Shown: positions 1 to 64,000 of the stretch, in pieces
How the letters are laid out: each line of letters starts with the position of its first letter
Numbering within the stretch: the stretch's first letter is position 1
Source of the DNA: an uncultured bacterium
GTDB lineage: Bacteria > UBP4 > UBA4092
Length of the DNA stretch: 64,000 bases
Assembly: GCA_963768165.1 (NCBI GenBank)
Contig: CAVYHJ010000002.1
Location: 128,676-192,675 of the forward strand
Reading direction: 5' to 3'
Program-made: the position numbers and the translations under genes
The notes under the pieces: model-generated
What the model saw: only the letters and a program-made list of their open reading frames with translations
Databases searched by the model: none
What the model was told of the DNA's origin: nothing

Positions 1-16
1 TCTTTGCGCTTTTGAT

Positions 17-55
17 GCGTCGGGAGTAAAATGATTTTTACGAATTTCCCGACGC
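17..55. repeat. Hairpin family B copy 1. Stem GCGTCGGGA / TCCCGACGC (9 bp) encloses a 21-nt loop that itself contains a nested GTAAAA/TTTTAC stem.
   Basis: Read directly from the sequence. The same stem with a different loop recurs at 43009-43047, 54631-54663 (variant) and 62660-62688. Confidence 0.6.
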
Positions 56-194
56 TTTCTTAGTTGTAACGAGAGATTCTTTGTTCCTTCGCAGCTCAGG
101 ACAGGCTCTAAAGAGCAGGACTCAGAATGACAAAAATACGGGAATAAATCCCTACACTACATCCCATGTATCGGGGAATGACAAAAAAAAGGTA

Positions 195-1301
195 TTAATC
201 CGCGAAGAGGGGTCGTTTGTAGCCGAGGAGGCGGGCGTATTGGTCGGGGTGTTGGGAGATAAATTGGGAGATGCGGTCGGCGATTTTCTGAGTGTTGGTG
301 ATAATGTCTTTTTCGGAGTCGCCGGTTACGGTTAGTTCTATGGGAGAGTCAATAATAATTCGGTGGCGGTAACTGGGAGTCAGGCGCAGGGTGTATAACG
401 GCAGGATAGGCGCGCCTTCCCGTAAGGCAATCGCCACGGGACCTTGAGAGAAAGAAGCTTTTCGACCCGCCAGATTAACGAAAACCCTGTTTTTACCACC
501 GGCACCATCTATGGCAATCGCCAAAAGTTCATTGCGTTTTAAACAGCGAAATGCTGGTAATAGGGATTGGCGGAGATAAACGAATTTGGCAGGAAGATTC
601 AGTTCCAGAGTGTGCATTAACTTTAAAACCCGTTCCAACATGGGGGTTGGTAAGGGCATAGTTTCGGTGTCGGGAGAACCACCACCCCCTGCCCCCTCCT
701 TACCTACTGTAGAGACGTAACATGTTACGTCTCTACCGGAGTCAGGGGGAAGGGGGGTGGTTAATTTCTTTTGAATTCCAGAAGACTGTAACGATTCGGG
801 GATGTGGTGTTCGGAATCCATTTCTTCCTTTAAATCTTCGGGCGTCAATCCGACTTGGTTTAAGGGATACCCGCGATAGACCAGAGCGGGCATAAGCATT
901 TGCGCGTTGGCAATATGCGGATGAGCAATGATAACTCCCTTGCCTTTGGCTAAGGCTTGTTTGAGATGTTCTTCTCCAACCAATGCAGTATAAAAATCAA
1001 TCGGTTGTTTCATAAGTTTGGGATACAGCAGGACATCCAACTGATTCCAGAAAAACATGTAGACACCGATTTTAACAATGTGTTGATTTTCCTGTTCCGA
1101 GAGTTGCCGCCCCAAATTCATTTTTGAAAGTTCAGAGCGGATTTTGGTTTTGCGCCGTCCATTAATGAGATAAATAAGCCAAGCCATAAAATCCCCAATT
1201 TTGTATGCCAGAGAAATGGGGATAGCGGACATGAACCAACGAAAGGGATACCAGAATAACCAGCGGGAGAAGTCTTTTAACAATAATTTAAAAAGGTTCA
1301 T
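195..1301 (-). CDS. Lipid A biosynthesis lauroyl/myristoyl acyltransferase-like protein (LpxL/HtrB family). It carries an in-frame insertion of about 30-35 aa encoded by a palindromic element.
   Basis: 368-aa ORF with an N-terminal membrane anchor and an AHPH...acyltransferase core typical of the Lip_A_acyltrans family. It is about 60 aa longer than typical LpxL. The extra segment ([25 protein letters not shown]) is encoded exactly by the 28-bp palindrome and its GC-rich inverted flanks at 678-766. Confidence 0.7.
   Translation of the reverse strand: MNLFKLLLKDFSRWLFWYPFRWFMSAIPISLAYKIGDFMAWLIYLINGRRKTKIRSELSKMNLGRQLSEQENQHIVKIGVYMFFWNQLDVLLYPKLMKQPIDFYTALVGEEHLKQALAKGKGVIIAHPHIANAQMLMPALVYRGYPLNQVGLTPEDLKEEMDSEHHIPESLQSSGIQKKLTTPLPPDSGRDVTCYVSTVGKEGAGGGGSPDTETMPLPTPMLERVLKLMHTLELNLPAKFVYLRQSLLPAFRCLKRNELLAIAIDGAGGKNRVFVNLAGRKASFSQGPVAIALREGAPILPLYTLRLTPSYRHRIIIDSPIELTVTGDSEKDIITNTQKIADRISQFISQHPDQYARLLGYKRPLFAD
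709..736. repeat. Family A perfect 28-bp palindrome GTAGAGACGTAACATGTTACGTCTCTAC, copy 1. It is intragenic and embedded in a longer imperfect inverted repeat spanning about 678-766.
   Basis: Exact palindrome. The flanking arms ACCACCCCCTGCCCCCTCC and GGGGGAAGGGGGGTGGT are mutually inverted. Confidence 0.9.
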
Positions 1302-1329
1302 AATGCTTATTTTTCTTTAAGTAACTATT

Positions 1330-1357
1330 GTAGAGACGTAACATGTTACGTCTCTAC
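1330..1357. repeat. Family A perfect 28-bp palindrome, copy 2, in the intergenic gap between the wzx-like and lpxL-like genes.
   Basis: Identical 28-mer to copy 1. Confidence 0.9.
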
Positions 1358-1367
1358 ACGGCTTATT

Positions 1368-2828
1368 TTATGTTCCAATCGGTCCCGGCGGACGTAATAA
1401 TGAACGGAACATACTCATTTCTTTTTCCGTAAAGGTGCGGATAATAAAAAGAATGGAAATATATACCAGTAATCCCAATGGAATCATCAAATACCACAGG
1501 TATCCCCGGAAAGGATAAAAAATCAATCCGGAGAGTAGTCCTGCAATCAGAGGACGGGGAATTTGTTGCAGAATCTTTTTAAGAGAGACGGTTTGACTCA
1601 CAAAATAAAGCAACACAAGAAATAAGGCAATATATGAGGAAATAGTCCCAATGCTGGCACCGACTGCGCCCAGGTGATAATATTTAATCAAAATAAAATC
1701 TACCGAGGCATTGACCACCAGACACGTCCCGCTGCCGATATACAGCGCGCTCTGGTGACCGGTGGCAATCAAACTGTGGTTCATCAATAATTCGACGAAC
1801 ACAAAGAATGTACTCCATATCAGGATTTGCAAACAAGTCCCCGACCGCGCGAAGGCATCGGTAAAAAGGGTGGTTATAATGGGTGAAGCGTACAAAAACC
1901 CAAAAACCATAATCGGGAGGCTGAGAATAAAATAAAGTTTAAATGTGGAGACAAAAATGCTTTCAATATCATTCGACTGACCGGCACGGGACAATACCGG
2001 AAACAGCGCCGTAGTCAATGCCAAGGGGAAAATATTTAATTGGAGTAGGATTTGATAGGGGTAATAAAAAAAAGCAATTTCCCTATAGAGGGAATATCGT
2101 TGAATAATTAAACCGTCAATTCGTAAATAACCCTGGGTGAGCAAGACCGAAATGCCTATCAGTAGGGCGCTAAGAAAAATTGTTTTAACTCTTTCCCAAT
2201 CGTGGTTTGGCGCCGGAGTGACAATTGAACGGCTTCTCCATAAGACGTAAGCCAAGCGTAAAAAATTTCCGGTTGCCGTAACCACAAACAACCAAACCCA
2301 ATTCCATTTCAGCCAGACTATCAACAATGTCAATGCCAGGCAAACAGAACGAAAAATGATTGTGGCAATCGCTTCATAATCCATCCGCTCAAAGGCATTG
2401 AACAAACTTATATAGTTCGCGGAAACAACATTCAACATTTCTGAAACGATAGCAATCAATAAACCATATTTCATGCCGCGGGTAATGGGTAGATAGTTGG
2501 CAAGAAGAAAAATAATGACAGAGCACAGTATTCCTAATAGGAATCGCAAAATTAAACTGGCACGGAGATAACTTGGCGCGAGAGACTTGTCTACTGCTAC
2601 ATCCCGTATCACGATTTGAGCCAATCCCGCGTTGGCTAAGGAAAAAACCAATCCGATGAGAATGATGACATAGGCATATTTACCATTCACATCCACCCCA
2701 AAATTTGCCAATAAATAGCGGGCTGAAACCCAAATGAGCAACATGCCGATCCCGGCATCCATCCCGCGGGCAATGAGAATAAATAGAGAATTACGCGCGA
2801 CTGTTTTGGAAGTTGAAGACATCCTCAC
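1368..2828 (-). CDS. Polysaccharide/O-antigen flippase of the Wzx/PST family, a multi-TM oligosaccharide translocase.
   Basis: 486 aa with about 12-14 predicted TM helices. The N-terminus resembles polysaccharide biosynthesis (PST/MOP) transporters, and the gene sits next to wzc/wza-like genes. Confidence 0.7.
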   Translation of the reverse strand: MRMSSTSKTVARNSLFILIARGMDAGIGMLLIWVSARYLLANFGVDVNGKYAYVIILIGLVFSLANAGLAQIVIRDVAVDKSLAPSYLRASLILRFLLGILCSVIIFLLANYLPITRGMKYGLLIAIVSEMLNVVSANYISLFNAFERMDYEAIATIIFRSVCLALTLLIVWLKWNWVWLFVVTATGNFLRLAYVLWRSRSIVTPAPNHDWERVKTIFLSALLIGISVLLTQGYLRIDGLIIQRYSLYREIAFFYYPYQILLQLNIFPLALTTALFPVLSRAGQSNDIESIFVSTFKLYFILSLPIMVFGFLYASPIITTLFTDAFARSGTCLQILIWSTFFVFVELLMNHSLIATGHQSALYIGSGTCLVVNASVDFILIKYYHLGAVGASIGTISSYIALFLVLLYFVSQTVSLKKILQQIPRPLIAGLLSGLIFYPFRGYLWYLMIPLGLLVYISILFIIRTFTEKEMSMFRSLLRPPGPIGT

Positions 2829-2892
2829 TCCTTAAAGGCTATAGCAAAATAGATTACAGAATTCCAATTCATCGGCAATCCTATGGAGCCGA

Positions 2893-4953
2893 TTACTTCA
2901 CGCCGTTAAGAATCATACCGGTTGGAGTTATCCCTGTTTCCTGCAAAATCGCGTTTGCCTGCTCAACATGTACCGGTCGGGTCATCCCAAACCGTGTAAT
3001 TAAATAGGATTGGTCCGCGGATATTGAAAGTAAGGCGCCAAAACGGGAAACAGTAAGTGCCGGCGTATCAATCAAAATAGCAGGATATTCCTTTTGCAAA
3101 TCGCGCAAGACTGCTGAGAATTTTTCGATATCCCAATTGGAACTGCTTCCGACACGCAGGATGGAAAGATTGGGTACCGCGGTGCCAACAATTTGGTTAC
3201 GCGCTTGTTCAAGGGTCAATGGAACAGGGTTCTCTTTCACCGGGATATTGAATAATGAACCCAGTGCCGGAGAAATTACATTCGCGTCAATCAACAATAC
3301 TTTTTCACCGGACTCCGCACGGATGGTACCCAGCGCGGTGGTAAGGAATGTTTTCCCTTCACCCGGTAAAGCACTGAATAAGGACAAGATAGATTGATTT
3401 TTACCGGCTTTTAATTTCCAATGGGTTACGATTTCCTGTGCTTGCTGACGAGCAGATGGTGATAAAAATCCAGAGGACTGGATATTTCCGCTTACGCTTG
3501 AACTCTGGTTGACAACACCGACAACGGGTATATTGCCAATCCCACGAAGATGTCCGACATGATAAATCCGGTCATCCACATAATCTACAACAAATATCGC
3601 ACCGATGCCAAAGAACAATCCAAGCGCAATAGCAAGAATGAGAACAATCTTTTTCTTTGGAAAATAGATATATGATTTTACGATGGTCTTATCCGTCGGT
3701 ACCGGCGCGGGAGAAAAGAGTGCCAGGTTGTCTGTATTTACATTGAGAAGCGCTTTGGCGGCTTCCAAACTCCCCAGGTATCCTGTGTACGCCGAATTTA
3801 ATATACCGACGACCCTGGTTAAACGGTTATATTCTGTTTCTTTTCTTGATAAATCGTCCAAGCGGGCGACCACAGTATCCAATTGCTCTTTGGAAATTTC
3901 AATAATCGCTTGTTGTGCAATCTCATCCGTTTCCGTGTCACCCAATTCCTGAAGCAAGGTATCGTAATAGGAGTTCCGTGTTTTACTTTCCTGGGAAAAT
4001 ATCTTGTCAATTTGCTCTTTTAATTGCCGGCGGCTGCTTTCGACTTGTTGCTGGTCTGTTTTGACTTGAGGATGTTCCTTGGTATAAATCAACAAATCAC
4101 TGTCCTCTTGTCGCTCATAAGTAAGTAGATTGGCTTTGATATTTTCGATTTGCGGGTTTTCTGCGTAGGTGATGGTACTTAATTTGAACTCCGGTTGCTT
4201 GGCAAGTTGGTCAAGCAGCGCTTTTTTCCTTTTAATATCTACTTGGAGTTGTTTATCCGCGCTATCAATGGTCTGTTCATAACTCACTTGCATGGAAAGT
4301 TCATCCACGCGATAGGTACTCAGATCGGTAACATGTTCCTTTTGCCGAAACGCCAAAGTGGAATCTTCCGCGGCGGTCAGTCTAGCCAACATCTTCGGAA
4401 TTTCTCCCTCAAAAAATTTAATGGCAGTTTGCGCCTTATTTTTGTTGGAAATGACAACTTCCTTGCTAATTTCATCGGCAAAAGTATTGGCAATGTCAGC
4501 CGCTTCTTTGAAATTGGTGGATACTCCATCAATCTCAATAACTTCCGTATTTTCGGTATTGGATATAATGACCCCGCGACCCATGCCGATAATTTTGATG
4601 ATTCCGCCGTTGACAAAATCGGAAGGGGTATATAATTTTCCACTGTGGGTTTTAAGTTGTAAGCGTTCCGCCACCCGTAACATAATCGGATCGCTTTCCG
4701 CGATGGTTAATGCATTGGTGGCAAAGTTATCGGAGTTCAATTTCCCCAAATCGTTGGGAGAACCGCTTACAAATTCCGGGAGATAGTCCTGTTTCATGAC
4801 CAGAAGGTACACTGGAACTTTATAAACTGCACCCACCAATACATACTGATAAACCAGAGAAAATAACAGTGCCGTGAGTATGGTTACCCCGAAAATCCAG
4901 TAGAATAATTTCCTTCGTTGCCAAAATACAATCCAATAACGTCTTAATTCCAT
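2893..4953 (-). CDS. Exopolysaccharide chain-length determinant / tyrosine autokinase (Wzc/GumC/ExoP-like polysaccharide co-polymerase).
   Basis: N-terminal TM, a long coiled-coil periplasmic region, a second TM, and a C-terminal P-loop domain with Walker A LPGEGKT and a D-x-P Walker B-like ILIDTP. Confidence 0.8.
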   Translation of the reverse strand: MELRRYWIVFWQRRKLFYWIFGVTILTALLFSLVYQYVLVGAVYKVPVYLLVMKQDYLPEFVSGSPNDLGKLNSDNFATNALTIAESDPIMLRVAERLQLKTHSGKLYTPSDFVNGGIIKIIGMGRGVIISNTENTEVIEIDGVSTNFKEAADIANTFADEISKEVVISNKNKAQTAIKFFEGEIPKMLARLTAAEDSTLAFRQKEHVTDLSTYRVDELSMQVSYEQTIDSADKQLQVDIKRKKALLDQLAKQPEFKLSTITYAENPQIENIKANLLTYERQEDSDLLIYTKEHPQVKTDQQQVESSRRQLKEQIDKIFSQESKTRNSYYDTLLQELGDTETDEIAQQAIIEISKEQLDTVVARLDDLSRKETEYNRLTRVVGILNSAYTGYLGSLEAAKALLNVNTDNLALFSPAPVPTDKTIVKSYIYFPKKKIVLILAIALGLFFGIGAIFVVDYVDDRIYHVGHLRGIGNIPVVGVVNQSSSVSGNIQSSGFLSPSARQQAQEIVTHWKLKAGKNQSILSLFSALPGEGKTFLTTALGTIRAESGEKVLLIDANVISPALGSLFNIPVKENPVPLTLEQARNQIVGTAVPNLSILRVGSSSNWDIEKFSAVLRDLQKEYPAILIDTPALTVSRFGALLSISADQSYLITRFGMTRPVHVEQANAILQETGITPTGMILNGVK

Positions 4954-5096
4954 ATTAGTTTTTCTCCAAAAAATGAAATATCATCATACTATAAACAGAG
5001 ACCAAAAAGAAAGACTGTCCTTCCACCTTCGAGATTTAAATAGACAAACTAGCGGAATGACAGCCGGAAACTTTGTCAGTCTGAATGTTTATAATC

Positions 5097-6341
5097 CTAT
5101 TTATTCACCATGCTTTCCACTGAATCGGTCAAATATACTTTTTTTAATTCTTTATATAAATCATGAATATGCGGCGCACAACCGTAAATGACATGCGGAT
5201 TCGCATTTCGGACATGTTCTTGTTGTAATACATTCACGGCACAATTACCGAAAACCCATACGTCTCCCGCTGGATTTTGCAGATTCGGAGTATTGGGCAT
5301 GGGTATTCCGACAAAGAAAGTTAATGGGGGTAGTTGAGTTAAAAGTCCATCGCGGTCCATTTTATCCAGTGCGTGTCGCATGGCGGACAAACAACCACGG
5401 CATGTTCCCGACTCAATCGCCAAAATATTCTCAAATATTCCCGCGGCACTTAATACCGGACGACGGAATCTCCTCTGGACTTCACTGATTTTCGCTCCCT
5501 TGATATCGATATTATTTAAATCCATTTCACCGAATCCTTCCCAATGAGCAATTCGGTTAGTATCCACTTCTTCGGGCGCAATCATCATGGTTTCGCAGGC
5601 CACTGAATCCGTGGCGACAATATCCTGCCCGGTAATAATCACATTCATGTCTTTGATAGTTGAACCACTAAGCGGCGCTTGACCGTCCATCGCCCATATT
5701 CCATCAATCACGGTTAAATGCGGCGGAATTGCCCGATAAATATCCACGACTTTATAGGAGATATCGTTGCGATGGAACATCAACCGCTCTTCATCAAATA
5801 GTAACCCATGCAGATTTTTGATTCCCAACGTAGCGAGCGTGTGCATGTGCGTCTTCATTTTGGGGACATTAATAAAAAAATCGGCTTCAAGCACGGTTTT
5901 GGGTAAACTCATTTCCCGTAAAATTCTTCCATCAGGATTGGCTACCCGGACAATTTCATCTTTATCCAGATAGATAATTTCCGCTCCTGCTTTTTCCAAA
6001 TCTTCCTGCATTTCTGACAATTCAAACGCCGTTTCGGAAGGCAGTTTATACCCTGGATTTTCTCCGACCATAACCCGTACGGCACCCGCTTCTTTGGATA
6101 ACCGGATCAATGCAATCAAAACCCGCGGGTCGGTTGTGATCCCCGGTATCTCATGGGGGTTGGGTCTGACCAGATTGGGTTTCATGAAAACGGATTTGCC
6201 TTTTACCAGTGAAGCGAAATCACAAACAGCATACAGTGCATCTTTGACCATCTCCGTAATGATAGACAAACTTTTCTGGCTATACTTGACGGGAGTCTCA
6301 GGAATTTCTTTATGATAAGAAATATAGACGATGGGTTTCAT
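5097..6341 (-). CDS. DUF362 domain-containing protein.
   Basis: The VFMKPNLVRPNP...TTDPRVL pattern matches the DUF362 family core. It lies within the polysaccharide export locus. Confidence 0.55.
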   Translation of the reverse strand: MKPIVYISYHKEIPETPVKYSQKSLSIITEMVKDALYAVCDFASLVKGKSVFMKPNLVRPNPHEIPGITTDPRVLIALIRLSKEAGAVRVMVGENPGYKLPSETAFELSEMQEDLEKAGAEIIYLDKDEIVRVANPDGRILREMSLPKTVLEADFFINVPKMKTHMHTLATLGIKNLHGLLFDEERLMFHRNDISYKVVDIYRAIPPHLTVIDGIWAMDGQAPLSGSTIKDMNVIITGQDIVATDSVACETMMIAPEEVDTNRIAHWEGFGEMDLNNIDIKGAKISEVQRRFRRPVLSAAGIFENILAIESGTCRGCLSAMRHALDKMDRDGLLTQLPPLTFFVGIPMPNTPNLQNPAGDVWVFGNCAVNVLQQEHVRNANPHVIYGCAPHIHDLYKELKKVYLTDSVESMVNK

Positions 6342-6356
6342 GAAAACTTTTAAATT

Positions 6357-7334
6357 CTAATTGACCTGATTAACGACCTGTGTTCCGGTGGAAGTTCCTT
6401 TGATAGCATCATAAGCGCTTCTCCCCAAAATAATGGTTTGCAATGCGGGAGTTGTTTGGTCCAGAAGATAATTAAGTTCAGCAATGTTGCCGCGTGGGAC
6501 AAATACAATATCATCGGGTTGTAAATTCTCATCCTTGTCGGGAACCACACCTTTGGTTATTTCTCTCTCAATGTTGAAATGCAAGATTTCAGGCTTTTTG
6601 GGCTTTTTGCGCACTACAATAACATCATATAATTTCGAACCATCTTTATAACCGCCTGATTTGGTAATGGCTTCCAAGACCGTTAAATGATCATTCATAT
6701 CCAAAATCCCCGGCGTATTCACCTGACCCAAAACAAAAACCCTGGTTTTACGATTATCCGGTACAAATATTGTGTCGTCGGGTAACAGAGGGACATCCAA
6801 TGCAATTTTCCCTTCATAGAGTATCTTATACAAATCCACTACCAATATTGTGTCGGTTCCACGTAATATGGTGACTTGCCGTAATTGAGCAGAAGAGGTT
6901 GGACCCCCGGCTTGCGCAAGCACCGACACCAAGGTATTTTGACCTCTCAATTGATAGATTGCCGGAGAGGTTACCATACCCAATACTTTGACTCGCGCAC
7001 TGCTATAGGAGGCAATATCAACGTTGACCTTGGGATCCACATAATATTTTGAGATAGCCTGAGTCAAGGCATTTCGAACCTGATTCCGTGTGAACCCTTT
7101 GACTTTGATTGTCCCCGCCAATGGATAAGTAATATTCCCGTCCGGTCCCACGGTGGCACTCATGGACATATCCGAATGTTGCCAAACGCTAATGGACAAG
7201 ACATCTTCCGGACCTATAATATAGTCGCTTGGAGGTTGTACCATGTTCGTTGCCGTCGAAGTATCTCCGGCGAATACGGAGCACAATCCGCTGATAAGAA
7301 CAATTCCTAAATAAATTAAGACTACTTTTTTCAT
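6357..7334 (-). CDS. Polysaccharide export outer-membrane protein (Wza/GumB/ExoF family; Poly_export plus SLBB domains).
   Basis: Signal peptide, a GPEDVLSISVW...NGNITYPLAG...VKG..R Poly_export signature, and repeated SLBB-like segments. Confidence 0.8.
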   Translation of the reverse strand: MKKVVLIYLGIVLISGLCSVFAGDTSTATNMVQPPSDYIIGPEDVLSISVWQHSDMSMSATVGPDGNITYPLAGTIKVKGFTRNQVRNALTQAISKYYVDPKVNVDIASYSSARVKVLGMVTSPAIYQLRGQNTLVSVLAQAGGPTSSAQLRQVTILRGTDTILVVDLYKILYEGKIALDVPLLPDDTIFVPDNRKTRVFVLGQVNTPGILDMNDHLTVLEAITKSGGYKDGSKLYDVIVVRKKPKKPEILHFNIEREITKGVVPDKDENLQPDDIVFVPRGNIAELNYLLDQTTPALQTIILGRSAYDAIKGTSTGTQVVNQVN

Positions 7335-7414
7335 CCAATAAAGTTTAGCACAGATTATAGAATTTGCACTAGTGACGTTTAATACAAAATGAAGAAATTC
7401 GTTTGTGGCAAGTA

Positions 7415-9556
7415 TTAAAATTCTAAAGAATACTCTTGAGTTTCACTCCAGCCTTTGATTTGTATAAGTTCGACAAATTTTTCGACAATGAGCGGCTCAA
7501 ACTGCGTCCCCGCATTCTTTTTCAATTCATCTATAGCTTTCTGGAGAGGTAATTGTTTTCGGTAGGGACGGTTGGAGGTCATGGCATCAAAAGCATCTAC
7601 CACCGCAATAATGCGCGCGCCGAATGGAATATCATCTCCAGCCAAACCATCAGGATACCCGGTCCCGTCGAACCGTTCCTGATGATGATAGATTAACGGT
7701 AGGATATCTTTCATTGCTGGAATGGATTCCAATATCTGTTTACCAATGACCGGATGTCTTTTCATATTTTCATATTCTTCCGGTGAAAGAGCAATACCTT
7801 TTTGGAGTATTTCTTCTTTAATCCCAATTTTGCCGACATCATGTAAAAGACTGGCTCCCCGCAACGCTTCCAATTCATGCGGTGTCATCCCTAATTCTTT
7901 GCCCAGTGCCAACGCATATCCACTCAAACGGTCACAATGACCCCGGGTGTACGGATCCCGAGCTTCAATCGCGCTCGCAAATCCTTTCACGGTATTCAGA
8001 TACATATTGTTTAAACTCGAATAAAGGCGGGCATTTTCAATGGCGATCGCCGCATGCGTCGCAAAGGCTGATAGTAAATGCAAATCCGCAGAATCAAATG
8101 TTTTATCTCCGATTTTATTATTGGCATTCAAAACTCCGATTACTTTCTGCACCCCTCCTTCTCCTCCAATGATTAATGGCACGGAAAGCGCATCTTTAAC
8201 ATTCTCCGCTCGTTTAAACCCGACGAACCGGGTATCGGTAATCTTGTCTTTTAATAAAAGCGGTTGTTCATGTTTTGCTACCCATCCTGCAATTCCATCA
8301 CCCATTTTCCACCGTACAGATTCGACAATTTCTTTGCTTAATCCCACAGAAGCTTTGATTTTTAACGCTTGTTTGTCATCGTCCAATAACATCAAGGAAC
8401 CGGACTCCGCCTGGATTAATTCCAACGATTTTTGCATAATCAACTCCAGTACCTTGTCCAAATATAGATTCGCTGAAATGGCTTTTCCTATTTCAAACAG
8501 TGAACTTAATTCTGTCACCTTCCTCTGCGATTCACCAAAAAGCTGAATGTTTTCCAACCAGATCGCCGTTTGATTACAGATAACCGTCAGTAAACGCAAA
8601 TCCTCTTCGGTAAACGCATTCTTCTGTGAAAATGTGGCAACCTGGATAACCCCGATCACCTCTCCTTTGCTTATAAATGGAACACACATGGCAGATTGCA
8701 ATTGTACTGTAACGATACTTTGAGCGCCGGCAAATCGCTCATCCAATCCGGCATCCCGTATTAACACGGCTTTTTTGTCCCGTATTACTTGTTCCAATAT
8801 CGATTGACTAATGACAATTTTACGTTCCGGCAACTTGGACTTGGAGGGACTTTGTTGCTTTCGAACTGGAGGCGTATCCCGTAAGGCTTTTGTCTTTTTA
8901 TCGGTTAATCGCCTGGCGGCAACCGGCATCATGGCTCCGGTTTGCCGGTCACGTAAAAAAATAAACCCTTGTTCCACAGGAAAAATCTGAAATACTTCTT
9001 CCAAAAGTTTAACTAATAATTCTTTTTCATCTCGAATTTCACCCAGGAGAGAACTGATCTTATAAAAAGATTGCAGTTGGTTATGCGACCGGCGAAGAAT
9101 ATCAAACTCCTTTTCCTCCCCGGATGAGATCAAAGGAGTATCCCTGTTTTGCTGCGCTAATACTGTATCCGTTGGGTTCAGAGAAGCATCCACTACGGCC
9201 TCTACAAGCGACCAATCTTCCGGCAGTTGCCAATTCGTTCGGTAGAATAGCGGAATATTCTTTGATTCATCCACTGCCAGAAATTCCAGAGTAATTTTAC
9301 CAACTGTAATCTTCGACCCGTCATGTAATACGCTTCGAGAAACCAGTTTATGGTCTACGCGAGTCCCGTTGCGGCTCCCCAAATCTTGCAGAATAAAACT
9401 TTTTTCAACTTGTAGTATCGAACAATGGCGGCGGGAGGCCCGTTCATCATCCAACAATATGGCACATCCCGGGTCCCGTCCAATCAAGGTCTCTTTACCG
9501 GTTAGGGTATATGAATGAGTTTTTCCATCGTTCGTTTTCCAGACCAAATATGCCAT
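7415..9556 (-). CDS. FHA-GAF-GAF-HD-GYP c-di-GMP phosphodiesterase.
   Basis: An N-terminal FHA motif (LIGRDPGCAILLDD..SRRH), two GAF-like segments, and a C-terminal HD motif (HDVGKIGI) plus HHERFDGTGYPDGL (HD-GYP). Confidence 0.8.
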   Translation of the reverse strand: MAYLVWKTNDGKTHSYTLTGKETLIGRDPGCAILLDDERASRRHCSILQVEKSFILQDLGSRNGTRVDHKLVSRSVLHDGSKITVGKITLEFLAVDESKNIPLFYRTNWQLPEDWSLVEAVVDASLNPTDTVLAQQNRDTPLISSGEEKEFDILRRSHNQLQSFYKISSLLGEIRDEKELLVKLLEEVFQIFPVEQGFIFLRDRQTGAMMPVAARRLTDKKTKALRDTPPVRKQQSPSKSKLPERKIVISQSILEQVIRDKKAVLIRDAGLDERFAGAQSIVTVQLQSAMCVPFISKGEVIGVIQVATFSQKNAFTEEDLRLLTVICNQTAIWLENIQLFGESQRKVTELSSLFEIGKAISANLYLDKVLELIMQKSLELIQAESGSLMLLDDDKQALKIKASVGLSKEIVESVRWKMGDGIAGWVAKHEQPLLLKDKITDTRFVGFKRAENVKDALSVPLIIGGEGGVQKVIGVLNANNKIGDKTFDSADLHLLSAFATHAAIAIENARLYSSLNNMYLNTVKGFASAIEARDPYTRGHCDRLSGYALALGKELGMTPHELEALRGASLLHDVGKIGIKEEILQKGIALSPEEYENMKRHPVIGKQILESIPAMKDILPLIYHHQERFDGTGYPDGLAGDDIPFGARIIAVVDAFDAMTSNRPYRKQLPLQKAIDELKKNAGTQFEPLIVEKFVELIQIKGWSETQEYSLEF

Positions 9557-9628
9557 TTTCTTCTCCCTATTTTTGAGAACTGTTTTTCATTTCGATGTAT
9601 AGAGTATAACTCAATGGAGTATAGTTTT

Positions 9629-10945
9629 TTATTTTTTTTCTGTTGAGTCAAACAAGGTTGGCTGGGATTCCGGTTCTGATTTGAATTTTCGGATTCCCTG
9701 TAGTGGCATTTTTTCAATATAAAGGCTTCGAGTCGGATAAGCAATTTCAATATTTTCTTCTTTAAACCGCTGTATCATTGCTTTCAAAAACTCATGCTTC
9801 AAGAGATATTGTGCCTGGAAATCCGTCACCGATAATATCACCCGGAAATTAATATTCGAATCACCCAAGGTATGAAACCGGACAATAGGTTCGAAATCCT
9901 TTTTCCCACCTGCTATACGGTTTTGCACTTCTTTCGCCACTTCAATGGATATTTTCTCGACTTTTACCAAATCGGAATTATATCCGACTCCGCATTCTAC
10001 AGGCACACGAGTCTCCGAACTCGGTAAATGACAATTGATAATGATACTCTGCGCCAATCGCGCATTAGGTATCACTATCACATTATTGGCGGTGCCTCGA
10101 ATCCTAGTACTCCGCCATCCCACTTGTTCAATAAATCCCTCTTGCCCGGTCTCTAATTTTACGAAATCTCCGAATCGAACCGGTTTGTCCATCATGATAT
10201 AAAATCCGGAAAAGAAATTCGATAACGTATCCTGCAATCCGAGTGCTACCGCCAATCCACCAATTCCCAAACTGGTTATTAACCAAGTAATCTTGTACCC
10301 AAATTGGTCCAGTATAAGAATAAAAGCAGTTACCCAAATGATAATACTTAATGTTTTCCGAATGACCGGAAAAAATTGTGTGTCTATGGGAGATTGTGTC
10401 CGGCTGGCAGCAGTTTCCGCATACCATTCCAGGGAGATTCGAACAATCCGGGAAACAATAAATGCGCCTATTACAGTTAGTAACCCGATATAAAAAAGGT
10501 TAATGATCGAATTATATCGGGGCGGAATATTCATCCACTCCAACGTAATCCATAATCCGAATGAAAAGAGAACCAAACTAATGGGAGTGCGCAATTCCAA
10601 GACCAGTTTATCGTTGAATTGCCTGGAAGTATTTCGTGACAATCTCAATAATAGTTTGACACCATATAATCGAAATAACCAGAATACCAGCCAGGACGCA
10701 ACAATGATTAATATGGAAACTAGCGATTCCGACAACCAAAATGGCATCTTGGTTTCTTTAGAAACTTCTTTCACAACTTTCAAGTCGGTCGAATTTGCCG
10801 TTATCAGTCGAATCGGTTTTTGTGTACCGGTGGTTACTGTGTAAGTAGATGTAGAAGAGGTGCTTTTATTCTTTACGGCTAATGCAAAAGAAAACAATAA
10901 TACAATAGTTAGGAAAACTGAAATAAATTTTGAATTTATAAACAT
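9629..10945 (-). CDS. Mechanosensitive ion channel family protein (MscS-like).
   Basis: Signal/TM N-terminus, multiple TMs, and the conserved MscS pore and beta-domain region (LGIGGLAVALGLQDTLSNFFSGFYIMMDKPVRFGDFV). Confidence 0.8.
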   Translation of the reverse strand: MFINSKFISVFLTIVLLFSFALAVKNKSTSSTSTYTVTTGTQKPIRLITANSTDLKVVKEVSKETKMPFWLSESLVSILIIVASWLVFWLFRLYGVKLLLRLSRNTSRQFNDKLVLELRTPISLVLFSFGLWITLEWMNIPPRYNSIINLFYIGLLTVIGAFIVSRIVRISLEWYAETAASRTQSPIDTQFFPVIRKTLSIIIWVTAFILILDQFGYKITWLITSLGIGGLAVALGLQDTLSNFFSGFYIMMDKPVRFGDFVKLETGQEGFIEQVGWRSTRIRGTANNVIVIPNARLAQSIIINCHLPSSETRVPVECGVGYNSDLVKVEKISIEVAKEVQNRIAGGKKDFEPIVRFHTLGDSNINFRVILSVTDFQAQYLLKHEFLKAMIQRFKEENIEIAYPTRSLYIEKMPLQGIRKFKSEPESQPTLFDSTEKK

Positions 10946-10993
10946 GTTTTTCTTCTATTAATATAATTTATAATTTAAAACTCAAAATTATAT

Positions 10994-11674
10994 TTACATT
11001 CTTGATAGCAAATCCCGTTTTTTAGTTTCAAACTCTTCCGGTGTCAAAACTCCTGAATCCCGCAACTGTCCCAATTTCTGCAATAGCGCTGGAATATCCT
11101 GCGTACCGGCCAAAGAATCATCCGGGGATGCGGTCGTTACATAAATCGGCTTGGATTTGATGGCTTGCTGTTGAGCGATAACCACATTCTTAAATCCCAC
11201 GGGGTTCGGGATATATCGAAAAAGAGTCGTCCCTTCTTTACTAGCGGTCTCCAATCCCACATTCCCGTAATTCCACATTCTGCCCCACACCGTCTGGTCA
11301 TGGAATACATTGTTGATTTTCTCCAATGGCGCATCAAACGAAGATTTGGAAAAGACTCCCTGCTGTTTCACAATCCGAAAATTCGTTACAATATATTCCT
11401 CATGCGCCCGCGCTATCAGCCTCCAGCAAAACCGTACATAACCGGGTATCAAAAAAAGTAATAACAGATACCCCAAGGATTGTTGCCAGTGCAAAGCAAT
11501 ATAAAAAGCAAGCGTACCAAAAATTACCGTGCTGACCAATGCCCCCAAAAACGGGCGCATCAATATTACCCAGTGCTGGTTCACTTGCAATACAATTTTT
11601 TCGTTGGATTGTAATTGGTCTTCGCGAAAACTCATTGTCCTTGTGAATATACGGGAATCCCCACATTTCGTCAA
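10994..11674 (-). CDS. Membrane protein with a bacterial PH (bPH_2/YdbT-like) domain and a C-terminal SHOCT motif.
   Basis: Two TM helices followed by a bPH_2-like region, and a C-terminal LLQKLGQLRDSGVLTPEEFETKKRDLLSRM typical of SHOCT. Confidence 0.5.
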   Translation of the reverse strand: MTKCGDSRIFTRTMSFREDQLQSNEKIVLQVNQHWVILMRPFLGALVSTVIFGTLAFYIALHWQQSLGYLLLLFLIPGYVRFCWRLIARAHEEYIVTNFRIVKQQGVFSKSSFDAPLEKINNVFHDQTVWGRMWNYGNVGLETASKEGTTLFRYIPNPVGFKNVVIAQQQAIKSKPIYVTTASPDDSLAGTQDIPALLQKLGQLRDSGVLTPEEFETKKRDLLSRM

Positions 11675-11857
11675 GTTGGAATACAGTGTAGCGACGTCCC
11701 CGGGAGTGGTGATTTTTAGCGGGACGTCTCAACCATGAGTCAACTAATTATGTTTTTGAGAAGTAATTTATTCGCAGTTTGTAAGCTGGCAATAAAGAAC
11801 GGATTGACCGATTGATTCAGTTATGTAATACTATCAGGTTCCCAATTTAATAAAATT

Positions 11858-14800
11858 ATGGCTAGAAAATCCTTAAACAAAGAACAACGACGGTATATCC
11901 GTTTGAATTATAAGTCTATGTCGCTTAGCGACATGAGCAAACAATTAAAATGTGATATTCGGGATATTCAGGACGCACTCCGCGAAATGGAACTGCTCGA
12001 TGAAGAGCCCGTCCATAAAGCATTACCTTTACGCAAAGTCCATAAAATTGATGTCTTGTGGGGAATCCCTTGTTTTCTAATCCCAACCATTGTCTATACA
12101 ATGACCTTATGCCGGACATTGTATGTCGGCGATTCCGGTGAATTCTCCGCGCAGGGCAGTGTCTTGGGAATTGCCCACCCCCCCGGATATCCCATGTGGG
12201 TATTGTTACTGAAATGTGCGGTTACCTTATTTAAATTTTTCCCCCATGAAGCGGGGCGTGGAGCTTTCTTATGCGCCATTGTCGCCGGGCTCTCCACTTT
12301 TTTCCTGTATATCCTGCTATTAAAATTATCCCATTACCGCACGATTGCCATGATGGGTTCATTGCTCTTTGCCTTTTGTTACCATTTCTGGTCGCAAGCC
12401 CTGTTTTCCGAAGTGTTTATTTTAAACGTATTTTTTACCGTAGTCACCATGCTCTTGATGCTCTTGTGGAGCGAAACACAGGAACCCAGATATTTCCTGG
12501 CATTCTATTTCGTCACCGCCATGGCGATGGCCCATCATAACTTATTTTTAGTCATGCCCTTGCTCTATTCCTACTTTATTGTCTGTACTCTATTCCCTCG
12601 ATGGGATGTTAAAAAAGAATTTTATTATCTGTTGATTTACGGGGTGGTTGGAATAGTCATGTATTTTATCTCTATACAACTTGTCAGTCTCATTCTCCCT
12701 TCTATTATTCATGAACCCTGGTCGAATACGGATACTTTTACTACCAAATTCACTCTGGCTTTTTTAACCTTTGTTCCCTATACCCTGGCATTTTACTGGT
12801 GGCATAAACGGGACAAGATTGTAATTTATGCCACTTTGATGTTTATTCTCGGGTTGGGGATGTATCTCTATTTACCCATGCGAATATTAAGTAATCCCAG
12901 TATGAGTTGGGGTAGTCCGCACACAGTCTATGATTTATATAATCATATCTCCCGCCGGCAATACGGGCCTTTAAGTCCCATCCCGCGGGTATGGCCATTT
13001 GGCCAGGAAACTGGAACCAACCCTTTGGGACGATTTTCCATCTTCGGTCCCCCGGACATTGTTAAAGAACAATTCTGCGAATACTGGGTTGATTTCTTCC
13101 GCCAGTTTGGTTCCTATTGGGATCATTATGCACCCGGTTCGGTTTTAGCGCATTTTAATCATCAATTAAAACCCCCGGAAGGATTCCCCCACGGTGGGAA
13201 ATTGGTTCTCATGGGACTCTGGACACTTACCTGGGTGGTCTTGTTATTTTTAGGCATCTGGCGAATTCTCCGGCAGAACGGAAAATATTTTATGTTAACC
13301 CTTATGGCCTTCTTATTCTACGGGCCGGGAATGTTAGCGGTGTTAAATTATCAAACTACCAACCACTCCATGTACATCATCGCACGTTTCCTTATTCCAA
13401 GTTATCTTATAGCCTCCATCTGGATTGCTTTTGGAGCGCAACAGGTCATGGAATGGTTTAAATACGGGTTCCAGATTACGGGATTACCGACTATTCCGGA
13501 TATTCCGTCTACTTCTGACTCCTCATCTCCCAATGGACAGAAGAATATTTTGCCTCCATCTGTTCCTTCCAAGGAATCAAAATATCCCATCGTTCTACGG
13601 TACGCAGGATGCGCCTTGATATTAGCCATGCCGATTGTTCCCTTAAAAATGAACTATTGGCATCAGAATTTAAGCAAAAATCAAGTGGCGTATGATTTTG
13701 GATTAAATATCTTAAATTCTATTACACCATCGAATGCACCGCTGATTACAGCTTCATACACTCCGCCTACTCCACCGGATTCAAAAATATTTATCATCGG
13801 TGACAATCCGACCTTTGCATTAGCTTATCTCTGCTATGTCGAACATAAATTCCCTGCGGATCAAGTGTACGATGAAGGAGAAAATCTATTTGTTATGATC
13901 CATGACTTCGGAAAAGATAAATTTCGTTTTTCGCCGGATGACCATGCCCGATTAAAAGATATTGGCCGGGCACGAGTGACCATGACCTCCACGACCCCTG
14001 TATTTTATATGAGCGTCCAGAATCCCGCTCCTCCGGCAAGCGATCCGGAGCGCTATAAAGATTACCCGAATTATCCTAAAATTCAACAAGTCCCGTCGGG
14101 AATTGTCTACCGCGTCCTGCGGCCTGGGGAACCTTCACCTGACTATGACGCCATTCTTAGCAAGATGATTGATTTGGACCCATTTTTTTATAACATGGCA
14201 ACGGATTATTACACCCGTGAATTGGTCTCCAATTATCATTTCTTGATGGGAAGAGCCTATTATCAGTTGTATCAGCAGTCAACTGACCCAGTAAAAAAGA
14301 AAGATTATCATGATAAAGCCTATTATCAATTCAAGAAAGTCAGCGAAACCGGTTGGGACTTGGATAATATGCACATTAACCTCGCCATGATGTATCGCCA
14401 GGAAAATCGTAATGACGAAGCTATGGAAGAATATAAGATGGCATTAGAGACCCAACCCCGCAAAGCCTTAATCTATTTCCAGATGGCGGATTTATATCGT
14501 GCTTCGGGTAAAACGGATTTGGCGATTGAAAAATTGAAGAAAGGGATTACCCTGGGAATCTATGATACTGATGCCTACGATCCCAGTGCCTACTATATGC
14601 TGGGTTCGTTGGAAATGGAAAAGGCCTCCAAGATTCTCAACAACCGACCCCTCACCGCCCTGACAGACGCCGAACGGACTCAACGGGACAACTTACTCAG
14701 CGATGCCATCAACTATTTAAACACCTGTATCTCTTTGGCTCCAAATTCGGTTCAAGGGTATCAATTTTTGGGAGAAGCCTATTATTTCCGGGGACAGTTT

Positions 14801-15028
14801 GATGATGCCGTGGGAATGTGGCAACATGCGGTTCAACTCAATGATAAATTCTATCCTGCTCTCATGGACCTGTTTTTCTATTATCGGGATCGTGCAAAAA
14901 ATATGCAAAAAGCTCAAGAATATTATACCCGCGCTATGCAAGCCATGGCCGCGTCAGGAGTGAATCCGCAACAAATGATGGGGCAACTACCGCCACAACA
15001 GGCAATACAATCGCCTCCTAAAAAATAA
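11858..15028 (+). CDS. Large integral membrane protein: a DUF2723/TMEM260-like GT-C-fold putative glycosyltransferase with C-terminal TPR repeats.
   Basis: 1056 aa with more than 10 TM helices in the N-terminal half. A conserved YVGDSGEF acidic loop is typical of DUF2723/GT-C. The C-terminal third contains about 6 TPR-like repeats. Confidence 0.55.
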   Translation: MARKSLNKEQRRYIRLNYKSMSLSDMSKQLKCDIRDIQDALREMELLDEEPVHKALPLRKVHKIDVLWGIPCFLIPTIVYTMTLCRTLYVGDSGEFSAQGSVLGIAHPPGYPMWVLLLKCAVTLFKFFPHEAGRGAFLCAIVAGLSTFFLYILLLKLSHYRTIAMMGSLLFAFCYHFWSQALFSEVFILNVFFTVVTMLLMLLWSETQEPRYFLAFYFVTAMAMAHHNLFLVMPLLYSYFIVCTLFPRWDVKKEFYYLLIYGVVGIVMYFISIQLVSLILPSIIHEPWSNTDTFTTKFTLAFLTFVPYTLAFYWWHKRDKIVIYATLMFILGLGMYLYLPMRILSNPSMSWGSPHTVYDLYNHISRRQYGPLSPIPRVWPFGQETGTNPLGRFSIFGPPDIVKEQFCEYWVDFFRQFGSYWDHYAPGSVLAHFNHQLKPPEGFPHGGKLVLMGLWTLTWVVLLFLGIWRILRQNGKYFMLTLMAFLFYGPGMLAVLNYQTTNHSMYIIARFLIPSYLIASIWIAFGAQQVMEWFKYGFQITGLPTIPDIPSTSDSSSPNGQKNILPPSVPSKESKYPIVLRYAGCALILAMPIVPLKMNYWHQNLSKNQVAYDFGLNILNSITPSNAPLITASYTPPTPPDSKIFIIGDNPTFALAYLCYVEHKFPADQVYDEGENLFVMIHDFGKDKFRFSPDDHARLKDIGRARVTMTSTTPVFYMSVQNPAPPASDPERYKDYPNYPKIQQVPSGIVYRVLRPGEPSPDYDAILSKMIDLDPFFYNMATDYYTRELVSNYHFLMGRAYYQLYQQSTDPVKKKDYHDKAYYQFKKVSETGWDLDNMHINLAMMYRQENRNDEAMEEYKMALETQPRKALIYFQMADLYRASGKTDLAIEKLKKGITLGIYDTDAYDPSAYYMLGSLEMEKASKILNNRPLTALTDAERTQRDNLLSDAINYLNTCISLAPNSVQGYQFLGEAYYFRGQFDDAVGMWQHAVQLNDKFYPALMDLFFYYRDRAKNMQKAQEYYTRAMQAMAASGVNPQQMMGQLPPQQAIQSPPKK

Positions 15029-15034
15029 ATTTTC

Positions 15035-15811
15035 TCAAACAACACTTAACAAAAATGCAGTGATAGGATAACACAATGCGTAAAATCCCCATTTCCGATT
15101 TCTTCCTCTCAAAAAAATGGGTGAATGGGCGGTAATCGTACGACATTCCTTTAATAGCAATTCCTTCTTCCCCTTTTCTCCCAGACGGTCGCAAACCAGC
15201 GCCAATTTAAAATATGATTCTGCTAATGATGAATTGGCAGAGATAGCCTGCTCATACCAATAACGCGCTTGTTTTAAATCTTTTATTTTTAAGTAACAAT
15301 TTCCCATTCCCAATTGCACATCCCCATATCCTGTCATGGGATTCAAGCGGAGCGTTTCTTGATAAGCGTCAAGAGCTTCCCGATACCTTTTCCTATGCGA
15401 CAGAGTATTGGCAAGAGCAAGATGATAATCGGATATTGAATGTTCAATAGATATAGCCTCCCGGAAATATCGTTCCGCTTCTCGATAATTTTTCCCCTTC
15501 AGATAAATCAATCCCAATTGATACCGCGCATCCGCGTTTTGCGGATTCAACAACGCGCTTTGTTGAGAACGGAGATACGATTGTTTCCGGTTCATCATCC
15601 AAATCCGATCTTTCACCAATGGAATGATAATAAAAATAATGATGATCCATCCCCAAATACTGAATAACAGGTGAAAAACCATACTAAAAATAAATCCAAA
15701 GATAACCAGAAATATCATCACAAACCAGGGTACGGCTTCTTCCCGGGATTGTGCCATAACAGGGGAAACAAGCAAAATAAACAATCCAATTTTAAAAACT
15801 GTTTTATGCAT
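15035..15811 (-). CDS. TPR repeat membrane protein.
   Basis: An N-terminal signal/TM segment followed by about 4 TPR motifs (YQLGLIYLKGKNYREAERYFREAI and similar). Confidence 0.6.
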   Translation of the reverse strand: MHKTVFKIGLFILLVSPVMAQSREEAVPWFVMIFLVIFGFIFSMVFHLLFSIWGWIIIIFIIIPLVKDRIWMMNRKQSYLRSQQSALLNPQNADARYQLGLIYLKGKNYREAERYFREAISIEHSISDYHLALANTLSHRKRYREALDAYQETLRLNPMTGYGDVQLGMGNCYLKIKDLKQARYWYEQAISANSSLAESYFKLALVCDRLGEKGKKELLLKECRTITAHSPIFLRGRNRKWGFYALCYPITAFLLSVV

Positions 15812-15849
15812 AGGCTGGTAACACGAAATATACTCTAATTTGGAAGAAC

Positions 15850-16821
15850 CTAATCGGAAAGCTGGTCTGCCCGAAGGACACGCACTGTCCCGCTTATAGC
15901 CCCGTCGGCGTGGTCAAGTTCTTTTCCCAAAACATCCTTTCCTTTATAGGTCATGAAAGTATTGGGAATATCCCCCCACGTATTATTAAAGCGAAAATAA
16001 ATCTGTGATACCGGTATTTTCCCTGTAGCTTGGAATTCCAGGGTACCCAGTTTCCCCGATAAAATCTTCCTTTCGTTTTGTGCTTTCAACCGGATAAAGA
16101 GTTCTCCCGTGGAGATATGGCTGAAAGAGGTCACTTGGGTCCAACCGGAGAATGGAGCGGATTCCAATTCAAATGGCACTCCTTCTGTTGCGCCCGATAA
16201 GGTCACGGCTTTAGGATTATATTGAATCCAGAGTCCCAAATCATCCGCATTAACCCCCTTGGGGTTATCCAGTACGATGCTTAATTGAAACGGTTTCGTC
16301 GGACTTACACGGCTCGATAAAGGCGCGAAATATAAAACCGAATTGGCCGTCGGTACTCCGTTGAGAAAATCTGGGGGAGTAGAGAGTTTAGAAGCACCCG
16401 TCGTGGAAGTGCTATTAGCAACAATAAATTCTCGATTCACTGTGACGTCAAAATCTTTTTCCTCCCCATCCCGCACTCTTTTCACATTAAAATTAATTCC
16501 TGTTCCTTCCGGCCCTCGAATTTTATTTACCACATCACTGGATTGCATCTCAGATACCGGTTGCCCATTTATTTGGGTAATCAAATCTCCTGCCTGGAGT
16601 CCTGCTTTTTCCGCCGGACTCCCGGGAATTACGGAGACTACATGGGCATTTCCTTCCTGAACAGTTATTTGCAATCCGACACCACCGAATCCATTTTGAT
16701 CTTCGCCATCCGCTATCGCATGGGTAAAGAAACATGGATTTGCCACAACACAGAACACAATACTTAGTTTCCAAATATATCTCATGAGCATAAATACTAA
16801 CCTTGTATGATTCTCTATCAA
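15850..16821 (-). CDS. Secreted PDZ domain protein.
   Basis: Signal peptide and the PDZ signature VVSVIPGSPAEKAGLQAGDLITQINGQPV. The C-terminal beta-rich domain is unknown. Confidence 0.6.
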   Translation of the reverse strand: MIENHTRLVFMLMRYIWKLSIVFCVVANPCFFTHAIADGEDQNGFGGVGLQITVQEGNAHVVSVIPGSPAEKAGLQAGDLITQINGQPVSEMQSSDVVNKIRGPEGTGINFNVKRVRDGEEKDFDVTVNREFIVANSTSTTGASKLSTPPDFLNGVPTANSVLYFAPLSSRVSPTKPFQLSIVLDNPKGVNADDLGLWIQYNPKAVTLSGATEGVPFELESAPFSGWTQVTSFSHISTGELFIRLKAQNERKILSGKLGTLEFQATGKIPVSQIYFRFNNTWGDIPNTFMTYKGKDVLGKELDHADGAISGTVRVLRADQLSD

Positions 16822-16905
16822 AGTCTAAATTATTGCAAGAGTCTGTGAACCGTATCCTGTCTCTGGACGATACTTCCATTCTCAGGTATTATTAAAACCC
16901 GTTCG

Positions 16906-17622
16906 ATGTGTAATGATATGCCGACTTTAGTCATTGTTCCAACATATAACGAAAAACAAAATATCATCAATCTGATGGAGAAAATTTTAAACCTTTCTCC
17001 GGAGATAGATGTTTTGGTGGTGGATGATAATTCCCCTGACGGGACGGGTCAATTGCTAGATGATGCCATAAAGTCTTATTCACGCCTCCATATTCTGCAT
17101 CGTGCCGCCAAGTTGGGTTTGGGAACGGCGTACAAAGCGGGTTTTCAATATGCCTTACAAAACAATTATGACCGGGCTATTACGATGGATGCAGATTTTT
17201 CTCATAACCCTAAATATATCCCAGCGTTGATTGAGAATAATAATACGTATCATGTCTCCATTGGTTCCCGCTATGTTCCCAGTGGTGGTACGGTGAATTG
17301 GGGGGCCCATCGCAAACTCGTCAGTTCCACGGCGAATTTCCTGGCACGATTTTTACTGGGTCTAAAAACCCACGATTGTACTGCCGGTTTCCGCTGTTAT
17401 CGCAAGGAAGTCCTTCAGACAATTGACCTGGACAATATCAAATCCAACGGCTATTCTTTTCTGGTCGAAATGCTCTTTGGTTGTGTCGGGCACGGTTTTA
17501 CTGTTGGAGAAATTCCCATTATATTCGAAAACCGTGTGGCGGGAAAATCCAAAATATCCAAGAAAGAAATTTTTACCGCCATCCTTACCTTATTCCGCCT
17601 CTCTTTTCGGAAAGCCAAATAA
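16906..17622 (+). CDS. GT2 polyprenol-phosphate glycosyltransferase (dolichol-phosphate mannosyltransferase / Ppm1-like).
   Basis: LVIVPTYNE...VVDDNSPDGT...DADFSH (DXD and related motifs) is typical of the Dpm1/ArnC family. It lacks a C-terminal TM. Confidence 0.8.
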   Translation: MCNDMPTLVIVPTYNEKQNIINLMEKILNLSPEIDVLVVDDNSPDGTGQLLDDAIKSYSRLHILHRAAKLGLGTAYKAGFQYALQNNYDRAITMDADFSHNPKYIPALIENNNTYHVSIGSRYVPSGGTVNWGAHRKLVSSTANFLARFLLGLKTHDCTAGFRCYRKEVLQTIDLDNIKSNGYSFLVEMLFGCVGHGFTVGEIPIIFENRVAGKSKISKKEIFTAILTLFRLSFRKAK

Positions 17623-17625
17623 TTT

Positions 17626-19116
17626 ATGAAACTTCCCAAGACATTTTCGTTAGCTGTTTTCTTTTTTTACTTTACTATTTTCACTTTCTTCATGTCCGGT
17701 CATTTGTATTCCCCGGATGAAGAAATTATGTACCGAACCACCGAATCCATCGCTCATTTCCACGGGTTCGCTATTCAACCCATGACTTCGCAAGGCGATA
17801 GGTTCACCGACATCGGCAAGGACGGAAAATACTACGGACATTACGGTTTAGGGCAATCCCTTCTTGCCGTACCGTTATACTATATCGGGACATTGATTTC
17901 TAAAATTCTCCCTAGTGAATGGAACTCGGTGTTTCGAACCAATACCATTCAATATCATCCCATGACTTGGAATGAGAACGTCCGTCGACTCGCCGTCTCA
18001 CGTTTTGGTCAATTCACCACGGCGCTCACCTGTCTGCTCTTATTGCATATCGGTTTATCATTAGGTTATTCTCTACGAAATTCCTTTTTTCTTTCCTTTA
18101 TCTATGGTCTTGCCACCATTGCGTTTCCTTTTTCCAAAACCTTTTATTCTGAGCCAACGACAACTCTTTTGCTTCTCCTGGCATTTTATTGTTTGATTCG
18201 ATATCGCACATCCCATCGGAATAGTCTGCTCGTCTGGACAGGCGCTCTGGCAGGCTACGCCCTTTTAACCCGCATGGATACCATCATCACCCTCCCCATT
18301 TTTCTGATTTATCTACTGCGGACTCACTCTGAAAAGTCAAAATCTACAATCTACAATCTACAATCTACAATTTCCTTCCTTCTCCCTTTTGCCTTTTTCT
18401 GTCTACTCGCCGGTTTATTTAACTATGTCCGCTTCGGCTCTTTCACCCACACCGGCTATGAATCGGAAGGGCTAACCTTCTCCTATCCTTTTCTCGACGG
18501 TCTCTACGGGTTACTCATGAGCGCGGGTAAGAGTATTTTCATTTATTCCCCACCCATACTCTTATTCTTTCCTGCGATTAAGAAATTCTGGCAGACCCAT
18601 AAAGAAGAAGCCATTTTCTGCTGTGGTATCCCCGTTATATACCTTCTCTTTTATTCCAAATGGGAATCCTGGGCGGGTGGTTGGACCTGGGGAGCGCGTC
18701 ACGTATTTCAAATCCACGCCTTCTTGCTAATCCCTGTATTGGCTTTGTTGGAAGACTACTTTAAAAAACCATCCAAGATATTTTGGGCAACCATCGCATT
18801 TATTATAGGACTGGGTATTTTTGTCCAAGTACCGGGGATTCTCGTCAGTTTCATGGATTACAATTTCTGGTTTCTACAGCACAAGGAACTCTATTACACC
18901 CTCTATTTCCCGATTCACTCCTCCCTCGCCGGTCACTGGCAGATTCTGACACAGGATACCGTAGACTTATTTTTCTATCGTCTTGTGATCTCCGATTTGC
19001 CGATTTTCGCCCGCTTGTTTTTCCTACTCCCTCTTTTTGTATTTTTTATGACAGGATATTTCATCCTTAAACAGATTCAATGTAATATTCCACTTGCATT
19101 TGACAAATTCAAATAA
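17626..19116 (+). CDS. GT-C fold membrane glycosyltransferase (PMT/ArnT-like). It forms an operon with the upstream Dpm1-like gene.
   Basis: 496 aa with about 11 TM helices and an N-terminal acidic loop SPDEE characteristic of GT-C. A 3-bp gap after the GT2 gene suggests translational coupling. Confidence 0.5.
   Translation: MKLPKTFSLAVFFFYFTIFTFFMSGHLYSPDEEIMYRTTESIAHFHGFAIQPMTSQGDRFTDIGKDGKYYGHYGLGQSLLAVPLYYIGTLISKILPSEWNSVFRTNTIQYHPMTWNENVRRLAVSRFGQFTTALTCLLLLHIGLSLGYSLRNSFFLSFIYGLATIAFPFSKTFYSEPTTTLLLLLAFYCLIRYRTSHRNSLLVWTGALAGYALLTRMDTIITLPIFLIYLLRTHSEKSKSTIYNLQSTISFLLPFAFFCLLAGLFNYVRFGSFTHTGYESEGLTFSYPFLDGLYGLLMSAGKSIFIYSPPILLFFPAIKKFWQTHKEEAIFCCGIPVIYLLFYSKWESWAGGWTWGARHVFQIHAFLLIPVLALLEDYFKKPSKIFWATIAFIIGLGIFVQVPGILVSFMDYNFWFLQHKELYYTLYFPIHSSLAGHWQILTQDTVDLFFYRLVISDLPIFARLFFLLPLFVFFMTGYFILKQIQCNIPLAFDKFK
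18341..18368 (+). repeat. Heptanucleotide tandem repeat (AATCTAC)x4 inside the GT-C glycosyltransferase CDS.
   Basis: Four perfect 7-bp units, read directly, encoding KSTIYNLQSTI. The unit length is not a multiple of 3, so copy-number change would shift the frame. Confidence 0.85.
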
Positions 19117-19120
19117 ATCC

Positions 19121-19237
19121 TATATAGATGTACCAATTAAAACTCGTGTACACTCATACAATAATTCTCTCCAAAAGGTAAATAATATTCCATTACCATT
19201 GGTATATACCTAGGATTTATATGGTTCGTCTATAGAA
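19121..19237. repeat. Copy A of a direct repeat of about 115-140 bp upstream of the cysteine peptidase gene. It is bounded by TCTATAGA-like palindromes.
   Basis: It matches 19398-19536 in blocks (ACCAATTAAAACT.GTG, CTCAT.CAATAATT.TCTCCAAAA.G, TATATACC.AGGATTTATATGGTT.GTCTATAGA). Confidence 0.7.
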
Positions 19238-19397
19238 GTTATACGATTGGGGTAACATTATTGTGTAACTCCAAATAAACAAAAGTGCTGTATAAAGCAT
19301 TGATTTTGTCATGTTTATATTTTTGTATTTGTTCTATCCATTTTGTTTTCAGTAATCTATAAGAAATCCGATAAATTGGGTATGCCTATTGCGGTAT

Positions 19398-19536
19398 ATC
19401 TATAGATGAACCAATTAAAACTTGTGGATGCTCATGCAATAATTTTTCTCCAAAAAGAGAAAAATAAACTATAGATTTCATTGGAGACAATTATTTGTTA
19501 GTATATACCAAGGATTTATATGGTTTGTCTATAGAT
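19398..19536. repeat. Copy B of the upstream direct repeat. It contains an internal insertion of about 25 bp relative to copy A.
   Basis: See copy A. Confidence 0.7.
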
Positions 19537-19589
19537 TCTAATTATTAATATGAAATTGTAAAGCGAAAACTAAATAAAGGGGACATACC

Positions 19590-22403
19590 ATGAGAGACTT
19601 TCTCTACATGGTAGAGAAAGCACAACAAGATAAAAGTAGTCCTCTTAAAATATCATTTTCCCTTCCGCTAATAATTATTCCCAATATTCAGTATATTAGC
19701 ATCCCCATTTCTTTCTCTTTTTATCTCTTATCATCAATCTCTTCAATTATGGGCTGGTGCAGAAAATTAATGATGATAATTTTTAGTTTGTTACTGGTAA
19801 CTCAAGCCAAGACAACTACTAGTGAACCAATCCCCCAACGCGCACCGTTAAATCCCGAATTTATAAAATACCAAGAAGATGTTGCCAAAGGGATTCTCCA
19901 TCCACAATATACGGCGGATGGGCATTATCTAGGTTATATTCCGTCTCCCGTAGATTTATTTTATCTTAAAGGACAAAAGATATTTCAAAATCTCGTTGTG
20001 CCAATGCTCTCATTTCCTTCAACTTACGATCTCCGTACTTATGGAAAAGTATCACCCGTGGAAGCTCAGGAATGTGGGGATTGTTGGATATATGCAACCT
20101 ACGGTTCCTTGGAATCCAACGAGTTAACTGCCGATAAGGCAATTTTCTCCGAAGAACACCTTGATGCTTTCAATGGATTTGATAACGGATGTTGCAATGG
20201 TGGAAATTTTTCGATAACCCAGGCTTATTTGGCGCGATGGAGTGGACCCGTATATGAATCGGATGACCCATACATAAGTTGTAATTCCCCATCAGACCTG
20301 TCATCCTTACCGGCTCGAAAACATGTCCAGGAAGTTGATTGGATTCCTCAAAGAAGTAATTCATTAGACAATGATAATATAAAACTAGCGCTTATGAATT
20401 ATGGAGCGGTGGCCTGTTGTTTTGGGTGGGATAATGCTTATTACAATTCAACGACCTATGCCTATTATTGCGATACGACTGCCGGTTTGGCCGGCCATTG
20501 TGTAACACTCGTGGGATGGGATGATAACTATTCAAGCACTAATTTTGTAACTCCTCCCCCGGGCAATGGTGCATTCCTTATTAAAAACAGTTGGAGTACC
20601 GGTTGGGGCGATAATGGATTCTTCCATATATCCTATTATGACGTAAATGTTGGAGGCTTTACCCTTTTTCGTATGGCGGAGAGTACTACTAATTTTAGTA
20701 ATATTTATCAATATGATCCCTTGGGCCAAACAGCCGGGTATGGTTATGGTTCCTTTACTGGATGGTTTGCTAATATTTTTACAGCGGTTGGTACTGAAAA
20801 GATAACGGCTGTAAGCTTCTATGTGGCTGAACCCAATTCGACTTATACTGTTGCCGTTTATCTGGATCCTACTTCCGGCCCTATCAATAATTCCGGTCCT
20901 GTACTCACAAACTCCAGTACGATTTCCAATCCGGGTTATCAAACAATTAATTTAAGCTCATCTGTATCAGTGAATTCTAGTCAAAGATTTTCTATTGTTG
21001 TTATGCTCAATACTCCCGGTTATTATTGGCCTATTCCTATAGAATCTCAAGACTCGGGTTATAGCAGCGGCGCTACAGCAACGACAGGACAAAGTTATAT
21101 CAGTTCGAATGGATCAAGTTGGACAGATATGACACTAGCTATGCCGAATGCCAACGTATGTTTAAAAGCTTTTTCGTCTTTTACCGAGATATTTATCAAC
21201 GGGTATCTCTTGGATAGTTCCGGCAATCCCCTCAATGGAAGTTATGCCTATGTGGCGGATTGGTATTCCGGGTTACAGATTATCAATATCAGCAATCCTG
21301 CGTCACCGATTTTAACAGGGTCCTATGATGCTACGCTATCCAGTGCCCATGGTGTCGCGGTCAGCGGGAACTATGCCTATGTGGCAGATTATTCTTCTGG
21401 GTTACAGATTATCAATATCAGCAATCCTGCGTCCCCGACTCTGACAGGGTCCTATGCTACGCCGGACTTAGCTTGGAATGTCACAGTGAGTGGAAACTAT
21501 GCCTATGTGGCGGAGGGAGCGGATGATATTTTTTCTGGGTTACAGATTATCAATATCACCAATCCTGCGTCCCCGACTCTAGCAGGGTCCTATGCTACGC
21601 CAAGCTATGCCTATGGTGTCGCGGTGAGTGGGAACTATGCCTATGTAGCGGATTGGAATTCAGGGTTAGAGATTATTAATATCAGCAATCCTACGTCACC
21701 GACTCTAGCGGGGTCCTATGCTACACCGGGTGCCGTAGGTGTCACGGTAAGTGGTAACTCTGCCTATATGGCAGATTATAATTCCGGGTTACAGATTATT
21801 AATATTAGCAATCCTTCTTCTCCGACTCTAGCAGGGCACTATGCTACACCGAGCGATGCCGAAAGTGTTGCGGTGAGTTCAACCTACGCCTATGTGGCGG
21901 AGGATTCCGGGTTACAGATTATTAATATCAGCAATCCTGCTTCCCCGACTCTGGCAGGGTTCTATACTACGTCGGGTATCTGGGGTTGGGGTGTCGCGGT
22001 GAGTGGGAACAATGCCTATGTCGCCGCTGGAAATTTAGAGATTATTAATATCAGCACTGCTTCTTTACCCACTCTGGTCGGTTCCTATGCTACGGGCTAT
22101 GCCGAAAGTGTTGCGGTGAGTGTAGTCACCGCGAGAATCACCATGAGTTTGAGTGGAACTACCTCAGGATCAACCAATGCCGATTCCAATGGATATTACC
22201 AGTTTACCAATTTATCTCTTGGAGGGAATTATACCGTGACTCCCGGCGAAACTCATTATACGTTCAGTCCACCATACCAGACTTACAATTCATTAACTTC
22301 CTACCAGTCTAATCAGAACTTTACAGGAACTATTAGTTTGCCCGCAATCAAAGATTGGATGTTATATTCGACAGAATCTGACTATATGCGTCATAGGTTT
22401 TAG
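19590..22403 (+). CDS. Secreted papain-family (C1A) cysteine peptidase with 8 LVIVD repeats and a C-terminal Cna-B/carboxypeptidase-regulatory-like domain.
   Basis: Catalytic motifs QECGDCWIYA (Cys), HCVTLVGWDD (His) and NSWSTGWGDNGFF (Asn). There are eight repeats of about 40 aa (YAYVAD..SGLQIINISNPASPTL.GSYAT). The signal peptide starts at the internal Met 19749, so the true start may be 19749 rather than 19590, although 19590 has the AAAGGGGA RBS. The C-terminal tail reads KDWMLYSTESDYMRHRF. Confidence 0.8.
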   Translation: MRDFLYMVEKAQQDKSSPLKISFSLPLIIIPNIQYISIPISFSFYLLSSISSIMGWCRKLMMIIFSLLLVTQAKTTTSEPIPQRAPLNPEFIKYQEDVAKGILHPQYTADGHYLGYIPSPVDLFYLKGQKIFQNLVVPMLSFPSTYDLRTYGKVSPVEAQECGDCWIYATYGSLESNELTADKAIFSEEHLDAFNGFDNGCCNGGNFSITQAYLARWSGPVYESDDPYISCNSPSDLSSLPARKHVQEVDWIPQRSNSLDNDNIKLALMNYGAVACCFGWDNAYYNSTTYAYYCDTTAGLAGHCVTLVGWDDNYSSTNFVTPPPGNGAFLIKNSWSTGWGDNGFFHISYYDVNVGGFTLFRMAESTTNFSNIYQYDPLGQTAGYGYGSFTGWFANIFTAVGTEKITAVSFYVAEPNSTYTVAVYLDPTSGPINNSGPVLTNSSTISNPGYQTINLSSSVSVNSSQRFSIVVMLNTPGYYWPIPIESQDSGYSSGATATTGQSYISSNGSSWTDMTLAMPNANVCLKAFSSFTEIFINGYLLDSSGNPLNGSYAYVADWYSGLQIINISNPASPILTGSYDATLSSAHGVAVSGNYAYVADYSSGLQIINISNPASPTLTGSYATPDLAWNVTVSGNYAYVAEGADDIFSGLQIINITNPASPTLAGSYATPSYAYGVAVSGNYAYVADWNSGLEIINISNPTSPTLAGSYATPGAVGVTVSGNSAYMADYNSGLQIINISNPSSPTLAGHYATPSDAESVAVSSTYAYVAEDSGLQIINISNPASPTLAGFYTTSGIWGWGVAVSGNNAYVAAGNLEIINISTASLPTLVGSYATGYAESVAVSVVTARITMSLSGTTSGSTNADSNGYYQFTNLSLGGNYTVTPGETHYTFSPPYQTYNSLTSYQSNQNFTGTISLPAIKDWMLYSTESDYMRHRF
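21243..22125 (+). repeat. Intragenic tandem DNA repeats of about 120 bp that encode the LVIVD repeats.
   Basis: GGGTTACAGATTATCAATATCAGCAATCCTGCGTC(A/C)CCGACTCT recurs at high identity about 8 times. Confidence 0.8.
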
Positions 22404-22601
22404 TCCCTTGGAAATTTAATAACCTTTGGCCTTACCTGATACGATTGGATCATGAATGGGGAAAGTACCTACGGAGTAATAAAATGGTTTCCAAACGCAC
22501 CCTTGTCTTATTATCAATTTATTTTCTGATATAGAATTCTTTAAGTTGAATTTTTTACTATTCTATGACATATTTCTATTCAACTGAAAGGTGTTTTATT
22601 A

Positions 22602-23408
22602 ATGAAGAAATGTCCATATTGCTTTAGCGAAATAGATGAAAGAGCTATTCTTTGCCCAAATTGCCGAAAGAAGGTAGGTGCTATGGGAAAAGACGGAATA
22701 GCAACAAAACCTAAGGGATGTTGGATAGCATTACTTGTTATAGCAATTGTTTTAATTGTTTTCACCGCTTTTGTAGTATTAATTATCTTGTTTAACAGAG
22801 TAGTATCTTCTAGTAGTTCTACAACTACTTCCATATCAAAACCTTCAAAAGAACTGACTCCAGAGCAAAAAGCAATTGCAAGTAAATTCCAAATTACTGG
22901 TCGTTACAATACTTTTGGTCGTAGTGGTGATGACGAATTAGCATTATTAATGCCGAAGAACAGTTCAAAAGAAGATTTGAAATCATTGATCCTTACCTTA
23001 AGACAAGTCCGGCAGGATAATAATTTCATTAAATTTGGAATCCCACCTACAACTCCAGAAGGTCATTTCGATGAAAGTGCACCTATGTTTCGTAATTTCC
23101 ATAAATTATATGGTAATTATGCACTAATTGTAATCTATGTATTTACTGATCCTGAATGGGCAACTAGTGATAATTTGAGAAAATTTGATTCACCTACTGA
23201 TTCAGAATTTGAAGATAAACTTTACCACCGAAATTTTATCCCAGAATTTTCTCAACATGTGAAAGCATTTTATTGGTGGCAGGCATACCCGTATGAATGT
23301 GAAATAGGTACTTTGGGTTTCAAGAGCAATATATCAGAATTCAATGCCGATAAAGACCAGGGAGCCAATTACGAGGCACTTTTTAATTACAGAGAGAAAG
23401 GTAAATAA
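22602..23408 (+). CDS. Hypothetical membrane-anchored protein with an N-terminal zinc ribbon (CPYC...CPNC), one TM helix, a Ser/Thr linker and a C-terminal domain of about 180 aa with no recognised family.
   Basis: ORF with a GAAAGGTG RBS. It lies in an AT-rich (about 33% GC) block. Confidence 0.5.
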   Translation: MKKCPYCFSEIDERAILCPNCRKKVGAMGKDGIATKPKGCWIALLVIAIVLIVFTAFVVLIILFNRVVSSSSSTTTSISKPSKELTPEQKAIASKFQITGRYNTFGRSGDDELALLMPKNSSKEDLKSLILTLRQVRQDNNFIKFGIPPTTPEGHFDESAPMFRNFHKLYGNYALIVIYVFTDPEWATSDNLRKFDSPTDSEFEDKLYHRNFIPEFSQHVKAFYWWQAYPYECEIGTLGFKSNISEFNADKDQGANYEALFNYREKGK

Positions 23409-23549
23409 CTTTTTTGAAGAATATATTTCGATCTGAGAGCTCAAATATAGCTCAAGATGGATTATTTATGGTTATAAAACAAATGAAGTATCAATGGAAA
23501 AGTGGGAGAAAAAGTGGTTTTGCCATCGTTGCGGAGAGGTGTTTGATTT

Positions 23550-24293
23550 ATGATTGATCAACATGAAATATTTACAAAGTTTCTAAAAGATCATCTTAAT
23601 TCCTCCATTTTTTTAGACGAAATTTTGCCTAAGAAAGAAGAGAAGGCTGATTTCCTCTTATACAATAAACAAATAATTTCTGAACTTAAGGAATTACAAA
23701 AGGATCATACTAGCAAAATTATTAGTTTTTCAAAAAGATATTCAAGTGAAAATAATATTACTCCACGGCAAATACAATTAAATCCCATAGAGTATCGAAA
23801 ATTTTTAAAGTTAGCCAATGAACGATTAACGCGGAAATTAACGCATACATTATTTCATGATATTAATAAGGCGAACACGCAGATACAAAGTACAAGGGAG
23901 TATTTGAAAAATGATCCACGATACTCAAATATTTATAATATACCGGGAATGGTTATTATTATAAATAGTTCTGACAATGCTCTTTTGGCAAAAATAGCAT
24001 TACAAGCATTAATCAGAAAACTTGGTTTTTCGTCATCTAGGAAGAAATTAATTTGTAGTAATATCAAGGTATGTTTTTATATATCATTATGCTTTGAACC
24101 CATTACTCTTGATGGGAACCAAATGCCGTCAGTTGTTATAATTAATAGAGTATTTAATAATGAACACCAATTAAGCAGATCCAATTTAGATTTTATTAAA
24201 CACTTAAGGGCTTTGTGGATTATGAAATTTGTTAAGTCAAAGAGTTTTAGAACACCTCCAAGTACAAATATTGATGGGTGTGCTATACAATAA
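23550..24293 (+). CDS. Hypothetical protein (247 aa) with no recognised family, in the same AT-rich block.
   Basis: ORF only. The low GC suggests horizontal acquisition. Confidence 0.4.
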   Translation: MIDQHEIFTKFLKDHLNSSIFLDEILPKKEEKADFLLYNKQIISELKELQKDHTSKIISFSKRYSSENNITPRQIQLNPIEYRKFLKLANERLTRKLTHTLFHDINKANTQIQSTREYLKNDPRYSNIYNIPGMVIIINSSDNALLAKIALQALIRKLGFSSSRKKLICSNIKVCFYISLCFEPITLDGNQMPSVVIINRVFNNEHQLSRSNLDFIKHLRALWIMKFVKSKSFRTPPSTNIDGCAIQ

Positions 24294-24406
24294 AATAAAA
24301 AATATGTCCCGATATGAGAATCGGGAATAGATGTGGAAGAGGTTCCCGACGTCACAAAATAATTCTTCTACAAATGCAGAATTACTCCCCTTGGCTGAAA
24401 TCCGCC

Positions 24407-24430
24407 AGCTTTCTGCGACCGTAGAAAGTT
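24407..24430. promoter_or_regulatory. Imperfect operator-like palindrome AGCTTTCTGCGACCGTAGAAAGTT, a member of the AAACTTTCY-N8-RGAAAGTTT motif family.
   Basis: Inverted arms CTTTCT/AGAAAG with an 8-bp spacer. It lies 83 bp upstream of the perfect site. Confidence 0.4.
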
Positions 24431-24456
24431 TATAATACTAATCAACTCAGTCTTAG

Positions 24457-24640
24457 AGAAAACCTTTGACATTTGAGATCACTGAAAAAGTGACTTTCTC
24501 TATCTTTTTAAAAAACTTTCTGCAATTGCAGAAAGTTTATCTCCAATGAAATCAAGTGTTTAGAATAATTGTACGTTCGCACAATTATTATTTTCCACAT
24601 AAATTGGACTTTTTCAGAGGTCTCATTTGTCAAAGGTTTT
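24457..24640. repeat. Structured element of about 185 bp bounded by 32-bp imperfect terminal inverted repeats (AAAACCTTTGACATTTGAGATCACTGAAAAAG ... CTTTTTCAGAGGTCTCATTTGTCAAAGGTTTT). The perfect 26-bp palindrome lies inside it.
   Basis: The arms match at about 28/32 positions as reverse complements. MITE-like or long-hairpin architecture. Confidence 0.5.
24513..24538. promoter_or_regulatory. Perfect 26-bp palindrome AAACTTTCTGCAATTGCAGAAAGTTT, a candidate dimeric-regulator operator upstream of the GH-like gene triplet.
   Basis: Exact reverse-complement symmetry. A same-length related site AAACTTTCCACGGTAGCGGAAAGTTT occurs at 42012-42037 upstream of a prepilin gene. Confidence 0.5.
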
Positions 24641-24728
24641 TAGAATGATCTAGTCGAAGAAAATTATCCTCATCTCCACCGACGATTCTTTTCAAATCCC
24701 CTGCCATCCATGCTATACTTTTATAGTC

Positions 24729-25787
24729 ATGATGAGCTGTGCCCAACGACGAGTTATAATTCCTTCCTGTTTTCTCATCGTCCTATTTTTATCCGTCTCC
24801 GGTCATAGCGATTCTTTCACTCCTGTCTGGCAAAAAGGCATGTCTTATGTCCCCTGGAGTTGGAGTATCCTATCCACCACGGATTCAAATTCTTCCATCC
24901 AGATAATGTCTTCTGATTCAATCCAATGGGTCGCCCTGTGCGATTTTTGGTTTCAAGCCAATGGGTCATCCACAACCATCGGTCCGGATGAGTCACGATA
25001 TAGTGCCAGCACCGAATCGATTAAATATGCCATCGATCAAATTCATGCCAATGGAATGAAAGTCATGTTAAAACCTATGGTAGATTTGGATAATGGAGTT
25101 TGGCGCGCGTATATCACACCTTCCAATGATTGGTTTTCCAGTTACTCCGCCTATATCCAGTTTTGGTCAGACCTGGCCACTGAGAAAAATGTGGATATGC
25201 TTTGTATCGGATGTGAATTTAAAGATACCCAATCTTGGGATTCCAGTTGGCGCATGATCGCCGCCACCGCTCGCGCTCATTATTCCGGACCCATTACTTA
25301 TGCTGCCAATCATGACGATTTTAACTATGTCACGTGGTGGGATGCGGTAGATTATATTGGGATTGATGCTTATTTTGCTTTAACCAATACGGATACACCC
25401 ACCCTCGAACAACTCTCCTCCGCATGGGATAACACAGCAAATTTCATTGAATCTTTCCGGAATTCCAACTTTCCTACAGAACAGGTAGTGTTTACAGAAA
25501 TCGGGTATCAAAGCGAGGATGGAACCAATGAAACCCCTTGGAATACGACCGGGGGTGCCGTTGATACCGCCGAACAACAACAGTGTTATGAAGCGTGTTT
25601 TGAAGTCATGACTCAGCGAAATTGGTTTGATGGTATGTATTGGTGGAACTGGGAAACCAGCCCTACTGCCGGTGGACCAAATGATAACGGGTTTACTCCC
25701 CAAAACAAACCTGCGGAAGCTACAGTAAAATTGTGGTATTCCAAAACCATCCCTTTGGTTCCTGTTGATGATTGGTATAAGTATTAG
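24729..25787 (+). CDS. Secreted putative glycoside hydrolase, clan GH-A-like TIM barrel (paralog 1 of 3).
   Basis: Signal peptide. Candidate acid/base Glu in the motif CIGCEF and nucleophile Glu in VFTEIGY. The WRMIAATARAHY motif is conserved across all three tandem paralogs. Assignment to a GH family is an inference. Confidence 0.5.
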   Translation: MMSCAQRRVIIPSCFLIVLFLSVSGHSDSFTPVWQKGMSYVPWSWSILSTTDSNSSIQIMSSDSIQWVALCDFWFQANGSSTTIGPDESRYSASTESIKYAIDQIHANGMKVMLKPMVDLDNGVWRAYITPSNDWFSSYSAYIQFWSDLATEKNVDMLCIGCEFKDTQSWDSSWRMIAATARAHYSGPITYAANHDDFNYVTWWDAVDYIGIDAYFALTNTDTPTLEQLSSAWDNTANFIESFRNSNFPTEQVVFTEIGYQSEDGTNETPWNTTGGAVDTAEQQQCYEACFEVMTQRNWFDGMYWWNWETSPTAGGPNDNGFTPQNKPAEATVKLWYSKTIPLVPVDDWYKY

Positions 25788-25864
25788 AAAACCAAACACC
25801 GAGATATATCCTTTATCGTAATTTCCTATTCCCTTTTGTTCCTGTTATAATAATTTCCGCAGTT

Positions 25865-26905
25865 ATGAAATCAGCCGCGCGTAACATTACTCTCATCTCC
25901 ATTCTTTTAGTAATCCTTTTTATATCCAGTTCCAGCCAAGCCACATCTTTTCAACCTGTTTGGCAAAAAGGGGTATCCTACGTTGCCTACCGCTGGGCAA
26001 TGCTCACAACAACAACTTCAGATTCTTCGATTCAAATGATGGCATCCGATTCAGTCAATTGGGTTGCCTTGTGTATCAGTTGGATACAGGATAATGAAAC
26101 CACCACCATTAAATTTCCCGATGATAATAATTTACAAGCACAAACTAAAGCAATCAAATGTGCCGTCGACCGATTCCATGCCAAACATATTAATGTCATG
26201 TTAAAACCCATGATTAACTTGCGAAACCACAAATGGCGTGCTGCTATTGAACCATCGAATGCCTGGTTCTCCAGTTATTCTTCCTACATTCAGTTTTGGT
26301 CAAAACTGGCAACCCAGCAACATGCCGAAGCGCTGTGTATCGGTTGTGAATTCAGAAACACCCAGCCCTGGGATTCTAGTTGGCGGATGATTGCGGCGAC
26401 TGCTCGTGCCCATTATAAAGGACCCCTAACCTATGCGCCGAATTGGGATGACTATACCACCGTCAAGTGGTGGGATGCCGTGGATTATATCGGCATTGAT
26501 GCCTACTTTCCTTTGACGACAACCGTCCATCCAACGCTTTCCGAATTGTCTTCCGGATGGGCCCTTCAAGCGGATAATATTGAATCGTGGCGTAATGCCA
26601 ATTACCCTACCCGGCCCGTCATCTTCACTGAAATTGGATATTGCAGCGCCGACAGCACCAACATAACCCCGTGGGAAGGGCGGCTGGGTGACACCAACCC
26701 CAATATACAACGCGATTGTTACGATGCCTGTCTGGAAGTCATGACGCAAAGAAAATGGTTCTACGGAATCTATTGGTGGAGTTGGGAAATTAATCCAAAC
26801 GCCGGGGGAATACAAGATCACGGGTTCTCCCCGCAAAATAAACCGGCGGAAACTGTATTGAAGACTTGGTATTCCAAATCTTTACCTTTGACGAACATAA
26901 AATAA
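25865..26905 (+). CDS. Secreted putative GH-A-like glycoside hydrolase (paralog 2 of 3).
   Basis: About 55-60% identical by eye to paralog 1, with the same GCEF and FTEIGY motifs. Confidence 0.5.
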   Translation: MKSAARNITLISILLVILFISSSSQATSFQPVWQKGVSYVAYRWAMLTTTTSDSSIQMMASDSVNWVALCISWIQDNETTTIKFPDDNNLQAQTKAIKCAVDRFHAKHINVMLKPMINLRNHKWRAAIEPSNAWFSSYSSYIQFWSKLATQQHAEALCIGCEFRNTQPWDSSWRMIAATARAHYKGPLTYAPNWDDYTTVKWWDAVDYIGIDAYFPLTTTVHPTLSELSSGWALQADNIESWRNANYPTRPVIFTEIGYCSADSTNITPWEGRLGDTNPNIQRDCYDACLEVMTQRKWFYGIYWWSWEINPNAGGIQDHGFSPQNKPAETVLKTWYSKSLPLTNIK

Positions 26906-26974
26906 TTTTTTATTCTATTTTAGGAATCATCACCATTCATTCACATTACAAAACAACAAAGGGGACAATTTTTT

Positions 26975-28048
26975 ATGACGAATAAATACTTTAGATACGC
27001 CTGTGAACTTATCATACTGTTCTCATTTTTTGTCGGAACATACCCGCATGGACAAGCCGCTTCTTCAAATCCTGTTTTCCAAAAAGGGGTCTCTTACATC
27101 GGTTGGAAATGGGACGAGTTAACCTCTGCTGAATCCAATGGCGCTATCCAGCAAATGGCGGATGACTCCGTGAAATGGGTCGCGTTATGTGACTTTTGGT
27201 TTCAAGATGGTGCTAATGCCGTCACGATTTATTCGGATTCAACGAGACATAGTACCAGTACACCATCCCTTAAATATGCCATCCGCCAACTTCACGCACA
27301 CGGTCTTAAAGTCATGTTGAAACCTATGGTTGATTTAACCACCGGGTGGTGGCGCGCATCCATTCAGCCGTCTAATGAATGGTTTTCAAGTTATTCTTCT
27401 TATATCCAATTTTGGTCTGAGTTTTCAAAAGAAAATAACGTGGATATGTTATGCCTGGGTTGTGAATATAAACGTACTCAGTCTTGGGATTCCAGTTGGC
27501 GAATGATTGCAGCAACTGCCCGGTCTCATTTTAAAGGACCCCTCACTTATGCAGCCAACTGGGATGATTACACTACAGTCACTTGGTGGGATACTGTGGA
27601 TTATATCGGCATTGATGCATATTTCCCGTTATCCACCACCGAAAATCTAACTTTATCCGACTTGTCAGCATCTTGGTCTGCGAAAGCTGACACGATTGAA
27701 TCCTGGTTATACTCTTATTATTCCACCAAACCGGTCATCTTTACGGAGATCGGTTACCAAAATCGGAAGAACTCCTATATACGTCCGGCTTCTTATAGGT
27801 CGAGAAATGCAGTGGTCGACAATACCATTCAACAAAACTGTTACCAGGCCAGTTTTGATGTCTTGACGAAACGTCCCTGGTTTTCTGGTTTTTATTGGTG
27901 GCAGTGGGATACCAGTTCCACTTCCGGCGGACCTGATACCGTTTCTTTTACTCCTCAAAATAAACCGGCAGAAACAACTCTACGGGCATGGTATTCCAAG
28001 ACTCTTCCCCTGACTCAGAATACCCTAAAAACCAAGAATTCCAAATAA
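26975..28048 (+). CDS. Secreted putative GH-A-like glycoside hydrolase (paralog 3 of 3).
   Basis: Same conserved motifs (LGCEY, FTEIGY, WRMIAATARSHF). Confidence 0.5.
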   Translation: MTNKYFRYACELIILFSFFVGTYPHGQAASSNPVFQKGVSYIGWKWDELTSAESNGAIQQMADDSVKWVALCDFWFQDGANAVTIYSDSTRHSTSTPSLKYAIRQLHAHGLKVMLKPMVDLTTGWWRASIQPSNEWFSSYSSYIQFWSEFSKENNVDMLCLGCEYKRTQSWDSSWRMIAATARSHFKGPLTYAANWDDYTTVTWWDTVDYIGIDAYFPLSTTENLTLSDLSASWSAKADTIESWLYSYYSTKPVIFTEIGYQNRKNSYIRPASYRSRNAVVDNTIQQNCYQASFDVLTKRPWFSGFYWWQWDTSSTSGGPDTVSFTPQNKPAETTLRAWYSKTLPLTQNTLKTKNSK

Positions 28049-28093
28049 CGGTTTCGCTAGACGATTTTGCATAATCTACGCTAAACTCTCTAC

Positions 28094-28942
28094 ATGCTCA
28101 ATTCAGCCACTATCATTATTCCGGCGTATAATGAGGAACAATCTATCGGGCCGGTCATTGATGAGATTCAACAGGTATTAAAAAATGAAAACCTTTCCAT
28201 TCCCATCCTGGTTGTGGATGACGGGTCTACGGATAAAACCTCAGACATTGCCAAATCCAAACAGGTTCAAGTCTTTCGCCATGAAGAAAATCGTGGGTAT
28301 GGCGCTGCATTAAAAACCGGAATCCATCGCGCGACGACCGAATTCATTATCATTATGGATGCCGATAAAACCTATCCCGCGTCCGTGATTCCTCAAATGT
28401 TACAATACACCGAAATGTATGACATGGTCGTAGGGAATCGGAATACCAAGCCGTCCATGCGGGTTTTTGCCAAATGGTTCTTGGTTAAGTTGGCGAATTT
28501 CCTTGCCGAGACCAAAATCCCGGATTTGAATTCAGGATTTCGTCTAATCCGTAAATCTGCTTTGGAACGGTTTTGGTTTATCCTGCCCAATGGGTTTTCC
28601 TTCACGACCACCATTACCCTCGCTATGCTTTGCAACGGGTATGCGGTAAAATATATTCCAATAGAGTATCGCGAGCGTTCGGGCGTATCTAAAATCAGAC
28701 CGGTTCGAAATACGTGGCAGTTTTTGATTCTCATTATTCGGACAATTGTCTATTTTAACCCGTTGAGAGTCTTTCTACCGGTCGGGTTTATTATGATATT
28801 CGGCGGTATATTTATCGGCTTTTATACACATTTTGCTCAGGGCGGAGTTTATAAAGTAACCACAACTACCATGGTTATTGGCGGAGTTCAAATCCTGATG
28901 TTAGGCTTTTTAGCCGATCTCATCGCTAAAAAGTCGAAATGA
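28094..28942 (+). CDS. GT2 polyprenol-phosphate glycosyltransferase (GtrB/ArnC-like) with C-terminal TM helices.
   Basis: IIIPAYNEE...VVDDGSTDKT...DADKTY motifs, and two C-terminal TM segments as in GtrB-type enzymes. Confidence 0.75.
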   Translation: MLNSATIIIPAYNEEQSIGPVIDEIQQVLKNENLSIPILVVDDGSTDKTSDIAKSKQVQVFRHEENRGYGAALKTGIHRATTEFIIIMDADKTYPASVIPQMLQYTEMYDMVVGNRNTKPSMRVFAKWFLVKLANFLAETKIPDLNSGFRLIRKSALERFWFILPNGFSFTTTITLAMLCNGYAVKYIPIEYRERSGVSKIRPVRNTWQFLILIIRTIVYFNPLRVFLPVGFIMIFGGIFIGFYTHFAQGGVYKVTTTTMVIGGVQILMLGFLADLIAKKSK

Positions 28943-29062
28943 TACGGTAAATACAAGTTTAAATAGCAATTTATATTCGAAAATGAAGCGAGGCTAAAGT
29001 GGAGGGGGACTGGAATTGAAAAAAGCAATTCCAGTCCCCCTCCGTAACCAAATCGGTATAAA

Positions 29063-30475
29063 ATGAGAGTTCTTATACTCAATCCCCCGATGCTCAACGG
29101 GGTAATATATATGAAAGAACTGGGACGGTGCGGACGAAAATCCGTAGCGGGTGAGGTGTGGCCGCAAACCGGTTTGGGATATATCGCCGCCGTACTCCGC
29201 AAAGGCGGACATGAGGTCATGTTCATGGATTCCATGGCGATGGGATTTGATGTCGGCCAGTCCATTTACAAGATAGCCGCGTTCAAGCCTGAAATTGCTA
29301 TTTTGCATACCACGACCCCGACTTACAATAATGATGCGAAAGTGTTGGATTTGATTCAGAAACGAACGGGCGCATGTTGCGGATTTGTGGGAACTCATCC
29401 AACCGCGTTACCGGAAGAATCACTCAAGCAATCGTCCGCAGATTTTGTGATTGTCAGTGAAGTAGAAACGACTTTGCTCGATTTGTGTGACAACTTTAAA
29501 GGAGACTGGTCGAAAATCTTGGGACTCGCTTACCGCAAAGACGGAAAAATCTTACGCAATGGGGAGCGCCCTTTATTTCCCAACCTTGATGAATTTCCCT
29601 TTCCCGCACGCGACCTCATGCCCGTGGATAAATATAAAATGCCGTTCTTTGGCGACGAACCATTTATCACGGTAATCCCTTCGCGTGGCTGCCCGTTCCA
29701 ATGCACTTTTTGCCGTGCCGGAATGGTATGGGGTGAGAACGCGCGACACCGTTCCCCCGATAATATCTGTGATGAGATTGAAGAAGTCATTGCCAAATAT
29801 GGCATTCGCAACGTGGTCATGATGAGTGACACGTTGACTTTGAAAATGGATTGGATTGGAGCATTGGCGCAACGAATTATTGACAGAAAGATTAAGATTA
29901 AATGGATTGGCAATTCGCGCGTGGATACGGTTTCGCTGGAGTTGCTGAAAACCATGGGAAAAAGCGGTTGCCAGTTATTGTCCTTCGGGATGGAATCTGG
30001 TAATCAACAAATTTTGGACTCCTCCAAGAAACATATCAATCTCAAGCAGACCGTGCAGGGAATTCAATGGGCGAAACAAGCGGGCATTTTGACCTTTGGA
30101 TATTTTATCGTAGGTTTGCCTGGAGAAACTTGGGATACCATTAAGGAATCCATTGCGTTTGCCAAAGAGGCCGACCCGGATTACGTGAATTTTCATGTGG
30201 CAACACCCTTCCCCGGAACTGAATTGTATGAGATTGCCAAACGCAATAACTGGCTAATTACGGACGACTGGTCGCAGTATGAAGAAGAAGGGTCGGCGGT
30301 TATGCGCACCGAACACCTTTCTCCCGAAGAACTGGTCAAGGCACAGAAAATGGCGATGCGGGCATTTTATTTCCGTCCCGGCAAAGTCATGCAGGAATTG
30401 AAACGCGCTTTCTCCTCTCCCCGGATGTTCAAATCGAAAGTCAAAGCCGCAATACACGTGATGGCAGAGATTTGA
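29063..30475 (+). CDS. B12-binding domain radical SAM protein (class B radical SAM).
   Basis: An N-terminal cobalamin-binding Rossmann-like region and the radical SAM CxxxCxxC motif GCPFQCTFC. The C-terminal tail ...MFKSKVKAAIHVMAEI is duplicated as stubs downstream. Confidence 0.85.
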   Translation: MRVLILNPPMLNGVIYMKELGRCGRKSVAGEVWPQTGLGYIAAVLRKGGHEVMFMDSMAMGFDVGQSIYKIAAFKPEIAILHTTTPTYNNDAKVLDLIQKRTGACCGFVGTHPTALPEESLKQSSADFVIVSEVETTLLDLCDNFKGDWSKILGLAYRKDGKILRNGERPLFPNLDEFPFPARDLMPVDKYKMPFFGDEPFITVIPSRGCPFQCTFCRAGMVWGENARHRSPDNICDEIEEVIAKYGIRNVVMMSDTLTLKMDWIGALAQRIIDRKIKIKWIGNSRVDTVSLELLKTMGKSGCQLLSFGMESGNQQILDSSKKHINLKQTVQGIQWAKQAGILTFGYFIVGLPGETWDTIKESIAFAKEADPDYVNFHVATPFPGTELYEIAKRNNWLITDDWSQYEEEGSAVMRTEHLSPEELVKAQKMAMRAFYFRPGKVMQELKRAFSSPRMFKSKVKAAIHVMAEI

Positions 30476-30483
30476 TTTTCCTG

Positions 30484-30512
30484 TTGACAATCCTCATTTA
30501 GAGAGCTAACAT
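30484..30512 (+). promoter_or_regulatory. Sigma70-like promoter for peptidase paralog 1 (TTGACA, 17-bp spacer, TAACAT).
   Basis: Read from the sequence. Equivalent promoters precede paralogs 2 and 3 at the same relative position after the radical SAM stub. Confidence 0.4.
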
Positions 30513-30515
30513 AAT

Positions 30516-33500
30516 TTGCATTTAAATTTCCGAGGAGCGTGTTTCATATTTAGCAAAAGTTATCTTATCCTAGCAACAGTTCTTTTGTTCTCAACAGTTA
30601 GTTTGGTTTATGCGGGAAGTCCGTTGGACGGCATACAATGTAAACCGCCGGTACATATTGTCCATCGCCCTGTGGGTATTCAACCATTCACCGGTCCTGA
30701 TACAACAGCTCTATCCCCGTCCCAAGTCCGCGCGGCGTATAGCCTGCCTTCCACGGGGGGAAGAGGTACCATTGCGATTATTGATGCCTATGCTGATCCC
30801 AGTATTCAAAATGATTTCAATACATTTAGTTTGCAATATGGGTTACCTACCGCAACAGCCGCCAATTTTGAAATCCATGCGATGAGTACCACCATTGAAA
30901 ATGCTACTACATATGGTTGGAATGGGGAAGAATGCCTGGATACCCAATGGGCTCATGCCATCGCGCCCAATGCCAAAATATTGTTCGTGGAATGCATCAA
31001 TAATGGCACCGATTTATTGGCCGGGGTAATCTATGCCGCAAGCAGGTCGGATGTCGTGGCCATTTCCATGAGTTGGGGTCAGCCGGAATTTTCTGGTGAA
31101 AATATATATGATAGTTATTTTGTTAGTAATTATACTGCCACTTTCTTTGCCGGAACAGGAGACAGTGGAGCAGGCACCATTTGGCCGTCAGTTTCCCCCA
31201 ATGTAACCGCCGTCGGAGGGACGAATCTGTTTTTTAATTCCCTGGGTCAAGTTACCGCGGAAATAGCTTGGAGCGGTAGCGGTGGCGGGTTAAGCCAGTA
31301 TGAACCAGAATCAAGTTATCAAACCGGTTATGGTGTTCCCTCGACGAATGGATTCCGAGCAGTCCCGGATGTCTCTTATAATGGGGGCGGGGATTCTTAT
31401 GTTTCGGTCTATGACAGTTATCAAGAGGGTTGGATCGGCGTCTACGGAACCAGTGCCGGTGGCCCGCAATGGGCGGCTATCCGAGCTTTGGGCGGGAGTA
31501 ATATAAACAATACTTACCTTTATTCGCAAGCATCGTCCCCAGCTACATACGCCGCCGATTTCCGCGATATTACCAGCGGAAGTAACGGAACATGCGGATT
31601 TTATTGCAACGCTACCATTGGATACGACTATGTAACAGGACTAGGCAGTCCGCTGGGTAATGGATTGTTATCCATTGCAACTTCTCCAGTAGCAGGATTT
31701 TATGGTACTCCCACGATTGGGAACGCACCGCTGACAGTTGATTTTACAGATACCTCCGCCAATTATCCTAATTCGTGGAACTGGAGTTTTGGGGATGGGA
31801 GCACTTCCATTTCACAAAATCCATCGCATCTATATATGACAACGACTGAGGCTTTCTATACGGTTCAACTTATTGTGACCAATTCAGTAGGTACCAGCAC
31901 CTCCGCCCGGATAAATTATATTCATGCTTTGCCGCCACTGCCTCCGAGTGCGGGTTTCTATGCCAATCCTACGAATGGAGCAAGTCCGCTGGTTGTGAAT
32001 TTCATGGATACGTCTGCCAACAATCCGACAAATTGGACATGGACTTTTAGTGACGGGAGTACCGATTATTCACAAAATCCCATTCATACCTTTTACGCAT
32101 CCAATTCAACGGTTTATTATAGTGTTGGACTCGCAGTCAGCAGTCCGTATGGGTCAAGCTCCATTGTGCAATCAAATTATATAACGGTAGTGCCTGCGCC
32201 GACGATTGTTGTTCTGCCTACTTTCTTCAATAAGACGGTACAGCAGGGAACGATTACGTATGATTATCTGACCATTCAAAACACGGCAACGAACGGGACA
32301 ACTCTCAACTGGTCTATTTCTGAAAGTGTGACGAGTACTTTTAATAGAGTCGCGCAAAGTGGGAAAGAAAATTCCGTTGTTATTCAACTTCCGCAAAATA
32401 GCAAAGACTCGAATCCCAACCAATATACCGGTCCTCTTATACCGAGTGCCAATCCCGCCGCTTCAGACGGCGGATGGCAATATCAAACGGGATTGAATAA
32501 TGCTCGAAGCCGTGCCGCTGCTGGAACAGTGAATGGAAAAATTTATATTATTGGTGGATGGAGTTATCTCGGATCTACTATAACAAATAGTGTGGAAATG
32601 TTTGATCCCAACACCAAGCTTTGGACAACTAAAGCCAATAAACCCACAGCTGTTGCCAATATCGGATGCGGTGTGATTGGCAATAAAATATATGTTCCCG
32701 CAGGATTTGATTCCACTTTCAACCATTCAAATGTATTGGAGATTTACGATACTCAATTTGATTCATGGACAACCGGTTCACCGGTTCCTGTCGCAGTTTC
32801 CGGCGCGGCGGTTGCGGTTGTGAACAATAAATTATATGTGATGGGTGGCAACACGGAATCCGGTGAAACTAATTCGGTATATGAATATGACCCAGTGGGA
32901 GATAGCTGGTCGCAAATATCTTCCATGAACTATGCCTGCGGATATCTTGGCGCGGCAGTGGTAAACAATGAGATTTATGCGGTGGGCGGTTGGGATAACA
33001 ATAACCTAAATATGGCTTATTGTGAACAATATAATCCAACGAATGGTACTTGGACAATCGAAACACCCATGAACCTTGCGAGGGGAGATTTGGGGGTATG
33101 CTCTGATGGTTACTATATTTATGCCATTGGTGGAGGTGGTATTTGGACGAATTTCACCAGCGTTGTTGAACGATTTGATCCAAATATAGACACCTGGGTG
33201 ATGTCTACTGGTGTCGTACCTTTCTTAAACGTAGCTCGAAATGCGTTGAGTGTAGCTGTGAATAATGGAACGATTTATGCGATTGCTGGCTGGAACGGGA
33301 GTGCTTTAACAACCAATGAAGTATTAAGCGTAGATGTTCTCAATTGGCTGGATGAAAATCCCAATTTCGGTTCCACCAACAACGAAGGTGGATTTAGCCT
33401 TGTGACCGTAACATTTGATGCTACAAACTTACCCGAAGGAAGTACCACAGGTTGGATAGGAATTATTAATAACGACCCGAACAATAACCCTGTGATTATC

Positions 33501-33617
33501 CCTGTGAATCTAACCGTTACCCTGCCTGGAGTTAACGATTGGATGCAATATGCGAGAGATTTGCAAAATACCACTATACAGGTTCGTGTGCCGGAAGAAA
33601 TACGGAAGAACGAGTAG
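30516..33617 (+). CDS. Secreted S53 (sedolisin)/S8-like serine peptidase with two PKD domains, a six-blade Kelch beta-propeller and a conserved C-terminal tail.
   Basis: Sedolisin-like motifs: EE.LD..WAHAIAP.AKI (Glu/Asp) and GTSAGGPQWAAI (Ser). Two PKD repeats (PLTVDFTDTS..WNWSFGDGS). Six Kelch repeats (GKIYIIGGW, NKLYVMGG and similar). The C-terminus reads DWMQYARDLQNTTIQVRVPEEIRKNE. The start codon is uncertain: the track start 30516 is TTG, and the position homologous to the paralog-3 start is ATA 30546, downstream of a GAGGAG RBS. Confidence 0.75.
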   Translation: MHLNFRGACFIFSKSYLILATVLLFSTVSLVYAGSPLDGIQCKPPVHIVHRPVGIQPFTGPDTTALSPSQVRAAYSLPSTGGRGTIAIIDAYADPSIQNDFNTFSLQYGLPTATAANFEIHAMSTTIENATTYGWNGEECLDTQWAHAIAPNAKILFVECINNGTDLLAGVIYAASRSDVVAISMSWGQPEFSGENIYDSYFVSNYTATFFAGTGDSGAGTIWPSVSPNVTAVGGTNLFFNSLGQVTAEIAWSGSGGGLSQYEPESSYQTGYGVPSTNGFRAVPDVSYNGGGDSYVSVYDSYQEGWIGVYGTSAGGPQWAAIRALGGSNINNTYLYSQASSPATYAADFRDITSGSNGTCGFYCNATIGYDYVTGLGSPLGNGLLSIATSPVAGFYGTPTIGNAPLTVDFTDTSANYPNSWNWSFGDGSTSISQNPSHLYMTTTEAFYTVQLIVTNSVGTSTSARINYIHALPPLPPSAGFYANPTNGASPLVVNFMDTSANNPTNWTWTFSDGSTDYSQNPIHTFYASNSTVYYSVGLAVSSPYGSSSIVQSNYITVVPAPTIVVLPTFFNKTVQQGTITYDYLTIQNTATNGTTLNWSISESVTSTFNRVAQSGKENSVVIQLPQNSKDSNPNQYTGPLIPSANPAASDGGWQYQTGLNNARSRAAAGTVNGKIYIIGGWSYLGSTITNSVEMFDPNTKLWTTKANKPTAVANIGCGVIGNKIYVPAGFDSTFNHSNVLEIYDTQFDSWTTGSPVPVAVSGAAVAVVNNKLYVMGGNTESGETNSVYEYDPVGDSWSQISSMNYACGYLGAAVVNNEIYAVGGWDNNNLNMAYCEQYNPTNGTWTIETPMNLARGDLGVCSDGYYIYAIGGGGIWTNFTSVVERFDPNIDTWVMSTGVVPFLNVARNALSVAVNNGTIYAIAGWNGSALTTNEVLSVDVLNWLDENPNFGSTNNEGGFSLVTVTFDATNLPEGSTTGWIGIINNDPNNNPVIIPVNLTVTLPGVNDWMQYARDLQNTTIQVRVPEEIRKNE

Positions 33618-33638
33618 TTAATTGTGTTTGCCGGTTCC

Positions 33639-33693
33639 CCCAAATGCTTAAATCCAAAATCAAAGCCGCGATACATGTCATGGCGGAGATATA
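33639..33693 (+). pseudogene. Stub of the 3' end of the B12-radical SAM gene (encodes MLKSKIKAAIHVMAEI*).
   Basis: About 80% nucleotide identity to 30421-30475. The differences are almost all synonymous. Confidence 0.7.
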
Positions 33694-33704
33694 GTATTTT
33701 TTTG

Positions 33705-33733
33705 TTGACTTGTCCTCAGAAACGACCTACAAT
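33705..33733 (+). promoter_or_regulatory. Sigma70-like promoter for peptidase paralog 2 (TTGACT, 17-bp spacer, TACAAT).
   Basis: Read from the sequence. Confidence 0.5.
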
Positions 33734-33785
33734 TTTATCTAACAAAAACGGATTATTGAAGGGTAAATTTTAAAGAGAGCGAGTT

Positions 33786-35027
33786 ATGCACCCTAGGAAA
33801 TCCATAATTTTAATTGTCTCCCTTTGCGCCATCATAACCATTGTCACACAGAGCGTAGTATCTGCCCAAAGTCCCTCGTCGGGACGTCCGATGTATCCTC
33901 CGATACATTGGGTTGATTTGGGACCGATTCAACCGTTAGCCGTTTCTCCGCCATTCAATCCCGCCACCATTCGTGCGGTGTATCAGTTACCGACGACCGG
34001 CGGGTCGGGAACCATAGCCATTATTGATGCCTATGATGATCCCAGTATCATGCACGATTATTATACTTTTTGTACGACCTTTGGACTGCCGACCGCAACA
34101 TCTTCTAATTTTGAATTGCACAAAATGAGTTCCAATATTACAACGGATAATACCGGCAGTTGGGAAGGTGAAGAAGCACTGGATGTCGAATGGGCGCACG
34201 CCATCGCCCCGGAAGCCAAAATCTTGTTTGTGGAATGCACCTCGAATGATAACAATGATTTATTGGCGGGAGTCACCTATGCCGCTAATAGGTCGGATGT
34301 GGTCGCAATATCCATGAGCTGGGGCGGCGAGGAAATCGCCAGCAATACCACATTGGATTCCTATTTTATCAGTCCTTATGGAGCGACTTTTTTCGCCTCC
34401 TCAGGGGATGATGGAACGGAAGTCCAATGGCCCGCGGTCTCGGTCAATGTGGTTGGTGTCGGCGGGACTCAGTTGAGTATAACGTCCACGACTACAGAAA
34501 TCGCATGGAGTGGGAGCGGCGGAGGGTTAAGTAAATATGAAAAGGAACCCTCTTATCAAACAAGTTATGGGGTTCATTCCACCCAAGGGTTCCGCGCAGT
34601 CCCTGATGTTTCATATAATGCTTCCCCTAATTCTTCTGTTTTAGCCTACAACACGTTTATGTATACAGGATGGGGCGGGGGTTCTGGAACTAGTGCCGGG
34701 TCTCCGCAATGGGCGGCGATTCGGGCATTGGGCGGAAGTAATATCAATCACACGTATCTTTATTCTCAGGCAACATCGCCGACAACCTATGCGAAAGATT
34801 TTCGGGATATTACCTCCGGCTATAATGGTCCAGGAGGGTTTTATGAAACAGCAACGACAGGATACGATTATATCACCGGATTGGGAAGTCCCTTGGGCGG
34901 AGGATTATTACCCTCGGTCGCCGTCGAGGATTGGATGTTTTATTCGGAGGATTTACAAAATACTCCTATGCCGATTCACCTGCCAAAAATCACTACCCAC
35001 CCTGAAGGAATAAAAAAGGATGAGTAA
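33786..35027 (+). CDS. Secreted S53/S8-like serine peptidase, paralog 2 (catalytic domain only), with a conserved C-terminal tail.
   Basis: Signal peptide and the same catalytic motifs (EEALDVEWAHAIAPEAKI, GTSAGSPQWAAI). The C-terminus reads VEDWMFYSEDLQNTPMPIHLPKITTHPEGIKKDE. Confidence 0.75.
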   Translation: MHPRKSIILIVSLCAIITIVTQSVVSAQSPSSGRPMYPPIHWVDLGPIQPLAVSPPFNPATIRAVYQLPTTGGSGTIAIIDAYDDPSIMHDYYTFCTTFGLPTATSSNFELHKMSSNITTDNTGSWEGEEALDVEWAHAIAPEAKILFVECTSNDNNDLLAGVTYAANRSDVVAISMSWGGEEIASNTTLDSYFISPYGATFFASSGDDGTEVQWPAVSVNVVGVGGTQLSITSTTTEIAWSGSGGGLSKYEKEPSYQTSYGVHSTQGFRAVPDVSYNASPNSSVLAYNTFMYTGWGGGSGTSAGSPQWAAIRALGGSNINHTYLYSQATSPTTYAKDFRDITSGYNGPGGFYETATTGYDYITGLGSPLGGGLLPSVAVEDWMFYSEDLQNTPMPIHLPKITTHPEGIKKDE

Positions 35028-35100
35028 GGTAATTGGAAAAAAAATCCAAAGCAATATGAAAAGGAATAAAGGGTAGCCATACTTAGGAAACATCTCATAC

Positions 35101-35252
35101 CCGAAGATTTGGTGAAAGGACAGAAAATAGCGATGCGGGCGTTTTATTTCCGTCCCGGCAAGGTAATGCAGGAACTCAAACGTGCGTTCTCCTCCCCTAA
35201 CATGTTTAAATCCAAAGTCAAAGCCGCCATACACGTGATGGCGGAAATCTAA
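35101..35252 (+). pseudogene. Stub of the 3' end of the B12-radical SAM gene (about 50 codons: ...EDLVKGQKIAMRAFYFRPGKVMQELKRAFSSPNMFKSKVKAAIHVMAEI*).
   Basis: About 85% nucleotide identity to 30325-30475. The amino-acid sequence is nearly identical, with mostly third-position changes. Confidence 0.75.
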
Positions 35253-35260
35253 TTTTTTTG

Positions 35261-35289
35261 TTGCCTAACCCAAGAAAACGTACTATACT
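35261..35289 (+). promoter_or_regulatory. Sigma70-like promoter for peptidase paralog 3 (TTGCCT, 17-bp spacer, TATACT).
   Basis: Read from the sequence. Confidence 0.45.
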
Positions 35290-35298
35290 TTTATAGAG

Positions 35299-36570
35299 TT
35301 GAGATATACGCATGTAAGGATATTTTACCCCAGGAGGGCGATTATTGTGTTTACCAGAAAGTCACTAATCCTACTTACCACGCTATTTCTATCCACGGTA
35401 AATTTGGTTTATGCAGGAAGTTTATTGGATGGCATACAATGTAAACCTCCGGTTCGTATTATAACGGGTATTCAACCTGATGTTGTGAACTATTTTGCAG
35501 CCCCGGCGGACATCCGTAATATCTATGGTCTGCCCTCCACAGGAGGGACGGGAACCATTGCGATTATTGATGCCTATGATGATCCCAGTATTCAAAATGA
35601 TTTCAATACCTTTAGTCTACAATACGGGTTGCCTACCGCTACGGCCACGAATTTTGAAATCCATAAAATGGGTACACCTATTGCGCTTGCGACTAATGGC
35701 AACTGGAATGTAGAAGAAGATCTGGACGTTGAATGGGCTCATGCTATCGCACCCAATGCCAAAATACTATTTATTGAAGCCACATCCGCTAACGGGAATG
35801 ATTTATTAGCGGGAGTTACGTATGCCGCCAGTAGGTCGGATGTAGTGGCTGTTTCCATGAGTTGGGGTTCTCCAGAATTTGCTGGTGAAAACACTTACGA
35901 TACCAGTTTTATCAGTCCCTATGGCGCCAATTTCTTTGTCTCCTCAGGAGACGACGGTACTGAAGTTCAATGGCCGGCAGTTTCCGTCAATGTCACCGCC
36001 GTTGGAGGGACTTCAGTGACTCTTACTGGTGGAGGTTCCTTTGTTTCGGAAACCGCCTGGAGTGGAAGTGGCGGTGGGTTAAGCCAGTATGAAACGGAAC
36101 CAAGTTATCAAACCACTTACGGGATTCCTTCATCTCTTGGATTTCGTGGGGTTCCAGATGTCTCGTATAATGCAGATGGTAATAACACCGCTTTTATTGT
36201 TTTTATTAGTTTAGGATATACACCAGGGTATTATGGAGTCGGCGGAACCAGTGCCGGTACGCCGCAATGGGCAGCTATCCGAGCTTTGGGCGGAAGTAAG
36301 ATAAACAATACCTATCTTTATTCGCAAGCATCGTCTCTATCCACCTACACCACTGATTTCCGCGATATCACCACAGGAACCAATAGTGGGACTCACGGAT
36401 TTTATACCAAGGCCACTGTTGGATATGATTATGTTACAGGATTAGGCAGTCCTTTGGGCAAGGGATTATTACCCTCGGTCGCCGTCGAGGATTGGATGTT
36501 TTATTCCACGGAATCACACAATACTCCCCTATGGTTTGGTCAACCCAAAGAAATTCGGAAAAGCGAATAA
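35299..36570 (+). CDS. Secreted S53/S8-like serine peptidase, paralog 3 (catalytic domain only), with a conserved C-terminal tail.
   Basis: Same catalytic motifs. The likely true start is GTG at 35347, preceded by a CAGGAGGG RBS, giving the signal peptide (M)FTRKSLILLTTLFLSTVNLVYA. The C-terminus reads VEDWMFYSTESHNTPLWFGQPKEIRKSE. Confidence 0.75.
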   Translation: MRYTHVRIFYPRRAIIVFTRKSLILLTTLFLSTVNLVYAGSLLDGIQCKPPVRIITGIQPDVVNYFAAPADIRNIYGLPSTGGTGTIAIIDAYDDPSIQNDFNTFSLQYGLPTATATNFEIHKMGTPIALATNGNWNVEEDLDVEWAHAIAPNAKILFIEATSANGNDLLAGVTYAASRSDVVAVSMSWGSPEFAGENTYDTSFISPYGANFFVSSGDDGTEVQWPAVSVNVTAVGGTSVTLTGGGSFVSETAWSGSGGGLSQYETEPSYQTTYGIPSSLGFRGVPDVSYNADGNNTAFIVFISLGYTPGYYGVGGTSAGTPQWAAIRALGGSKINNTYLYSQASSLSTYTTDFRDITTGTNSGTHGFYTKATVGYDYVTGLGSPLGKGLLPSVAVEDWMFYSTESHNTPLWFGQPKEIRKSE

Positions 36571-36709
36571 GACAAGAATTAATTCTGATTTTTTAATTAA
36601 ATCCTTTCAAAGAACTCAACTTCCTTTCAAAAGACAGGCAATTCTCTGCTAGTTTTGCATGATGGAACTAATTTTGGAAACCGTGCGTCCTATATATTAA
36701 AGGAGAACA

Positions 36710-38473
36710 TTGGCTATGAAATATGCAAATGGAACCCGAAACGTTTTCTCGACCCAATTTGGTGGGATGCTCTGCTCTATACTATTAATAGTATTCTTAG
36801 GATATGTATTTCGACCTACAATTGCGATAGGACAGGTACAAAATCAAACAGTAACATCCAATAATAACAATGAAAAGCATCCAGAACCAGCACCACGTTC
36901 TGAACCCGCCCCGCGCCAAGAGCCTGCCCCACGCCAAGAAACTCTACCGCGAGAAATACAGAATCCCAGACCTATTACACAACCTTACCCTTATATTCCT
37001 CCTGAACTCAGCCGTGAACCGGAACCAATACAGGTGCCTATCCAAATTCAACCCGAACGACCTATTAATCCGGTTCAACCTCAACCACGACGGCCTTTAC
37101 CGAATCCACCCGTACAACCGACACCTACTCCTAGAAATCCAACCCGACCGGTAATCCCCCCCTTACCTAGAAGAACTGGTATAGTAGTGAATCCAGGTTA
37201 CTTTTGGGATTACAATGCAAACGACTATGGTACGCCTGTACCGGAACCATATCCGGTACCCGAACCTTACCCGGTTCCTGAAGAAATACCTGTACCTTAT
37301 CCGGTACCCACAGATGGTTCCTATCCTGTACAGCAAGATCAATCACAGCCGCCCGCCGAAGATATGGGTACGCCAGATTATGATTATGTACCACCTGCCA
37401 ACACACCCGAAATTACCAGTATGCAACCTACGATACCGAAAACTTTTCAATCTCTTGTGGAAGGGAGCATAGCGGAGTTCCGGACGGCGGGATTACGCGG
37501 AACGGAACCTCTTTACGGTTCTTTGGCATACTATCTTCTGCCGGATAAGCAACCTATTGCCGGGTGGCAGATTGTTGTGAGAGATTTTGCATTCGACATT
37601 CCTGCCAGTACACCGTTGGGTCTGGTACATATTGGAGCACGAGCCCCAGTAACCTTTACGGTAAATTACGACCGGAGTACTGCGGTTGCTAAAACTGTTT
37701 TATTGCGGGTCTACGTACCGTTATATCGGAAGTCTTATGATGTTGTTGGCAAAGCCAGTCTCTATGGTTCGGGATATCCTTACCCACTATTTAAAATGGG
37801 TTTCACGCTCGAACCCAACCTTGCCAGTATCTCGAAACAATACCATATCCATTTGTCTGGAAAATTCGACCAGTTCCCAATTGAATTAAGCGATATGACC
37901 ACTCTCATCCAACAGTTGGACGATGCGGATTCCGATGTTCGTGAGACTGCCATGTCTCAATTAATCAATATTGGACGTCCGGCGGTACCCGCACTCATGA
38001 ATGCGTTAAAAAATCCGGAGACAGAGGCCCGCAGAGACAGGCTGCAAGAAATTATCAACCAATTAACGGGCGTCAAACCACTAAGTGCAAAATGGGTCGG
38101 CGGAAATCGAGGAAGTTATATATTTAATTACAATGTCGAAGTGCCTGAAATCGATAGTCCTTGGAGTACCCAGATATACGGTCTGCATTTTATTGTCGGT
38201 ACAGACGACATTTCTTTGATTGATCAAACTCACAATAAAATTACTACGTCCCTGCCTGCCGGTTGGACTGGTAAATATGACCCTGACCAGGGAGAAATCA
38301 TTTTCTCGTCCAATAAAACCCCCTTGGTTCCAGGCACAGCGTACTCTATCAAAATTCGCACGGAACCCATTAACAAACAAAATCCCGGTCTTATGGGTTG
38401 GTACTATACCGATAAAGAAGGCAAAAAAATTGGAGACGCACAAGTAGCCCCCGGACCTGTCTTTTTAAAATAA
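36710..38473 (+). CDS. Secreted proline-rich protein with a HEAT/PBS-lyase-like repeat region.
   Basis: Signal/TM segment, tandem EPAPRQ and PEPYPVP low-complexity repeats, and a HEAT-like segment (DDADSDVRETAMSQLINIGRPAVPALMNALKNPE). Confidence 0.45.
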   Translation: MAMKYANGTRNVFSTQFGGMLCSILLIVFLGYVFRPTIAIGQVQNQTVTSNNNNEKHPEPAPRSEPAPRQEPAPRQETLPREIQNPRPITQPYPYIPPELSREPEPIQVPIQIQPERPINPVQPQPRRPLPNPPVQPTPTPRNPTRPVIPPLPRRTGIVVNPGYFWDYNANDYGTPVPEPYPVPEPYPVPEEIPVPYPVPTDGSYPVQQDQSQPPAEDMGTPDYDYVPPANTPEITSMQPTIPKTFQSLVEGSIAEFRTAGLRGTEPLYGSLAYYLLPDKQPIAGWQIVVRDFAFDIPASTPLGLVHIGARAPVTFTVNYDRSTAVAKTVLLRVYVPLYRKSYDVVGKASLYGSGYPYPLFKMGFTLEPNLASISKQYHIHLSGKFDQFPIELSDMTTLIQQLDDADSDVRETAMSQLINIGRPAVPALMNALKNPETEARRDRLQEIINQLTGVKPLSAKWVGGNRGSYIFNYNVEVPEIDSPWSTQIYGLHFIVGTDDISLIDQTHNKITTSLPAGWTGKYDPDQGEIIFSSNKTPLVPGTAYSIKIRTEPINKQNPGLMGWYYTDKEGKKIGDAQVAPGPVFLK

Positions 38474-38660
38474 TTTGTACTGGTGATCCCCGCATCATCC
38501 CCACGGTTTTTAGAGATTCTCAGGTAAGAAGAATGGGTAGAAATAAATAATTTGTCCCACTGCCATTTAATTGGTTGAGTTGACGGATAGTTTGGATTTC
38601 TGGTAATATATTTATCTTTGCCCTTTTCAAAGAAAATACATTTCAAGGAGAAAAATACGC

Positions 38661-39818
38661 ATGGCTAAAAATTTTTTATTTACCTCGGAATCTGTCACGG
38701 AAGGCCATCCTGATAAGGTTTGTGACAATATTTCCGATGGGATACTTGATGCTCTGTTTGCGCAAGACCCGAACAGCCGCGTCGCGGTAGAAACCCTCGT
38801 AACCACCGGACAAGTGGTTGTCGCAGGAGAAGTTACCACCAAAGCGTTTGTGAATATCCCTAATATTGTGAGAAATATCATCAAGGAAATCGGATATGAT
38901 GATTCATCCACTGGGTTTGATTACCATAGTTGCGGAGTTCTCAACGCGATTCATGAACAATCGCCCGATATCGCTATGGGTACTAATGATAAAGTCGGTG
39001 GTGCCGGTGACCAGGGCATGATGTTCGGATACGCTTGCAAAGAAACGCCCGAATTAATGCCTGCGCCTATTTCTTTTGCTCATAAATTATCCAAACGTCT
39101 TACCGAAGTCCGCAAAAAAGGAATTCTCAAATATCTCCGGCCTGATGGAAAAACTCAGGTCACCATAGAATATCAAAATGGTAAAATGAAACGGGTTCAT
39201 ACCGTTGTCATCGCCGCCCAGCATGACCCGCATGTCAAAATGAGCAAGCTTCAGGAAGATATTAAAAAGCATGTCATTCAAAAAGTAATCCCCGCCCGTC
39301 TACTAGATAAAAAAACCATCTATCACATCAACGCCACCGGACGGTTTGAAGTCGGTGGTCCCCACGGAGACACCGGATTAACCGGACGCAAGATCATCGT
39401 GGATACTTACGGCGGTTGGGCGTCTCATGGCGGTGGCTGCTTCTCCGGAAAAGACCCGACGAAGGTTGACCGCTCTGGAGCTTATGCCGCACGCTATGTT
39501 GCCAAGAATTTAGTGGCTGCGGATATTGCCGACGAAGTGGCTATTGAACTTGCCTATTGTATCGGAGTACCGGAACCCGTCTCTATTGAAGTGGATACCA
39601 GAGGCACAGGTATTATTTCAGATGAAGAAATCGTCAAACTTATTGAACAGCATTTCGATTTGACCCCCAGAGGAATCATCACGACTCTCAAATTGCGCCG
39701 CCCGATTTATCGTAAGACCGCCGCCTATGGCCATTTCGGTCGCCATGAAGAAGAATTTACCTGGGAAAGAACAGATAAAGCCGCCGCTTTGAAAAAAGCT
39801 GCCGCGAATTTGATATAG
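38661..39818 (+). CDS. metK: S-adenosylmethionine synthetase.
   Basis: Canonical MetK motifs ([19 protein letters not shown], the GGGAFSGKD-like loop). Confidence 0.95.
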
Positions 39819-39843
39819 CAAATTGATGAAAACACAATTCTTT

Positions 39844-41151
<1,308 letters not shown>

Positions 41152-41254
41152 ACCACCTAAATTCAAAACATATTCAGAAGCTAAAAAGCTTTGTACGAAT
41201 GTACAAAGCTTTTTTATTTAACTGATTTTATTGAAACTGAAACAAATTAAGGTA

Positions 41255-41800
41255 TTAGGGGCCAAAACGGATAATGTCGCCGCCACTAAGCGTTCCGTTG
41301 GTCGGGTCATAGAGAATAGTTGCTTCATTATCAGTTAAATCGGGCCCGTAACTCCAAATGACCCATTGTGCTGTTGGCTGGGGAATACCGAGAGTTGTCG
41401 TTCTATCATATACCTCACCTGGAGAAAAATCTTCGGTAAAATAATAATATGGCAGTAAAGGATTGGGGCTCGGATTATTGATTCGTGATTGAGAAAAAAT
41501 ATCGAATGGAAGAGATGAGAGATAAGCGACCGGGGTGGTCAAATAGATGGGAGTAAAATGTTCATATTCCACAGTCGCGTCAAAAGGATTATTATAAGTG
41601 GGATAGGTGTTGTTGTCGGTTTTGTAACTTTCCAAAGCCAGGGCAATGGTTTGCATTTCCGCCTGGACTCTAGCCACCTTTGAGCGGATTTGCGCGTTGC
41701 GAAAATTGGGTAACGCAATCGCGGAGATTATGGCAATAATCGCTACCACAATCAATAATTCGATTAATGTGAAAGCTCGTTCGTTAAATAGCCGGTGCAT
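41255..41800 (-). CDS. Prepilin-type N-terminal cleavage/methylation domain protein (type II secretion pseudopilin / type IV pilin-like).
   Basis: The N-terminal motif RAFTLIELLIVVAIIAIISAIALPNF is the classic class III signal plus N-methylation helix. Confidence 0.8.
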   Translation of the reverse strand: MHRLFNERAFTLIELLIVVAIIAIISAIALPNFRNAQIRSKVARVQAEMQTIALALESYKTDNNTYPTYNNPFDATVEYEHFTPIYLTTPVAYLSSLPFDIFSQSRINNPSPNPLLPYYYFTEDFSPGEVYDRTTTLGIPQPTAQWVIWSYGPDLTDNEATILYDPTNGTLSGGDIIRFGP

Positions 41801-42011
41801 AGTTGGGGTTCAAATCCACTTTGTTTAAATAAAATTTTAGCATAAATGAACCCAAGTTATATATTCAGCCGTATACCTCCGCCTTCATAACGGCATCAAA
41901 AGAGAATCAGTGAGGGGATTTTTTTACTTCTTGGGATAGGGTGGATTTCTATCAATGGAATTCTTGCGCAATTGTACAAGAATTATTGCCTCATTGATTT
42001 TATTGAGGATA

Positions 42012-42037
42012 AAACTTTCCACGGTAGCGGAAAGTTT
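42012..42037. promoter_or_regulatory. 26-bp operator-like palindrome AAACTTTCCACGGTAGCGGAAAGTTT upstream of the prepilin gene.
   Basis: Same arms and same length as the perfect palindrome at 24513-24538. Confidence 0.45.
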
Positions 42038-42146
42038 CCCCAATATTGGTTCGTTTGATGAAAAAGGGATGGGATTTAAGATTTAGAAGAGAATTAATTC
42101 GTTGGAAGGCGTCGGGAAATCCATTTCATTCCATTCCCGATGTATC

Positions 42147-42776
42147 TTAAGGTATCCCGCCTGTTTTTTGAAGAGGATCAGCGCCGTATTTATTTTCACC
42201 GTTTGTTCCTGGAAGAAACCCCATCTCAATCAGATACCAGAGATTCAGGATTGGAACAATACCTACCAATATGAACCATCCACTTCGCCCTCTATCGTGG
42301 CATCGCTTCGCTAAGACGGCGAGCGATACCCAAATGAATAACCCAGAAATTAGGGTATATAAAATATAATAATATATAATCATAAGATACCTGTAATGGG
42401 TCCCCACTATGTAGTATACCATGACCCCTAGGTAGTAAAAAATATGGAAGCTACTTCGAAAAGAGAAGTCAAATAAGACAAGTAGAGTAAATACAATGGA
42501 GTATATATAATAAAGCCAAAAAGTTGTGCGTGAAATCCTGCCACGAAATGAAAAAGCAATTTGCTTAAGCGTTAAAGATGTGGTTATACGTACCTTTGAA
42601 TGTCCCATTTTTGCCAAAAAGAAACCACAAACTCCGGAGACGACGGCAAACCAAAATATATGGAAACTGAAAGGGTCTTCTTTAATGGCCACTCCGAATC
42701 CTTCGATAGAAAACAACATAATAAGTAAACCAATAACGAGTAATATCCATCCGATTACTTTATCAAATTTTTGCAT
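42147..42776 (-). CDS. DUF805 family inner-membrane protein.
   Basis: FRGRISRTTFW and C-terminal HDRGRSGWFIL...NKYGADP motifs typical of DUF805 (YhaH-like), with an extra N-terminal TM hairpin. Confidence 0.5.
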   Translation of the reverse strand: MQKFDKVIGWILLVIGLLIMLFSIEGFGVAIKEDPFSFHIFWFAVVSGVCGFFLAKMGHSKVRITTSLTLKQIAFSFRGRISRTTFWLYYIYSIVFTLLVLFDFSFRSSFHIFYYLGVMVYYIVGTHYRYLMIIYYYILYTLISGLFIWVSLAVLAKRCHDRGRSGWFILVGIVPILNLWYLIEMGFLPGTNGENKYGADPLQKTGGIP

Positions 42777-42975
42777 AGCAACATTCTTTATTTAAAATTG
42801 AAATCCTTACGTCTTTTGAATTAAGAATATTAGGTTCATAATTCACCTGTTTTTAAAAGCGTTTATTTTATCCCTCCTCTTCCCCCATGTCAATAGCCAC
42901 ATTTACTTGGTAAAATATTAATACTATCAAATAATAGGTTATTATAGAATATTTTCTATTAAAAACCGGTGGGGT

Positions 42976-43047
42976 ATCGGACGTGTTATTTTCACGTCCG
43001 ATTTTTCTGCGTCGGGAATGAAGTGTTTTTTAAGGATTTCCCGACGC
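42976..43047. repeat. Two adjacent hairpins: CGGACGTG-N7-CACGTCCG, followed by hairpin family B copy 2 (GCGTCGGGAA-N19-TTCCCGACGC).
   Basis: Read directly. They lie immediately 3' of the aminotransferase gene stop (minus strand). Confidence 0.6.
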
Positions 43048-43076
43048 TCTCATTACTTCTCATCCTGAATGAAGAA

Positions 43077-44399
43077 TTACCCTTTACTTACAATACCGAA
43101 AACCTCATCCAAGGTTTTGGAAATGAATTTAACATCGTCATCGGTAATGCAGAGCGGGGGTTTGATGCGGATGGTATTTCCTGCCATACCGCCTTTGCCG
43201 ACGAGGAGACCGCGGTCTTTGCAGAGTTCCATAATCTTGAGAGTTTCCTGGGGAGCGACTTCTTTGGAATCTTTGTCTTTGACGATTTCTATACCGAGCA
43301 TGAGCCCTTTTCCCCGGACATCGCCAACGATTTTATGTTTAGCTTTTAATTCGTTGAAGGATGCAATCAATTTATCGCCTTGCACTTTCGCGTTGTGGGC
43401 GTAGTCATATTTTTCAATCGTGTCCAGAACCGCGAGACCGCCTGCCATGGAGACAGGGTTTCCGCCGTAGGTATTGAAATGGACTTTCCCGCGCATGGAT
43501 TCAGCAATTTCTTTGGTGCAGGTGACACCGCCGAGAGGGATGCCATTGCCCATGCCTTTTGCCATAGTAATCATGTCAGGTTTGACGCCCGCTTGCTCGA
43601 TTCCCCAGAATTTATCACCCGTGCGCCCGAATCCTGTTTGCACTTCATCGGAAATAAAGAGACCGCCATAGCGTTTGACGATATCGTAAGCGACTTCAAA
43701 GTATTCCTTAGGTGGGTCAATGACTCCGCCGAATCCCTGGATAGGTTCGGCGATAAATGCAGCGATTTTACCAGAAGTACCGTATTTAATAATGTCTTCA
43801 ATCTCACGGGCACAGGCAATGTTACAACTGGGGTATTTCAATCCGAGAGGACAACGGTAACAGTACCCTGCGGGAGCGTGAAGAACTCCGAAAACATAAG
43901 GGAGCGAATGACGCCAGAGGGATTGACCGGTCATGCTCATTGCCATCAAGGTTCGACCGTGAAAAGAATGGCGCACGGCAATAAATTCCATATTTTTTGT
44001 ATAATTCTTGGCAAGCAATGCCGCGAGTTCATTGGCTTCCCCGCCGCTGTTGGTGAAGAAAGAAACTTTCAAACCTTCCGGCATGACCTGCGCGAGTTTC
44101 TCGGCATATTTGACGATGTTGGGATGGTAGTAGAGTGTGGTCATGTGCTGTAACTTCTTCATTTGTTCAATGACCGGGGAAGTCACATCGGGATGGCAAT
44201 GCCCGACACTGATGGTCACGACGGCAGAAAATCCGTCAAGATATTTTTTGCCTTTATCATCGAAGACATATTGCATTTCACCGCGAACGATGTTGGGCGT
44301 GCCTTGGAAATAGCGCATGGTACTGGGGAGTAAATATTCTTCCCGCATTTGAGCAATTTGTTCTGCCGTTAATTCCGGTTCGGTCATGGTCGTTGCCAT
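43077..44399 (-). CDS. Class-III (omega) pyridoxal-phosphate aminotransferase.
   Basis: Aspartate aminotransferase fold-type I class III signature, including the PLP-lysine region. It shares an unusual YCYRCPLGL...C..C motif with its paralog. Confidence 0.85.
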   Translation of the reverse strand: MATTMTEPELTAEQIAQMREEYLLPSTMRYFQGTPNIVRGEMQYVFDDKGKKYLDGFSAVVTISVGHCHPDVTSPVIEQMKKLQHMTTLYYHPNIVKYAEKLAQVMPEGLKVSFFTNSGGEANELAALLAKNYTKNMEFIAVRHSFHGRTLMAMSMTGQSLWRHSLPYVFGVLHAPAGYCYRCPLGLKYPSCNIACAREIEDIIKYGTSGKIAAFIAEPIQGFGGVIDPPKEYFEVAYDIVKRYGGLFISDEVQTGFGRTGDKFWGIEQAGVKPDMITMAKGMGNGIPLGGVTCTKEIAESMRGKVHFNTYGGNPVSMAGGLAVLDTIEKYDYAHNAKVQGDKLIASFNELKAKHKIVGDVRGKGLMLGIEIVKDKDSKEVAPQETLKIMELCKDRGLLVGKGGMAGNTIRIKPPLCITDDDVKFISKTLDEVFGIVSKG

Positions 44400-44420
44400 A
44401 AGATGTACTCCTTTGAATTT

Positions 44421-44520
44421 ACTTTGCGGGCTTTGCGTATTTATTCTTTGCGGACTTTGCGAGAGAGTTTTTAAACCTTTTCACGCAGAGAACGCAAAGG
44501 AGACGCTAAGAGCGCAAAGA
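44421..44520. repeat. Array of four direct CTTTGCG heptamers followed by two or three inverted CGCAAAG copies, between the two aminotransferase paralogs.
   Basis: Read directly. On the mRNA strand the inverted copies can pair with the direct copies. The array ends at the RBS/start of the downstream aminotransferase. Confidence 0.7.
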
Positions 44521-44522
44521 TT

Positions 44523-45836
44523 TTATTTTGTAAGACCTTTCAGCACATTTTTAAATATTTGAAGCATATTATCCATTTCAGATTTGGAAATCACCAATGG
44601 CGGTTGGAGGCGCAATACGTTTCCATAGACGCCGCCAACTCCGATTAAGACTCCCGCATCACGCAATTTATTTTGGATATCTCCTGCTTCCGCTGTCGCA
44701 GGTGCTTTGGTTTTTCTATCCTTAACAAATTCTACGCCAATCATCAGACCTTTTCCACGGACATCACCGATGATTTTGAATTCGTCCTGCAATCCACGCA
44801 ATTCACCCATGAAATATTCACCTTTTTCCGCAGAGGTTTTAACCAGTTTATTTTTCTCAAAATAGGCGATATTGGCTAATGCCGCCGCGCAACTCACAGG
44901 ATTTCCACCGAAAGTTGAAAGATGATCACCGGGAGTAAAACTATTGGCGACATCTTCCCGTGCAATGAACGCGCTGAGAGGAAACCCATCAGCAATTCCT
45001 TTGGCAGAGGTAAGAATTTCCGGTTCAACATCATAATGTTCAATCGCCCAGAATTTACCGGAGCGGCCAAACCCGCTTTGCACTTCGTCACAGATAAAAA
45101 TAATTCCGTGTTTACGAACGATTTCGAGCACGACTTTGAAATAGTCTTTCGGTGGAACAATGATGCCGCCTTCTCCAAGAATCGGTTCCGCGATAAACGC
45201 CGCTACATCATTCCATGTATGCAATTGCAAAATACGTTCAACATCTTTCCCACATTCAATATTACAGGATTCAGGTTTCAGTCCAAGGGGGCAACGATAA
45301 CAATAGGGTGTAGGTGCAAAATAACATCCAGAAAGATAAGGACCGCCACCTTTTTTGCGACCGGCATTTCCGGTCACGGAAAGAGTAGCATTGGTACGTC
45401 CGTGAAAAGAAGCTTCGAGAGCGAGAAATCCTGTCTTTTTGGTAAACTGGCGCGCCAACCGCATGGCCCCTTCATTGGCTTCGGCACCGCCGTTTCCAAA
45501 AAAGGATTTCTGTAATTTACCGGGAGTAATCTCTGCAAATTTTTCTGCCAAGTCCGCCATCACCGGATTATGATAGACATAGGAACAACAATGAACCCAT
45601 TGGTCCATTTGTTCTTTGGCGGCTTTAATCACATCAGGATTGCAATGACCCGCGTTGACGACAGAAATCCCGGCGAAACAATCAATATATTCTTTTCCGT
45701 TAACATCTTTGACCGTTGACCCTTGAGCAGATTCCATCACGACGGGTTGTACGGCTTTCACCATGCTGGTAATGACATATTTTTTATATTGTTCTTGAAC
45801 TTGTTCTGCAGTTTTTTTCTTCATAATCTCCCTCAA
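44523..45836 (-). CDS. Class-III pyridoxal-phosphate aminotransferase (paralog).
   Basis: Same family motifs, including YCYRCPLGLKPESCNIEC. Confidence 0.85.
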   Translation of the reverse strand: MREIMKKKTAEQVQEQYKKYVITSMVKAVQPVVMESAQGSTVKDVNGKEYIDCFAGISVVNAGHCNPDVIKAAKEQMDQWVHCCSYVYHNPVMADLAEKFAEITPGKLQKSFFGNGGAEANEGAMRLARQFTKKTGFLALEASFHGRTNATLSVTGNAGRKKGGGPYLSGCYFAPTPYCYRCPLGLKPESCNIECGKDVERILQLHTWNDVAAFIAEPILGEGGIIVPPKDYFKVVLEIVRKHGIIFICDEVQSGFGRSGKFWAIEHYDVEPEILTSAKGIADGFPLSAFIAREDVANSFTPGDHLSTFGGNPVSCAAALANIAYFEKNKLVKTSAEKGEYFMGELRGLQDEFKIIGDVRGKGLMIGVEFVKDRKTKAPATAEAGDIQNKLRDAGVLIGVGGVYGNVLRLQPPLVISKSEMDNMLQIFKNVLKGLTK

Positions 45837-45837
45837 T

Positions 45838-47352
45838 CTATCTTTGACGATTGATATTTTTAACTCGATTAATTTGATGGATGGTCATTAAAAACCAATA
45901 CACGATAAATGAAATGGCCAATCCATTAAACCAGGCATAATTATACAATGTTTTCCAAAAATCACCGACTAGGAAGGTCCCTGTAGTCGCGGCATTTAAG
46001 AATCCAGGGACGTTAGGTATAATGCCTATTAATAAAGCAATTAAAGCGGTCAAGTTAAACCCGCCAAAATACTGATAACTTCCATCTTCTTTATAAAGGT
46101 CTACGACATTCAATTTCATTTTACGAATAATGAAATAGTCGCAAATCATGACTCCGGCGATGGGACCCAATAGACCGGAATAGCCGATTAACCAAACACC
46201 GATATAGGTGCTGGAGGTGTAAAGTTTCCAGGGCATAATTAAAATACCAATAATCCCAGCAATCGTCCCGCCCGTTTTAAAACTAATCAATCGCGGTGCA
46301 AGATTAGAAAGGTCATTGGCGGGGGAAACAATATTGGCGGCGATATTGGTTGTGATAGTGGCGATAATCAATGAAAACAACGATAACAAAACAATAAAGG
46401 GAGAACTAAATTTACCTAATAATACTACAGGGTCCCAGATAGCGGTTCCAAATATAATTACCGTTGCGGAAGTGACCGCCACGCCAATAAAAGCGTATAA
46501 GGTCATGGTCGTAGGAAGACCTATCGCCTGCCCCCACATTTGATCTTTCTGGCTTTTTGCGAAACGTGTGAAGTCGGGGATATTCAAGGAAAGTGTCGCC
46601 CAATATCCCACCATACCGGTTAACGCAGGAACAAAGAATTTCCAAAACTCTCCCATAGTCTGAAATTTACTGGGCTGGCTTAAGATAGGACCAAACCCAT
46701 GAGCCTTTTCCCTTGCCCAAAACAAAAGGACTAGTCCTACCACAATTAAAAAAGGCGCCGCCCAGGTTTCCAACCAACGAATAGACTCGGTACCAATCCA
46801 TATAAATATCATATTGATGAACCAGAATACGATAAACGCAACAAACTGCCCACAAGTAATTCCTAGAATATTATGGAAACCATCCAACAAGGTAATCAGT
46901 CCGGGGGTAAGAATTCGCTGCATTTGATAAATAGCTTCTCCGCCTACCCAGGTTTGAATCCCAAACCAACCGCAAGCGACAATCGCCCGCATCATAGCTG
47001 GGATATTAGAACCCAAAGTTCCGAAAGAAGCACGAATAAGAACCGGAAAAGGTATCCCATATTTCGTACCCGCGTGTGCATTCAAAATCATAGGAATAAG
47101 TACAATCGCATTTCCCAAAAGGATGGTGAGGATGGCTTCCCACCAATTCATCCCGCCCGTAATCAAACTACTGGCGAGAGTATAGGTAGTGATACACACC
47201 GACATCCCGACCCACAGAGCGGCGATGTTCCACATATTCCACGTTCGCTGGTTAACTTTGGTCGGGGCAATATCTTTATTCCATATTCTACTTTCGGATA
47301 AATCGCCTTCGATTTCATGCAATCCATTAATTTCTCTAACCGTCGCCTCCAT
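45838..47352 (-). CDS. NCS1 family permease (nucleobase/hydantoin/allantoin:cation symporter-1).
   Basis: 12-TM protein with an NCS1 N-terminal signature (WNMWNIAALWVGMSVCI...GGMNWWEA). Confidence 0.8.
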   Translation of the reverse strand: MEATVREINGLHEIEGDLSESRIWNKDIAPTKVNQRTWNMWNIAALWVGMSVCITTYTLASSLITGGMNWWEAILTILLGNAIVLIPMILNAHAGTKYGIPFPVLIRASFGTLGSNIPAMMRAIVACGWFGIQTWVGGEAIYQMQRILTPGLITLLDGFHNILGITCGQFVAFIVFWFINMIFIWIGTESIRWLETWAAPFLIVVGLVLLFWAREKAHGFGPILSQPSKFQTMGEFWKFFVPALTGMVGYWATLSLNIPDFTRFAKSQKDQMWGQAIGLPTTMTLYAFIGVAVTSATVIIFGTAIWDPVVLLGKFSSPFIVLLSLFSLIIATITTNIAANIVSPANDLSNLAPRLISFKTGGTIAGIIGILIMPWKLYTSSTYIGVWLIGYSGLLGPIAGVMICDYFIIRKMKLNVVDLYKEDGSYQYFGGFNLTALIALLIGIIPNVPGFLNAATTGTFLVGDFWKTLYNYAWFNGLAISFIVYWFLMTIHQINRVKNINRQR

Positions 47353-47373
47353 ACAGCTCCTTTTTTATTAGGA

Positions 47374-48243
47374 TTATAAAGCGACCAATGCATCGTAGGT
47401 TTCAGGACGCCGGTCACGAAAGAATTGCCAGACATTGCGAACTTCGTTAATCATATCGAAATCAATATCACCGACAACGACTTCGTCTTTATCCCTGCTG
47501 CCTTCCGCAATGATTTTTCCACGAGGGTTGCAGAAATAGGATTGTCCGTAGAATTCACCAATCTTCCAAGGCTTTTCCCAACCGACACGATTGATGGCGC
47601 CGATGAAATAGGTATTGGCAACGGCATGTGCCGGTTGTTCTAATTTCCAGAGATATTCGGAAAGTCCGGCTACAGTGGCGGAAGGATTAAACACAATTTC
47701 CGCGCCATTTAATCCTAAGGCTCTCGCACCCTCCGGGAAATGCCGGTCATAACAAATGTAAATCCCGACTTTGGCGAATTTGGTTTGAAACACAGGATAA
47801 CCCAAATTGCCCGGTTTGAAATAGAACTTTTCCCAGAACCCCGGATTGCAGTGGGGAATATGGCTCTTACGATATTTGCCAAGGTATTTTCCATCGGCAT
47901 CAATAATCGCCGCGGTATTATAAAGCACTCCTGCCATTTCCTGTTCATAAATCGGGATAATCAAAACCATTCCATATTTCTTGGCAATTTTTTGCATAAG
48001 GTGAATGGTTGGGCCGTCTGGAATTTGTTCTGCCGATTCATACCATTTGGTTTGTTGTTCCGCGCAGAAATAGGGACCATAAAATATTTCCTGCAGACAG
48101 ACCATTTTACATTTTTGTTTGGCGGCGTGTTCGATAAGTTTGAGGTGCTTATCAATCATCGCCTTTTTTATTTTTGCGACAGATTTTCCAGTGTCCTCCA
48201 CATTGGATGCCTGAATTAATCCGCATCGGACTATACGTGCCAT
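47374..48243 (-). CDS. Carbon-nitrogen hydrolase family amidase (beta-ureidopropionase / N-carbamoylputrescine amidase-like).
   Basis: Nitrilase-superfamily catalytic E-K-C context (LQEIF, YRKSHIP, IGIYICYDRHFPE). It is highly similar by motif to AguB-type and beta-alanine synthase enzymes. Confidence 0.8.
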   Translation of the reverse strand: MARIVRCGLIQASNVEDTGKSVAKIKKAMIDKHLKLIEHAAKQKCKMVCLQEIFYGPYFCAEQQTKWYESAEQIPDGPTIHLMQKIAKKYGMVLIIPIYEQEMAGVLYNTAAIIDADGKYLGKYRKSHIPHCNPGFWEKFYFKPGNLGYPVFQTKFAKVGIYICYDRHFPEGARALGLNGAEIVFNPSATVAGLSEYLWKLEQPAHAVANTYFIGAINRVGWEKPWKIGEFYGQSYFCNPRGKIIAEGSRDKDEVVVGDIDFDMINEVRNVWQFFRDRRPETYDALVAL

Positions 48244-48259
48244 AAAATCCTCCTAAATT

Positions 48260-48952
48260 TTATAGATTATGTCCCGGTCTTACAATAGATGCTGGTGCCG
48301 GATCACCATCGAAGATAATATATCCTTGTTTTCTTAATTTTTCTAATACACTTACAATTTTTTTAAATGAAAACCCCTTTCGAAGTAAACTGTCAACTAT
48401 CGAATCCATTTTTATATTTTCATCTTCTCCATGCCGAAAAATAAATTTGATCCTTGACATTGCGGCCCTCTCAATTACTTCATCTTCTGCCTCTATACTA
48501 ACGGCACTAGACTGACGTACTATTTGATCTAAAAATTTAGACGCTTGTTTTTGAACTTCATTTACATTTGCATCAGTTTTATCAATTCTTGTTAATAACT
48601 GTCCTAATTGTTGTGCGAATTGATTTTTTAAATGCTCCATTTTCTCCTCAGTACGTATTTCTACTTCGTCTTGTATGGAATCTTCACTAGGCTTCTCTTC
48701 TGTCCAAAGATGTTTTCTCATATCTGTCACTGTATCTTTCATCATCGTAAATGTATCTGTATATAATTTGTCAAATAGTTTTTCTAGTTTTTCCACACTA
48801 TTGCTAATCCTATCAGATGATTGTTTGATTTCCAGAGATGTCTTATCAGTCATCCGATAAAACACTATTGATAACCAGATTGCTCCAATACCAACAACCA
48901 ATGAAACAATCGAAGCAATCAATGAAACTAATTGTAAATTATCAAATTGCAT
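48260..48952 (-). CDS. Hypothetical protein with an N-terminal TM helix, a central coiled coil and a C-terminal winged-helix-like segment. It is an AT-rich insertion.
   Basis: ORF at about 33% GC, versus about 48% in the flanking genes. It is wedged between the hydrolase and the ALDH of an otherwise coherent catabolic array. Confidence 0.45.
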   Translation of the reverse strand: MQFDNLQLVSLIASIVSLVVGIGAIWLSIVFYRMTDKTSLEIKQSSDRISNSVEKLEKLFDKLYTDTFTMMKDTVTDMRKHLWTEEKPSEDSIQDEVEIRTEEKMEHLKNQFAQQLGQLLTRIDKTDANVNEVQKQASKFLDQIVRQSSAVSIEAEDEVIERAAMSRIKFIFRHGEDENIKMDSIVDSLLRKGFSFKKIVSVLEKLRKQGYIIFDGDPAPASIVRPGHNL

Positions 48953-48954
48953 AC

Positions 48955-50466
48955 TTAATAAATATTTGATTCTCTCTTTTTTCCAGAATATTCATAGAAT
49001 ACGGTTTTGAGTTCGGTAAAGAAATTAATACCTTCATCCGCCATTTCGCGGTTGCCGACACCCGTTTCTTTGATTCCACCAAAAGGAACCTGCGCTTCTC
49101 CGCCGATGGTCGCGGAATTAATGTGGGTCATGCCGGCTTCAATGCCATCAATAAAGCGCATGATATGGCTGGGGTTATTGCAGTAAATTGCAGAGGATAA
49201 TCCAAAGGTTACGGCATTGGCGGTCTCCAAGGCTTCCTCGAAATCTTTTACACGAATTATCGATAATACCGGCCCGAATACTTCTTCTTTAAATATTCTC
49301 ATTTTGGTTGTCACATGATCAAATACGGTCGGTGCCACAAAAAATCCTTTATCGTATTTGGCACCAGTCAAACGTTCCCCGCCAATTAGTTGTTTCGCGC
49401 CATCTTTTTTGGCAATATCAATGTATGCCAAATCGGTTTTCATTTGTTGTTCATCTACCGCCGGACCCATGAAGATGCCTTCTTCATCTCCCGGGCCGGT
49501 TTTAATTTTCTTAACACGGGCTAATAACATTTCCAGGAATTTATCGGCGATGGGTTTATGTAGAATCAATCTCGATGTGGCAGTACATCTCTGACCTGTT
49601 GAGCCGAACGCGCCCAAGATAACACCTTCCAAGGCGAGTTCTAAATCCGCGTCTTCCATGATGACCAAAGGATTTTTCCCGCCCATTTCACAGGTAACTT
49701 TTGCCAAATGTTTCATGGCTTGATGCGCGACTTGCGCTCCGGTCTCGCAGGAACCCGTGAAAGATACGGCTTTAATTCTTTTGTCATTGACGAAAACATC
49801 CCCGACATTCCCGCCGGAACCGATAACTAAATTCAGCACACCTTTGGGCAATCCCGCTTGTTCCAGGATTTCCACAAACTTAACCGCCATCAAGGGAGTG
49901 AGACTGGCAGGTTTGAAAACCACTGTATTGCCCGCGACCAATGCTGGTGCAATTTTCCAGCATGGAATTGAAAAGGGGAAATTCCACGGCGTGATAATAG
50001 AGACGACTCCCAAAGGTTGACGAAGAGTATATAGAAATGAATTGGTCATTTCCGAAGGAGCAGTAAAACCCTGTAACCGGAATCCCGAACCGGAATAATA
50101 CTCAATTAAATTAATCCCTTTTTGTACTTCACCGCGCGCTTCGGCTAATGTCTTTCCTTCCTCTCGTGTCATTACCCGCGCCAACTCTTCTTTTTTGTCA
50201 TACATTATTTGGGCGACTTTGGCGAAGATTCTGCCACGCGCAGGGGGAGGAGTATTGCGCCACATTGGAAACGTCTTTTCCGCGACTTCAATCGCCGAGA
50301 GCGCTTCTTCTCTTGTGGAGGACGGAAAATATCCAATCACATCGTCAGTATTGGCAGGGTTAATATCGTGGATATATTTCCCCGATGAGGAATCCACCCA
50401 TTCCCCATTGATATAATTTTTATACGTAGGTATGTTATTGGAATGAGGTTTATGTGCTGTTGCCAT
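48955..50466 (-). CDS. NAD(P)-dependent aldehyde dehydrogenase (semialdehyde dehydrogenase-like).
   Basis: ALDH family glutamate and cysteine active-site regions (ELGGKNP...GQRCTA). Confidence 0.85.
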   Translation of the reverse strand: MATAHKPHSNNIPTYKNYINGEWVDSSSGKYIHDINPANTDDVIGYFPSSTREEALSAIEVAEKTFPMWRNTPPPARGRIFAKVAQIMYDKKEELARVMTREEGKTLAEARGEVQKGINLIEYYSGSGFRLQGFTAPSEMTNSFLYTLRQPLGVVSIITPWNFPFSIPCWKIAPALVAGNTVVFKPASLTPLMAVKFVEILEQAGLPKGVLNLVIGSGGNVGDVFVNDKRIKAVSFTGSCETGAQVAHQAMKHLAKVTCEMGGKNPLVIMEDADLELALEGVILGAFGSTGQRCTATSRLILHKPIADKFLEMLLARVKKIKTGPGDEEGIFMGPAVDEQQMKTDLAYIDIAKKDGAKQLIGGERLTGAKYDKGFFVAPTVFDHVTTKMRIFKEEVFGPVLSIIRVKDFEEALETANAVTFGLSSAIYCNNPSHIMRFIDGIEAGMTHINSATIGGEAQVPFGGIKETGVGNREMADEGINFFTELKTVFYEYSGKKRESNIY

Positions 50467-50496
50467 ATTGTAAGAGTCCTTCCTTCAAATAAATAT

Positions 50497-51444
50497 TTAT
50501 TTTTTTATAAATTGCCGATAAAGCTCATCAGAAACCGTATACGGGTCAAGCTCTTTCCGTTCTATTTTTCCAATGAACTGCTTCACGCTAGCGTTTTTGT
50601 AAAAGTTTCTCAATATATCATTAACGGCGGTATTTTTCAAGCATTCCAGTACTTCTGCCATGACCTGTTCCCGCCGTCGAACTTCCAATTCTTCCGATTG
50701 GGAAAGTTCTTCCAAAACGTCTTGGATGGATTGGTAAAGCTTCTCTATTCCATCCCCAGTTATTCCCGAAACGGAAATGATTTTAGGGATTTTCTCGTCC
50801 GCGGGTTTCAGGTGATATTTCATTTCCAATTCCCGAAACACTAAGGTTGATTCTGGTTTATCGGATTTATTCACTACCAGAATATCCCCAATATCTACAA
50901 TACCGGATTTGGCGAATTGGATAGAGTCCCCCGAACCCGGACCGAAAACGACTACAGTCATATCGGCGACATCTTGAATTTCGATTTCATCCTGACCCGT
51001 GCCGACCGTCTCGATTAAGAGAATGTCAAAACCGGAGATATCCAGAGCGTGGAGAATCGGTCGAATGGTAGAAGTTAATCCCCCACGATGAGCCCGGCTC
51101 GCCAGACTACGAATGAAGACCGCATCATCTGCCGCATGTCTCTGCATTCGGATTCGGTCACCCAACAATGCTCCACCGCTCACGGGACTGGTCGGGTCAA
51201 CAGCAGTGACAGCAACCCGTTTCCCGTCTTTGCGGAAATGCTCAATTAATTTATCTACAAGAGTAGATTTCCCGACACCGGGTGGACCGGTAATCCCAAT
51301 CTTTTTGGCGTTGCCGGTTTTGGAATAAAGCTTTTTTAGCTTCTCAAACCCTTGAGGATTCCCGTTTTCCAAAAGGCTGATGAGTTTCGGCAACTCCGAT
51401 GGAGATAATACAGGAATGGGATTTTTTTGTTTGGGCTTAGACAT
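50497..51444 (-). CDS. meaB: Methylmalonyl-CoA mutase-associated G-protein chaperone (MeaB/ArgK).
   Basis: P-loop GITGPPGVGKST and the MeaB-type switch regions. The likely start ATG at 51444 overlaps the upstream gene's stop as ATGTCTAA, which suggests translational coupling. The ORF track extends to 51492. Confidence 0.8.
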   Translation of the reverse strand: MSKPKQKNPIPVLSPSELPKLISLLENGNPQGFEKLKKLYSKTGNAKKIGITGPPGVGKSTLVDKLIEHFRKDGKRVAVTAVDPTSPVSGGALLGDRIRMQRHAADDAVFIRSLASRAHRGGLTSTIRPILHALDISGFDILLIETVGTGQDEIEIQDVADMTVVVFGPGSGDSIQFAKSGIVDIGDILVVNKSDKPESTLVFRELEMKYHLKPADEKIPKIISVSGITGDGIEKLYQSIQDVLEELSQSEELEVRRREQVMAEVLECLKNTAVNDILRNFYKNASVKQFIGKIERKELDPYTVSDELYRQFIKK

Positions 51445-51832
51445 TTTTCTTGACGAATTCAACAATCTCATTGAGCGAACTCCCGGGACCAAAGATTTCC
51501 TTAACGCCCAGTTTCTTCATCTCTTTGATATCTTCGGGCGGAACAATCCCTCCGGCAAAAATTAAAATATCCCGTGCCTTTTCTTTTTTTAATAAATCAA
51601 TCACGTTCTTAAACGCCGTGCGATGCGCTCCCGACAAGGACGATAAACCAATGGCATCCACGTCTTCCTGAATGGCAGTCCGCACCACCTGTTCGGCAGT
51701 GTTCCGAATCCCGGTATAAATAACTTCCATGCCCGCGTCACGCAAAGCTTGGGCAACGACCATGGCTCCGCGCTCGTGTCCATCAAGACCGGATTTGGCG
51801 ATTAAAACCTTTATCGGCTTGCTTGTTTTCAT
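51437..51832 (-). CDS. Methylmalonyl-CoA mutase B12-binding subunit (stand-alone C-terminal domain).
   Basis: DGHERGAMVVA cobalamin-binding (DxHxxG) motif in a 131-aa stand-alone protein. Confidence 0.85.
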   Translation of the reverse strand: MKTSKPIKVLIAKSGLDGHERGAMVVAQALRDAGMEVIYTGIRNTAEQVVRTAIQEDVDAIGLSSLSGAHRTAFKNVIDLLKKEKARDILIFAGGIVPPEDIKEMKKLGVKEIFGPGSSLNEIVEFVKKNV

Positions 51833-51945
51833 CCAACAGATTATAGCATTGAGTGAGAAGATGTTAAATCAGTTAAATAGGTTATATAGGGCGTTGGTGA
51901 TATTATTTATTGGGGGAAATCAGGTGAAAGCTTATATTTTCTTTA

Positions 51946-52929
51946 TTAAGCAGGGAATCTTTGTATCCATGGAACATCTTTTGAGAACACACCTGGATTC
52001 CAACCGACTGCAGGTAACAAATCACCCAACGCTGATGCCAATTGTTCAAGTTTATGTTGTATAGCATTGTCATAGTGTGCTATTTCTTCACTTTCAGAAT
52101 TCAAAACACCAAATACAATACCTCTACCTTTAATGGGAACAACAATTTCCGATTTAGTCTCGATTATGGCTTGAAAATAATTTGATCTTTCATGGACATT
52201 ATTGGCATTTACTGTTTTCCCAGAAGAATACGCCAAACCTAATAAGCCTGCAAATGTGGCTATACGATATCTTTGTTTATGACGGGGAATCATATCTGCC
52301 ACAGCTACAAGTTGACTAGAATATGCAGATGTAATTATCAAAAATATCTGATTGTAGTCTGTTTCTGTAGTACGTACCAATTCATGTAAAGCAATCTCTA
52401 GAAGTTCAACCAAGTCACCCGAATTCTTTAAAAGATTAATATAAGAATTTTGTAATGTGTCAGGAGGATTTACTTGAGAAAGATATCTACCAATTGATGT
52501 TGCAATCTTAAATGCTAAATCTTCAGGGAATGTAAATTTATCATACATTAAATTCTTTCCTATTCGTGATTTAAAGGATTGCAATTTAGATTTACCCGGT
52601 TCATTTTCAATCATTTTGGGTGGCCAAGGATATTCATCATTAACAATAAAACAAAAGATGGGTTTTTGTAATTTCTTTGCATAATTATATTCCTGTTCAG
52701 TGATTGATAATTGTGTATCAGGTAATATATATCCATATCTATATGCATATATACCAACAAACAAATCACAGGATTCAATCTCTTTAAAACAAACCTGTAT
52801 TGGTTCCACCGGACGCGCACCTAATACCTCCATTCTGCCAAGATGATATCCTAGACGTTCTAAAGCCTCTGCTGCAGCTTTTCGATATTCTTTCAAGTCA
52901 ATATATGTAGAACTTAGAAATACATTCAT
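51946..52929 (-). CDS. DUF4062 (TIR/flavodoxin-like) N-terminal domain fused to a C-terminal GAF-like domain. It is the first gene of an AT-rich island.
   Basis: VFLSSTYIDLKEYR...SCDLFVGIYAYRYGYI matches the DUF4062 core. The C-terminal part has a GAF-like pattern (VFGVLNSESEE). About 33% GC. Confidence 0.5.
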   Translation of the reverse strand: MNVFLSSTYIDLKEYRKAAAEALERLGYHLGRMEVLGARPVEPIQVCFKEIESCDLFVGIYAYRYGYILPDTQLSITEQEYNYAKKLQKPIFCFIVNDEYPWPPKMIENEPGKSKLQSFKSRIGKNLMYDKFTFPEDLAFKIATSIGRYLSQVNPPDTLQNSYINLLKNSGDLVELLEIALHELVRTTETDYNQIFLIITSAYSSQLVAVADMIPRHKQRYRIATFAGLLGLAYSSGKTVNANNVHERSNYFQAIIETKSEIVVPIKGRGIVFGVLNSESEEIAHYDNAIQHKLEQLASALGDLLPAVGWNPGVFSKDVPWIQRFPA

Positions 52930-53027
52930 ATATTATTCATTTTTTGAGGTTGAAGTTCTACTGAAACGGAGCCAAGAAATGAAGTTTGAAATGAAATCTA
53001 TGTTATTCAATCTTTGACAGAACATAA

Positions 53028-53510
53028 TTAGATTAACTTATATGGAAAGAGTGTCTTATTCTCTTTATCCTGAAACACCTTATCACTATATAAGCCAAAT
53101 ACTTGTACTAATTGTTGTTGGCTAAATATAGCGGCTTTATTTAGACCCCATGTACCACCTCGACCTTTACTAAGATATTTGAAATCAAAATAACTAATTT
53201 TATAAATATCTTTAATCTCATTAGTTTCCCACATCATAGGAAGCCATGTGCCCTGCCATGGGTCAAGACCAACGATATGGAGTACTCTATAAATATCCTC
53301 ATCTTTTTTAGGAAAATTGTATGTAATATGCAATCTTCCATTATTACAATTCCTGCATAAATGCACCAATTTATCTTGGTTCCATCCATTTACATAAATA
53401 TCATCCCATAAAAAATAATAGATACTTATATGATTACATACTTCTTTAAAATTATTTATTCGATTATGTCCATAATCACATGTATCACATTCCCACCAAT
53501 AGCCAGCCAT
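53028..53510 (-). CDS. Hypothetical Cys-rich (putative zinc-ribbon) protein in the AT-rich island.
   Basis: CDTCDYGH and CRNCNNGRLH CxxC pairs. No recognised family. Confidence 0.4.
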   Translation of the reverse strand: MAGYWWECDTCDYGHNRINNFKEVCNHISIYYFLWDDIYVNGWNQDKLVHLCRNCNNGRLHITYNFPKKDEDIYRVLHIVGLDPWQGTWLPMMWETNEIKDIYKISYFDFKYLSKGRGGTWGLNKAAIFSQQQLVQVFGLYSDKVFQDKENKTLFPYKLI

Positions 53511-53582
53511 GTATTAACACCTTATTCTGTTGAGTGATGCGTTGCGAAATATAACCTGCCTCATTCTTGACATTGAAAAATA

Positions 53583-54404
53583 TTAGGTTACCTCTTGTGA
53601 TATTAACCTTAGAATAGAACCAGTTATATATAAATAGAATTCAACCAATCTTGGTTCAGGATTAGTCGGTATTTCTTGTTTCTTTTTTCCGTGTCGTGAG
53701 GAATATTCATGAGCAATTTTGCAATAGTGATGTAATATTTGACCCCAATGGCTATCAAGATTCAATTTTTGAATCAATTGATAGATTAATTTCTCGTCAT
53801 CAAGTGATTTGTTGGTTTGCAATATTGCTTTAACTATCCCTTCTAAAGCACTATATAAATTTGTAATTGCATCAGAATAATTATTTCTCAAATAAAAATT
53901 TAAAGCATTGGAGTATTTTTCTCTGCTATCTGGAAATTTGTCCAGCCATGCTAAATTTTCAATTATCAAAACGTCATCAAGTTCTGTAGCCCCTGACTTA
54001 ATAATATTTTTACCATCAAATCTAAAACCTATATTCAATACCATAGAATCGAATACATTTTTTATTTCAGATGAAAAATATTTGAACGCTGATGAAGAAC
54101 CTTGTTCCTGTTCAGATATATATGAATGAGAAATACTTAAAATCGCATGTAAAAGTATCATATTTTTTTCTATAGATCTATCGATATCTTGATAGTTGTT
54201 AATTAAATTTGTAAAGAACTCACCTGTTTTTGAACTCGGTAAGCCTAGTGTGAAAACCACTTGTTTATATAATCGTGAATAATTATGCATCCAATAGGTA
54301 TTGTCATGGTCTAATATGATTCTCAATCTATTCTTGAATCTTTCATATTCTTCTTCTAAATCCGTTTCAATTCCTAGATTTTTATAAATATTTTTTAAAC
54401 TCAT
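53583..54404 (-). CDS. Hypothetical 273-aa protein in the AT-rich island.
   Basis: ORF only. It has the same orientation and low GC as its neighbours. Confidence 0.4.
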   Translation of the reverse strand: MSLKNIYKNLGIETDLEEEYERFKNRLRIILDHDNTYWMHNYSRLYKQVVFTLGLPSSKTGEFFTNLINNYQDIDRSIEKNMILLHAILSISHSYISEQEQGSSSAFKYFSSEIKNVFDSMVLNIGFRFDGKNIIKSGATELDDVLIIENLAWLDKFPDSREKYSNALNFYLRNNYSDAITNLYSALEGIVKAILQTNKSLDDEKLIYQLIQKLNLDSHWGQILHHYCKIAHEYSSRHGKKKQEIPTNPEPRLVEFYLYITGSILRLISQEVT

Positions 54405-54556
54405 AATATTTCATTTATTCCCTTGTGTTAGAAACAAAGTAAATTTCTTAACGCTCTATTATACTGGATTCCAATTTGCATGGGAATGACAAAAGAGAAC
54501 TAACAAGGTCGGAAACAATTCAGATTAGAAATTGGATGGCAGATTAAAAAATGCTG

Positions 54557-54584
54557 TTGACAAAAAGGAAATTGGATGTATAAT
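54557..54584 (+). promoter_or_regulatory. Near-consensus sigma70 promoter (TTGACA, 16-bp spacer, TATAAT) in the island-edge noncoding region. No plus-strand ORF lies downstream of it.
   Basis: Read directly. It is followed by the 16-bp palindrome ATCATTTTAAAATGAT (54595-54610). Confidence 0.45.
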
Positions 54585-54630
54585 TTAAAGACAAATCATT
54601 TTAAAATGATGATAGTTGCATAAAAACAGT

Positions 54631-54663
54631 CATCGGGAAAGAGAAATGTGTTCATTCCCGATG
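54631..54663. repeat. Hairpin family B variant (CATCGGGAA-N15-TTCCCGATG).
   Basis: Same stem core, CGGGAA/TTCCCG, as the other three copies. Confidence 0.5.
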
Positions 54664-54839
54664 TGATTGGATGTTAAATTTAGTATAAGATGAAATTAGT
54701 TTGGGTGTGGAAATAGTTTAAAAGTGATTAAAAAGGGTAGTTTTGAGGGGTTTTTGTAAAAAAGCTACCTGCTCTCCTCGATAAGGACATTCGAGGACAA
54801 GTTTACAGTTTCAATCTAATCAATCCTCTATAAGGCAGG

Positions 54840-54865
54840 GATGAAGGAGATCGATCTCCTTCATC
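54840..54865. repeat. Perfect 26-bp palindrome GATGAAGGAGATCGATCTCCTTCATC.
   Basis: Exact reverse-complement symmetry. Confidence 0.9.
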
Positions 54866-54910
54866 CCAACTCCGCTTCATCTCCGTTTCTCCTCCGTTTC
54901 AAGTACGCTT

Positions 54911-54965
54911 CAGGTTCGTTTAAAAACCAGTTTAAGGTTTAAAGTTTAATGTTTACGGTTAACAG
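54911..54965. repeat. Iteron-like array of about 6 tandem GTTTAA(N) heptamers.
   Basis: GGTTCGTTTAAAAACCAGTTTAAGGTTTAAAGTTTAATGTTTACGGTTAAC shows a 7-bp periodicity. Confidence 0.6.
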
Positions 54966-55064
54966 AGGGGAGATAAGGGAAAGGATATTGGGAGAGGGCC
55001 GAAACAGAGAGACATTTTGGAGGGTTTGATGAATCAAACCCCTACAATTGGGTAGAAGAGAAGA

Positions 55065-56597
55065 TTAGAGAATGGTTGGGGGATGGTATTCGCCAAAAAG
55101 GGAGCGGAGGAGGGTGCAGATTTCACCCAAAGTGACTTTGTTTTTGACGGATTCTATAAGGATGGGCATTAAAGTGTCCGCAGTGCGGACACTTTTTTCC
55201 AATTTATCGAGACTTTGGTTGACTTTTTTCATATCCCGATTTTTTTTGAATTTAAGAACGCGTAGGCGTTGTTCTTTTTCGATTTTGAGATTTAATTTAA
55301 AGAGGGGAGGGTTGGAATCTTTTTGGGATTGGAAGGCATTGAGTCCCACAATGATTTGTTTTTTTGATTCGACCGCTTTTTGGTAATCATAGGCAGACTT
55401 GAATATTTCTTTTTGGACGTACCCGGATTCAATGGCTTTCAACATTCCACCCATTTGGTCAACCTTGGCAATATATTCGTTGGCTTCCCGTTCCAAGGTA
55501 TCGGTCAATTCTTCCACATAAAACGAACCTCCCAAAGGGTCGGGTTCATGGGTAACGCCTGATTCATAAGCGATGACTTGTTGAGTGCGAAGAGCAAGGA
55601 GAACGGAATTTTCCGTGGGCAGACCGAGGGCCTCATCTTTTGAGTTTGTATGCAGAGATTGACACCCGCCGAGAACCGCCGCGAGAGCTTGTAGGGTTGT
55701 ACGGACGACGTTGTTATCGGGTTGTTGCGCCGTGAGCGTGGAACCGGCAGTTTGGACATGAAAGCGCAAGAGTTGAGCGCGTTTCTCTTTGACCTTAAAA
55801 CGATGTTTGAGAATCTTCGCCCACATCCGGCGAGCGGCACGGAATTTGGCGACCTCTTCCAAGAAATTATTGTGGCAATTGAAAAAGAAAGCTATACGTT
55901 GCGCAGCGTGTTCGATGTTGACGCCGGCTTTTTTGGCAGCAGTGAGATAGGCGATGCCGTCCGAAAGCGTGAAAGCGAGTTCCTGCGCCGCGGTCGCACC
56001 CATTTCGCGCATGTGATACCCGCCGACACTGATAGTATTCCATTTGGGAACGTGCTGAACGCAAAATCCAACGAGGTCGGTAATCAGGCGGAGCGAAGGT
56101 TCGGGCGGGAAGATATAGGTGCCGCGCGCGATGTATTCTTTGAGAATATCGTTTTGAGTGGTGCCGGAAACTTTGTCCCAAGAGACTTTTTGTTGGTCAG
56201 CAACAGCGAGATAAAATGCCAACAAAATAGACGCGGTAGAGTTGATGGTCATGGAGGTAGAAACTTTATCAAGAGGGATGCCATGGAACAAGGTTTCCAT
56301 ATCTTCGATGGTGGAAATCGCGACCCCAACCCGACCGACTTCCCCTTTTGCCATGGGGTGGTCGGAGTCGTACCCGATTTGGGTCGGGAGGTCAAAGGCG
56401 ACGGAGAGCCCGGTTTGTCCCTGCTTGAGGAGATATTTGTAGCGAGTGTTGGATTCTTTGGCGTCACCGAACCCGGCGTATTGGCGCATAGTCCAGAGTT
56501 GTTTTTTGTACATCTCCGGATAGATACCGCGGGTGAAGGGGAATTCGCCGGGAGAGCCAATGTTCCAGTTGTGGTTTCGTTTTTTCATATATGCCAT
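55065..56597 (-). CDS. Methylmalonyl-CoA mutase catalytic (large, N-terminal TIM-barrel) subunit.
   Basis: The [24 protein letters not shown] and other MCM substrate-binding-barrel motifs. It is separated from its B12-binding partner by the AT-rich island. Confidence 0.9.
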
Positions 56598-56602
56598 AAT
56601 TT

Positions 56603-56697
56603 TGTCATTACGAGCGCAGCGAAGTAATCTCGTTTTTATTTTCTATTGACGCTTTAGAATGAGATTGCTTCGTCGCTACGCTCCTCGCAATGACAAA
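56603..56697. mobile_element. MITE-like element family F, copy 1 (about 95 bp). Termini TGTCATTACGAGCGCAGCGAAG...CTTCGTCGCTACGCTCCTCGCAATGACAAA form an imperfect inverted repeat.
   Basis: It fills the whole gap between the MCM start and the GIY-YIG stop. Homologous copies lie at 56999-57093 and 57592-57705. Confidence 0.55.
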
Positions 56698-56988
56698 TCA
56701 TAATATTTCTGCAAACAAATCCTGCCATTCAGGGTTTATGCTATTTACTAAATCAATCTTCTTCTGTCTTGAACCCGCCTTAATCTGTTTTTCGCGTTCG
56801 ATAGCCTGATCAATATAATCGTATTCTTCATAATAGACTAATTTATTCACATTATATTTTTTGGTAAATACACTTCCATGCTTTTCTTTATGTGAATCAA
56901 CCCTGCAATCCAGATTATTAGTTACACCCGTGTAAAGAACCGTATTGCGTTTGTTAGTCATAATATAAATATAGTAATTTCTACTCAT
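56698..56988 (-). CDS. Small GIY-YIG nuclease family protein.
   Basis: YYIYIMTN...LYTGVT...R...H N-terminal GIY-YIG motif in a 96-aa stand-alone protein. It is flanked on both sides by family F elements. Confidence 0.8.
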   Translation of the reverse strand: MSRNYYIYIMTNKRNTVLYTGVTNNLDCRVDSHKEKHGSVFTKKYNVNKLVYYEEYDYIDQAIEREKQIKAGSRQKKIDLVNSINPEWQDLFAEIL

Positions 56989-56998
56989 AGCAACTGTT

Positions 56999-57093
56999 TG
57001 TCATTACGAGCGCAGCGAAGTAATCTCGCATTTATCATCCATCATCACTTTAGAACGAGATTGCTTCATCGCTGCGCTCCTCGCAATGACAAA
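56999..57093. mobile_element. MITE-like element family F, copy 2.
   Basis: TGTCATTACGAGCGCAGCGAAGTAATCTCG...CGAGATTGCTTCATCGCTGCGCTCCTCGCAATGACAAA. A short terminal fragment CGCAATGACAAAA also occurs at 57137-57150. Confidence 0.55.
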
Positions 57094-57167
57094 TAAAAAG
57101 ATTACCATCCTCTACATGACAAGTAAAGGCTATACCCGCAATGACAAAATAAAAGAAATTTTGTTCC

Positions 57168-57572
57168 CTATTTTGATTCCTGACTCAACTCAATCAATAC
57201 CCCGTGGGTGGATTTTGGATGAAGGAAGGTGACGATGGTTCCTTCGGCGCCAGGAACAGGGGTGTCGCTGGTCAATTGGATTTTGTTTTCTTTTAAATCA
57301 GCGATGTGTTTTTCGATATCGGTGACTTCCAGTGAAATGTGATGAATCCCTTCACCATGTTTTTCGATAAATTTAGCAATGGGAGAATCGGGAGAGGTGG
57401 GTTCCAATAATTCGATACGAGAATTACCGACGGGAATCATCGCCACGCGGACTTTTTGGGACGGGACTTCCTCAATGACGATTTCTTCCAAACCCAATCC
57501 GTCAGTGTAAATGGGAAGAGCGTCGTGGAGACTTTTCACGGCGATACCGATATGGTCAATGGCTTGGATCAT
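57168..57572 (-). CDS. Methylmalonyl-CoA epimerase (glyoxalase/VOC family).
   Basis: IDHIGIAV...GLG......... EPTSP...HHISLEV is typical of methylmalonyl-CoA epimerase. The ATG at 57572 is preferred over the TTG at 57581 given in the track. Confidence 0.8.
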   Translation of the reverse strand: MIQAIDHIGIAVKSLHDALPIYTDGLGLEEIVIEEVPSQKVRVAMIPVGNSRIELLEPTSPDSPIAKFIEKHGEGIHHISLEVTDIEKHIADLKENKIQLTSDTPVPGAEGTIVTFLHPKSTHGVLIELSQESK

Positions 57573-57591
57573 AAAAATCAAAACCTAACAC

Positions 57592-57705
57592 TGTCATTCT
57601 AGGTCCATCGCAGACTCAGGATAAACTCCACGAAGAATCTCTGCCCAAAGTCATTTTATATCAGGTAGAACACAGGGATTCTTCGCTGCGCTCAGAATGA
57701 CAAAA
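57592..57705. mobile_element. MITE-like element family F, copy 3 (a more diverged variant with termini TGTCATTCT...AGAATGACAAAA and a CTTCGCTGCGCTC core).
   Basis: It shares the terminal TGTCATT/AATGACA repeats and the GCGCAGCGAAG core with copies 1 and 2. Confidence 0.5.
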
Positions 57706-57716
57706 ACAAAGCATCT

Positions 57717-58901
57717 TTATATTACCCCTTTTTTTCGCAATTCATCAATGTCCTTTTTAGAATAACCCAAATCCTGCAAAACTTCATCCGTGTGTTGGCC
57801 GAGAGTGGGAGGGGCGGAGTCAATGGAACCGGGGGTGTCGGATAGTTTGACAGGGATGCCGGTGACTTTGACGTTCATACCTTTGGCGTGAGGGAGTTCT
57901 TTGACCATGTCCCGCGCTTGAATTTGGGGATGGTTGAGTATCTCATCCACATTTAAAATGGGGCCTGCAGGGATTCCATTTTTATCGAACAATGCCAACC
58001 ATTCATCCGCAGTTTTTTGTTTGAGAATTGGCTGAAGGATATTAAAGAGTTCATCGTGATTTTCGACACGTTTGGGATTGGTAGCGAATTTGGGATGATT
58101 TACTATATCTTTCAAATCAAGTAAATTACAAAATTGAATCCAGAGTTTATCGTTACCGCAGGCGATGTTGATGTAGCGATCTTGGGTAGCGAAAGTTTCA
58201 TAGGGGCAAATGGTGGGGTGTTGATTGCCCTTGCGGGTGGGAGATTTCCCTGTGAGAAAATATATTCCGGCTTGGTACGTGAGCAGAGAAACCTGCCCAT
58301 CGAGCAGAGAGATATCCACTTTCTGCCCTTTACCCATGCGATGGCGCGCGATGAGAGCTAATAAAATTCCCTGCGTGGCGTAAATTCCTGCAAGGATATC
58401 GGCAATCGAGGTGCCCAATTTGAAGGGCGGGCCGTTGGGGTCGCCGGTCAAATTCATAAGTCCGCTCATACCTTGTACAGCGAGGTCATAACCGGGACTA
58501 TCCGCCATTGGGCCGGTGTGACCATAGCCTGTGATGGAACAGTAGATGAGTTTAGGATTTAATTTATGAACGGTCTCATAATCAAAGCCAATGGATTGGA
58601 GATAATCGCGGCGGAAATTTTCCAAGAGGACATCGGATTTGGCGATTAATTTACGAATAATTTCTTTCCCCTCCGGAGTTTTTAGATTGACAGTCAGGGA
58701 TTTTTTATTGCGATTGACGGACAGGAAATAGGCGGATTCGCCATCCACAAAAGGCGGACCGTAGGTGCGGGTATCATCGCCTTTGACAGGGACTTCAATC
58801 TTAATCACTTCCGCGCCCATATCGGCTAGAATCATGGAACAATAGGGTCCCGCGAGGATACGGGACAAATCCAAAATTTTTATATTATCCAAAGGGCGCA
58901 T
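57717..58901 (-). CDS. Family III CoA-transferase (CaiB/BaiF family).
   Basis: N-terminal ILDLSRILAGPYCSMILADMGAEVIKIE signature and the conserved Asp region. Confidence 0.85.
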   Translation of the reverse strand: MRPLDNIKILDLSRILAGPYCSMILADMGAEVIKIEVPVKGDDTRTYGPPFVDGESAYFLSVNRNKKSLTVNLKTPEGKEIIRKLIAKSDVLLENFRRDYLQSIGFDYETVHKLNPKLIYCSITGYGHTGPMADSPGYDLAVQGMSGLMNLTGDPNGPPFKLGTSIADILAGIYATQGILLALIARHRMGKGQKVDISLLDGQVSLLTYQAGIYFLTGKSPTRKGNQHPTICPYETFATQDRYINIACGNDKLWIQFCNLLDLKDIVNHPKFATNPKRVENHDELFNILQPILKQKTADEWLALFDKNGIPAGPILNVDEILNHPQIQARDMVKELPHAKGMNVKVTGIPVKLSDTPGSIDSAPPTLGQHTDEVLQDLGYSKKDIDELRKKGVI

Positions 58902-58980
58902 AAAGTGAACTGTTGGAAATCATAATGGAATTGCGCGAAGGGGTCAAGGAGATGAGATGAAATATGGGTTTGTGGAACAA

Positions 58981-59661
58981 TTATTTCCCGGAATTTCCAT
59001 GGACAATTACTGTAAATTCCCCTTTGACGGCGCGTTCCGGCAGATGAGAGATAATTTCCTGAACGGGGGCGCGGAGAATTTCCTCAAATTTTTTAGTCAA
59101 TTCGCGCGCAAGGGTCATGGTACGATTTCCCAATACTTCTGCTATATCTTCGAGGAGCGCTTGGATACGGTAAGGCGATTCATAAAAGACAAGAGTACAT
59201 TCCAATTCTTTCAAAGTTTCCAAGACTTTTTTTCGAGCTACGGTTTTTCGCGGAAGAAAACCAATAAATAGAAAGGAATCCGTTGGTAATCCGGAAACGG
59301 AAAGGGCGGTAATCATGGCGGTGACTCCCGGGATGGGAACGACCGGAATTTTTTCTTGGATAGCGCATTGAATCAAGTGATACCCCGGATCGGAGATACC
59401 GGGCGTACCAGCGTCCGAAACCAGGGCGATATTTTTACCGGAGAGTAACTGATGCACCAATTGCGGGGCTTTGAGATGTTTATTATGGTCGTGATAACTG
59501 GTTAAGGGTTTATGGATATCAAAATGGTTTAAGAGATGGAGGGAATGGCGGGTATCTTCGGCGGCGATTAAATCCACTTCTTTAAGAATTCGCAAGGCGC
59601 GCAGCGTAATATCTTCGAGATTTCCGATGGGTGTTGAAATGACATAGAGGGTTCCCGGCAT
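58981..59661 (-). CDS. rsmI: 16S rRNA (cytidine1402-2'-O)-methyltransferase.
   Basis: YVISTPIGNLEDITLRAL...AAEDTR motifs of the RsmI tetrapyrrole-methylase-like family. Confidence 0.85.
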   Translation of the reverse strand: MPGTLYVISTPIGNLEDITLRALRILKEVDLIAAEDTRHSLHLLNHFDIHKPLTSYHDHNKHLKAPQLVHQLLSGKNIALVSDAGTPGISDPGYHLIQCAIQEKIPVVPIPGVTAMITALSVSGLPTDSFLFIGFLPRKTVARKKVLETLKELECTLVFYESPYRIQALLEDIAEVLGNRTMTLARELTKKFEEILRAPVQEIISHLPERAVKGEFTVIVHGNSGK

Positions 59662-59854
59662 AAACTAGTTTATACGGTTTTCATTTATTTCCAAAAAGTT
59701 TTGTCATTCCATGCTGAAAGACCCAAAATACCCAACAGAATTAACAGCATGATATAGACTACATATCCAACTTCCATAATACTCCTCTCCAATTACATAG
59801 TTAACGGTTTGCCCAGTTATTATACCTTGAAACGCACCAAAACGTTGATGTCGG

Positions 59855-60931
59855 TTATTTTCCGATTACCGAACCATCCGGCGAAATTTTCTTGACCCGT
59901 TCAAGACCGGTATAGACCAACGCTAACAGTTGGGTTGATAATTTACCATTGGGCGGCAATTTTTTCTGATTGCCTTCTTTAATGACTTGGGGGAACCCGC
60001 CGGTAATGGCGTAACTGGTCCAGGGTTCCAGCGCCAGATTATAGGTACGGCTGTACCACGGGTATCCATACCCACCGCCAAAAACCATCCAGTACCAGAT
60101 ATGCGGGAACACCTTTTTATCCCAGCACATCCCGAATCCGATTTTCTTTTTCGCATTCGTGATTCCATACCAGCCATCTTCCAATTCGGTAATAAATGCC
60201 ATATCAAAAGACTGGGAGGATTTCGAGGGAATACGGGACAAGTCAACTTTACTGACGCCATCCACGGCGGTGGCCATAGGCCAATCCGCATAAATCGCCG
60301 GTTGCAGCCGATTGGTGGTAGAGACATTATCCACCGATTCCACTTTTTTTGCAGGCACATCAATAATACAATGCTCATCGAGAAAGGGTTCGCCAATCGC
60401 GGGATGGTGTCCCCACATAAAATCCATTTCTTCCCCGCCCTCGTTGGTCACCGTTTCTTCCATAAATAAAACCGGTTGGTTTTGTTTCAGTCGTAGAGTT
60501 TTTTCAATTAGGAAGGGCGTGCGATAAGTCCGCACCCAAAATTTCACGGCAATTTCATCCGGTTCATCTTTACAAATTTGATATTGCCAGGGAATCAAAC
60601 TCACTTCGCCATGCAATCCCCATTCCGCCTCTTTATTTTTGGACGCCACACTCCCCACGGGAAAAATTTCCTGCCATCCCCCGTGATAATAATCCATAAA
60701 GAAACCCTGTTCCGGGGAATTAGACGGGACAAAATCGGATGGGTGATGAAAACCAATTGGCGACCGCCACATAAAATCCATATCCATGGGTTTATACAAA
60801 AACTCAAAAATATCTGTTCCTTTATCTACCAGGATACTGACCCGCAGGAGTTCATTTTCCATGATTACCGTTCGGAATCCATGGAAGGTATATGCATCCG
60901 TCACGCGACAACCATAATTTCGCAAATTCAT
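59855..60931 (-). CDS. Aldose-1-epimerase-like (galactose mutarotase-like fold) protein.
   Basis: Beta-sandwich mutarotase-like motifs. The preferred start is ATG 60931, preceded by an AGGAGGA RBS. The track start is 60982. Confidence 0.45.
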   Translation of the reverse strand: MNLRNYGCRVTDAYTFHGFRTVIMENELLRVSILVDKGTDIFEFLYKPMDMDFMWRSPIGFHHPSDFVPSNSPEQGFFMDYYHGGWQEIFPVGSVASKNKEAEWGLHGEVSLIPWQYQICKDEPDEIAVKFWVRTYRTPFLIEKTLRLKQNQPVLFMEETVTNEGGEEMDFMWGHHPAIGEPFLDEHCIIDVPAKKVESVDNVSTTNRLQPAIYADWPMATAVDGVSKVDLSRIPSKSSQSFDMAFITELEDGWYGITNAKKKIGFGMCWDKKVFPHIWYWMVFGGGYGYPWYSRTYNLALEPWTSYAITGGFPQVIKEGNQKKLPPNGKLSTQLLALVYTGLERVKKISPDGSVIGK

Positions 60932-61119
60932 CAGAATTCCTCCTCTGCTGATAATAATACGCAAAGGCAAGAATATCGTCAATGTTTGCTCAAATGTAGT
61001 CCGATTCTATAAGAAATAAAAGCGAAAGAATACAAAGACTCTCCTTCTGGACTATAATATCTACAAGCTCCCCGGACAGGAGATATATAAATCAAGAGAA
61101 TGAAAGCGAAATATTTTTT

Positions 61120-61920
61120 ATGTTTGCAAAAATAATTACCGGATTTTTCTGGGACAGTTACGACAATTTGGGAAAGCTCTTAGTGGCGAATTTGGTTTGG
61201 TTTTTGTGTAACCTGCCAGGATTTATGTTGGGGTATGGGATATTTCATATACCCTTGAATCTATTTTGGATTTTTCTACTGCTCCCGTTTGCGTTATTTT
61301 CTGTTACCACTATGGGGCTGTATCATTTCACATCTCTCCTTGTAGAACAAAAGCAAATTGGAGTAAAAGAATTATTTCTCGGCATGAAAAAATACGGCGT
61401 GAGAGGAACTTTATACTCCTGTGTGCTTGTTTTGGGATTTTTTGTTTTATTGGTCAATATCGATTTTTATCTGAATCTATCGTTAGGATTTCACTGGATT
61501 GGCGCGATACTAGGGGGATTTGCTTTTTGGGTCAGTTTATTTATATTATTGGTTTGTCAATATTTTTTCCCGATATTAGTCAAACAGGATTTACCGATTA
61601 AAAAACTGTTATTGCGCTCCTCTCTTTTGGTTTTGGACAATTTCGGAATTAGCCTGTTGATTGCATTGAACTCACTGGGATTATTGATATTGACCATCAT
61701 AACCGGCGTAGGACCGATCCTGTTTACCATGTCTTTGTTTACCTTATTTGCCAACAACGCATTATATGAAGTACTGGCGAAATATGATAAACAACCGCAA
61801 CCGACCTTAAAACCGGGAGAGAAACCAACATCCTGGCATCAAATTTTGCCTAAAGAAAAGCCCAAATGGCGACATGAAAATCGAGGTTGGAAAGATATCT
61901 TACGACCTTGGGATATGTAG
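61120..61920 (+). CDS. Hypothetical integral membrane protein (about 6 TM helices; DUF624/YesL-like, uncertain).
   Basis: Hydrophobic helices only. Its stop codon TAG lies inside the family A palindrome. Confidence 0.45.
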   Translation: MFAKIITGFFWDSYDNLGKLLVANLVWFLCNLPGFMLGYGIFHIPLNLFWIFLLLPFALFSVTTMGLYHFTSLLVEQKQIGVKELFLGMKKYGVRGTLYSCVLVLGFFVLLVNIDFYLNLSLGFHWIGAILGGFAFWVSLFILLVCQYFFPILVKQDLPIKKLLLRSSLLVLDNFGISLLIALNSLGLLILTIITGVGPILFTMSLFTLFANNALYEVLAKYDKQPQPTLKPGEKPTSWHQILPKEKPKWRHENRGWKDILRPWDM

Positions 61921-61944
61921 AGACGTAACATATTACGTCTCTAC
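61917..61944. repeat. Family A palindrome, copy 4 (GTAGAGACGTAACATATTACGTCTCTAC, with one central mismatch). It supplies the stop codon of the upstream gene and is followed by TTATTG.
   Basis: 27 of 28 positions match the other copies. Confidence 0.85.
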
Positions 61945-62532
61945 TTATTGACATCCTACCGGACGCCACTCATACGGGTCTGAATGTTTTTGTGAACGCC
62001 AGATATTTCCGAAACTAACTGTTCCATTACTGGGGTCGTACTCAATGACACTATCACACGGATTCACATCAGGGGAATCTGTGGCATTATTCCAATAAGA
62101 ACCATCCGGTCCAATGGAACACATGCGCCAATCCCCATAAGCGTCCAAATAATCTTGGGTATATTCATCCCAAATCAGATTATGATAGGTATAAACAGCT
62201 TCATCGGCTGCCGTTCCAGGTTGTTTAAAGGGATCGAGGGGACGGGCGTTGGTGACATAGGCAATGGGGGTGCTGATGGTGATAGGGAGAATCCCTTGGG
62301 GGTCATTAGGAATCGGGTCATTGGGATAGGGCGTGGTCAAGGGATAATCATTGTTGTCTACTTCGTAGGCTTCGACTGCCGTAGCCATGGTTTGTAATTC
62401 TGCACGAACCCGTGCCACTTTAGCCCGTACCTGCGCTGCCAAGAAATTGGGGATAGTAATGGCAGCGAGAATGGCGATAATAGCTACCACGATAAGCAAT
62501 TCAATTAAGGTAAAACCTTTACTCTGTTTCAT
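61945..62532 (-). CDS. Prepilin-type N-terminal cleavage/methylation domain protein, a paralog of the 41255..41800 gene.
   Basis: GFTLIELLIVVAIIAILAAITIPNF class III signal. Downstream segments (IAYV..PLDPF, YDPSNGTVSFGNI) are shared with the other copy. Confidence 0.8.
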   Translation of the reverse strand: MKQSKGFTLIELLIVVAIIAILAAITIPNFLAAQVRAKVARVRAELQTMATAVEAYEVDNNDYPLTTPYPNDPIPNDPQGILPITISTPIAYVTNARPLDPFKQPGTAADEAVYTYHNLIWDEYTQDYLDAYGDWRMCSIGPDGSYWNNATDSPDVNPCDSVIEYDPSNGTVSFGNIWRSQKHSDPYEWRPVGCQ

Positions 62533-62659
62533 TTTAGATTATTTAAGTATAGCTCACTTTATACCATATTGAGGGGGTGCAGGATAAGACAGAAATAAAT
62601 TAAAGCATTGCAGATTTTAAATTGTAGATTTAAAAGACTAGAAGATAATTGAAGGAAGT

Positions 62660-62688
62660 CGTCGGGAAATCTACTACACTTCCCGACG
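62660..62688. repeat. Hairpin family B copy 3 (CGTCGGGAA-N11-TTCCCGACG).
   Basis: Read directly. It lies 30 bp 3' of the Kelch gene stop. Confidence 0.6.
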
Positions 62689-62717
62689 CTTTAAAACGGG
62701 GGCAACATTCATTTGTG

Positions 62718-63890
62718 TTACTTTGATTTGAGGTCGAGCACCCAGACATCATTCAGTGAATGATCAGAAGCAGTAACGCCTCCAAAGATAGTCATCCGAT
62801 TTTTGGTAGCATCGTAGACCGCAGTATGAACGCTTCGCCCCGCCGGAGGCTTTCCTCCCGGAAAAATCTGTGTCCAAGCGAAAGTCTTTCCCAGTCCATT
62901 GGCATGGCTGAGCACCCAGACATCATTTAGAAAGGATCCATTATCTCCGCCAAAGACAATCATCCGATTATTGGTAGCATCATAGACCGCAGTAGGCAAT
63001 TGTCGTCCCGATGGGAGACGTCCGGTTCCGGTCGGAGAGAGTTTTGTCCAAGCGGGCGTTCCTCCCAGTCCATTGGCATTGCTGAGCACCCATACATCAT
63101 TCAGATAACTACTACCATTCCAACCCCCAAAGATCGTCATCCGATTATGGTCAGCATCGTAGACGGCAGTATGGGCGTATCGTTCTGCCGGGAGACCATT
63201 GCTAGGATCAGGATTCGGAGTGAGCTTTATCCAAGCAGGCGTTCCCCCCAGTCCACTAGCATTCCTAAGTACCCATACATCATTCAGTAAACCTGAAGAA
63301 CCATTATTATTACTACCCCCAAAGATAATCATCCGATTATTGGTAGCATCGTAGACGGCAGTATGAGCATAGCGTATCTCTGGAACATTTCCGGTTGGAG
63401 AGAGTTGTGTCCAAGTGGAAGGAGTTTTATCCCGTCCATTGGCATTGCTAAGTACCCACACATCATTCAGACGAGTATCATAATTAGTCCCCCCAAAGAT
63501 AATCATCTGATTATTGGCAGTATCGTAGACGGCAGTATGATGTTGTCGCACTGGCGGAGGTTCTCCTCCCGGAAAGATCTGTTTCCAAGTGGGAGTTTCT
63601 TCCAGCCCATTAGTATCGCTGAACAACCACACATCCCCCAAAAAGTCGCCATTACTATGAGGCCGTCCGCCAAAGATCGTCATCCGATTATTGGTAGCGT
63701 CGTAAACCGCACTATGGCCGTATCGTGTGGTTGGGGGTTCACCTGCCGGAAAAAGTTGTTTCCAAGCGGGAGTTTGTGCCTGTGTTACATTGGTTTTCCC
63801 CGAGTTCATTGGCTGTGCGGAACACCCACATATCAAGGAGAGAAAAAAGATCGCGCTAGCTAAAACAAGATTGTTATATTTAAAAAACAT
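62718..63890 (-). CDS. Kelch-repeat beta-propeller lipoprotein.
   Basis: Lipoprotein signal LSLICGCSA, and seven or more Kelch-like repeats (YGHSAVYDATNNRMTIFGG...NDVWVL). The preferred start is ATG 63890 with an AAGGGAGGTG RBS. The track start is 63941. Confidence 0.7.
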   Translation of the reverse strand: MFFKYNNLVLASAIFFLSLICGCSAQPMNSGKTNVTQAQTPAWKQLFPAGEPPTTRYGHSAVYDATNNRMTIFGGRPHSNGDFLGDVWLFSDTNGLEETPTWKQIFPGGEPPPVRQHHTAVYDTANNQMIIFGGTNYDTRLNDVWVLSNANGRDKTPSTWTQLSPTGNVPEIRYAHTAVYDATNNRMIIFGGSNNNGSSGLLNDVWVLRNASGLGGTPAWIKLTPNPDPSNGLPAERYAHTAVYDADHNRMTIFGGWNGSSYLNDVWVLSNANGLGGTPAWTKLSPTGTGRLPSGRQLPTAVYDATNNRMIVFGGDNGSFLNDVWVLSHANGLGKTFAWTQIFPGGKPPAGRSVHTAVYDATKNRMTIFGGVTASDHSLNDVWVLDLKSK

Positions 63891-64000
63891 TTTACCACCT
63901 CCCTTATTGTGGTTTTCGTACTTGCAATCAATCAAGCACAACAGATATTATTCACATACTAATTTATATGTCAAGTTTAAATAGTTTTTACCAAATGCTT

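Follow-up and report, generated by a model that had tools for sequence, protein, structure and literature searches.

The window analysed in this study is a stretch of 64,000 nucleotides from an uncultured bacterium. Near its beginning, the minus strand carries a gene (195..1301) for a membrane-associated acyltransferase of 368 aa, which belongs to the Lip_A_acyltrans family and has the PatA/LpxM fold. The ORF was confirmed to be open over all 368 aa; an exact look-up of the protein gave no record. The protein matched PF03279 (Lip_A_acyltrans) with an E-value of 1.7e-21, in two stretches split at a loop, and PatA and LpxM were its PDB profile matches (E about 1e-14). The AF2 model of the 368-aa protein had a pLDDT of 84.5, and Foldseek matched it to LpxM (5KNK; E 7.5e-12, probability 1.00) and to PatA (E 3e-11, probability 1.00). 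The host protein thus possessed both the Lip_A_acyltrans domain and the LpxM/PatA fold. The catalytic H-x4-D/E motif was not found. The host acyltransferase reads HIANAQ, and the 16 closest homologs read H(F/S)GNPQ, the acid being replaced by Gln (H-x4-Q subfamily). The more distant homologs P0019 and P0020 owned HFGNWE, and the Asp of PatA aligned with the motif Gln of the host enzyme. The upstream neighbour is a Wzx-like Polysacc_synt/MatE flippase gene, in the window and in the orthologous loci; no lpx genes were seen beside the acyltransferase, and the genomic association with lipid A or Kdo genes was absent. Accordingly, the description of the gene as LpxL-like in the first-pass annotation holds at the family level (PF03279 and fold) but not beyond it, in view of the H-x4-Q motif and the absence of adjoining lpx genes.

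The members of the host protein's own subfamily are 319-343 aa in length, and their loop at the position of the insert is already expanded compared with PatA. The host protein was 20 aa longer than P0002 and 30 aa longer than P0003-P0005, the nearest full-length orthologs. The excess of about 60 aa over a typical LpxL, as first proposed, was therefore overstated. The whole composite insert falls within residues 173-213 (663..785, minus strand), a predicted disordered loop with pLDDT <50. For most of the remaining protein the pLDDT was >90, and values <50 occurred besides only at residues 162-165. In the homolog alignment, the length of this loop varied across the acyltransferase family.

Copies of the 28-bp palindrome in the window

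The core of the insert is a perfect 28-bp palindrome, GTAGAGACGTAACATGTTACGTCTCTAC, located at 709..736 (copy 1). It lies in frame within the acyltransferase ORF, exactly as first annotated, is read as G189-RDVTCYVST198, and forms the apex of an outer hairpin. Of the three frames of the palindrome, only one can be read through without a stop. Three further copies were found. Copy 2 (1330..1357) is in the 66-bp spacer between the stop of the Wzx-like flippase gene (1368) and the start of the acyltransferase gene (1301). Copy 3 (39844..39871) is in the gap between metK (stop 39818) and ahcY (start 39895), and it passed the terminator-like pattern scan. Copy 4 (61917..61944) is placed exactly between two convergent genes, and the ORF at 61120-61920 takes its TAG stop from the GTAG of this copy. 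Copies 1-3 are exact, and copy 4 differs at one loop position, where G is replaced by A. No occurrence of the 28-mer is expected in the window by chance, and no match was obtained in any of 100 shuffles. Furthermore, an independent 3.4-kb Logan unitig carrying the metK of the window ends inside copy 3, as would be expected for a repeat. This unitig was the only further record of that metK, and the named MetK homologs (Nitrospirota, Latescibacterota) were no more than 66-68% identical.

The palindrome is therefore dispersed and mostly extragenic, with four copies per 64 kb, three of them extragenic; these three sit where REPs typically do, at 0-25 nt from the 3' end of a gene. Read 5' to 3', all four copies start with GTAG and end with CTAC, the mark of a double-foot REP. 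The hairpin, with a z of -4.6 to -5.9 when compared with shuffles, consists of a 12-bp stem and a 4-nt loop, in agreement with the REP rule (PMC6006769) by which the basal stem is paired throughout over 7-20 nt and the loop measures 2-5 nt. In a scan of the whole window against Rfam, no family reached the gathering threshold.

The 28-mer also contains inverted GAGACG/CGTCTC sequences, which are BsmBI-type sites (Type IIS restriction). GTAG palindromes with other stems, such as GTAGGGGCATGCC... in locus L024, were without GAGACG/CGTCTC sites.

Distribution of the 28-mer and its link to RAYT genes

The exact 28-mer was found in 53 stretches of GTDB representative genomes and in 95 metagenome contigs. 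These approximately 150 exact sites had unrelated flanks and were spread over at least nine phylum-level groups, the carriers being Cyanobacteria, Bacteroidota, Chloroflexota, Calditrichota, Patescibacteria, Marinimicrobia, FCPU426, Proteobacteria and unclassified lineages. The genes flanking the 28-mer were diverse, and among 102 flanking ORFs from the GTDB genomes no transposase or other Pfam family was enriched beyond orthologous sites. The exact 28-mer was not present in the viral contigs of IMG/VR, and PLSDB plasmids gave no match; hence no phage or plasmid vector was found. A literature search with longer fragments of the 28-mer and with the peptide RDVTCYVST returned nothing, and nine-mers returned only primer noise. 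At 14 of 90 non-redundant sites, the 28-mer was centred in a perfect palindrome peculiar to the locus and 4 bp or more in length; the null expectation was 0.88 and the maximum in 3000 shuffles was 5. In addition, half-copies of the 28-mer adjoined some of the full copies.

Three RAYT-like ORFs, all Bacteroidia-type, were found at 28-mer loci (L052:4117-4722, L116:2061-2534 and L155:67-648), with the motifs MPNH[FLW]H, WQ and YIxxN. The ORFs of L052 and L116 matched the NCBIfam family 'REP-associated tyrosine transposase' with E-values of 1e-12 to 3e-16, at scores of 48-60 bits, which are below the curated cutoff of 80; the L116 ORF was above the cutoff of Pfam Y1_Tnp. The ORF of L155 was identified by its 65% identity to the L052 protein and by the motifs, rather than by a family-library scan. 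The exact 28-mer is in frame inside the RAYT-like ORFs of L052 and L155. Moreover, L052 has a copy with one mismatch upstream, L116 has an exact copy downstream of its RAYT-like ORF, and the ORF of L155 is flanked by a variant palindrome. Palindrome-encoded peptides of the type RDxxxxVST or ETxxxxSLQ occurred in 99 of the 120 best homologs. In the window itself, which is part of a contig of at least 1.26 Mb, no RAYT was detected among the 20 mid-size ORFs scanned, nor by the HUH/Y motif scan of all ORFs.

To our knowledge, in vivo transposition of REPs by RAYTs has been demonstrated for no family. In previous studies, double-foot REPs (5' GT[AG]G and 3' C[TC]AC) were associated with TnpA_REP subclass 2.4, and in-frame REP insertions in tnpA_REP genes as well as a patchy, multi-phylum distribution were described (Quentin et al. 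2018, PMC6006769). The RAYTs of group 4 were found in 61 species over 17 classes (Bertels et al. 2017, PMC5581495). GTAG REPs were also reported within genes, with TAG stops supplied by the REP termini (Di Nocera et al. 2013, PMC3733652). The mechanism of REP dissemination is termed poorly understood (PMC8266576). Its sequence marks the 28-mer as a double-foot REP (GTAG/CTAC) of the type that goes with RAYTs, and not as a TIR element. The assignment of the RAYT-like ORFs to subclass 2.4 is based on motifs rather than on phylogeny. We infer that the insertion in this genome was mediated by a RAYT.

Layers of the insert and constraint on the host gene

Copy 1 is enclosed by two GC-rich arms. The left arm with a spacer of 9-12 nt (678..708) encodes, on the coding strand, the Gly-rich segment GKEGAGGGG, and the right arm with its spacer (737..766) encodes the Pro-rich segment TTPLPPDS. 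The complementarity of the arms was 81% for 681-696/746-761 and 92% for 685-697/744-756, which bears out the GC-rich inverted flanks noted earlier. When the 28-mer was removed in silico, the arms still folded as a hairpin, with the insertion point as the loop. No direct duplications were seen at the borders of the 678-766 insert.

The comparison with relatives separated the arms from the core. The closest ortholog (L054, 83% identical) has the GC-rich arms, the homologous arm being GGAGGGGGCA(A/G)GGGGTGGT, and is without the 28-mer; its loop is a 22-aa version. Orthologs at 63% identity or less had neither the arms nor the 28-mer. The first-pass annotation had reasoned that homologs with the same extra segment would point to a native loop. 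None of the homologs has the whole segment, but the closest one shares the arms; as the more distant orthologs are without it, the segment is better explained as repeat DNA than as an ancestral loop. The interior of the GC-rich repeat is wholly different between the window and L054; no clean empty site was obtained for the intragenic copy, and the absence of the 28-mer in L054 may, because of this difference, be a later loss rather than a failure to gain it. For copy 2, the flippase and acyltransferase genes abut in L054 (TAAATG) and are 2 nt apart in L055, which indicates that the 66-bp spacer is an insertion. Relative to L054, the insertion at 1330 amounts to 66 bp and not 28 bp. At the metK/ahcY position, L153 and L154 have GC-rich hairpins unrelated to the 28-mer. 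The 28-mer was thus absent from the relatives at all three comparable orthologous positions, and no GTAG palindromes were found in about 36 kb of their DNA.

Against the L054 ortholog, dN/dS was 0.093 for the part of the gene upstream of the insert and 0.047 for the downstream part (dS about 0.7), which shows strong purifying selection on both halves. With the ORF intact and dN/dS low in both halves, a long-standing pseudogene, one of the outcomes first considered, is unlikely. However, dN/dS mainly validates the older GC-rich layer, as the 28-mer may have been inserted much later. It could accordingly be argued that a very recent insertion has inactivated the enzyme, or that an mRNA hairpin of -53 kcal/mol blocks its translation. 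The intragenic copy is still perfect and the same as the other copies, so that it may be young; the predicted mRNA hairpin is very stable; and the dN/dS averages over a divergence probably much older than the 28-mer. We nevertheless regard such a nascent pseudogene as improbable, since 155 intact codons follow the insert, which occupies the only open frame of the palindrome and lies in a loop predicted to be disordered and variable in length across the family. Furthermore, the ortholog with the 22-aa version of the same loop is under the same constraint, and in-frame REPs are common in RAYT and other genes without apparent loss. The acyltransferase with the insert still looks functional, and the insert is most probably a passenger sequence, neutral with respect to the enzyme.

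The whole 89-bp unit had also been proposed to be one MITE, with GC-rich TIRs and a palindromic core that arrived in a single insertion event. The arms and core do form one long compound hairpin (DNA -27.6 kcal/mol, z -5.3; RNA -53.4 kcal/mol, z -5.6), in L024 a copy of the 28-mer has a 14-mer of the arm (CCACCCCCTGCCCC) at a distance of 3 nt, and in one organism of termite-type metagenomes the 28-mer is truly carried in a MITE of about 135 bp. However, the arms occur once in the window and are absent from the other three copies and from about 150 external copies, and the closest ortholog possesses the arms but no core. The match in L024 is single and distant, and its GC motif points the other way with respect to the 28-mer. 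G or C runs were found next to the 28-mer at 1.9% of sites compared with 3.2% in the background, so they were not enriched. The idea that the arms form a second repeat family, or regularly accompany the 28-mer, was likewise rejected on this single match and the lack of enrichment. Neither recurrence of the whole unit at several loci nor target-site duplications were found, and a single MITE is quite improbable. The 28-mer alone is the dispersed unit, since it recurs in the window and in other genomes without the arms, and the 678-766 segment consists of two layers, GC-rich arms and an independently dispersed 28-mer nested inside them. The proposal of a tolerated insertion in a surface loop therefore stands as far as an in-frame insertion in a variable loop modelled with low confidence is concerned, but not as a single MITE.

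The codons of Pro (CCN) and Gly (GGN) are reverse complements, and a native, lineage-specific Pro/Gly-rich linker, in which palindromy is a by-product of codons and nothing was inserted, would suit the Pro-rich and Gly-rich arms, the intrinsically variable loop and the fact that no mobile-element origin of the arms could be shown. It is hardly credible, however, since the same 28-mer recurs outside genes in the window and in many phyla, and since arms and core are both missing from orthologs at 63% identity or less.

Probable nested insertion and comparison with known systems

The reading that we consider likely is a nested, RAYT-linked insertion, in which a REP was placed at the apex of an older GC-rich inverted repeat within a variable disordered loop. 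The GC-rich inverted repeat would have been gained first, before the split from the closest sampled relative. The second layer is a double-foot REP of the GTAGAGAC...GTCTCTAC family, whose members both accompany the RAYT/TnpA_REP genes of subclass 2.4 (Bertels group 4) and lie inside them. A cognate RAYT of the HUH-Y1 type, with its gene at another place in the genome, would recognise the GTAG-footed hairpin in single-stranded DNA, and would cleave and rejoin the DNA to give new REP copies, preferentially where the DNA already forms hairpins. Most copies might persist just 3' of genes, as terminator-like or mRNA-end hairpins. The intragenic copy could have been kept because its sole open frame was used, the insert as a whole preserved the frame of the gene, and the ten added residues lie in a length-tolerant loop.

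With far more reserve, the preference of the cross-phylum 28-mer for hairpin apices could mean that a group-4 RAYT-REP pair spreads between phyla as a unit and homes to hairpin loops, which at present we rather doubt. If this were true, the apices would be those of other repeats, MITEs, copies of the element itself and terminator positions, and homing to them would overwrite terminators and occasionally coding loops. It would provide a concrete target rule for REP insertion, in contrast to the vertically inherited, lineage-specific picture of REPIN-RAYT systems drawn from Proteobacteria. The cross-phylum identity and the apex preference merit a systematic study. For annotation, 'RDVTCYVST'-type peptides across many phyla should be taken as REP read-through and not as protein motifs. 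The loop between the catalytic-His region and the following helix appears to accept at least 30 extra residues, and such a tolerant loop could serve for engineering or tagging of acyltransferases with the PatA/LpxM fold. The window is a compact case of the less studied double-foot REPs of group-4 RAYTs, as among its four copies in 64 kb one is nested and intragenic, one gives a stop codon and one occupies a terminator slot.

Several known systems resemble the element. The Rickettsia palindromic elements (RPE) are reportedly short palindromic repeats that lie in frame in protein-coding genes; the 28-mer has no sequence relation to them. The small dispersed repeats (SDR) of heterocystous cyanobacteria are said to be very short, 21-27 nt, and to be nested inside MITEs, palindromic HIP1 sites and their own copies, and their movement has reportedly been proposed to go through RNA intermediates rather than RAYTs. 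Like the SDR, the 28-mer was found nested within other elements (a GC-rich inverted repeat and a MITE) and beside half-copies of itself. MITEs such as Nezha, NEMIS and ERIC are similarly small and non-autonomous and form hairpins; at times they are co-transcribed or translated in frame. In contrast to MITEs, the 28-mer is without TIRs distinct from its body, a target-site duplication and a related IS transposase, and the 89-bp composite is not itself repeated.

Intragenic GTAG/CGTC REPs (PMC3733652) are also short palindromes in frame in genes, where they add roughly 10-30 residues; they give TAG stops to neighbouring ORFs and are mainly placed between unidirectional and convergent genes. The classical GTAG REPs of that study have an unpaired tag at one end only, whereas the tags of the 28-mer are paired and at both ends. 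The emphasis there was on DNA-repair and replication genes as hosts, and here the host is an envelope acyltransferase. Compared with the double-foot REPs (PMC6006769, PMC5581495), the differences were that no cognate RAYT was in the 64-kb window and that the exact 28-mer was not found in the literature searched. In these two papers, neither one REP identical across at least nine phylum-level groups nor a tendency of REPs toward the apex of other palindromes was found stated. The resemblance to double-foot REPs includes the occurrence in Cyanobacteria, Bacteroidetes and scattered other phyla, the palindromes in frame inside RAYT genes and flanking them, and the modest number of copies per genome. 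The insert in the acyltransferase gene is therefore a known kind of event, a REP within a gene, and not a new system.

The acyltransferase gene and its extended loop

An exact copy of the 28-bp palindrome (GTAGAGACGTAACATGTTACGTCTCTAC, 709-736; the 28-mer below) lies inside the acyltransferase gene (ORF 195..1301, minus strand), between GC-rich inverted arms (681-696/746-761 and 685-697/744-756) that are 81-92% complementary. The ORF was uninterrupted over 368 aa with the palindrome translated in frame, and PF03279 (Lip_A_acyltrans) matched the protein in two stretches split by the palindrome segment (E 1.7e-21). With the palindrome copies, the arms and the open, PF03279-matching frame all in place, the observation of the first-pass annotation was therefore confirmed.

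A profile of the host protein and 19 homologs matched the structures of PatA (phosphatidylinositol mannoside acyltransferase) and LpxM at E about 1e-14. The AlphaFold2 model from the same alignment had a mean pLDDT of 84.5 and a pTM of 0.81, and Foldseek grouped it with LpxM and PatA (probability 1.00). The pLDDT fell below 50 at residues 173-213 and in a short stretch at 162-165; the conserved IPESLQ and MPxPTPML blocks exactly enclose the low-pLDDT stretch. Family members differed in the length of this loop: 42 aa for the window protein, 22 aa for the ortholog P0002 (83% identical), about 12 aa for the orthologs of 63% identity and 8-25 aa for those further away. PatA had no residues whatever at its position in the profile alignment. 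Relative to its nearest orthologs, the host protein therefore has 20-30 extra aa, fewer than the excess of about 60 aa over typical LpxL that had been proposed. The proposal of a tolerated insertion in a loop was right, the segment being of low pLDDT and variable in length.

The designation "LpxL-like" held at the family level but not beyond it. Gln replaced the acid of the H-x4-D/E motif throughout the subfamily (HIANAQ or H(F/S)GNPQ in the window protein and its 16 closest homologs, alignment A2), whereas more distant members had HFGNWE. Moreover, the conserved neighbour, always adjoining, was a Wzx-like flippase and not lipid A genes. Both features suggest an uncharacterised subfamily of acyltransferases separate from LpxL. 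Compared with L054, the closest ortholog locus, codons 1-166 gave a dN/dS of 0.093 and codons 217-368 one of 0.047; the gene shows purifying selection, and the suggestion of a pseudogenised protein was unsupported. For the enzyme, the ten residues added by the 28-mer are probably neutral.

Two nested layers at 678-766

The insert had also been read as a MITE. This reading was not upheld: the arms occurred only once within the window, and the same loop of L054 held, at the DNA level, a GC-rich inverted repeat with the 28-mer absent. The right arm in L054 (GGAGGGGGCAAGGGGTGGT) was one base apart from that in the window (GGAGGGGGCAGGGGGTGGT), and the start of the left arm (ACCACCCCC) was common to both, while the 63%-identical orthologs (L055-L057) had neither arms nor 28-mer. 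The arms are common to two lineages that have diverged by a dS of about 0.7, and thus the GC-rich repeat is the older layer. In addition, G/C runs were not enriched beside the other 28-mer copies (3 of 154 sites vs 3.2% background). After in silico removal of the 28-mer, the arms still made a hairpin, the loop of which was the 28-mer position; with the 28-mer, the composite formed a compound hairpin (DNA, -27.6 kcal/mol, z -5.3; RNA, -53.4 kcal/mol, z -5.6). The 28-mer forms a unit of its own, placed at the apex of the GC-rich inverted repeat.

The sequence between the arms was unrelated in the window and L054, and therefore no clean empty site was obtained for the intragenic copy; L054 may instead have lost a 28-mer. 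The arms themselves could derive from an older repeat, now decayed, or from a Pro/Gly linker that evolves fast, the latter because Pro and Gly codons are mutual reverse complements.

Copies elsewhere in the window and in other genomes

No palindrome match was found in any of 100 dinucleotide-preserving shuffles, and the window held three further copies. An exact copy at 1330-1357 occupied a 66-bp spacer, 10 nt past the flippase stop; the flippase/acyltransferase junction was abutting (TAAATG) in L054 and 2 nt apart in L055. Another exact copy (39844-39871), 25 nt past the metK stop and 23 nt ahead of the ahcY start, passed a simple terminator-like test, and the same slot in two relatives (MetK 79% and 77% identical) held unrelated GC-rich hairpins. 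The fourth copy, with one mismatch (61917-61944), stood exactly between two convergent stop codons, its own GTAG furnishing the TAG of one of them. The positions of these three copies are typical of REPs. At all three comparable sites, that of the host-gene copy among them, the 28-mer was absent from the orthologous position in relatives, and no GTAG palindromes occurred in about 36 kb of relatives' DNA; the host-gene copy sits at a hairpin apex and in frame in a disordered loop. An independent Logan unitig carrying the window's own metK ended inside the palindrome, as a de Bruijn graph ends at a repeat.

The window also held two strong hairpins unrelated to the REP. One, with an 18-bp stem (GGAGGGGGACTGGAATTG-AAAAAAG-CAATTCCAGTCCCCCTCC, 29001-29043), was found just past an ORF ending at 28942; the other was a 30-bp perfect palindrome (GGGATGAAGGAGATCGATCTCCTTCATCCC, 54838-54867). 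A 96-aa GIY-YIG ORF (56698-56988, minus strand; PF01541, E 2e-17) was bracketed by the repeat TTTGTCATTACGAGCGCAGCGAAG, direct at 56591-56624 and 56997-57020 and inverted at 57681-57714. This unit (56591-57714), set among methylmalonyl-CoA mutase, glyoxalase-family and CoA-transferase genes, looks like a second, unrelated small mobile module. The internal or tandem repeats at 21222-22122, 24729-28048, 30516-36570 and 62718-63941 are protein-repeat or paralog structure with no relation to the palindrome; the window contained a 937-aa ORF in which units of 123-138 nt are repeated in tandem, a tandem set of three paralogous genes of about 350 aa each, three large ORFs with common repeated segments of about 170 nt, and a 407-aa ORF with repeats of 168-192 nt.

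Outside the window, the exact 28-mer was found in 53 stretches of GTDB species-representative genomes and 95 metagenome contigs, with no matches in IMG/VR and PLSDB. By record title, the GTDB carriers included Calothrix, Scytonematopsis and Dulcicalothrix, Anaerolineae and other Chloroflexi, several Bacteroidota families, Calditrichia, Patescibacteria, candidate division FCPU426, Neomarinimicrobiota, one Thiotrichaceae MAG, one "Deltaproteobacteria" MAG and unclassified MAGs. The flanks were unrelated from locus to locus, the adjoining genes were ordinary and diverse, the majority of copies lay within about 35 nt of a gene 3' end, and the bases directly outside showed a T...A preference. At 14 of 90 non-redundant sites a locus-specific perfect palindrome, with 4-18 bp on each side, had the 28-mer at its centre (shuffled pairing: expectation 0.88, maximum 5 over 3000 shuffles), and the preference for the apex of other palindromes is thus statistically supported. 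Nesting was frequent, and half-copies adjoined some copies. The copy in the acyltransferase gene, which lies at the apex of a GC-rich hairpin, conforms to this pattern.

Several arrangements hint at hairpin-centred insertion or slippage: a 64-bp perfect palindrome made of the 28-mer and 18-bp perfect inverted flanks (L145:1-64), tandem 15-nt half-copies (GTAAAGACGTAACAT-GTAGAGACGTAACAT-[28-mer], L014:4770-4840), one copy inserted near the centre of another (L113:320-400), and four copies of the variant GTAGAGACGCGATTAATCGCGTCTCTAC at 84-nt spacing (L049:11-290). In two related metagenomes, the 28-mer occupied a fixed internal site of a MITE of ~135 bp (consensus TAAGGAGCATGGATAAAATAATTTCCTCAATTCAT-[28-mer]-GAGGYGTGGTACAYGATTCAAGTGATGCCGACCCAAAATGAGGATGTTATTTTGAAAGTATTCCTTA) with imperfect terminal repeats of about 29 bp; about 20 copies were present in L058-L152 (contigs Ga0099364_* and JGI24702J35022_*, e.g. 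L061:5700-5900 and L099:5600-5800). There the REP is being multiplied along with another element that carries it. One more clear case of a copy read in frame within a gene, in the same frame as in the window, was found in an Anaerolineae membrane-protein ORF of >630 aa without a Pfam match (L031:6101-7999; also L092 and L102); these loci also held a related 36-bp palindrome, AGCAGCAGGGACGCAACATGTTGCGTCCCTGCTGCT. The palindrome at 709-736 and all its copies contained an inverted GAGACG...CGTCTC pair, two outward-cutting Type IIS sites of the BsmBI/Esp3I type (the shared GTCTC being of the BsmAI type), and one variant, in L008, had GAGACC...GGTCTC, of the BsaI type. The conserved GAGAC stem may have produced these sites by coincidence.

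RAYT-like genes and comparison with known REPs

No gene for a REP-associated tyrosine transposase (RAYT) was found in the 64-kb window. Three HUH/Y1 candidates were obtained elsewhere, two when every ORF of the fetched loci was scanned for motifs and the third from a homolog search. The Bacteroidia ORF L052:4117-4722 (motifs MPNHFHAIV, AWQTRFHD and YIENNVARW) contained three in-frame GTAG...CTAC palindromes, one of them the exact 28-mer (4451-4478), with a one-mismatch copy just upstream. The ORF L116:2061-2534 had a variant palindrome directly after the HUH motif (peptide GRDVACYVST) and an exact 28-mer about 15 nt downstream of its stop. The ORF L155:67-648 from a Tannerella MAG (protein P0152, 65% identical to the L052 protein) held an exact 28-mer, with the variant GTAGAGACGTATCGCGATACGTCTCTAC on both flanks. 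Thus, the exact sequence of this dispersed, GTAG-footed hairpin palindrome is physically tied to RAYT-like genes in other genomes.

Family-library scans of the L052 and L116 ORFs matched both to NCBIfam NF047646 ("REP-associated tyrosine transposase"), with E values from 1e-12 to 3e-16, below the equivalog cutoff. Against Pfam Y1_Tnp (cutoff 23 bits), L116 scored above at 25.6 and the L052 protein minus its inserts below at 20.1. A faint match to E. coli TnpA_REP (4ER8) was also obtained. The family comprised 3833 proteins at E 1e-5 or better, many named RayT by JGI; among the best 120 homologs, 99 carried palindrome-encoded peptides, from one to four each, of the form RDxxxxVST or, when read in the other frame, ETxxxxSLQ. 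The peptides recurred at two places around the HUH motif.

By the likely mechanism, a cognate RAYT encoded outside the window would cleave and rejoin the single-stranded hairpin and so seed copies, probably with a bias to DNA already able to form hairpins, and selection would then filter them. Two of the three reading frames of the 28-mer contain stops (VET* and *RRN) and RDVTCYVS is the sole open one; therefore an intragenic copy would survive only if it is read in the open frame, if the total length keeps the gene in frame, and if the loop is tolerant. Copies outside genes may have been kept as hairpins of the terminator-like or mRNA-end kind. We know of no in vivo demonstration of REP mobilisation by RAYTs. 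The mechanisms of REP dissemination are termed "poorly understood" in a passage of PMC8266576.

The finding as such is of modest interest; what stands out more, as by-products, is that one REP sequence is identical in at least nine phylum-level groups and that it prefers the apex of other palindromes. GTAG REPs inside genes and REP termini giving TAG stops were catalogued earlier (Di Nocera et al. 2013, PMC3733652). [quoted passage not shown] 2018, PMC6006769). Only 61 species, yet 17 classes, were reported to carry RAYT group 4, and the copy numbers of its flanking 16-mers were modest (Bertels et al. 2017, PMC5581495). The RAYT-like ORFs with in-frame palindromes match the description of subclass 2.4 by Quentin et al., to which they are provisionally assigned by motif and behaviour, not phylogeny. 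The window element is a double-foot REP of the RAYT group 4 type lying in frame within a gene, a kind already described.

Follow-up and report, generated by a model that had tools for sequence, protein, structure and literature searches.

The window, the 64-kb stretch of DNA that was analyzed, carries four copies of a 28-bp palindrome, numbered here as copies 1 to 4. The copies and the genes and structures beside them are as follows.

195-1301, minus strand: Lip_A_acyltrans family gene, host of copy 1, with its frame intact across the insertion
684-761: outer palindrome, imperfect and GC-rich, in which copy 1 is nested
709-736: copy 1, exact 28-mer, in frame within the acyltransferase gene 195-1301 (minus strand), where it encodes RDVTCYVST
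1330-1357: copy 2, exact 28-mer, within the 66 bp that separate two tandem genes of the minus strand, 1368-2828 and 195-1301
38661-39818, plus strand: metK, upstream neighbor of copy 3
39844-39871: copy 3, exact 28-mer, between metK and ahcY, with the T-rich tail TTATTTCT
39895-41151, plus strand: ahcY, downstream neighbor of copy 3
61120-61920, plus strand: membrane-protein gene with its stop inside copy 4; in homologues, conservation of the C terminus extends to the final residue
61917-61944: copy 4, loop CATA, whose GTAG foot gives the TAG stop of 61120-61920 (plus strand)
61945-62532, minus strand: pseudopilin (N_methyl) gene, convergent on copy 4

A scan of the window returned the exact 28-mer, GTAGAGACGTAACATGTTACGTCTCTAC, at 709-736, 1330-1357, and 39844-39871 and a copy with one mismatch (loop CATA versus CATG) at 61917-61944, in agreement with the preliminary description of four palindromes, one of them with a central change. 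Allowing up to three mismatches revealed no further match in the 64 kb; none of 100 shuffles contained a match to the 28-mer, and no copies are expected by chance. Every copy has a perfect 12-bp stem and a 4-nt loop, and all four start with the foot GTAG and end with CTAC. The palindrome is perfect and generally extends through the loop, so that either strand has the same hairpin. Folding gave about −17 to −18 kcal/mol for the 28-mer as an RNA hairpin and about −12 kcal/mol as a single-stranded DNA (ssDNA) hairpin, with z-scores of −5 to −7 for RNA and ssDNA. One further stretch, 11688-11733, was considered as a degenerate relative and rejected, as its fold was no better than that of shuffled sequence (z = −0.9), and the whole window had 0 matches to Rfam families at the gathering threshold. 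Distances between neighboring copies are 621 bp, 38.5 kb, and 22 kb, and this irregular spacing, with genes between the copies, led us to reject a CRISPR array. Among the window copies we found no conservation of flanks, and no second GTAG hairpin was found near any of them.

Two copies lie between tandem genes, one between convergent genes, and one within a gene. The palindromes had been described as lying at gene ends, three of them 3' of genes; the gene coordinates bear this out for copies 2, 3, and 4, while copy 1 is not extragenic but intragenic. Copy 1 makes use of the single open frame that the palindrome has. The outer palindrome around it (684-761) is present without the 28-mer in one relative, orthologues at 62 to 63% identity lack the outer palindrome, and its GC-rich arm has no second copy within the window. 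Copy 2 lies 10 nt past the stop codon of the Polysacc_synt gene 1368-2828 (minus strand) and 28 nt ahead of the ATG of 195-1301 (minus strand); in a relative, the two genes adjoin as TAA|ATG. Copy 3 does follow metK (38661-39818, plus strand), as first described, with 25 nt between them and 23 nt from the copy to ahcY. The stop codon of an upstream gene had also been placed in copy 4, and we located it as the TAG at 61918-61920 of 61120-61920 (plus strand); at its 3' end, copy 4 directly adjoins the stop codon of the convergent gene 61945-62532 (minus strand).

When orthologous sites were compared, all four window sites were found without the 28-mer in related genomes, the relatives with empty sites having from 76% to at least 90% amino acid identity. 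At copy 4, no target-site duplication was seen in the relatives compared, and the flanks align cleanly. Presence here and absence in relatives would reflect gain here or loss there, and four independent losses are less parsimonious. The continued identity of three copies, together with the empty state of all four sites in relatives, points to recent activity.

The 28-mer is not confined to this organism. Searching 596 Gb with the pattern GTAGAGACGT-N8-ACGTCTCTAC, which has 20 fixed bases and a chance expectation of about 1 match, we found at least 120 genome loci. Among the matches listed (120 loci), 69 are cyanobacterial, 28 are from Bacteroidota, 7 from Chloroflexota, and 6 from Acidobacteriota, with others besides; this taxonomic spread matches that of subclass 2.4 of the REP-associated transposases (RAYTs). 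The exact 28-mer occurs in at least 95 unrelated metagenome contigs of 32 to 59% GC. Between the metagenome loci and the window, the palindrome itself is the sole match, and none of these loci comes from the window organism; an apparent likeness between the flanks of window and metagenome copies was discarded as short AT-rich chance matches. The hairpin covaries: although the outer 10 bp of the stem are fixed by the search pattern and are uninformative in this respect, both free stem positions are paired in 118 of 126 copies, with 11 dinucleotide types, where chance pairing would be 1/16. CATG forms the loop of 80 of the 126 copies, and self-complementarity holds for most of the remaining loops too. 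With ORFs used as a proxy for genes, the 169 classifiable sites elsewhere comprise 81 tandem, 42 convergent, and 14 divergent contexts and 32 sites in ORFs, a bias toward 3' ends, and in these other genomes the TAG of the foot is the stop codon of 15 genes.

RAYT-like ORFs were sought in 1.4 Mb of loci chosen for carrying the motif. Six such ORFs match NF047646 (REP_Tyr_transpos) with E values of 4 × 10−9 to 2 × 10−16 and scores of 37 to 60 bits, under the NCBIfam curated cutoff of 80; the ORF in L022 has an additional Pfam Y1_Tnp match, and a PDB search with the RAYT profile gave a single match, 4ER8 (TnpAREP). A motif hairpin lies within 150 bp of or inside all six RAYT-like ORFs, compared with 278 of 1,195 other ORFs (Fisher P = 1.7 × 10−4), a test that is relative rather than genome-wide because the loci were selected for the motif. 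Copies flank or interrupt RAYT genes bearing NHxH, WQ, and YIxxNP motifs, the arrangement called a REPtron, in L014 (GTAGAGACG hairpins on both sides), L100, L183 (exact 28-mer 18 bp beyond the stop), L186 (exact 28-mer), and L201 (variant copies within and beside the gene), while the Y1 gene of L022 has a hairpin at one side only. One RAYT-like gene carries the exact 28-mer in frame, and the peptide RDVTCYVST of copy 1 recurs inside a RAYT gene. The RAYT association is thus seen in other genomes. The GTAG foot, the match to subclass 2.4, and the RAYT genes elsewhere that are flanked or interrupted by the motif all favor the earlier proposal that a REP-associated transposase is the probable recognizing protein.

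On these grounds, the four palindromes are very probably GTAG-tagged repetitive extragenic palindromes (REPs) of the double-foot type, linked to subclass 2.4 (Bertels group 4) of the RAYT/TnpAREP tyrosine (HUH-Y1) transposases. In Quentin et al. (2018, BMC Genomics 19:475, PMC6006769), subclass 2.4 double-foot REPs begin with 5' GT[AG]G and end with 3' C[TC]AC, REPs in frame inside tnpAREP are a hallmark of the subclass, and an inverted REP dimer with a central deletion is the suggested origin of the double foot. Their table includes GTAGAGACAAGGCATGCCTTGTCTCTAC (AesuA01), GTAGAGACGCACGGCCGTGCGTCTCTAC (CaggA01), and GTAGAGACGCAATGCATTGCGTCTCTAC (CchlA01), examples of 28 nt with 12-bp stems. 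Like the 28-mer, the REPs of that subclass measure 28 nt, carry GTAG/CTAC ends, and have a perfect 12-bp stem whose 4-nt loop frequently reads CATG; they have the head GTAGAGAC(G) in common with it; and they likewise occur in Cyanobacteria, Bacteroidetes, and scattered phyla and as in-frame insertions in genes, the RAYT gene included. The inner stem variant ...GTAA-CATG-TTAC... of the window 28-mer is not among the table entries compared, and, as a further difference, the window host genome is not HIP1-rich.

E. coli REP/BIME elements and their TnpAREP (RayT/YafM; PDB 4ER8) resemble the 28-mer in having a GTAG-foot hairpin and many dispersed copies, mostly downstream of genes and tied to a single HUH-Y1 transposase; E. 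coli REPs, however, have a bulge in an imperfect palindrome, carry a single foot, and are often arrayed in BIME clusters, whereas the window 28-mer is perfect and two-footed and its copies are solitary. The E. coli REPs belong to the proteobacterial subclass 2.2 (PMC6006769) and the 28-mer type to subclass 2.4. GTAG REPs as described by Di Nocera et al. (2013, BMC Genomics 14:522, PMC3733652) lie between unidirectional and convergent ORFs and also wholly within ORFs, provide the TAG stop of flanking ORFs with their termini, and form families in Cyanobacteria, Chloroflexi, and PVC; the tag, contexts, TAG stops, and intra-ORF copies of this superfamily all recur for the 28-mer. The tag of the superfamily is unpaired and at one end, whereas that of the 28-mer is at both ends and within the stem, and the string GTAGAGAC is absent from the text and supplements of that paper that were searched. 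REPINs (Bertels and Rainey 2011, PMC3116915) are, like the 28-mer, nonautonomous palindromic units thought to be mobilized by RAYTs, and form populations within a genome in which one master sequence predominates; the 28-mer was rejected as a REPIN, since it is one perfect palindrome of 28 nt that lacks a spacer, and neither of its 14-nt halves is a hairpin. A literature search with the literal GTAGAGACG returned primer sequences only.

The family had initially been called REP/MITE-like. Its REP-like part holds, given the GTAG foot, the stem-loop, and the double-foot match, and the MITE part does not: the unit measures 28 bp versus 70 to 300 bp, lacks an internal segment bounded by terminal inverted repeats, and shows neither a target-site duplication at the empty site of copy 4 nor conserved flanks. 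A reading as a DNA uptake sequence was also rejected. The small dispersed repeats of Nostoc, reportedly described by Elhai and colleagues in 2008, are said to be very small and palindromic and to occur in frame in genes and nested within other repeats. Rickettsia palindromic elements (RPEs) are very small, lie in frame in protein genes, and are nested within other repeats. Copy 1 resembles both in being in frame and nested. RPEs carry the tag CGTC (Di Nocera et al., PMC3733652).

The copies might instead be inert relics of a past RAYT spread or of transferred DNA, nearly neutral hairpins whose active RAYT is gone. The 64-kb window holds no RAYT gene, a search with the RAYT profile placed none of the best 120 of at least 7,994 homologues on the contig of the window, and the loop mutation of copy 4 is fixed in two samples, all of which speaks for relics. 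The missing RAYT is nevertheless weak evidence, as the best 120 of about 8,000 homologues were compared and the genome has further contigs, and the identity of three of the four copies and the empty sites in relatives speak for recent activity. We therefore regard relics as an unlikely account.

Intrinsic (Rho-independent) terminators at gene ends, kept identical by selection for an optimal hairpin, would explain why three of the four copies lie just 3' of genes and why the RNA hairpin is stable (about −17 kcal/mol). Copy 3 alone passed a scan for terminator-like structures (12-bp stem, 5 G-C pairs, tail TTATTTCT), and across about 450 flanks T is mildly enriched, reaching 36 to 44% at outward flank positions 5 to 7. 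T-rich sequence had been reported after three copies; this is true of copy 3, but T-richness on the plus strand beyond copy 2 is irrelevant because both neighboring genes are on the minus strand, and copy 4 has no T-run. Copies 2 and 4 lack a U-tract on the transcribed strands, and copy 1 lies within coding sequence, as do 32 of the 169 sites elsewhere in ORFs. The same 28-mer also recurs in the at least 95 unrelated metagenome contigs and inside RAYT genes, and 28 identical bases across phyla are not expected of independent terminators. Downstream of copy 3, ahcY is followed by a terminator-like hairpin of its own, a separate, canonical, bidirectional one at 41183-41214. With a T-rich tail in copy 3 only, a general terminator role is not supported, and the proposal that the element doubles as a terminator gave way before one tailed copy in four, an intragenic copy, and flanks elsewhere that are only mildly T-enriched; we consider this explanation very improbable.

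Least likely of all, to the point of being hardly tenable, is an operator for a protein that binds DNA as a dimer, either a transcription factor or a nucleoid-associated protein (the latter also suggested in the preliminary description), with the four sites forming a regulon: it would suit the perfect two-fold symmetry, loop included, that a simple hairpin does not need (CATG in 80 of 126 loops), but the sites avoid divergent promoter regions (14 divergent versus 123 tandem or convergent), are missing at orthologous positions of close relatives, adjoin functionally unrelated genes, and are tied to RAYT genes, and the inner stem varies as long as it stays complementary (11 types), which suits a structure rather than base-specific contacts with double-stranded DNA.

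We return, then, to double-foot REPs served by a RAYT. If E. coli TnpAREP and IS200/IS605 TnpA are a guide, the 28-mer would fold as a hairpin in single-stranded DNA, for example at a replication fork. The RAYT may then bind the hairpin and its GTAG foot, cleave, and rejoin the strand, and the unit would thereby be copied or moved with no target-site duplication. Copies would survive at the least harmful places, that is, at gene ends, between convergent or tandem genes, and in frame within tolerant protein loops. Effects on neighbors would be by-products of the landing site and not the element's reason for existing; they may include donation of a TAG stop, the splitting of coupled genes, and, at metK, partial termination or a hairpin at the mRNA 3' end. 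We infer RAYT-catalyzed mobilization, recognition of ssDNA, and any effects at the RNA level, and the cleavage and strand transfer steps in particular from studies of E. coli TnpAREP that PMC6006769 cites.

The near-frozen 20-base core, and even the identical 28-mer, is common to several phyla. Bertels and colleagues reportedly found group 2 and 3 REPIN-RAYT systems to be vertically inherited. It is conceivable, if doubtful, that one RAYT-REP system crosses phyla horizontally or that orphaned copies serve the host as a stop donor, a spacer between genes once coupled, or the peptide RDVTCYVST, whose site inside a RAYT gene might be self-regulatory.

As double-foot GTAG REPs, the four palindromes are a real but ordinary feature of a type already known. 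REP insertion accounts for the 30-residue insert of the acyltransferase and for the stop codon of gene 61120-61920. One contig, L121, begins 2 nt ahead of copy 3, and short-read assemblies of the window organism break at the 28-mer repeats. For annotation, masking the 28-mers as REPs is appropriate, and labeling them as terminators or regulatory sites is not. Double-foot REPs of subclass 2.4 are very widespread, and the clean empty-site comparisons are useful for studies of their insertion.

A search of the window recovered the 28-mer GTAGAGACGTAACATGTTACGTCTCTAC exactly at three sites and, with a single change in the loop (CATG to CATA), at a fourth:

Copy 1, 709-736: exact 28-mer within ORF 195-1301(-).
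Copy 2, 1330-1357: exact 28-mer in the 66-bp spacer that separates 1368-2828(-), Polysacc_synt, from its tandem neighbour 195-1301(-).
Copy 3, 39844-39871: exact 28-mer, 25 nt past metK and 23 nt ahead of ahcY.
Copy 4, 61917-61944: CATA variant, starting at the third position of the last sense codon in 61120-61920(+).

All four copies are perfect palindromes with a 12-bp stem and a 4-nt loop. As RNA, the 28-mer folds into a hairpin of about -17 to -18 kcal/mol; for single-stranded DNA the value is about -12 kcal/mol, and z-scores of the hairpin folds are -5 to -7. No further match with up to three mismatches and no other GTAG-footed hairpin was found in the window; shuffled sequence gave zero matches, and scans of the window returned zero Rfam matches and zero tRNAs. 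Four copies per 64 kb would correspond to ~60 per Mb, which is only an extrapolation to the genome. A Logan short-read contig from the same organism (L121, equal to 39842-42129) begins 2 nt before copy 3, an indication that copies of the repeat interrupt assemblies of this genome.

We scanned one genome per species (596 Gb) for GTAGAGACGT-N8-ACGTCTCTAC and found at least 120 loci, against a chance expectation, by arithmetic on 20 fixed bases, of about one match.

Host taxa of the 120 listed loci (of at least 120), assigned by record titles
Cyanobacteria: 69
Bacteroidota: 28
Chloroflexota: 7
Acidobacteriota: 6
Ignavibacteria: 2
Gammaproteobacterial MAGs: 2
Desulfuromonas, Patescibacteria and Rubrobacteraceae: 1 each
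Unclassified: 3

The two unconstrained stem positions are both paired in 118 of 126 copies, with 11 different dinucleotides, a compensatory pattern that speaks for a hairpin. Of the 126 loops, 80 are CATG, and the others are mostly self-complementary too (TATA, CGCG, AATT, GGCC), so that the same hairpin forms on both strands. The exact 28-mer is also present in at least 95 metagenome contigs, whose GC content spans 32-59 % and among which 91 flank pairs are distinct; none of the 95 listed contigs comes from the window organism. In about 20 of the metagenome contigs, mostly from Ga0099364 and JGI24702J35022, it lies centrally in a conserved ~100-nt unit, CATTTTGGGTCGGCATCACTTGAATCGTGTACCACACCTC-[REP]-ATGAATTGAGGAAATTATTTTATCCATG (for example L128 5745-5845, L166, L195 and L173), a larger composite repeat whose neighbour genes differ from contig to contig. 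Ten IMG/VR viral or proviral contigs (L224-L233) carry GTAGAGACGT-N8-ACGTCTCTAC, which may lie in true phage DNA or in the host flanks of proviruses.

These features match a published type of repetitive extragenic palindrome (REP). According to Quentin et al. (2018, PMC6006769), REP-associated tyrosine transposases (RAYTs) of subclass 2.4 abound in Cyanobacteria and Bacteroidetes and occur here and there in further phyla. Among the REPs that go with them is a "double foot" type (5' GT[AG]G, 3' C[TC]AC), and in-frame REP insertions within tnpAREP genes are given as a unique feature of the subclass. A supplementary table of that work holds REPs of 28 nt whose stems are 12 bp long and whose head is that of the window 28-mer (GTAGAGACAAGGCATGCCTTGTCTCTAC, GTAGAGACGCACGGCCGTGCGTCTCTAC and GTAGAGACGCAATGCATTGCGTCTCTAC). 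The repeat family proposed in the preliminary description is real and REP-like. Sites in other genomes are tandem (81), convergent (42), divergent (14) or intragenic (32), and the TAG of the foot is the stop codon of 15 genes; these counts agree with the GTAG REPs of Di Nocera et al. (2013, PMC3733652), which are biased to unidirectional and convergent gene pairs, provide TAG stops to flanking ORFs and in some cases lie wholly within ORFs. The hairpin follows the upstream gene end by a median of 48 nt (tandem and convergent sites) and precedes the next start by a median of 137 nt (tandem sites), and 60 % of outward flanks have an A directly adjoining the palindrome (T|GTAG...CTAC|A).

Six RAYT-like ORFs turned up when all retrieved loci, 1.4 Mb in total, were searched in six frames; they match NCBIfam NF047646 ("REP-associated tyrosine transposase") at E values of 4e-9 to 2e-16, with all scores under the curated cut-off; one of the six matches Pfam Y1_Tnp. 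The subclass 2.4 motifs NHxH, WQ and YIxxNP align in five, and a profile of that alignment retrieved at least 7994 relatives, with "REP element-mobilizing transposase RayT" as the name of many, and as its sole PDB match E. coli TnpAREP (4ER8). A hairpin lies within 150 bp of all six ORFs, compared with 278 of 1195 other ORFs (Fisher p = 1.7e-4). Examples are:

L014 (Bacteroidales): GTAGAGACG hairpins on both sides of the RAYT-like gene.
L100 (Bacteroidales): variant hairpin copy within the gene.
L183 (metagenome): variant copy within the gene, exact 28-mer 18 bp past its stop.
L201 (metagenome): variant copies within and beside the gene, exact 28-mer 1.3 kb off.
L022 (Dulcicalothrix): one hairpin, 3' side only, 119 bp past the gene end.

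The 28-mer is absent at all four orthologous sites in related genomes. Copy 1 lies in a gene of the lipid A acyltransferase family (PF03279, E = 2e-21, match split over two stretches). Read directly, two of the three frames of the palindrome hold stop codons; the gene crosses it in the open frame, giving the peptide RDVTCYVST. An outer GC-rich imperfect palindrome (684-761; arms CCACCACCCCCTGCCCCCTCC ... GGGGGAAGGGGGGTGG, also within the gene) encloses the copy, and no second copy of its arm was found in the window. The closest relative (L220) has these arms around unrelated sequence, and orthologues of 62-63 % identity are 30 residues shorter exactly at the variable linker holding copy 1; together these look like a nested, two-step in-frame insertion. 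At copy 2, the orthologous genes in L220 abut as TAA|ATG, with the spacer absent altogether. AATAAGC stands at the start of the window's spacer (1302-1367) and again 5 nt before its end, a 7-nt direct repeat that may have arisen by chance or may record how the spacer originated.

In L221, a relative with a MetK from the same 90 %-identity cluster, the metK-ahcY region is longer and has no 28-mer. This spacer (L221 1804-1924) contains another imperfect inverted repeat instead, GAAGGTCTC ... GAGACACCTTC; turnover of structured elements seems to occur at the site. Copy 4 supplies the TAG stop of 61120-61920(+), whose protein has a C terminus conserved to the last residue among homologues, and its end directly adjoins the stop codon of a convergent pseudopilin gene. 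Well-aligned flanks in L222 hold CTTAAT where the window has T plus the 28-mer, with no target duplication visible in this comparison; in L223 an unrelated hairpin comes after the gene, which ends ATG TAA. The CATA variant recurs at copy 4 in a second sample of the same species. Two pseudopilin-like genes (41255-41800 and 61945-62532; N_methyl, weak T2SSG and ComP_DUS matches) each converge with a gene that has a hairpin at its end.

Other structured sites in the window include a divergent intergenic region (11688-11733) with GTAGCGACGTCCC and its near-complement GGGACGTCTCAAC 20 nt apart; the pair may represent a REP-related sequence in decay, but shuffled sequence folds just as well (z = -0.9). 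Four more perfect palindromes are intergenic and single copy:

29001-29043: 18-bp arms and an A-rich loop, past gene 28094-28942.
24513-24538: 26-bp palindrome, AAACTTTCTGCAA|TTGCAGAAAGTTT.
54838-54867: 30-bp palindrome, GGGATGAAGGAGATC|GATCTCCTTCATCCC.
41183-41214: hairpin resembling a bidirectional terminator, with runs of A and T, in the spacer that separates ahcY from the convergent pseudopilin gene.

The window's lowest-GC segment (52001-56000; 0.357 versus ~0.43) contains a 660-bp AT-rich intergenic stretch, 54405-55064.

Family membership, covariation, RAYT-gene association, context bias and the empty sites in relatives are best explained by four non-autonomous REP units spread by a subclass 2.4 RAYT. 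For the catalytic steps, we infer that the RAYT would recognize the single-stranded hairpin together with the GTAG foot, in the way demonstrated for E. coli TnpAREP (work cited by PMC6006769). Mobilization would leave no target-site duplication, consistent with the copy 4 site compared with L222. The further suggestion that the palindromes double as transcription terminators does not hold in general: a T-rich tail follows copy 3 but is absent at copies 2 and 4, and copy 1 is coding, so termination is at most a local side effect. At metK, termination would be plausible: the mRNA 3' hairpins and attenuation known from other REPs may operate there. An operator would account for the two-fold symmetry of the 28-mer, but four observations do not fit it: the inner stem varies freely but with compensation, divergent promoter regions are avoided, the neighbouring genes are unrelated and the sites are empty in relatives. 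The 28-mer family falls outside the definitions of CRISPR, MITE and REPIN.

As a member of a published REP type, the family is not new in kind. The points of interest left are the identity of the 28-mer across phyla and its strand-symmetric design, and these go no further than what the subclass 2.4 literature already implies.

Follow-up and report, generated by a model that had tools for sequence, protein, structure and literature searches.

The perfect heptanucleotide array in the window, by which we mean the whole 64-kb stretch of DNA analyzed, is best explained as a young, lineage-specific microsatellite that arose by replication slippage in a length-tolerant cytoplasmic loop of a predicted GT-C glycosyltransferase, and not as a switch shaped by selection. 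We put the probability of this reading at roughly 0.6. The tract is a candidate phase-variation site, not a demonstrated one, and we see no sign that selection has shaped it or kept it as an ON/OFF switch. The features concerned are listed below, with positions counted from the first base of the window.

15850-16821, minus strand: PDZ-domain protein, divergently transcribed (Pfam; tblastn synteny)
16906-17622, plus strand: GT2 polyprenyl-phosphate-sugar synthase-like protein of 238 aa with a DPMS/Dpm1-like catalytic domain (Pfam; PDB match)
17626-19116, plus strand: predicted GT-C-fold membrane glycosyltransferase of 496 aa (Pfam PMT_2; AlphaFold2; Foldseek; conservation)
18313-18387, plus strand: loop region, codons L230-P254, between two transmembrane helices (alignment; loop lengths and charges; AlphaFold2)
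18341-18371, plus strand: perfect heptanucleotide array (AATCTAC)x4.4 (Tandem Repeats Finder; raw sequence)

The repeat tract

Tandem Repeats Finder reported an array of period 7 with 4.4 copies of the unit AATCTAC and 100% matches, in agreement with the raw sequence. The preliminary description gave 18341-18368 for a perfect 7-bp x4 array, which are the four full units; the bases AAT, part of a fifth, carry the perfect periodicity on to 18371. The array is flanked by CTGAAAAGTCAA and AATTTCCTTCC, and predicted alleles would read CTGAAAAGTCAA(AATCTAC)nAATTTCCTTCC with n = 3, 4 or 5. The longest perfect period-7 tract observed is 31 nt, as against 17 nt in 200 first-order Markov simulations of the window, and the number of tracts of this length expected by chance in 64 kb is ~4e-10 by analytic calculation. 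Chance origin of the array is excluded. No other perfect simple repeat in the window is notable: beyond the array there are five 8-nt homopolymers. A dispersed repeat family within the window was ruled out, as neither a second tandem copy of AATCTAC nor an Rfam family at gathering score was found there. The edges of the array are sharp and degenerate flanking units are absent, which, together with a perfect periodicity beyond chance, fits a recent origin by slippage.

The array encodes residues 239-249 (KSTIYNLQSTI). Because 7 = 1 mod 3, the unit gives the cyclic peptide NLQSTIY in whichever frame it is read. The array can be coding only in its present orientation, since TAG occurs in the reverse strand, GTAGATT.

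The GT-C gene and its variable loop

The array was described at the outset as lying within a GT-C glycosyltransferase ORF, and the Pfam PMT_2 assignment of the ORF bears this out. The PF13231 match scores 29.3 bits with a cut-off of 26.1 (E 1.2e-6), which is marginal and above the curated threshold; NCBIfam adds a partial LA_3751/3752 match. The AlphaFold2 model has a pLDDT of 95.8 and a pTM of 0.95, and its best Foldseek matches in the PDB are all GT-C enzymes: STT3 (7oci_F, E 1.6e-5), ArnT (5f15), Pmt4 (9i5k), and ALG9 (9s6s), with query-normalised TM-scores of 0.42-0.52. Resemblance to solved structures is at the level of the fold, with no match found at the sequence level, and the protein differs from the ArnT/PMT/STT3-type enzymes in having no large periplasmic domain. 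The first external loop carries an acidic motif, D31-E32-E33, as part of S29-P30-D31-E32-E33 after helix 1; at least 90% of 68 homologs share D31. On its modelled fold, the ORF is thus a predicted GT-C glycosyltransferase.

The repeat falls in a loop of 23 residues between the invariant anchors L230 and P254. In an alignment of 15 homologs, it is in this one stretch that variation in sequence is combined with variation in length (19-37 residues). The loop is rich in K and R and is therefore predicted to be cytoplasmic. AlphaFold2 places helices at 217-237 and 241-270 with a turn at 238-240 (pLDDT 92-96).

Consequences of unit number for the reading frame

The array starts at codon 239 of 496, i.e., at 48% of the ORF. 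Simulated alleles agree with the earlier claim that gain or loss of one unit shifts the frame and that only changes of three units keep it: alleles with 1, 4, and 7 units are in frame and give 489, 496, and 503 aa, and 2, 3, 5, 6, or 8 units leave a truncated product of 260-287 aa. Slippage by a unit would cut the enzyme after about 6-7 transmembrane helices. The residues P309, W349, and R358, which are invariant across 68 homologs, all lie downstream of the repeat, and a change of one unit in either direction truncates the protein before them. In this respect the tract agrees with a phase-variable gene: it lies within the ORF, its unit length is not divisible by three, and the full-length product would be lost upon gain or loss of a unit.

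Neighboring genes

The GT2 gene lies upstream of the GT-C gene, the two being separated by 3 nt. Its product has a Pfam Glycos_transf_2 domain (E 1e-31) and no membrane domain, and its best solved relative is the dolichol-monophosphate-mannose synthase of Pyrococcus (5MLZ, E 7e-32), followed by ArnC and GtrB; the 5MLZ match upholds the earlier assignment of a Dpm1-like GT2 next to the GT-C gene. By tblastn synteny, the pair is conserved in three relatives (L001-L003) at 51-69% identity, and the PDZ-domain gene adjoins it in 3/3 of them. Conservation of the operon across relatives this distant argues that it is not an accessory island. The GT-C gene is the last of the pair and is followed by 473 bp before the next gene, so a polar effect of truncation is unlikely. 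The window as a whole is full of envelope and polysaccharide genes.

In the systems ArnC-ArnT, GtrB-GtrC, and Dpm1-PMT, the GT2 enzyme is thought to load a sugar on polyprenyl phosphate, and the GT-C enzyme transfers it outside the membrane. The pair in the window follows the same two-gene logic, and its GT-C protein also has the fold and the acidic motif of the first loop. Since the DPMS-like GT2 is adjacent and syntenically conserved, it may supply the GT-C enzyme with its polyprenyl-phosphate sugar. That sugar is probably mannose, as suggested only by the similarity to DPMS and by GH113 neighbors.

Orthologs and variant alleles

The preliminary description proposed looking for the same repeat in orthologs; it was found neither in L001, L002, and L003 (69, 56, and 51% identity) nor in any of the 15 aligned homologs. 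The MetK of this bacterium has no recorded match above 79% identity, and among named relatives of the GT-C protein the nearest is from candidate phylum UBP4. The organism is represented by one NCBI/ENA assembly and one Logan contig (L004, run ERR11523656). The latter is 100% identical to the window over 6432 bp with the tract unbroken and the same copy number; it probably comes from the same sample and is thus not independent evidence. No second strain was found in a protein search, a cluster look-up, a genome scan, or a metagenome scan, and the homolog search returned no high-identity fragments. The ten predicted products of the 1-, 2-, 3-, 5-, 6-, and 7-unit alleles, from both candidate starts, had no exact match among ~15 billion proteins, which says little given that the species is barely sampled.

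Arrays of the same unit or size in other bacteria

A scan of metagenomes gave at least 120 contigs with AATCTAC arrays, mostly of 3.4-4.4 copies. In many metagenome contigs, AATCTAC forms one arm of hairpin arrays. An AATCTAC array also lies within a GT-C gene of a Kouleothrix-like bacterium, where the copy number is unchanged between contigs that are ~78% identical in DNA, indicating that arrays of this size can be stable despite divergence. A shared insertion site with the array of the window was rejected, as the proteins align weakly and the array positions are not equivalent; the peptide STIYNLQS is common to both because it is forced by the sequence of the unit. Long AATCTAC arrays were also considered as switches of surface genes and set aside: L065 (17 units) is intergenic, L066 (12.7 units) lies in a 53-aa ORF, and L108 (18 units) is at the end of a contig with an unverified open frame. 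None of the three has a link to a glycan gene.

Heptamers are the most abundant long-unit simple sequence repeats (SSRs) in prokaryotes, and four units are reportedly preferred, for which polymerase slippage favoring 7-nt steps has been proposed as the source (PMC4679880, PMC4692102). The GGGNATC repeats of Xanthomonas and Nostoc, the cyanobacterial STRR, and the TAACTGA repeats of Beggiatoaceae resemble the tract in their 7-nt unit, their size of about four units, and their occurrence in free-living bacteria (PMC4692102, PMC4679880). Whereas the array in the window is single, gene-internal, and AT-rich, these repeats are dispersed through each genome in tens to hundreds of copies, most of them between genes and close to gene ends, and their sequence is often G-rich or a single fixed one.

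ON/OFF control by coding heptamers in glycan genes, which the preliminary description invoked as precedent, is well founded in neuO (AAGACTC; PMC13001214) and pglE (CAAACAC; PMC5953494). The neuO gene of the E. coli prophage CUS-3 encodes the K1-capsule O-acetyltransferase and, like the GT-C gene, has a coding heptanucleotide tandem repeat in an enzyme that modifies a surface glycan. Its full-length translation occurs only at certain unit numbers modulo 3, with switching by strand slippage; the tract lies at the 5' end with 3-53 units, most commonly 20, and is polymorphic among genomes (65.6% OFF) and within cultures (PMC13001214). In contrast, the tract in the window has 4 units and is mid-gene, and the two gene families are unrelated. 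In Neisseria, the pilin glycosyltransferase gene pglE likewise belongs to a pathway of protein or surface glycosylation and carries a heptamer SSR in its coding sequence; its phase variation, over 5-34 units, is accepted (PMC5953494). Apart from its higher unit number, it differs in that its repeat is conserved from strain to strain and between species in a host-adapted genus with dozens of other SSR loci, whereas the window has a single tract that no ortholog carries. Another heptamer SSR is that of hmw1A of H. influenzae PittAA, with (AATTTTG)x14 located 3.5 kb inside the ORF (PMC2651432). Its associated frameshift indicates that heptamer tracts deep in a long ORF can have this effect. Unlike the tract in the window, that of hmw1A comprises 14 units, its frameshift was observed, and the phasome of the species is well documented.

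Origin of the tract and competing explanations

Under the slippage reading, replication slippage would have led to a net gain of three units (21 bp, 7 residues), and the gain would have landed in a GT-C loop tolerant of altered length and sequence. The gene is now in frame and presumably active, and would work with the adjacent DPMS-like GT2. Continued slippage could add or remove a unit and truncate the enzyme, and the site may thus be a local frameshift hotspot. We assume that the slippage rate at four units is probably modest. The indel variability of SSRs climbs steeply with tract length, and coding SSRs are suppressed mid-protein, the phase-variable ones being enriched near N-termini (PMC3315296). 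For short heptamer tracts, mutability is unmeasured according to a Neisseria phasome study (PMC5953494). What counts against this explanation is that the path from one to four units by single slips crosses two out-of-frame states, which implies either that slippage recurred and the null intermediates were tolerated or that several units were gained in one rare event. Recurrent slippage is the pattern expected of a switching locus.

These implied past out-of-frame states are part of the case for a genuine slipped-strand phase-variation (contingency) switch, in which variants with 3 or 5 units would be OFF, lack the GT-C-dependent glycan, and revert, as bet-hedging against phages or grazers that recognize the glycan. 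We regard this as doubtful. In favor of a switch are the perfect array, which chance would hardly produce, the loss of the invariant C-terminal residues from the enzyme when one unit is gained or lost, and the precedents of neuO and pglE. The class of surface-glycan transferases and the position at the end of a gene pair, before the 473-bp gap, are typical of contingency loci. The 4.4 perfect units also reach the cut-off of at least 3 units for repeats of 6-9 nt, which is a prediction cut-off and not a measured mutability (PMC5953494, PMC2651432). However, four units is few beside the ranges of pglE and neuO, and the tract is mid-ORF and solitary in 64 kb, where a 5'-proximal position and multiple loci would be typical. 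The operon is conserved, the loop encoded with four units is as long as that of the nearest homolog, the repeat is absent from all orthologs examined, no variant alleles were seen among recorded sequences, and the second assembly crosses the tract with the same unit number. Comparable arrays are conserved in other bacteria, and the OFF state would be a multi-helix membrane fragment of 260-287 aa, wasteful in comparison with 5'-proximal tracts. Of the earlier proposal of a potential switch, the mechanical prerequisites and the cut-off of at least 3 units stand, and the step to an actual switch is unsupported; four units, a mid-gene position, solitary occurrence, and a conserved operon are not typical of evolved contingency loci.

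The loop itself might instead have been the target of selection at the protein level, a gain of seven residues having restored or adjusted cytoplasmic-loop length and helix start, with four units then held by purifying selection; the repeat would be the footprint of an adaptive in-frame expansion and not a switch. With four units, the loop matches the 23 residues of the nearest homolog exactly, a one-unit allele would leave a 16-residue loop, shorter than in all 15 homologs, and AlphaFold2 confidently models the segment as a tight turn and helix start. Yet the span of 19-37 residues among homologs means that the constraint is loose, protein function needs no perfect DNA repeat, and with one genome such selection is inseparable from neutral expansion; we consider it quite unlikely. 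That the tract belongs to a class of four-unit heptamer arrays acting at the nucleic acid level (hairpin pairs, G-quadruplex repeats, or regulatory repeats of the TAACTGA or STRR type) is very improbable, even though arrays of this class preferentially have about four units (PMC4692102) and AATCTAC makes up hairpin arms elsewhere. A hairpin or partner array was rejected: there is no inverted partner within 70 nt (best 9/18, with a partner threshold of at least 16/18) and no predicted structure in the region (fold z = +0.37 vs -9 for paired arrays). Moreover, the unit has no G-tracts, the window holds one perfect array and no second tandem copy of the unit, and that array lies within a gene, away from gene boundaries. 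The chance of an assembly or sequencing artefact is close to negligible. Nothing specific points to one beyond the genome being a metagenome-derived assembly, whereas the separately made Logan assembly of ERR11523656 gives an identical sequence of 6432 bp including the tract, the open frame aligns with conserved residues on both sides and so requires a unit number of 1 mod 3, and the tract of 31 bp is shorter than a read.

Implications

To our knowledge, SSR phase variation of glycan genes is known almost only from host-adapted pathogens. It is unlikely that the tract is a working contingency locus in this uncultured, deeply branching environmental bacterium, stochastically silencing envelope glycosylation by a polyprenyl-phosphate-sugar-dependent GT-C enzyme, for example in escape from phages that use the glycan as receptor. 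If true, this would extend SSR phase variation of glycan genes to a free-living lineage, with an envelope glycosyltransferase turned ON and OFF by a repeat, which is rare outside host-adapted pathogens. Four heptamer units would then be enough to switch, a minimum that is unmeasured according to the Neisseria phasome study (PMC5953494).

Under the preferred reading of a young slippage microsatellite, the present value of the tract is mainly cautionary, as it passes the filter for a "putative phase-variable gene" and yet is short, mid-gene, solitary, and in a conserved operon. Together with arrays of the same size and unit that are unchanged across diverged genomes, a tract of this kind suggests that copy-number cut-offs alone over-call phase variation in environmental genomes.

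The AATCTAC array

Positions 18341-18371 of the window read directly as four AATCTAC units followed by AAT, and Tandem Repeats Finder returned the same 31-nt array (period 7, 4.4 copies, 100% matches), bearing out the perfect 7-bp, four-copy array of the preliminary description. When the whole window was simulated 200 times with a first-order Markov model, perfect period-7 tracts reached at most 17 nt, against the 31 nt observed; calculated analytically, about 4e-10 tracts of 31 nt are expected per window. Counting perfect repeats with units of 1-9 nt over the 64 kb gave only five 8-nt homopolymers besides this array, and no second tandem AATCTAC copy occurs in the window. The array is real and exceptional for the window, having arisen by duplication or slippage and not by chance, and among the many polysaccharide, lipid A and GT-C genes of the window it is the sole tract.

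A cluster of imperfect short tandem repeats lies between genes at 54800-54960. It includes CTCCGTTTCAC x2.9 at 54870-54901 and GTTTAAG x4.4 at 54930-54960 (83% matches), the latter being the window's one further period-7 array of this size.

The GT-C gene and its neighborhood

The ORFs concerned are as follows:

16906-17622, + strand: DPMS-like GT2 ORF, ending 3 nt upstream of the GT-C gene
17626-19116, + strand: GT-C glycosyltransferase ORF of 496 aa, containing the AATCTAC array
28094-28942 and 29063-30475: second GT2 and B12/radical-SAM ORFs, with counterparts in L002 and L003 that are 65% and 69-74% identical

The array lies within a GT-C coding sequence, as had been proposed. The ORF falls in Pfam PMT_2 just over threshold (29.3 bits vs the 26.1 cut-off), and no solved structure was matched at the sequence level. 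An AlphaFold2 model built with 68 homologs is very confident (pLDDT 95.8, pTM 0.95), and its best PDB matches are all GT-C enzymes (STT3, ArnT, Pmt4, ALG9 and EmbB/C). The motif S29-P30-D31-E32-E33 follows the first helix, with D31 kept in at least 90% of the 68 homologs, across which only P309, W349 and R358 are invariant. The NCBI/ENA protein P0001 (474 aa) begins at M23, which leaves out the first transmembrane helix. M1, the start of the 496-aa form, was called in the Logan assembly and agrees with the N-termini of four homologs; residues 5-21 of that form (within 17626-17691) are modeled as a confident helix.

Among solved structures, the upstream GT2 comes closest to the catalytic domain of Pyrococcus dolichol-monophosphate-mannose synthase (5MLZ, E 7e-32), with ArnC and GtrB next. 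Three relatives (contigs L001, L002 and L003; GT-C identity 69, 56 and 51%) share the order PDZ(-)/GT2/GT-C. The 3-nt gap, the 5MLZ match and the retained order uphold the earlier pairing of the GT-C gene with a Dpm1-like synthase, and the pair is part of a conserved operon.

In L002 and L003 the second GT2 and the B12/radical-SAM protein directly follow the GT-C gene, whereas in the window about 9 kb intervenes (segments compared: window 19590-28048, L002 6537-8896, L003 6459-8808). This stretch holds a cysteine protease with LVIVD repeats and a lectin-like domain, two ORFs without a family match and three tandem paralogs of GH113, a beta-mannanase family. L001, the closest relative, has a GH113 homolog right behind its GT-C gene. 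Together with the DPMS-like GT2, the GH113 neighbors hint at a mannose-based glycan.

From the GT-C gene to the gene for the LVIVD/papain-like protease runs a 473-bp spacer (19117-19590). In it a segment is directly duplicated (19123-19236 and 19401-19535, period about 280-300 bp, 86-92% identity), and it also has several inverted repeats. A second, much larger GT-C-type protein (11858-15028, 1056 aa), with a TMEM260-like N-terminal domain and C-terminal TPR repeats, is encoded 2.6 kb upstream of the repeat-bearing GT-C gene, giving two GT-C enzymes in the neighborhood. Wzx-like, Wza-like and lipid A acyltransferase genes occupy 195-7334.

Reading frame and search for alleles

The mechanical part of the phase-variation hypothesis is correct. 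Simulated alleles of 2, 3, 5, 6 and 8 units stop at 260-287 aa and lose P309, W349 and R358, whereas those of 1, 4 and 7 units yield products of 489, 496 and 503 aa; as previously stated, one unit gained or lost breaks the frame and changes of three units keep it. With 473 bp separating the GT-C gene from the start of the next one, polar effects of an OFF state on downstream genes are improbable.

A search of 5.8 billion protein clusters returned one cluster at 90% identity or more to the GT-C protein, with two members, the NCBI/ENA protein and that of a Logan contig from run ERR11523656. Over 6432 bp this contig matches the window at 100% identity, with 4.4 units in both, which rules out an assembly artefact as the source of the array. 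Most likely it came from the same sample through another assembler, and it is not an independent strain. The high-identity fragments expected of OFF alleles were absent from these clusters, and about 15 billion proteins include none of the ten products predicted for 1-, 2-, 3-, 5-, 6- and 7-unit alleles. Metagenome contigs, scanned at the DNA level and with the protein as guide, yielded no additional strain. No sign of switching came from these searches. The lineage is poorly sampled, as nothing else on record exceeds 79% identity to the MetK of the window; among named relatives of the GT-C protein, the nearest is 'bacterium UBP4_UBA6127'.

Heptamer arrays in other contigs

In two papers citing Mrazek et al. 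2007, heptamers rank first in abundance among the long-unit SSRs of prokaryotic genomes, perhaps because polymerase slippage prefers 7-nt steps (PMC4679880, PMC4692102). At least 120 metagenome contigs, with GC of 0.23-0.69, contain an exact (AATCTAC)x3. Among the contigs listed, 101 of 124 AATCTAC arrays are shorter than 4.5 units and only nine round to 6 or more. The longest three there (12.7, 17 and 18 units) show no link to surface or glycan genes: for two of them no convincing gene encloses the array, and the other is at a contig end, in an unverified open frame.

The scanned contigs (L005-L124) hold 69 further perfect heptamer arrays in 619 kb. Variant units (AATCTGC, AATCTGA or AATCTAA) adjoin many arrays, suggesting a wider AATCTRN family. 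Of 195 perfect heptamer arrays in these contigs, 27% have an inverted partner within 70 nt, vs 3 of 120 random control segments, and the partnered arrays fold as long hairpins (z near -9). The window array was rejected as a member of this class: it has no inverted partner (best match 9/18), no predicted structure (z = +0.4), no G-tracts in its unit and no other tandem copy.

L107, a Kouleothrix-like Chloroflexia contig (GC 0.68; PheS 89% identical to 'Kouleothrix sp.'), carries more than 20 arrays of 7-8-nt units at about 4-5 copies, every array with a different unit. Many are paired 10-15 nt apart with reverse-complement units, forming long tandem-unit hairpins (RNA fold z about -9).

Positions of arrays in L107 and of arrays of the same kind
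L107: 3100-3180, 4508-4597, 5025-5105, 7748-7860
L107, continued: 8930-8998, 9471-9535, 12006-12082
L114: 3941-4018; also L026, L040, L048 and L031

Some pairs lie in frame within real genes and others right after stop codons. One in-frame pair adds 36 residues in the B3_4 domain of pheT, with a second pair further along that gene, and another lies in a PMT_2/TMEM260-like GT-C ORF. Our literature search found no description of such paired in-frame arrays. The AATCTAC array of L107 is within this GT-C ORF; homology with the window array was rejected, as the positions are non-homologous and the shared peptide is forced by the unit. The orthologous contig L114 (about 78% DNA identity) has the same arrays and unit numbers, GT-C hairpin included, so coding four-unit heptamer arrays can last unchanged over long divergence.

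Origin of the array

The first base of the array is the second of codon 239, and the encoded peptide is KSTIYNLQSTI. Because 7 = 1 mod 3, any frame of the unit gives one cyclic peptide, NLQSTIY, and the array is codable in one orientation only since the opposite strand contains TAG. In the AlphaFold2 model helix 217-237 is followed by this segment, which makes up a tight turn (238-240) and the initial turns of helix 241-270. The stretch between L230 and P254, both invariant, differs among the 15 closest homologs in sequence and length (19-37 residues) and in them carries 3-6 K+R vs 0-2 D+E, an excess that, by the positive-inside rule, points to a cytoplasmic loop. The window loop has 23 residues, the same length as in the nearest homolog (P0002, on L001), whose DNA lacks the repeat. 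A one-unit allele would give a 16-residue loop, below every homolog, and a seven-unit allele one of 30.

Coding heptamers are established switches of glycan genes, as the preliminary description held. The neuO tract (AAGACTC) has 3-53 units, most commonly 20, is OFF in 65.6% of complete genomes, and variants of 20 to 22 units occur together in a single culture (PMC13001214); pglE (CAAACAC) has 5-34 units (PMC5953494). The prediction cut-off for 6-9-nt units is three or more (PMC5953494; PMC2651432), so the AATCTAC tract would count as 'putatively phase-variable', and a one-unit change truncates the protein before its invariant residues. Against a switch, it has four units, sits at 48% of the ORF and is solitary in the window. 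One survey describes a steep rise of SSR indel variability with tract length, suppression of mid-protein coding SSRs, and N-terminal enrichment in species using phase variation (PMC3315296); a Neisseria study notes that little attention has been given to how repeat number affects switching rates for units longer than pentamers (PMC5953494). Going from one unit to four singly needs out-of-frame intermediates, so that slippage either recurred, null states being tolerated, or gained several units in one rare event. As stepwise gain implies such intermediates, true phase variation keeps some standing but is unlikely, and an adaptive contingency locus, the stronger claim, is more doubtful still. 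Of the proposed switch, the mechanics hold in the frame simulations and by the cut-off, and no evidence of selection as a switch was found.

Loop expansion born of slippage is the most economical account (probability roughly 0.6). The array would represent a recent slippage expansion, by a net three units, in a permissive and putatively cytoplasmic loop of a conserved GT-C enzyme; the tract is in frame today, and it can in principle shift frame.

Follow-up and report, generated by a model that had tools for sequence, protein, structure and literature searches.

Why should exported enzymes with unrelated catalytic domains, encoded by neighbouring genes, end in the same short sequence? A preliminary description of this DNA had reported a DWM·Y tail on a C1 cysteine peptidase and three S53 paralogues, and had interpreted it as a candidate sorting or anchoring signal. 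In the window, that is, the whole analysed stretch of 64,000 nucleotides, all four tails were found as reported and the family assignments hold. The observation is confirmed and can be extended, since the GH113 glycosidase GH113_1 is a fifth carrier. A short C-terminal module on unrelated catalytic scaffolds was correctly recognized, and now covers five exported enzymes that belong to the unrelated families C1, S53, and GH113 and are encoded in a single gene cluster. We conclude that these proteins share a genuine C-terminal extension, the DWM·Y tail, which is homologous among them and predicted to be disordered.

Anatomy of the tail

The tail occupies the C-terminal 12–44 residues and is built from two blocks, namely LP·(V/I)·DWM·Y(S/A)·(E/D)(S/L) and a basic end. 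The pattern DW[MY].Y is present within the last 45 residues in 5 of the 46 window proteins, and outside that region in none of the 46, to be compared with a mean of 0.008 carriers and a maximum of one in 2,000 shuffles. Scanning all six frames with DW[MLFYIV].[YF] returned the four known open reading frame ends, the end of GH113_1, and one trivial two-codon match. When a profile made from the S53 tails alone was scored on the 43 non-S53 window proteins, the C1 peptidase ranked first (18.5 bits, E 2e-6), which removes the concern that its match is coincidental, and GH113_1 came next (6.3 bits, E 0.014), aligned over its last 12 residues. An exhaustive search with a profile, blind to tails consisting of block 1 only, covered 1.84 billion representatives and found full tails solely in the S53 cluster and the C1 protein.

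The N-termini of all five carriers are signal-peptide-like, and at least seven further window proteins with such N-termini lack the tail. The carriers are close neighbours on the same strand, all inside one 17 kb locus. As the preliminary description held, the tail contains no transmembrane segment: the maximum Kyte-Doolittle value (window 15) over the last 50 residues does not exceed 1.55 in any of the five carriers, compared with 2.0–2.7 for real transmembrane ends in the window. AlphaFold predicts the tail of S53_2 to be disordered (residues 377–413, pLDDT 30–39). Depending on the carrier, 5 to 32 residues separate the motif from the C-terminus, and recognition therefore cannot need the free carboxyl end. 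Two or three basic residues lie near the tail ends (IRKNE, IKKDE, IRKSE, MRKTSKAKTKD, and MRHRF), and Ser/Thr residues follow the motif in the segments YSTES, YSTD, NTT, and NTP.

The carrier enzymes

The exported C1 cysteine peptidase (19590–22403, plus strand) comprises a Peptidase_C1 domain (Pfam match, 83 bits), a Lectin_like domain, seven LVIVD repeats, a CarboxypepD_reg-like domain, and the tail. The protein is identical to database protein P0121, its true start is likely the ATG at 19749, just 5' of the signal peptide MGWCRKLMMIIFSLLLVTQA, and a choice-of-anchor B model matches it weakly, below cutoff. It ends …SLPAIKDWMLYSTESDYMRHRF, where the tail (22338–22403, plus strand) consists of block 1, LPAIKDWMLYSTES, and block 2, DYMRHRF, and resembles an S53 tail from which about 10 residues between the blocks have been removed. 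Similarity between this protein and S53_1 is limited to a 16-residue tail core, and the preceding domains are dissimilar.

GH113_1 (24729–25787, plus strand; Pfam GH113, 194 bits) is the first in a tandem of three GH113 paralogues and the only one with a tail; the second and third paralogues terminate in …LPLTNIK and …LPLTQNTLKTKNSK. Its C-terminus, …IPLVPVDDWYKY, contains a truncated tail of about 12 residues (25752–25787, plus strand), PLVPVDDWYKY, which aligns to PLPAVEDWMQY of the S53 protein P0003 and stops directly after the block-1 tyrosine, leaving no Ser/Thr past the motif. GH113_1 is the weakest member of the set.

The three S53 proteins have no match in Pfam and were matched to sedolisin structures (E 2e-12). 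Glu129, Asp133, Asp208, and Ser303 are invariant among 59 S53 homologues, and we take them to correspond to the sedolisin catalytic residues. S53_1 (30516–33617, plus strand) has a sedolisin-like catalytic domain, two PKD domains, a Kelch propeller, a further β-rich region, and a tail (33522–33617, plus strand) in which block 1, LPGVNDWMQYARDLQNT, a linker, and block 2, PEEIRKNE, give the C-terminus …TLPGVNDWMQYARDLQNTTIQVRVPEEIRKNE. S53_2 (33786–35027, plus strand) has only a signal peptide, a sedolisin-like catalytic domain, and a tail, and lacks an N-terminal prodomain; its tail (34905–35027, plus strand) runs LLPSVAVEDWMFYSEDLQNT…PEGIKKDE, the protein ending …VAVEDWMFYSEDLQNTPMPIHLPKITTHPEGIKKDE. 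In the AlphaFold model (pTM 0.78), this tail is not docked on the enzyme. The GTG at 35347 is the start of S53_3 (35347–36570, plus strand), in agreement with database protein P0002, whereas the mechanical open reading frame begins at 35299; the protein ends …VAVEDWMFYSTESHNTPLWFGQPKEIRKSE, with the tail at 36466–36570 (plus strand), LLPSVAVEDWMFYSTESHNT…PKEIRKSE. In block 1, 13 of the 14 codons at conserved residues are identical between S53_2 and S53_3, compared with a background of 50%, which indicates a gene-conversion tract.

Origin and conservation

Canonical S53 homologues end in GLGSP·T··F/Y, right after the catalytic domain, and tails occur solely among the closest relatives, in about 10 of the nearest 120. 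These fall into three flavours: A, VEDWM·Y; B, VENW····FD·D; and C, VPVELS·FE·DSDL, where type C keeps the canonical …LTTNF end and adds 18 residues. Within each type, tail identity equals or exceeds that of the catalytic domain in three samples. S53_1 is the positional orthologue of P0003 (locus L003), and identity between the two is 59% in the tail (19 of 32 residues), 63% in PKD, and 76% in the catalytic domain, at an ordinary synonymous divergence of the tail (11/17, background 61%). Each tail flavour is roughly as conserved as the catalytic domain, which implies selection, and the sequence comparisons show it to be purifying.

P0003 is a single-copy gene product that already has the tail, with the same radical-SAM (rSAM) gene upstream and no rSAM fossil downstream, and the tail is therefore older than the local tandem duplication and not a by-product of it. 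We conclude that its native setting is one lineage-restricted branch of an S53 peptidase family that lacks the prodomain. Even where domains have been inserted between LG·GLL and VEDW, the tail remains at the extreme C-terminus, and what precedes it differs among proteins: the catalytic domain, one PKD domain, a PKD and Kelch region of about 650 residues, LVIVD repeats, or GH113. S53 paralogues with flavours B and C probably share one genome with flavour A, and such coexistence is a poor fit to a single signal-receptor pair.

Possible functions of the tail

The sorting-signal interpretation is partly supported. In its favour, the tail has six of the eight attributes (1, 2, 3, 6, 7, and 8) in a published checklist for small C-terminal sorting signals, purifying selection is indicated, and homologues are tailless or have other anchors; against it, the defining transmembrane helix is absent. 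Further points against it are that the known carriers are all confined to a single 17 kb locus, that tail flavours probably coexist in one genome, and that the profile search located full tails in no proteins other than the S53 cluster and the C1 peptidase. The dedicated processing enzyme proposed in the preliminary description also failed to appear, as no sortase, exosortase, rhombosortase/rhomboid, CPBP-type, or other such enzyme is encoded in the window.

The explanation that we tentatively prefer is a portable docking or retention tag that a soluble partner reads once the protein has been exported by Sec. The tail would have arisen as a 3' extension of an S53 gene, as suggested by the canonical …LTTNF end retained ahead of the 18 residues in type C, and may then have spread to neighbouring genes through local recombination, a conversion tract being seen between S53_2 and S53_3. 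After Sec export it would act as a short linear docking or retention motif whose binding partner is soluble or on the surface, as opposed to a sortase embedded in the membrane, so that a set of hydrolases would be gathered at a common place, e.g., the cell surface or a scaffold. The window organism is diderm; its signal peptides are of the Sec type, and its pseudopilins are of the T2SS/T4P type.

By proximity alone, candidate peptide-binding neighbours are a secreted PDZ protein (15850–16821, minus strand), the TPR protein at 15035–15811 (minus strand), and the TPR part of 11858–15028.

A role as C-terminal pro-peptide or cleavage site is unlikely. The tail would then be removed after export, its aromatic-acidic core being cut by the neighbouring sedolisin-type peptidases, and the same sequence would place the C1 peptidase and GH113_1 under a common maturation step. 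Secreted proteases often bear C-terminal propeptides, and sedolisins favour hydrophobic or aromatic P1 residues. All carriers are hydrolases, four of the five are peptidases, they share the locus with the S53 genes, and a disordered tail, as predicted, would be accessible to proteases; paralogue-specific flavours that are each conserved alongside their own catalytic domain also agree with this reading. However, canonical members of the family fold without a prodomain or a tail and are presumably active, the undocked tail in the AlphaFold model speaks against a pro-peptide function, the S53_1 tail lies about 650 residues from its catalytic domain, and that of GH113_1 is very short and ends at the motif.

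The tail might instead serve as recognition signal or acceptor site of a periplasmic system for protein O-glycosylation whose genes surround those of the carriers; the system would comprise polyprenyl-phosphate-hexose synthase-like GT2 enzymes and GT-C transferases, one of the latter TPR-fused. We regard this as improbable. Pmt-type enzymes add sugars to disordered, Ser/Thr-rich stretches in the course of Sec export, and in GT-C enzymes, TPR domains take on the binding of protein substrates. The locus encodes a TMEM260-like O-mannosyltransferase with TPR repeats (11858–15028), a GT2 (16906–17622) that adjoins a PMT_2-like GT-C (17626–19116) directly upstream of the C1 gene, a second GT2 resembling AglJ/dolichyl-P-hexose transferase (28094–28942), and the three GH113 genes, and the predicted disorder and the Ser/Thr residues past the motif are consistent with an acceptor. 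The glycosyltransferase assignments are, however, all under curated cutoffs and would fit a polysaccharide or lipid pathway just as well, GH113_1 lacks the Ser/Thr residues, and arrays with B and C tails in loci L001 and L004 have no adjacent glycosyltransferase genes.

A functionless S53 3' extension, copied to neighbours by illegitimate recombination and gene conversion, would account for the S53_2/S53_3 conversion tract, the proximity of the carriers on one strand, the predicted disorder, and the very narrow known distribution, and would suit the tandem-duplication history evident from rSAM 3'-end fossils repeated downstream of S53_1 and S53_2. We nevertheless give it little credence. Tails are conserved within each type like the catalytic domain or better, S53_1 and P0003 retain their tail identities at ordinary synonymous divergence, Asp, Trp, and Tyr of DW[MY].Y are invariant over three unrelated host families, and in-frame retention at two unrelated gene ends would be improbable without selection.

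A divergent LPXTG, PEP-CTERM, GlyGly-CTERM, or MYXO-CTERM-like signal, cut by a membrane sorting enzyme, is very hard to sustain: a signature motif at the tail start, basic residues near the end, otherwise unrelated carriers with signal peptides, and window EPS genes weakly similar to XrtA-associated families would fit, but the missing transmembrane helix contradicts it, the tail being without any hydrophobic segment, no NCBIfam or Pfam sorting-signal model matches it, and the window lacks a cognate enzyme. Finally, an in-frame fusion of the translated rSAM 3' end (…TDDWSQYEEE…LSPEEL…) by tandem duplication, suggested by the repeated fossils and the DDWSQY of the rSAM protein, is refuted, because in S53_2 the fossil begins past the stop codon, with NPKQY as a separate equivalent of DDWSQY, S53_3 and the single-copy orthologue in L003 are tailed but fossil-free, and DDWSQY scores just 1.3 bits (E 0.5) against the tail profile.

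Comparison with known systems

Like the LPXTG/sortase, PEP-CTERM/exosortase, GlyGly-CTERM/rhombosortase, PGF-CTERM/archaeosortase, and MYXO-CTERM/myxosortase systems, the tail is C-terminal and has several carriers in one genome. As in these small tripartite signals, the carriers are unrelated apart from their N-terminal signal peptides, their homologues elsewhere are shorter or bear different anchors, and a few basic residues lie near the end. Unlike them, it has no transmembrane helix between motif and basic end, and the membrane-tethered cleavage mechanism of the established small sorting signals therefore cannot apply; moreover, its five known carriers come from one locus with no cognate enzyme in the window. 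C-terminal propeptides of secreted proteases are similar as dispensable extensions that are missing from many homologues, but the tail is found also on a glycosidase and an unrelated protease class, and its cleavage is hypothetical.

The C-terminal domains of the T9SS (Por_Secre_tail and CHU_C) are modules without a transmembrane segment on Sec-exported hydrolases of diderm bacteria, and in other lineages T9SS-type domains occur on homologues of both the C1-lectin and the S53 core. They are folded β-sandwiches of about 70–100 residues, in contrast to the shorter tail with its predicted disorder, which matches neither model. Dockerin-cohesin and SLH systems rely on folded domains with a known partner, whereas the tail is a short linear motif. 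As proposed here for the tail, however, they use a portable C-terminal module to hold unrelated secreted enzymes at a common site, and the corresponding position in C1-lectin homologues from other lineages is indeed occupied by dockerin (Dockerin_1) or SLH domains.

A short C-terminal peptide on three families of exported hydrolases

The preliminary description proposed a sorting or anchoring signal from four C-termini, those of a C1 peptidase (19590..22403) and of three S53 peptidases, S53_1 (30516..33617), S53_2 (33786..35027) and S53_3 (35347..36570). The quoted ends match the sequence exactly, and a fifth carrier can be added to them. A six-frame scan of the window for DW[MLFYIV].[YF] returns only the four known ORF ends, one further ORF end and one trivial 2-codon match. 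The additional carrier is GH113_1 (24729..25787), the first of three tandem GH113 glycosidases, which ends …IPLVPVDDWYKY at the stop codon. The pattern DW[MY].Y is found within the last 45 residues of 5 of the 46 window proteins and at no other position in any of them, as against a shuffled-sequence expectation at protein ends of 0.008 on average and never above 1. Since the C1 tail was part of the first profile, the comparison was repeated with a profile built from four S53 tails alone. Among the 43 non-S53 proteins of the window, C1 ranks first (18.5 bits, E = 2e-6), so that its match is not coincidental, GH113_1 is second with its last 12 residues aligned (6.3 bits, E = 0.014), and the others are at noise level.

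What the carriers share is a short peptide rather than a domain: when the last 135 residues of C1 and of S53_1 are compared by BLASTP, only the 16 residues of the tail core align, T(I/V)(S/T)LP·(I/V)·DWM·Y··; a larger CTD-like domain common to the two proteins is thereby ruled out. The host proteins fall into the families peptidase C1, GH113 and peptidase S53 (sedolisin-like), and the idea of unrelated scaffolds with a common short C-terminal module thus holds for C1 and S53, and also for GH113. The C1 protein, a papain-family peptidase, matches Peptidase_C1 with 83 bits (cutoff 20.7) and Lectin_like with 165 bits, and in addition contains seven LVIVD repeats and a CarboxypepD_reg-like domain. 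GH113 scores 194 bits (cutoff 27). The three S53 proteins have no Pfam match and no pro-kumamolisin prodomain at the N-terminus, and were assigned from PDB sedolisin structures, which they match over residues 58–368 (E = 2e-12). Glu129, Asp133, Asp208 and Ser303, which we take to correspond to the catalytic residues of sedolisin, are invariant in 59 S53 homologues. The subfamily without a pro-kumamolisin-type prodomain, missed by Pfam, has homologues P0011–P0120, and its named matches include proteins of Patescibacteria, Methanoperedens and Bathyarchaeia. Taken together with the structural and evolutionary comparisons below, the tail is confirmed as a real, selected, portable and disordered C-terminal peptide common to three unrelated exported hydrolase families.

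Sequence and predicted structure of the tail

At the codon level, the tail (…TLPGVNDWMQYARDLQNT…) aligns as two blocks separated by a variable linker: block 1, LP·(V/I)·DWM·Y(S/A)·(E/D)(S/L), and a basic block 2, (E/Y)(I/M)R(K/H)··, that runs to the stop codon. Asp, Trp, Met and Tyr are invariant in the alignment and preceded by LP·(V/I), with Tyr replacing Met in GH113_1. The C1 tail resembles an S53 tail from which about ten residues between the blocks are missing, and GH113_1 ends directly after the block-1 tyrosine. The total length is 12–44 residues, and the motif lies 5–32 residues from the C-terminus across the five carriers. The last residue is Phe in C1, Tyr in GH113_1 and Glu in the three S53 proteins. 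The ends IRKNE, IKKDE, IRKSE, MRKTSKAKTKD and MRHRF hold two to five basic residues each, intermixed with acidic ones, and the GH113_1 end has one lysine only.

All five carriers have signal-peptide-like N-termini by a heuristic applied to the first 35 residues, with a basic n-region and an h-region maximum KD(12) of 2.3–3.1. The earlier statement that the tail lacks a TM segment is borne out by a maximum Kyte-Doolittle(15) value of 0.62–1.55 over the last 50 residues of the carriers, compared with 2.0–2.7 where proteins of the window do end in a TM segment. In an AlphaFold2 model of S53_2 based on a 59-sequence alignment, the catalytic domain is well modelled (pTM 0.78), and residues 377–413 have pLDDT 30–39, no secondary structure, and are not docked onto the enzyme.

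For a peptide of this kind we tentatively favour a role as a docking or retention tag, which would be read by a soluble partner following Sec export. We consider it unlikely that the tail is a propeptide or cleavage peptide serving the sedolisins of the locus; should the tail prove to be a mere family-specific propeptide, it would be of local interest only.

Genomic surroundings and candidate partners

By its gene content the organism appears to be diderm: it encodes prepilin-type proteins, an acyltransferase resembling LpxL, and polysaccharide export proteins resembling Wza and Wzc. Several of these are part of an exopolysaccharide export cluster at 195-9556 on the minus strand, which comprises the LpxL-like acyltransferase, a Wzx-type flippase, a Wzc-like chain-length/tyrosine-kinase protein, a DUF362 protein, a Wza-like exporter and an FHA-GAF-HD-GYP-like regulator. 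The cluster shows weak, sub-cutoff similarity to XrtA/PEP-CTERM-associated families, and the window contains no exosortase.

Two kinds of possible partner are encoded near the carriers, and proximity is the sole link of either kind to the tail. The first kind, which could serve a docking or retention tag, consists of a secreted PDZ protein and TPR proteins (15035..15811, minus strand, and the TPR part of the protein encoded at 11858..15028). The PDZ protein (15850-16821, minus strand) has 323 residues, of which residues 44–138 form a PDZ domain resembling that of C-terminal processing peptidases (PDB code 7rpq, E = 3e-13; TIGR00225 prc, 75 bits), and neither an S41 catalytic domain nor any other family match was found in the remaining 185 residues.

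The second kind is a set of glycosylation genes located among the carrier genes. Its members are a protein O-mannosyltransferase of TMEM260-like type with fused TPR repeats (11858..15028), a GT2 enzyme (16906..17622) paired with a PMT_2-like GT-C protein (17626..19116) directly upstream of C1, and a second GT2 that is AglJ/dolichyl-P-hexose-transferase-like, i.e., polyprenyl-phosphate-hexose-synthase-like (28094..28942). The three tandem GH113 genes lie between members of the set, and every NCBIfam match in it is under the curated cutoff. The notion that the tail is a glycosylation tag strikes us as very unlikely.

Two islands of low GC content, 22000-24400 (0.34) and 51900-54500 (0.32), stand out from the overall value of 0.43 and may be recently acquired DNA. 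The former encodes a membrane protein with a zinc ribbon as well as a 247-residue protein without family match, both located between C1 and the GH113 genes, and the latter a DUF4062-GAF protein and two proteins without family match. Directly downstream of the S53 array, at 36710-38473, is a gene for a 587-residue membrane-anchored protein with an extended region of proline-rich repeats (EPAPR, PYPVPE) and a HEAT-like segment, and its position is conserved on the Logan contig L002.

Origin and flavours of the tail

The S53 array is preceded by a B12-binding radical-SAM gene (29063..30475), the 3' end of which (30240-30475) recurs twice as a decaying, non-coding fossil: at about 33637..33694, downstream of S53_1, and at about 35028..35252, downstream of S53_2, where identity is 81% over 182 nt. 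Tandem duplication of a unit that joined the radical-SAM 3' end to an S53 gene thus gave rise to the array. As the radical-SAM protein contains the stretch DDWSQYEEE, we considered whether the tail could be a translated remnant of that gene, and a gene-fossil origin of this type is effectively excluded. The fossil behind S53_2 starts past the stop codon, still reads …AFYFRPGKVMQELKRAFSSPNMFKSKVKAAIHVMAEI up to a stop, and has its own counterpart of the DDWSQY stretch; S53_3 has a tail but no fossil; on the related contig L003, only one S53-PKD gene, the positional orthologue of S53_1 (product P0003), lies after the same radical-SAM gene, and it already ends …PLPAVEDWMQYSTDLGNTTMPIRLPEEMRK… and has no fossil; and the tail profile gives the radical-SAM stretch a score of 1.3 bits.

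Tails of this kind are present in only about 10 of the 120 closest S53 homologues. Of the rest, those ending at the catalytic domain stop five residues past GLGSP, and others have different C-terminal domains. Three flavours can be distinguished: A, VEDWM·Y…; B, G(V/I)(E/R)NW····FD(L/M)D…; and C, …LTTNF followed by ASAVPVELSIFEMDSDLP (VPVELS·FE·DSDL). Flavours A and B have LG·GLL…VE(D/N)W·····DL in common. Type C retains the canonical S53 end and adds 18 residues, which suggests, from the alignment, that the tail began as a 3' extension of an S53 gene. PKD and Kelch domains sit between LG·GLL and the tail in S53_1 and P0003, so the tail has been retained at the extreme C-terminus while domains were inserted upstream of it.

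Conservation and gene conversion

S53_1 and P0003 are identical at 19 of 32 tail positions (59%), compared with 63% in the PKD domain and 76% in the catalytic domain. At conserved tail residues, 11 of 17 codons are identical, the same as the 61% background, and recent copying is thus not the reason for the conservation. Tails were also compared within types across three independent datasets (JGI 3300077760, SRR28211892 and ERR11523654). For type C, identity is 78–87% in the tail and 67–86% in the catalytic domain, and the corresponding values for type B are 44–80% and 65–79%; we read this as tail identity equal to or above that of the catalytic domain. Such conservation is unexpected in a disordered peptide unless it is functional and, judged by these alignments, the tail is under selection, which makes a neutral extension highly improbable.

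A gene-conversion tract connects S53_2 (34904-34951) and S53_3 (36465-36512), covering LLPSVAVEDWMFYS. Among conserved residues, 13 of 14 block-1 codons are identical between the two genes, compared with 50% in the catalytic domain. Recombination of this type, as the tract shows, offers the tail a way to spread.

Occurrence beyond the window

The tail occurs five times within the 64-kb window. An exhaustive HMMER search of 1.84 billion cluster representatives, one sequence per 50%-identity cluster, gave five matches to the tail profile at E ≤ 0.001: the S53 representative P0003, the window C1 protein, and three proteins (P0241–P0243) that were discarded as tandem-repeat artefacts. True members score 40–80 bits in local hmmsearch runs, and a tail with block 1 only scores about 18 bits, far under detectability at that database size. 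At the DNA level, the tail alignment and the complete S53_2 protein were each run against 185,579 species genomes, with matches at chance level only and none of them confirmed; in a metagenome collection, the tail alignment gave 46 pattern matches, of which none was confirmed. Neither collection contains the source genome or its relatives. The type-B tail DNA pattern gave 35 scattered chance-level matches in the metagenome collection and also missed known S53 positives. For C1, no full-length orthologue was found (the best match is 50% identical over 54% of the length), and no tail type of any flavour occurs in 119 C1 homologues.

A second type of S53 array, with the order RlmN, RNase R and two to three S53 genes, is found on the contigs L001 (5482-9166, where ArgJ follows), L004 (3420-5787) and L040 (2-3065). 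Their tails are of the flavours B (GVENW····FD·D) and C (AVPVELSIFEMDSDLP). One S53 copy of L001 is split, and another ends in an apparently frameshifted tail (…GLGSPHRYGIILNGCRKLERTKI before the stop). Nucleotide composition of the B/C arrays correlates with that of the window at r = 0.80–0.95, where within-window controls give 0.75–0.91 and composition does not separate the same genome from a sister lineage. Both samples with type A also contain these arrays, and the divergence is similar. Because of this co-occurrence and the matching composition, flavours A, B and C probably coexist in one genome.

Comparison with known sorting signals

The attributes of small C-terminal sorting signals have been assembled in an eight-point checklist (Haft, bioRxiv 10.1101/2023.06.07.544157), and in these terms the sorting-signal claim of the preliminary description is partly supported, with one central exception. 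The tail is C-terminal, 5–32 residues from the stop (attribute 1), occurs in several copies, five in the window (attribute 2), begins with invariant residues, i.e., Asp, Trp, Met and Tyr (attribute 3), and is carried by proteins with N-terminal signal peptides (attribute 6) that are otherwise dissimilar, i.e., C1, S53 and GH113 (attribute 7). Homologues are shorter or otherwise anchored (attribute 8): Dockerin_1, SLH or CHU_C/Por_Secre_tail forms the C-terminus of C1-lectin homologues, and CHU_C is present in one S53 homologue. The end cluster of two to five basic residues (attribute 5) is ambiguous in the tail. What is absent is the strongly hydrophobic middle of TM length (attribute 4), which is mechanistically central. 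To our knowledge, the established prokaryotic small C-terminal sorting signals all depend on a TM helix to keep the substrate in the membrane, where a sortase-type enzyme acts on it. Because the tail has no such helix, a classical signal of the sortase type is effectively excluded. The 64-kb window encodes no sortase, exosortase, rhomboid or CPBP enzyme, and none of the carriers is hit by a sorting-domain model of NCBIfam or Pfam.

The T9SS CTD is a folded beta-sandwich of about 70–100 residues (Por_Secre_tail/CHU_C/TIGR04183), whereas the tail is too short at 12–44 residues, has pLDDT 30–39 and matches none of the Pfam or NCBIfam models. Type I substrates carry no Sec signal peptide and are exported in a single step; since the N-termini of the carriers are signal-peptide-like, the tail is not a signal of this type. 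The OMP beta-signal and PDZ-type ligands are extreme C-termini whose register is fixed and whose last residue is typically aromatic. The carriers end in Phe, Tyr or Glu and their register varies from 5 to 32 residues, so the tail is not read from the free C-terminus.

In its most far-reaching form, which we consider rather doubtful, the docking idea would make the tail the first small C-terminal sorting or docking signal without a TM helix in a diderm bacterium, a short linear motif recognized by a soluble periplasmic or surface receptor, with the conserved flavours A, B and C directing different secreted hydrolases to different partners; in a variant, the tail would be the acceptor tag of the local protein O-glycosylation machinery. 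The tail stems from a poorly sampled uncultured lineage and would serve as a sequence handle for the secreted hydrolases of that lineage. C-terminal tags on secreted proteins are a kind of signal already known, but a conserved tag that has the other attributes and no TM helix would mean a different handling of exported enzymes, by docking, retention, glycosylation or controlled maturation.
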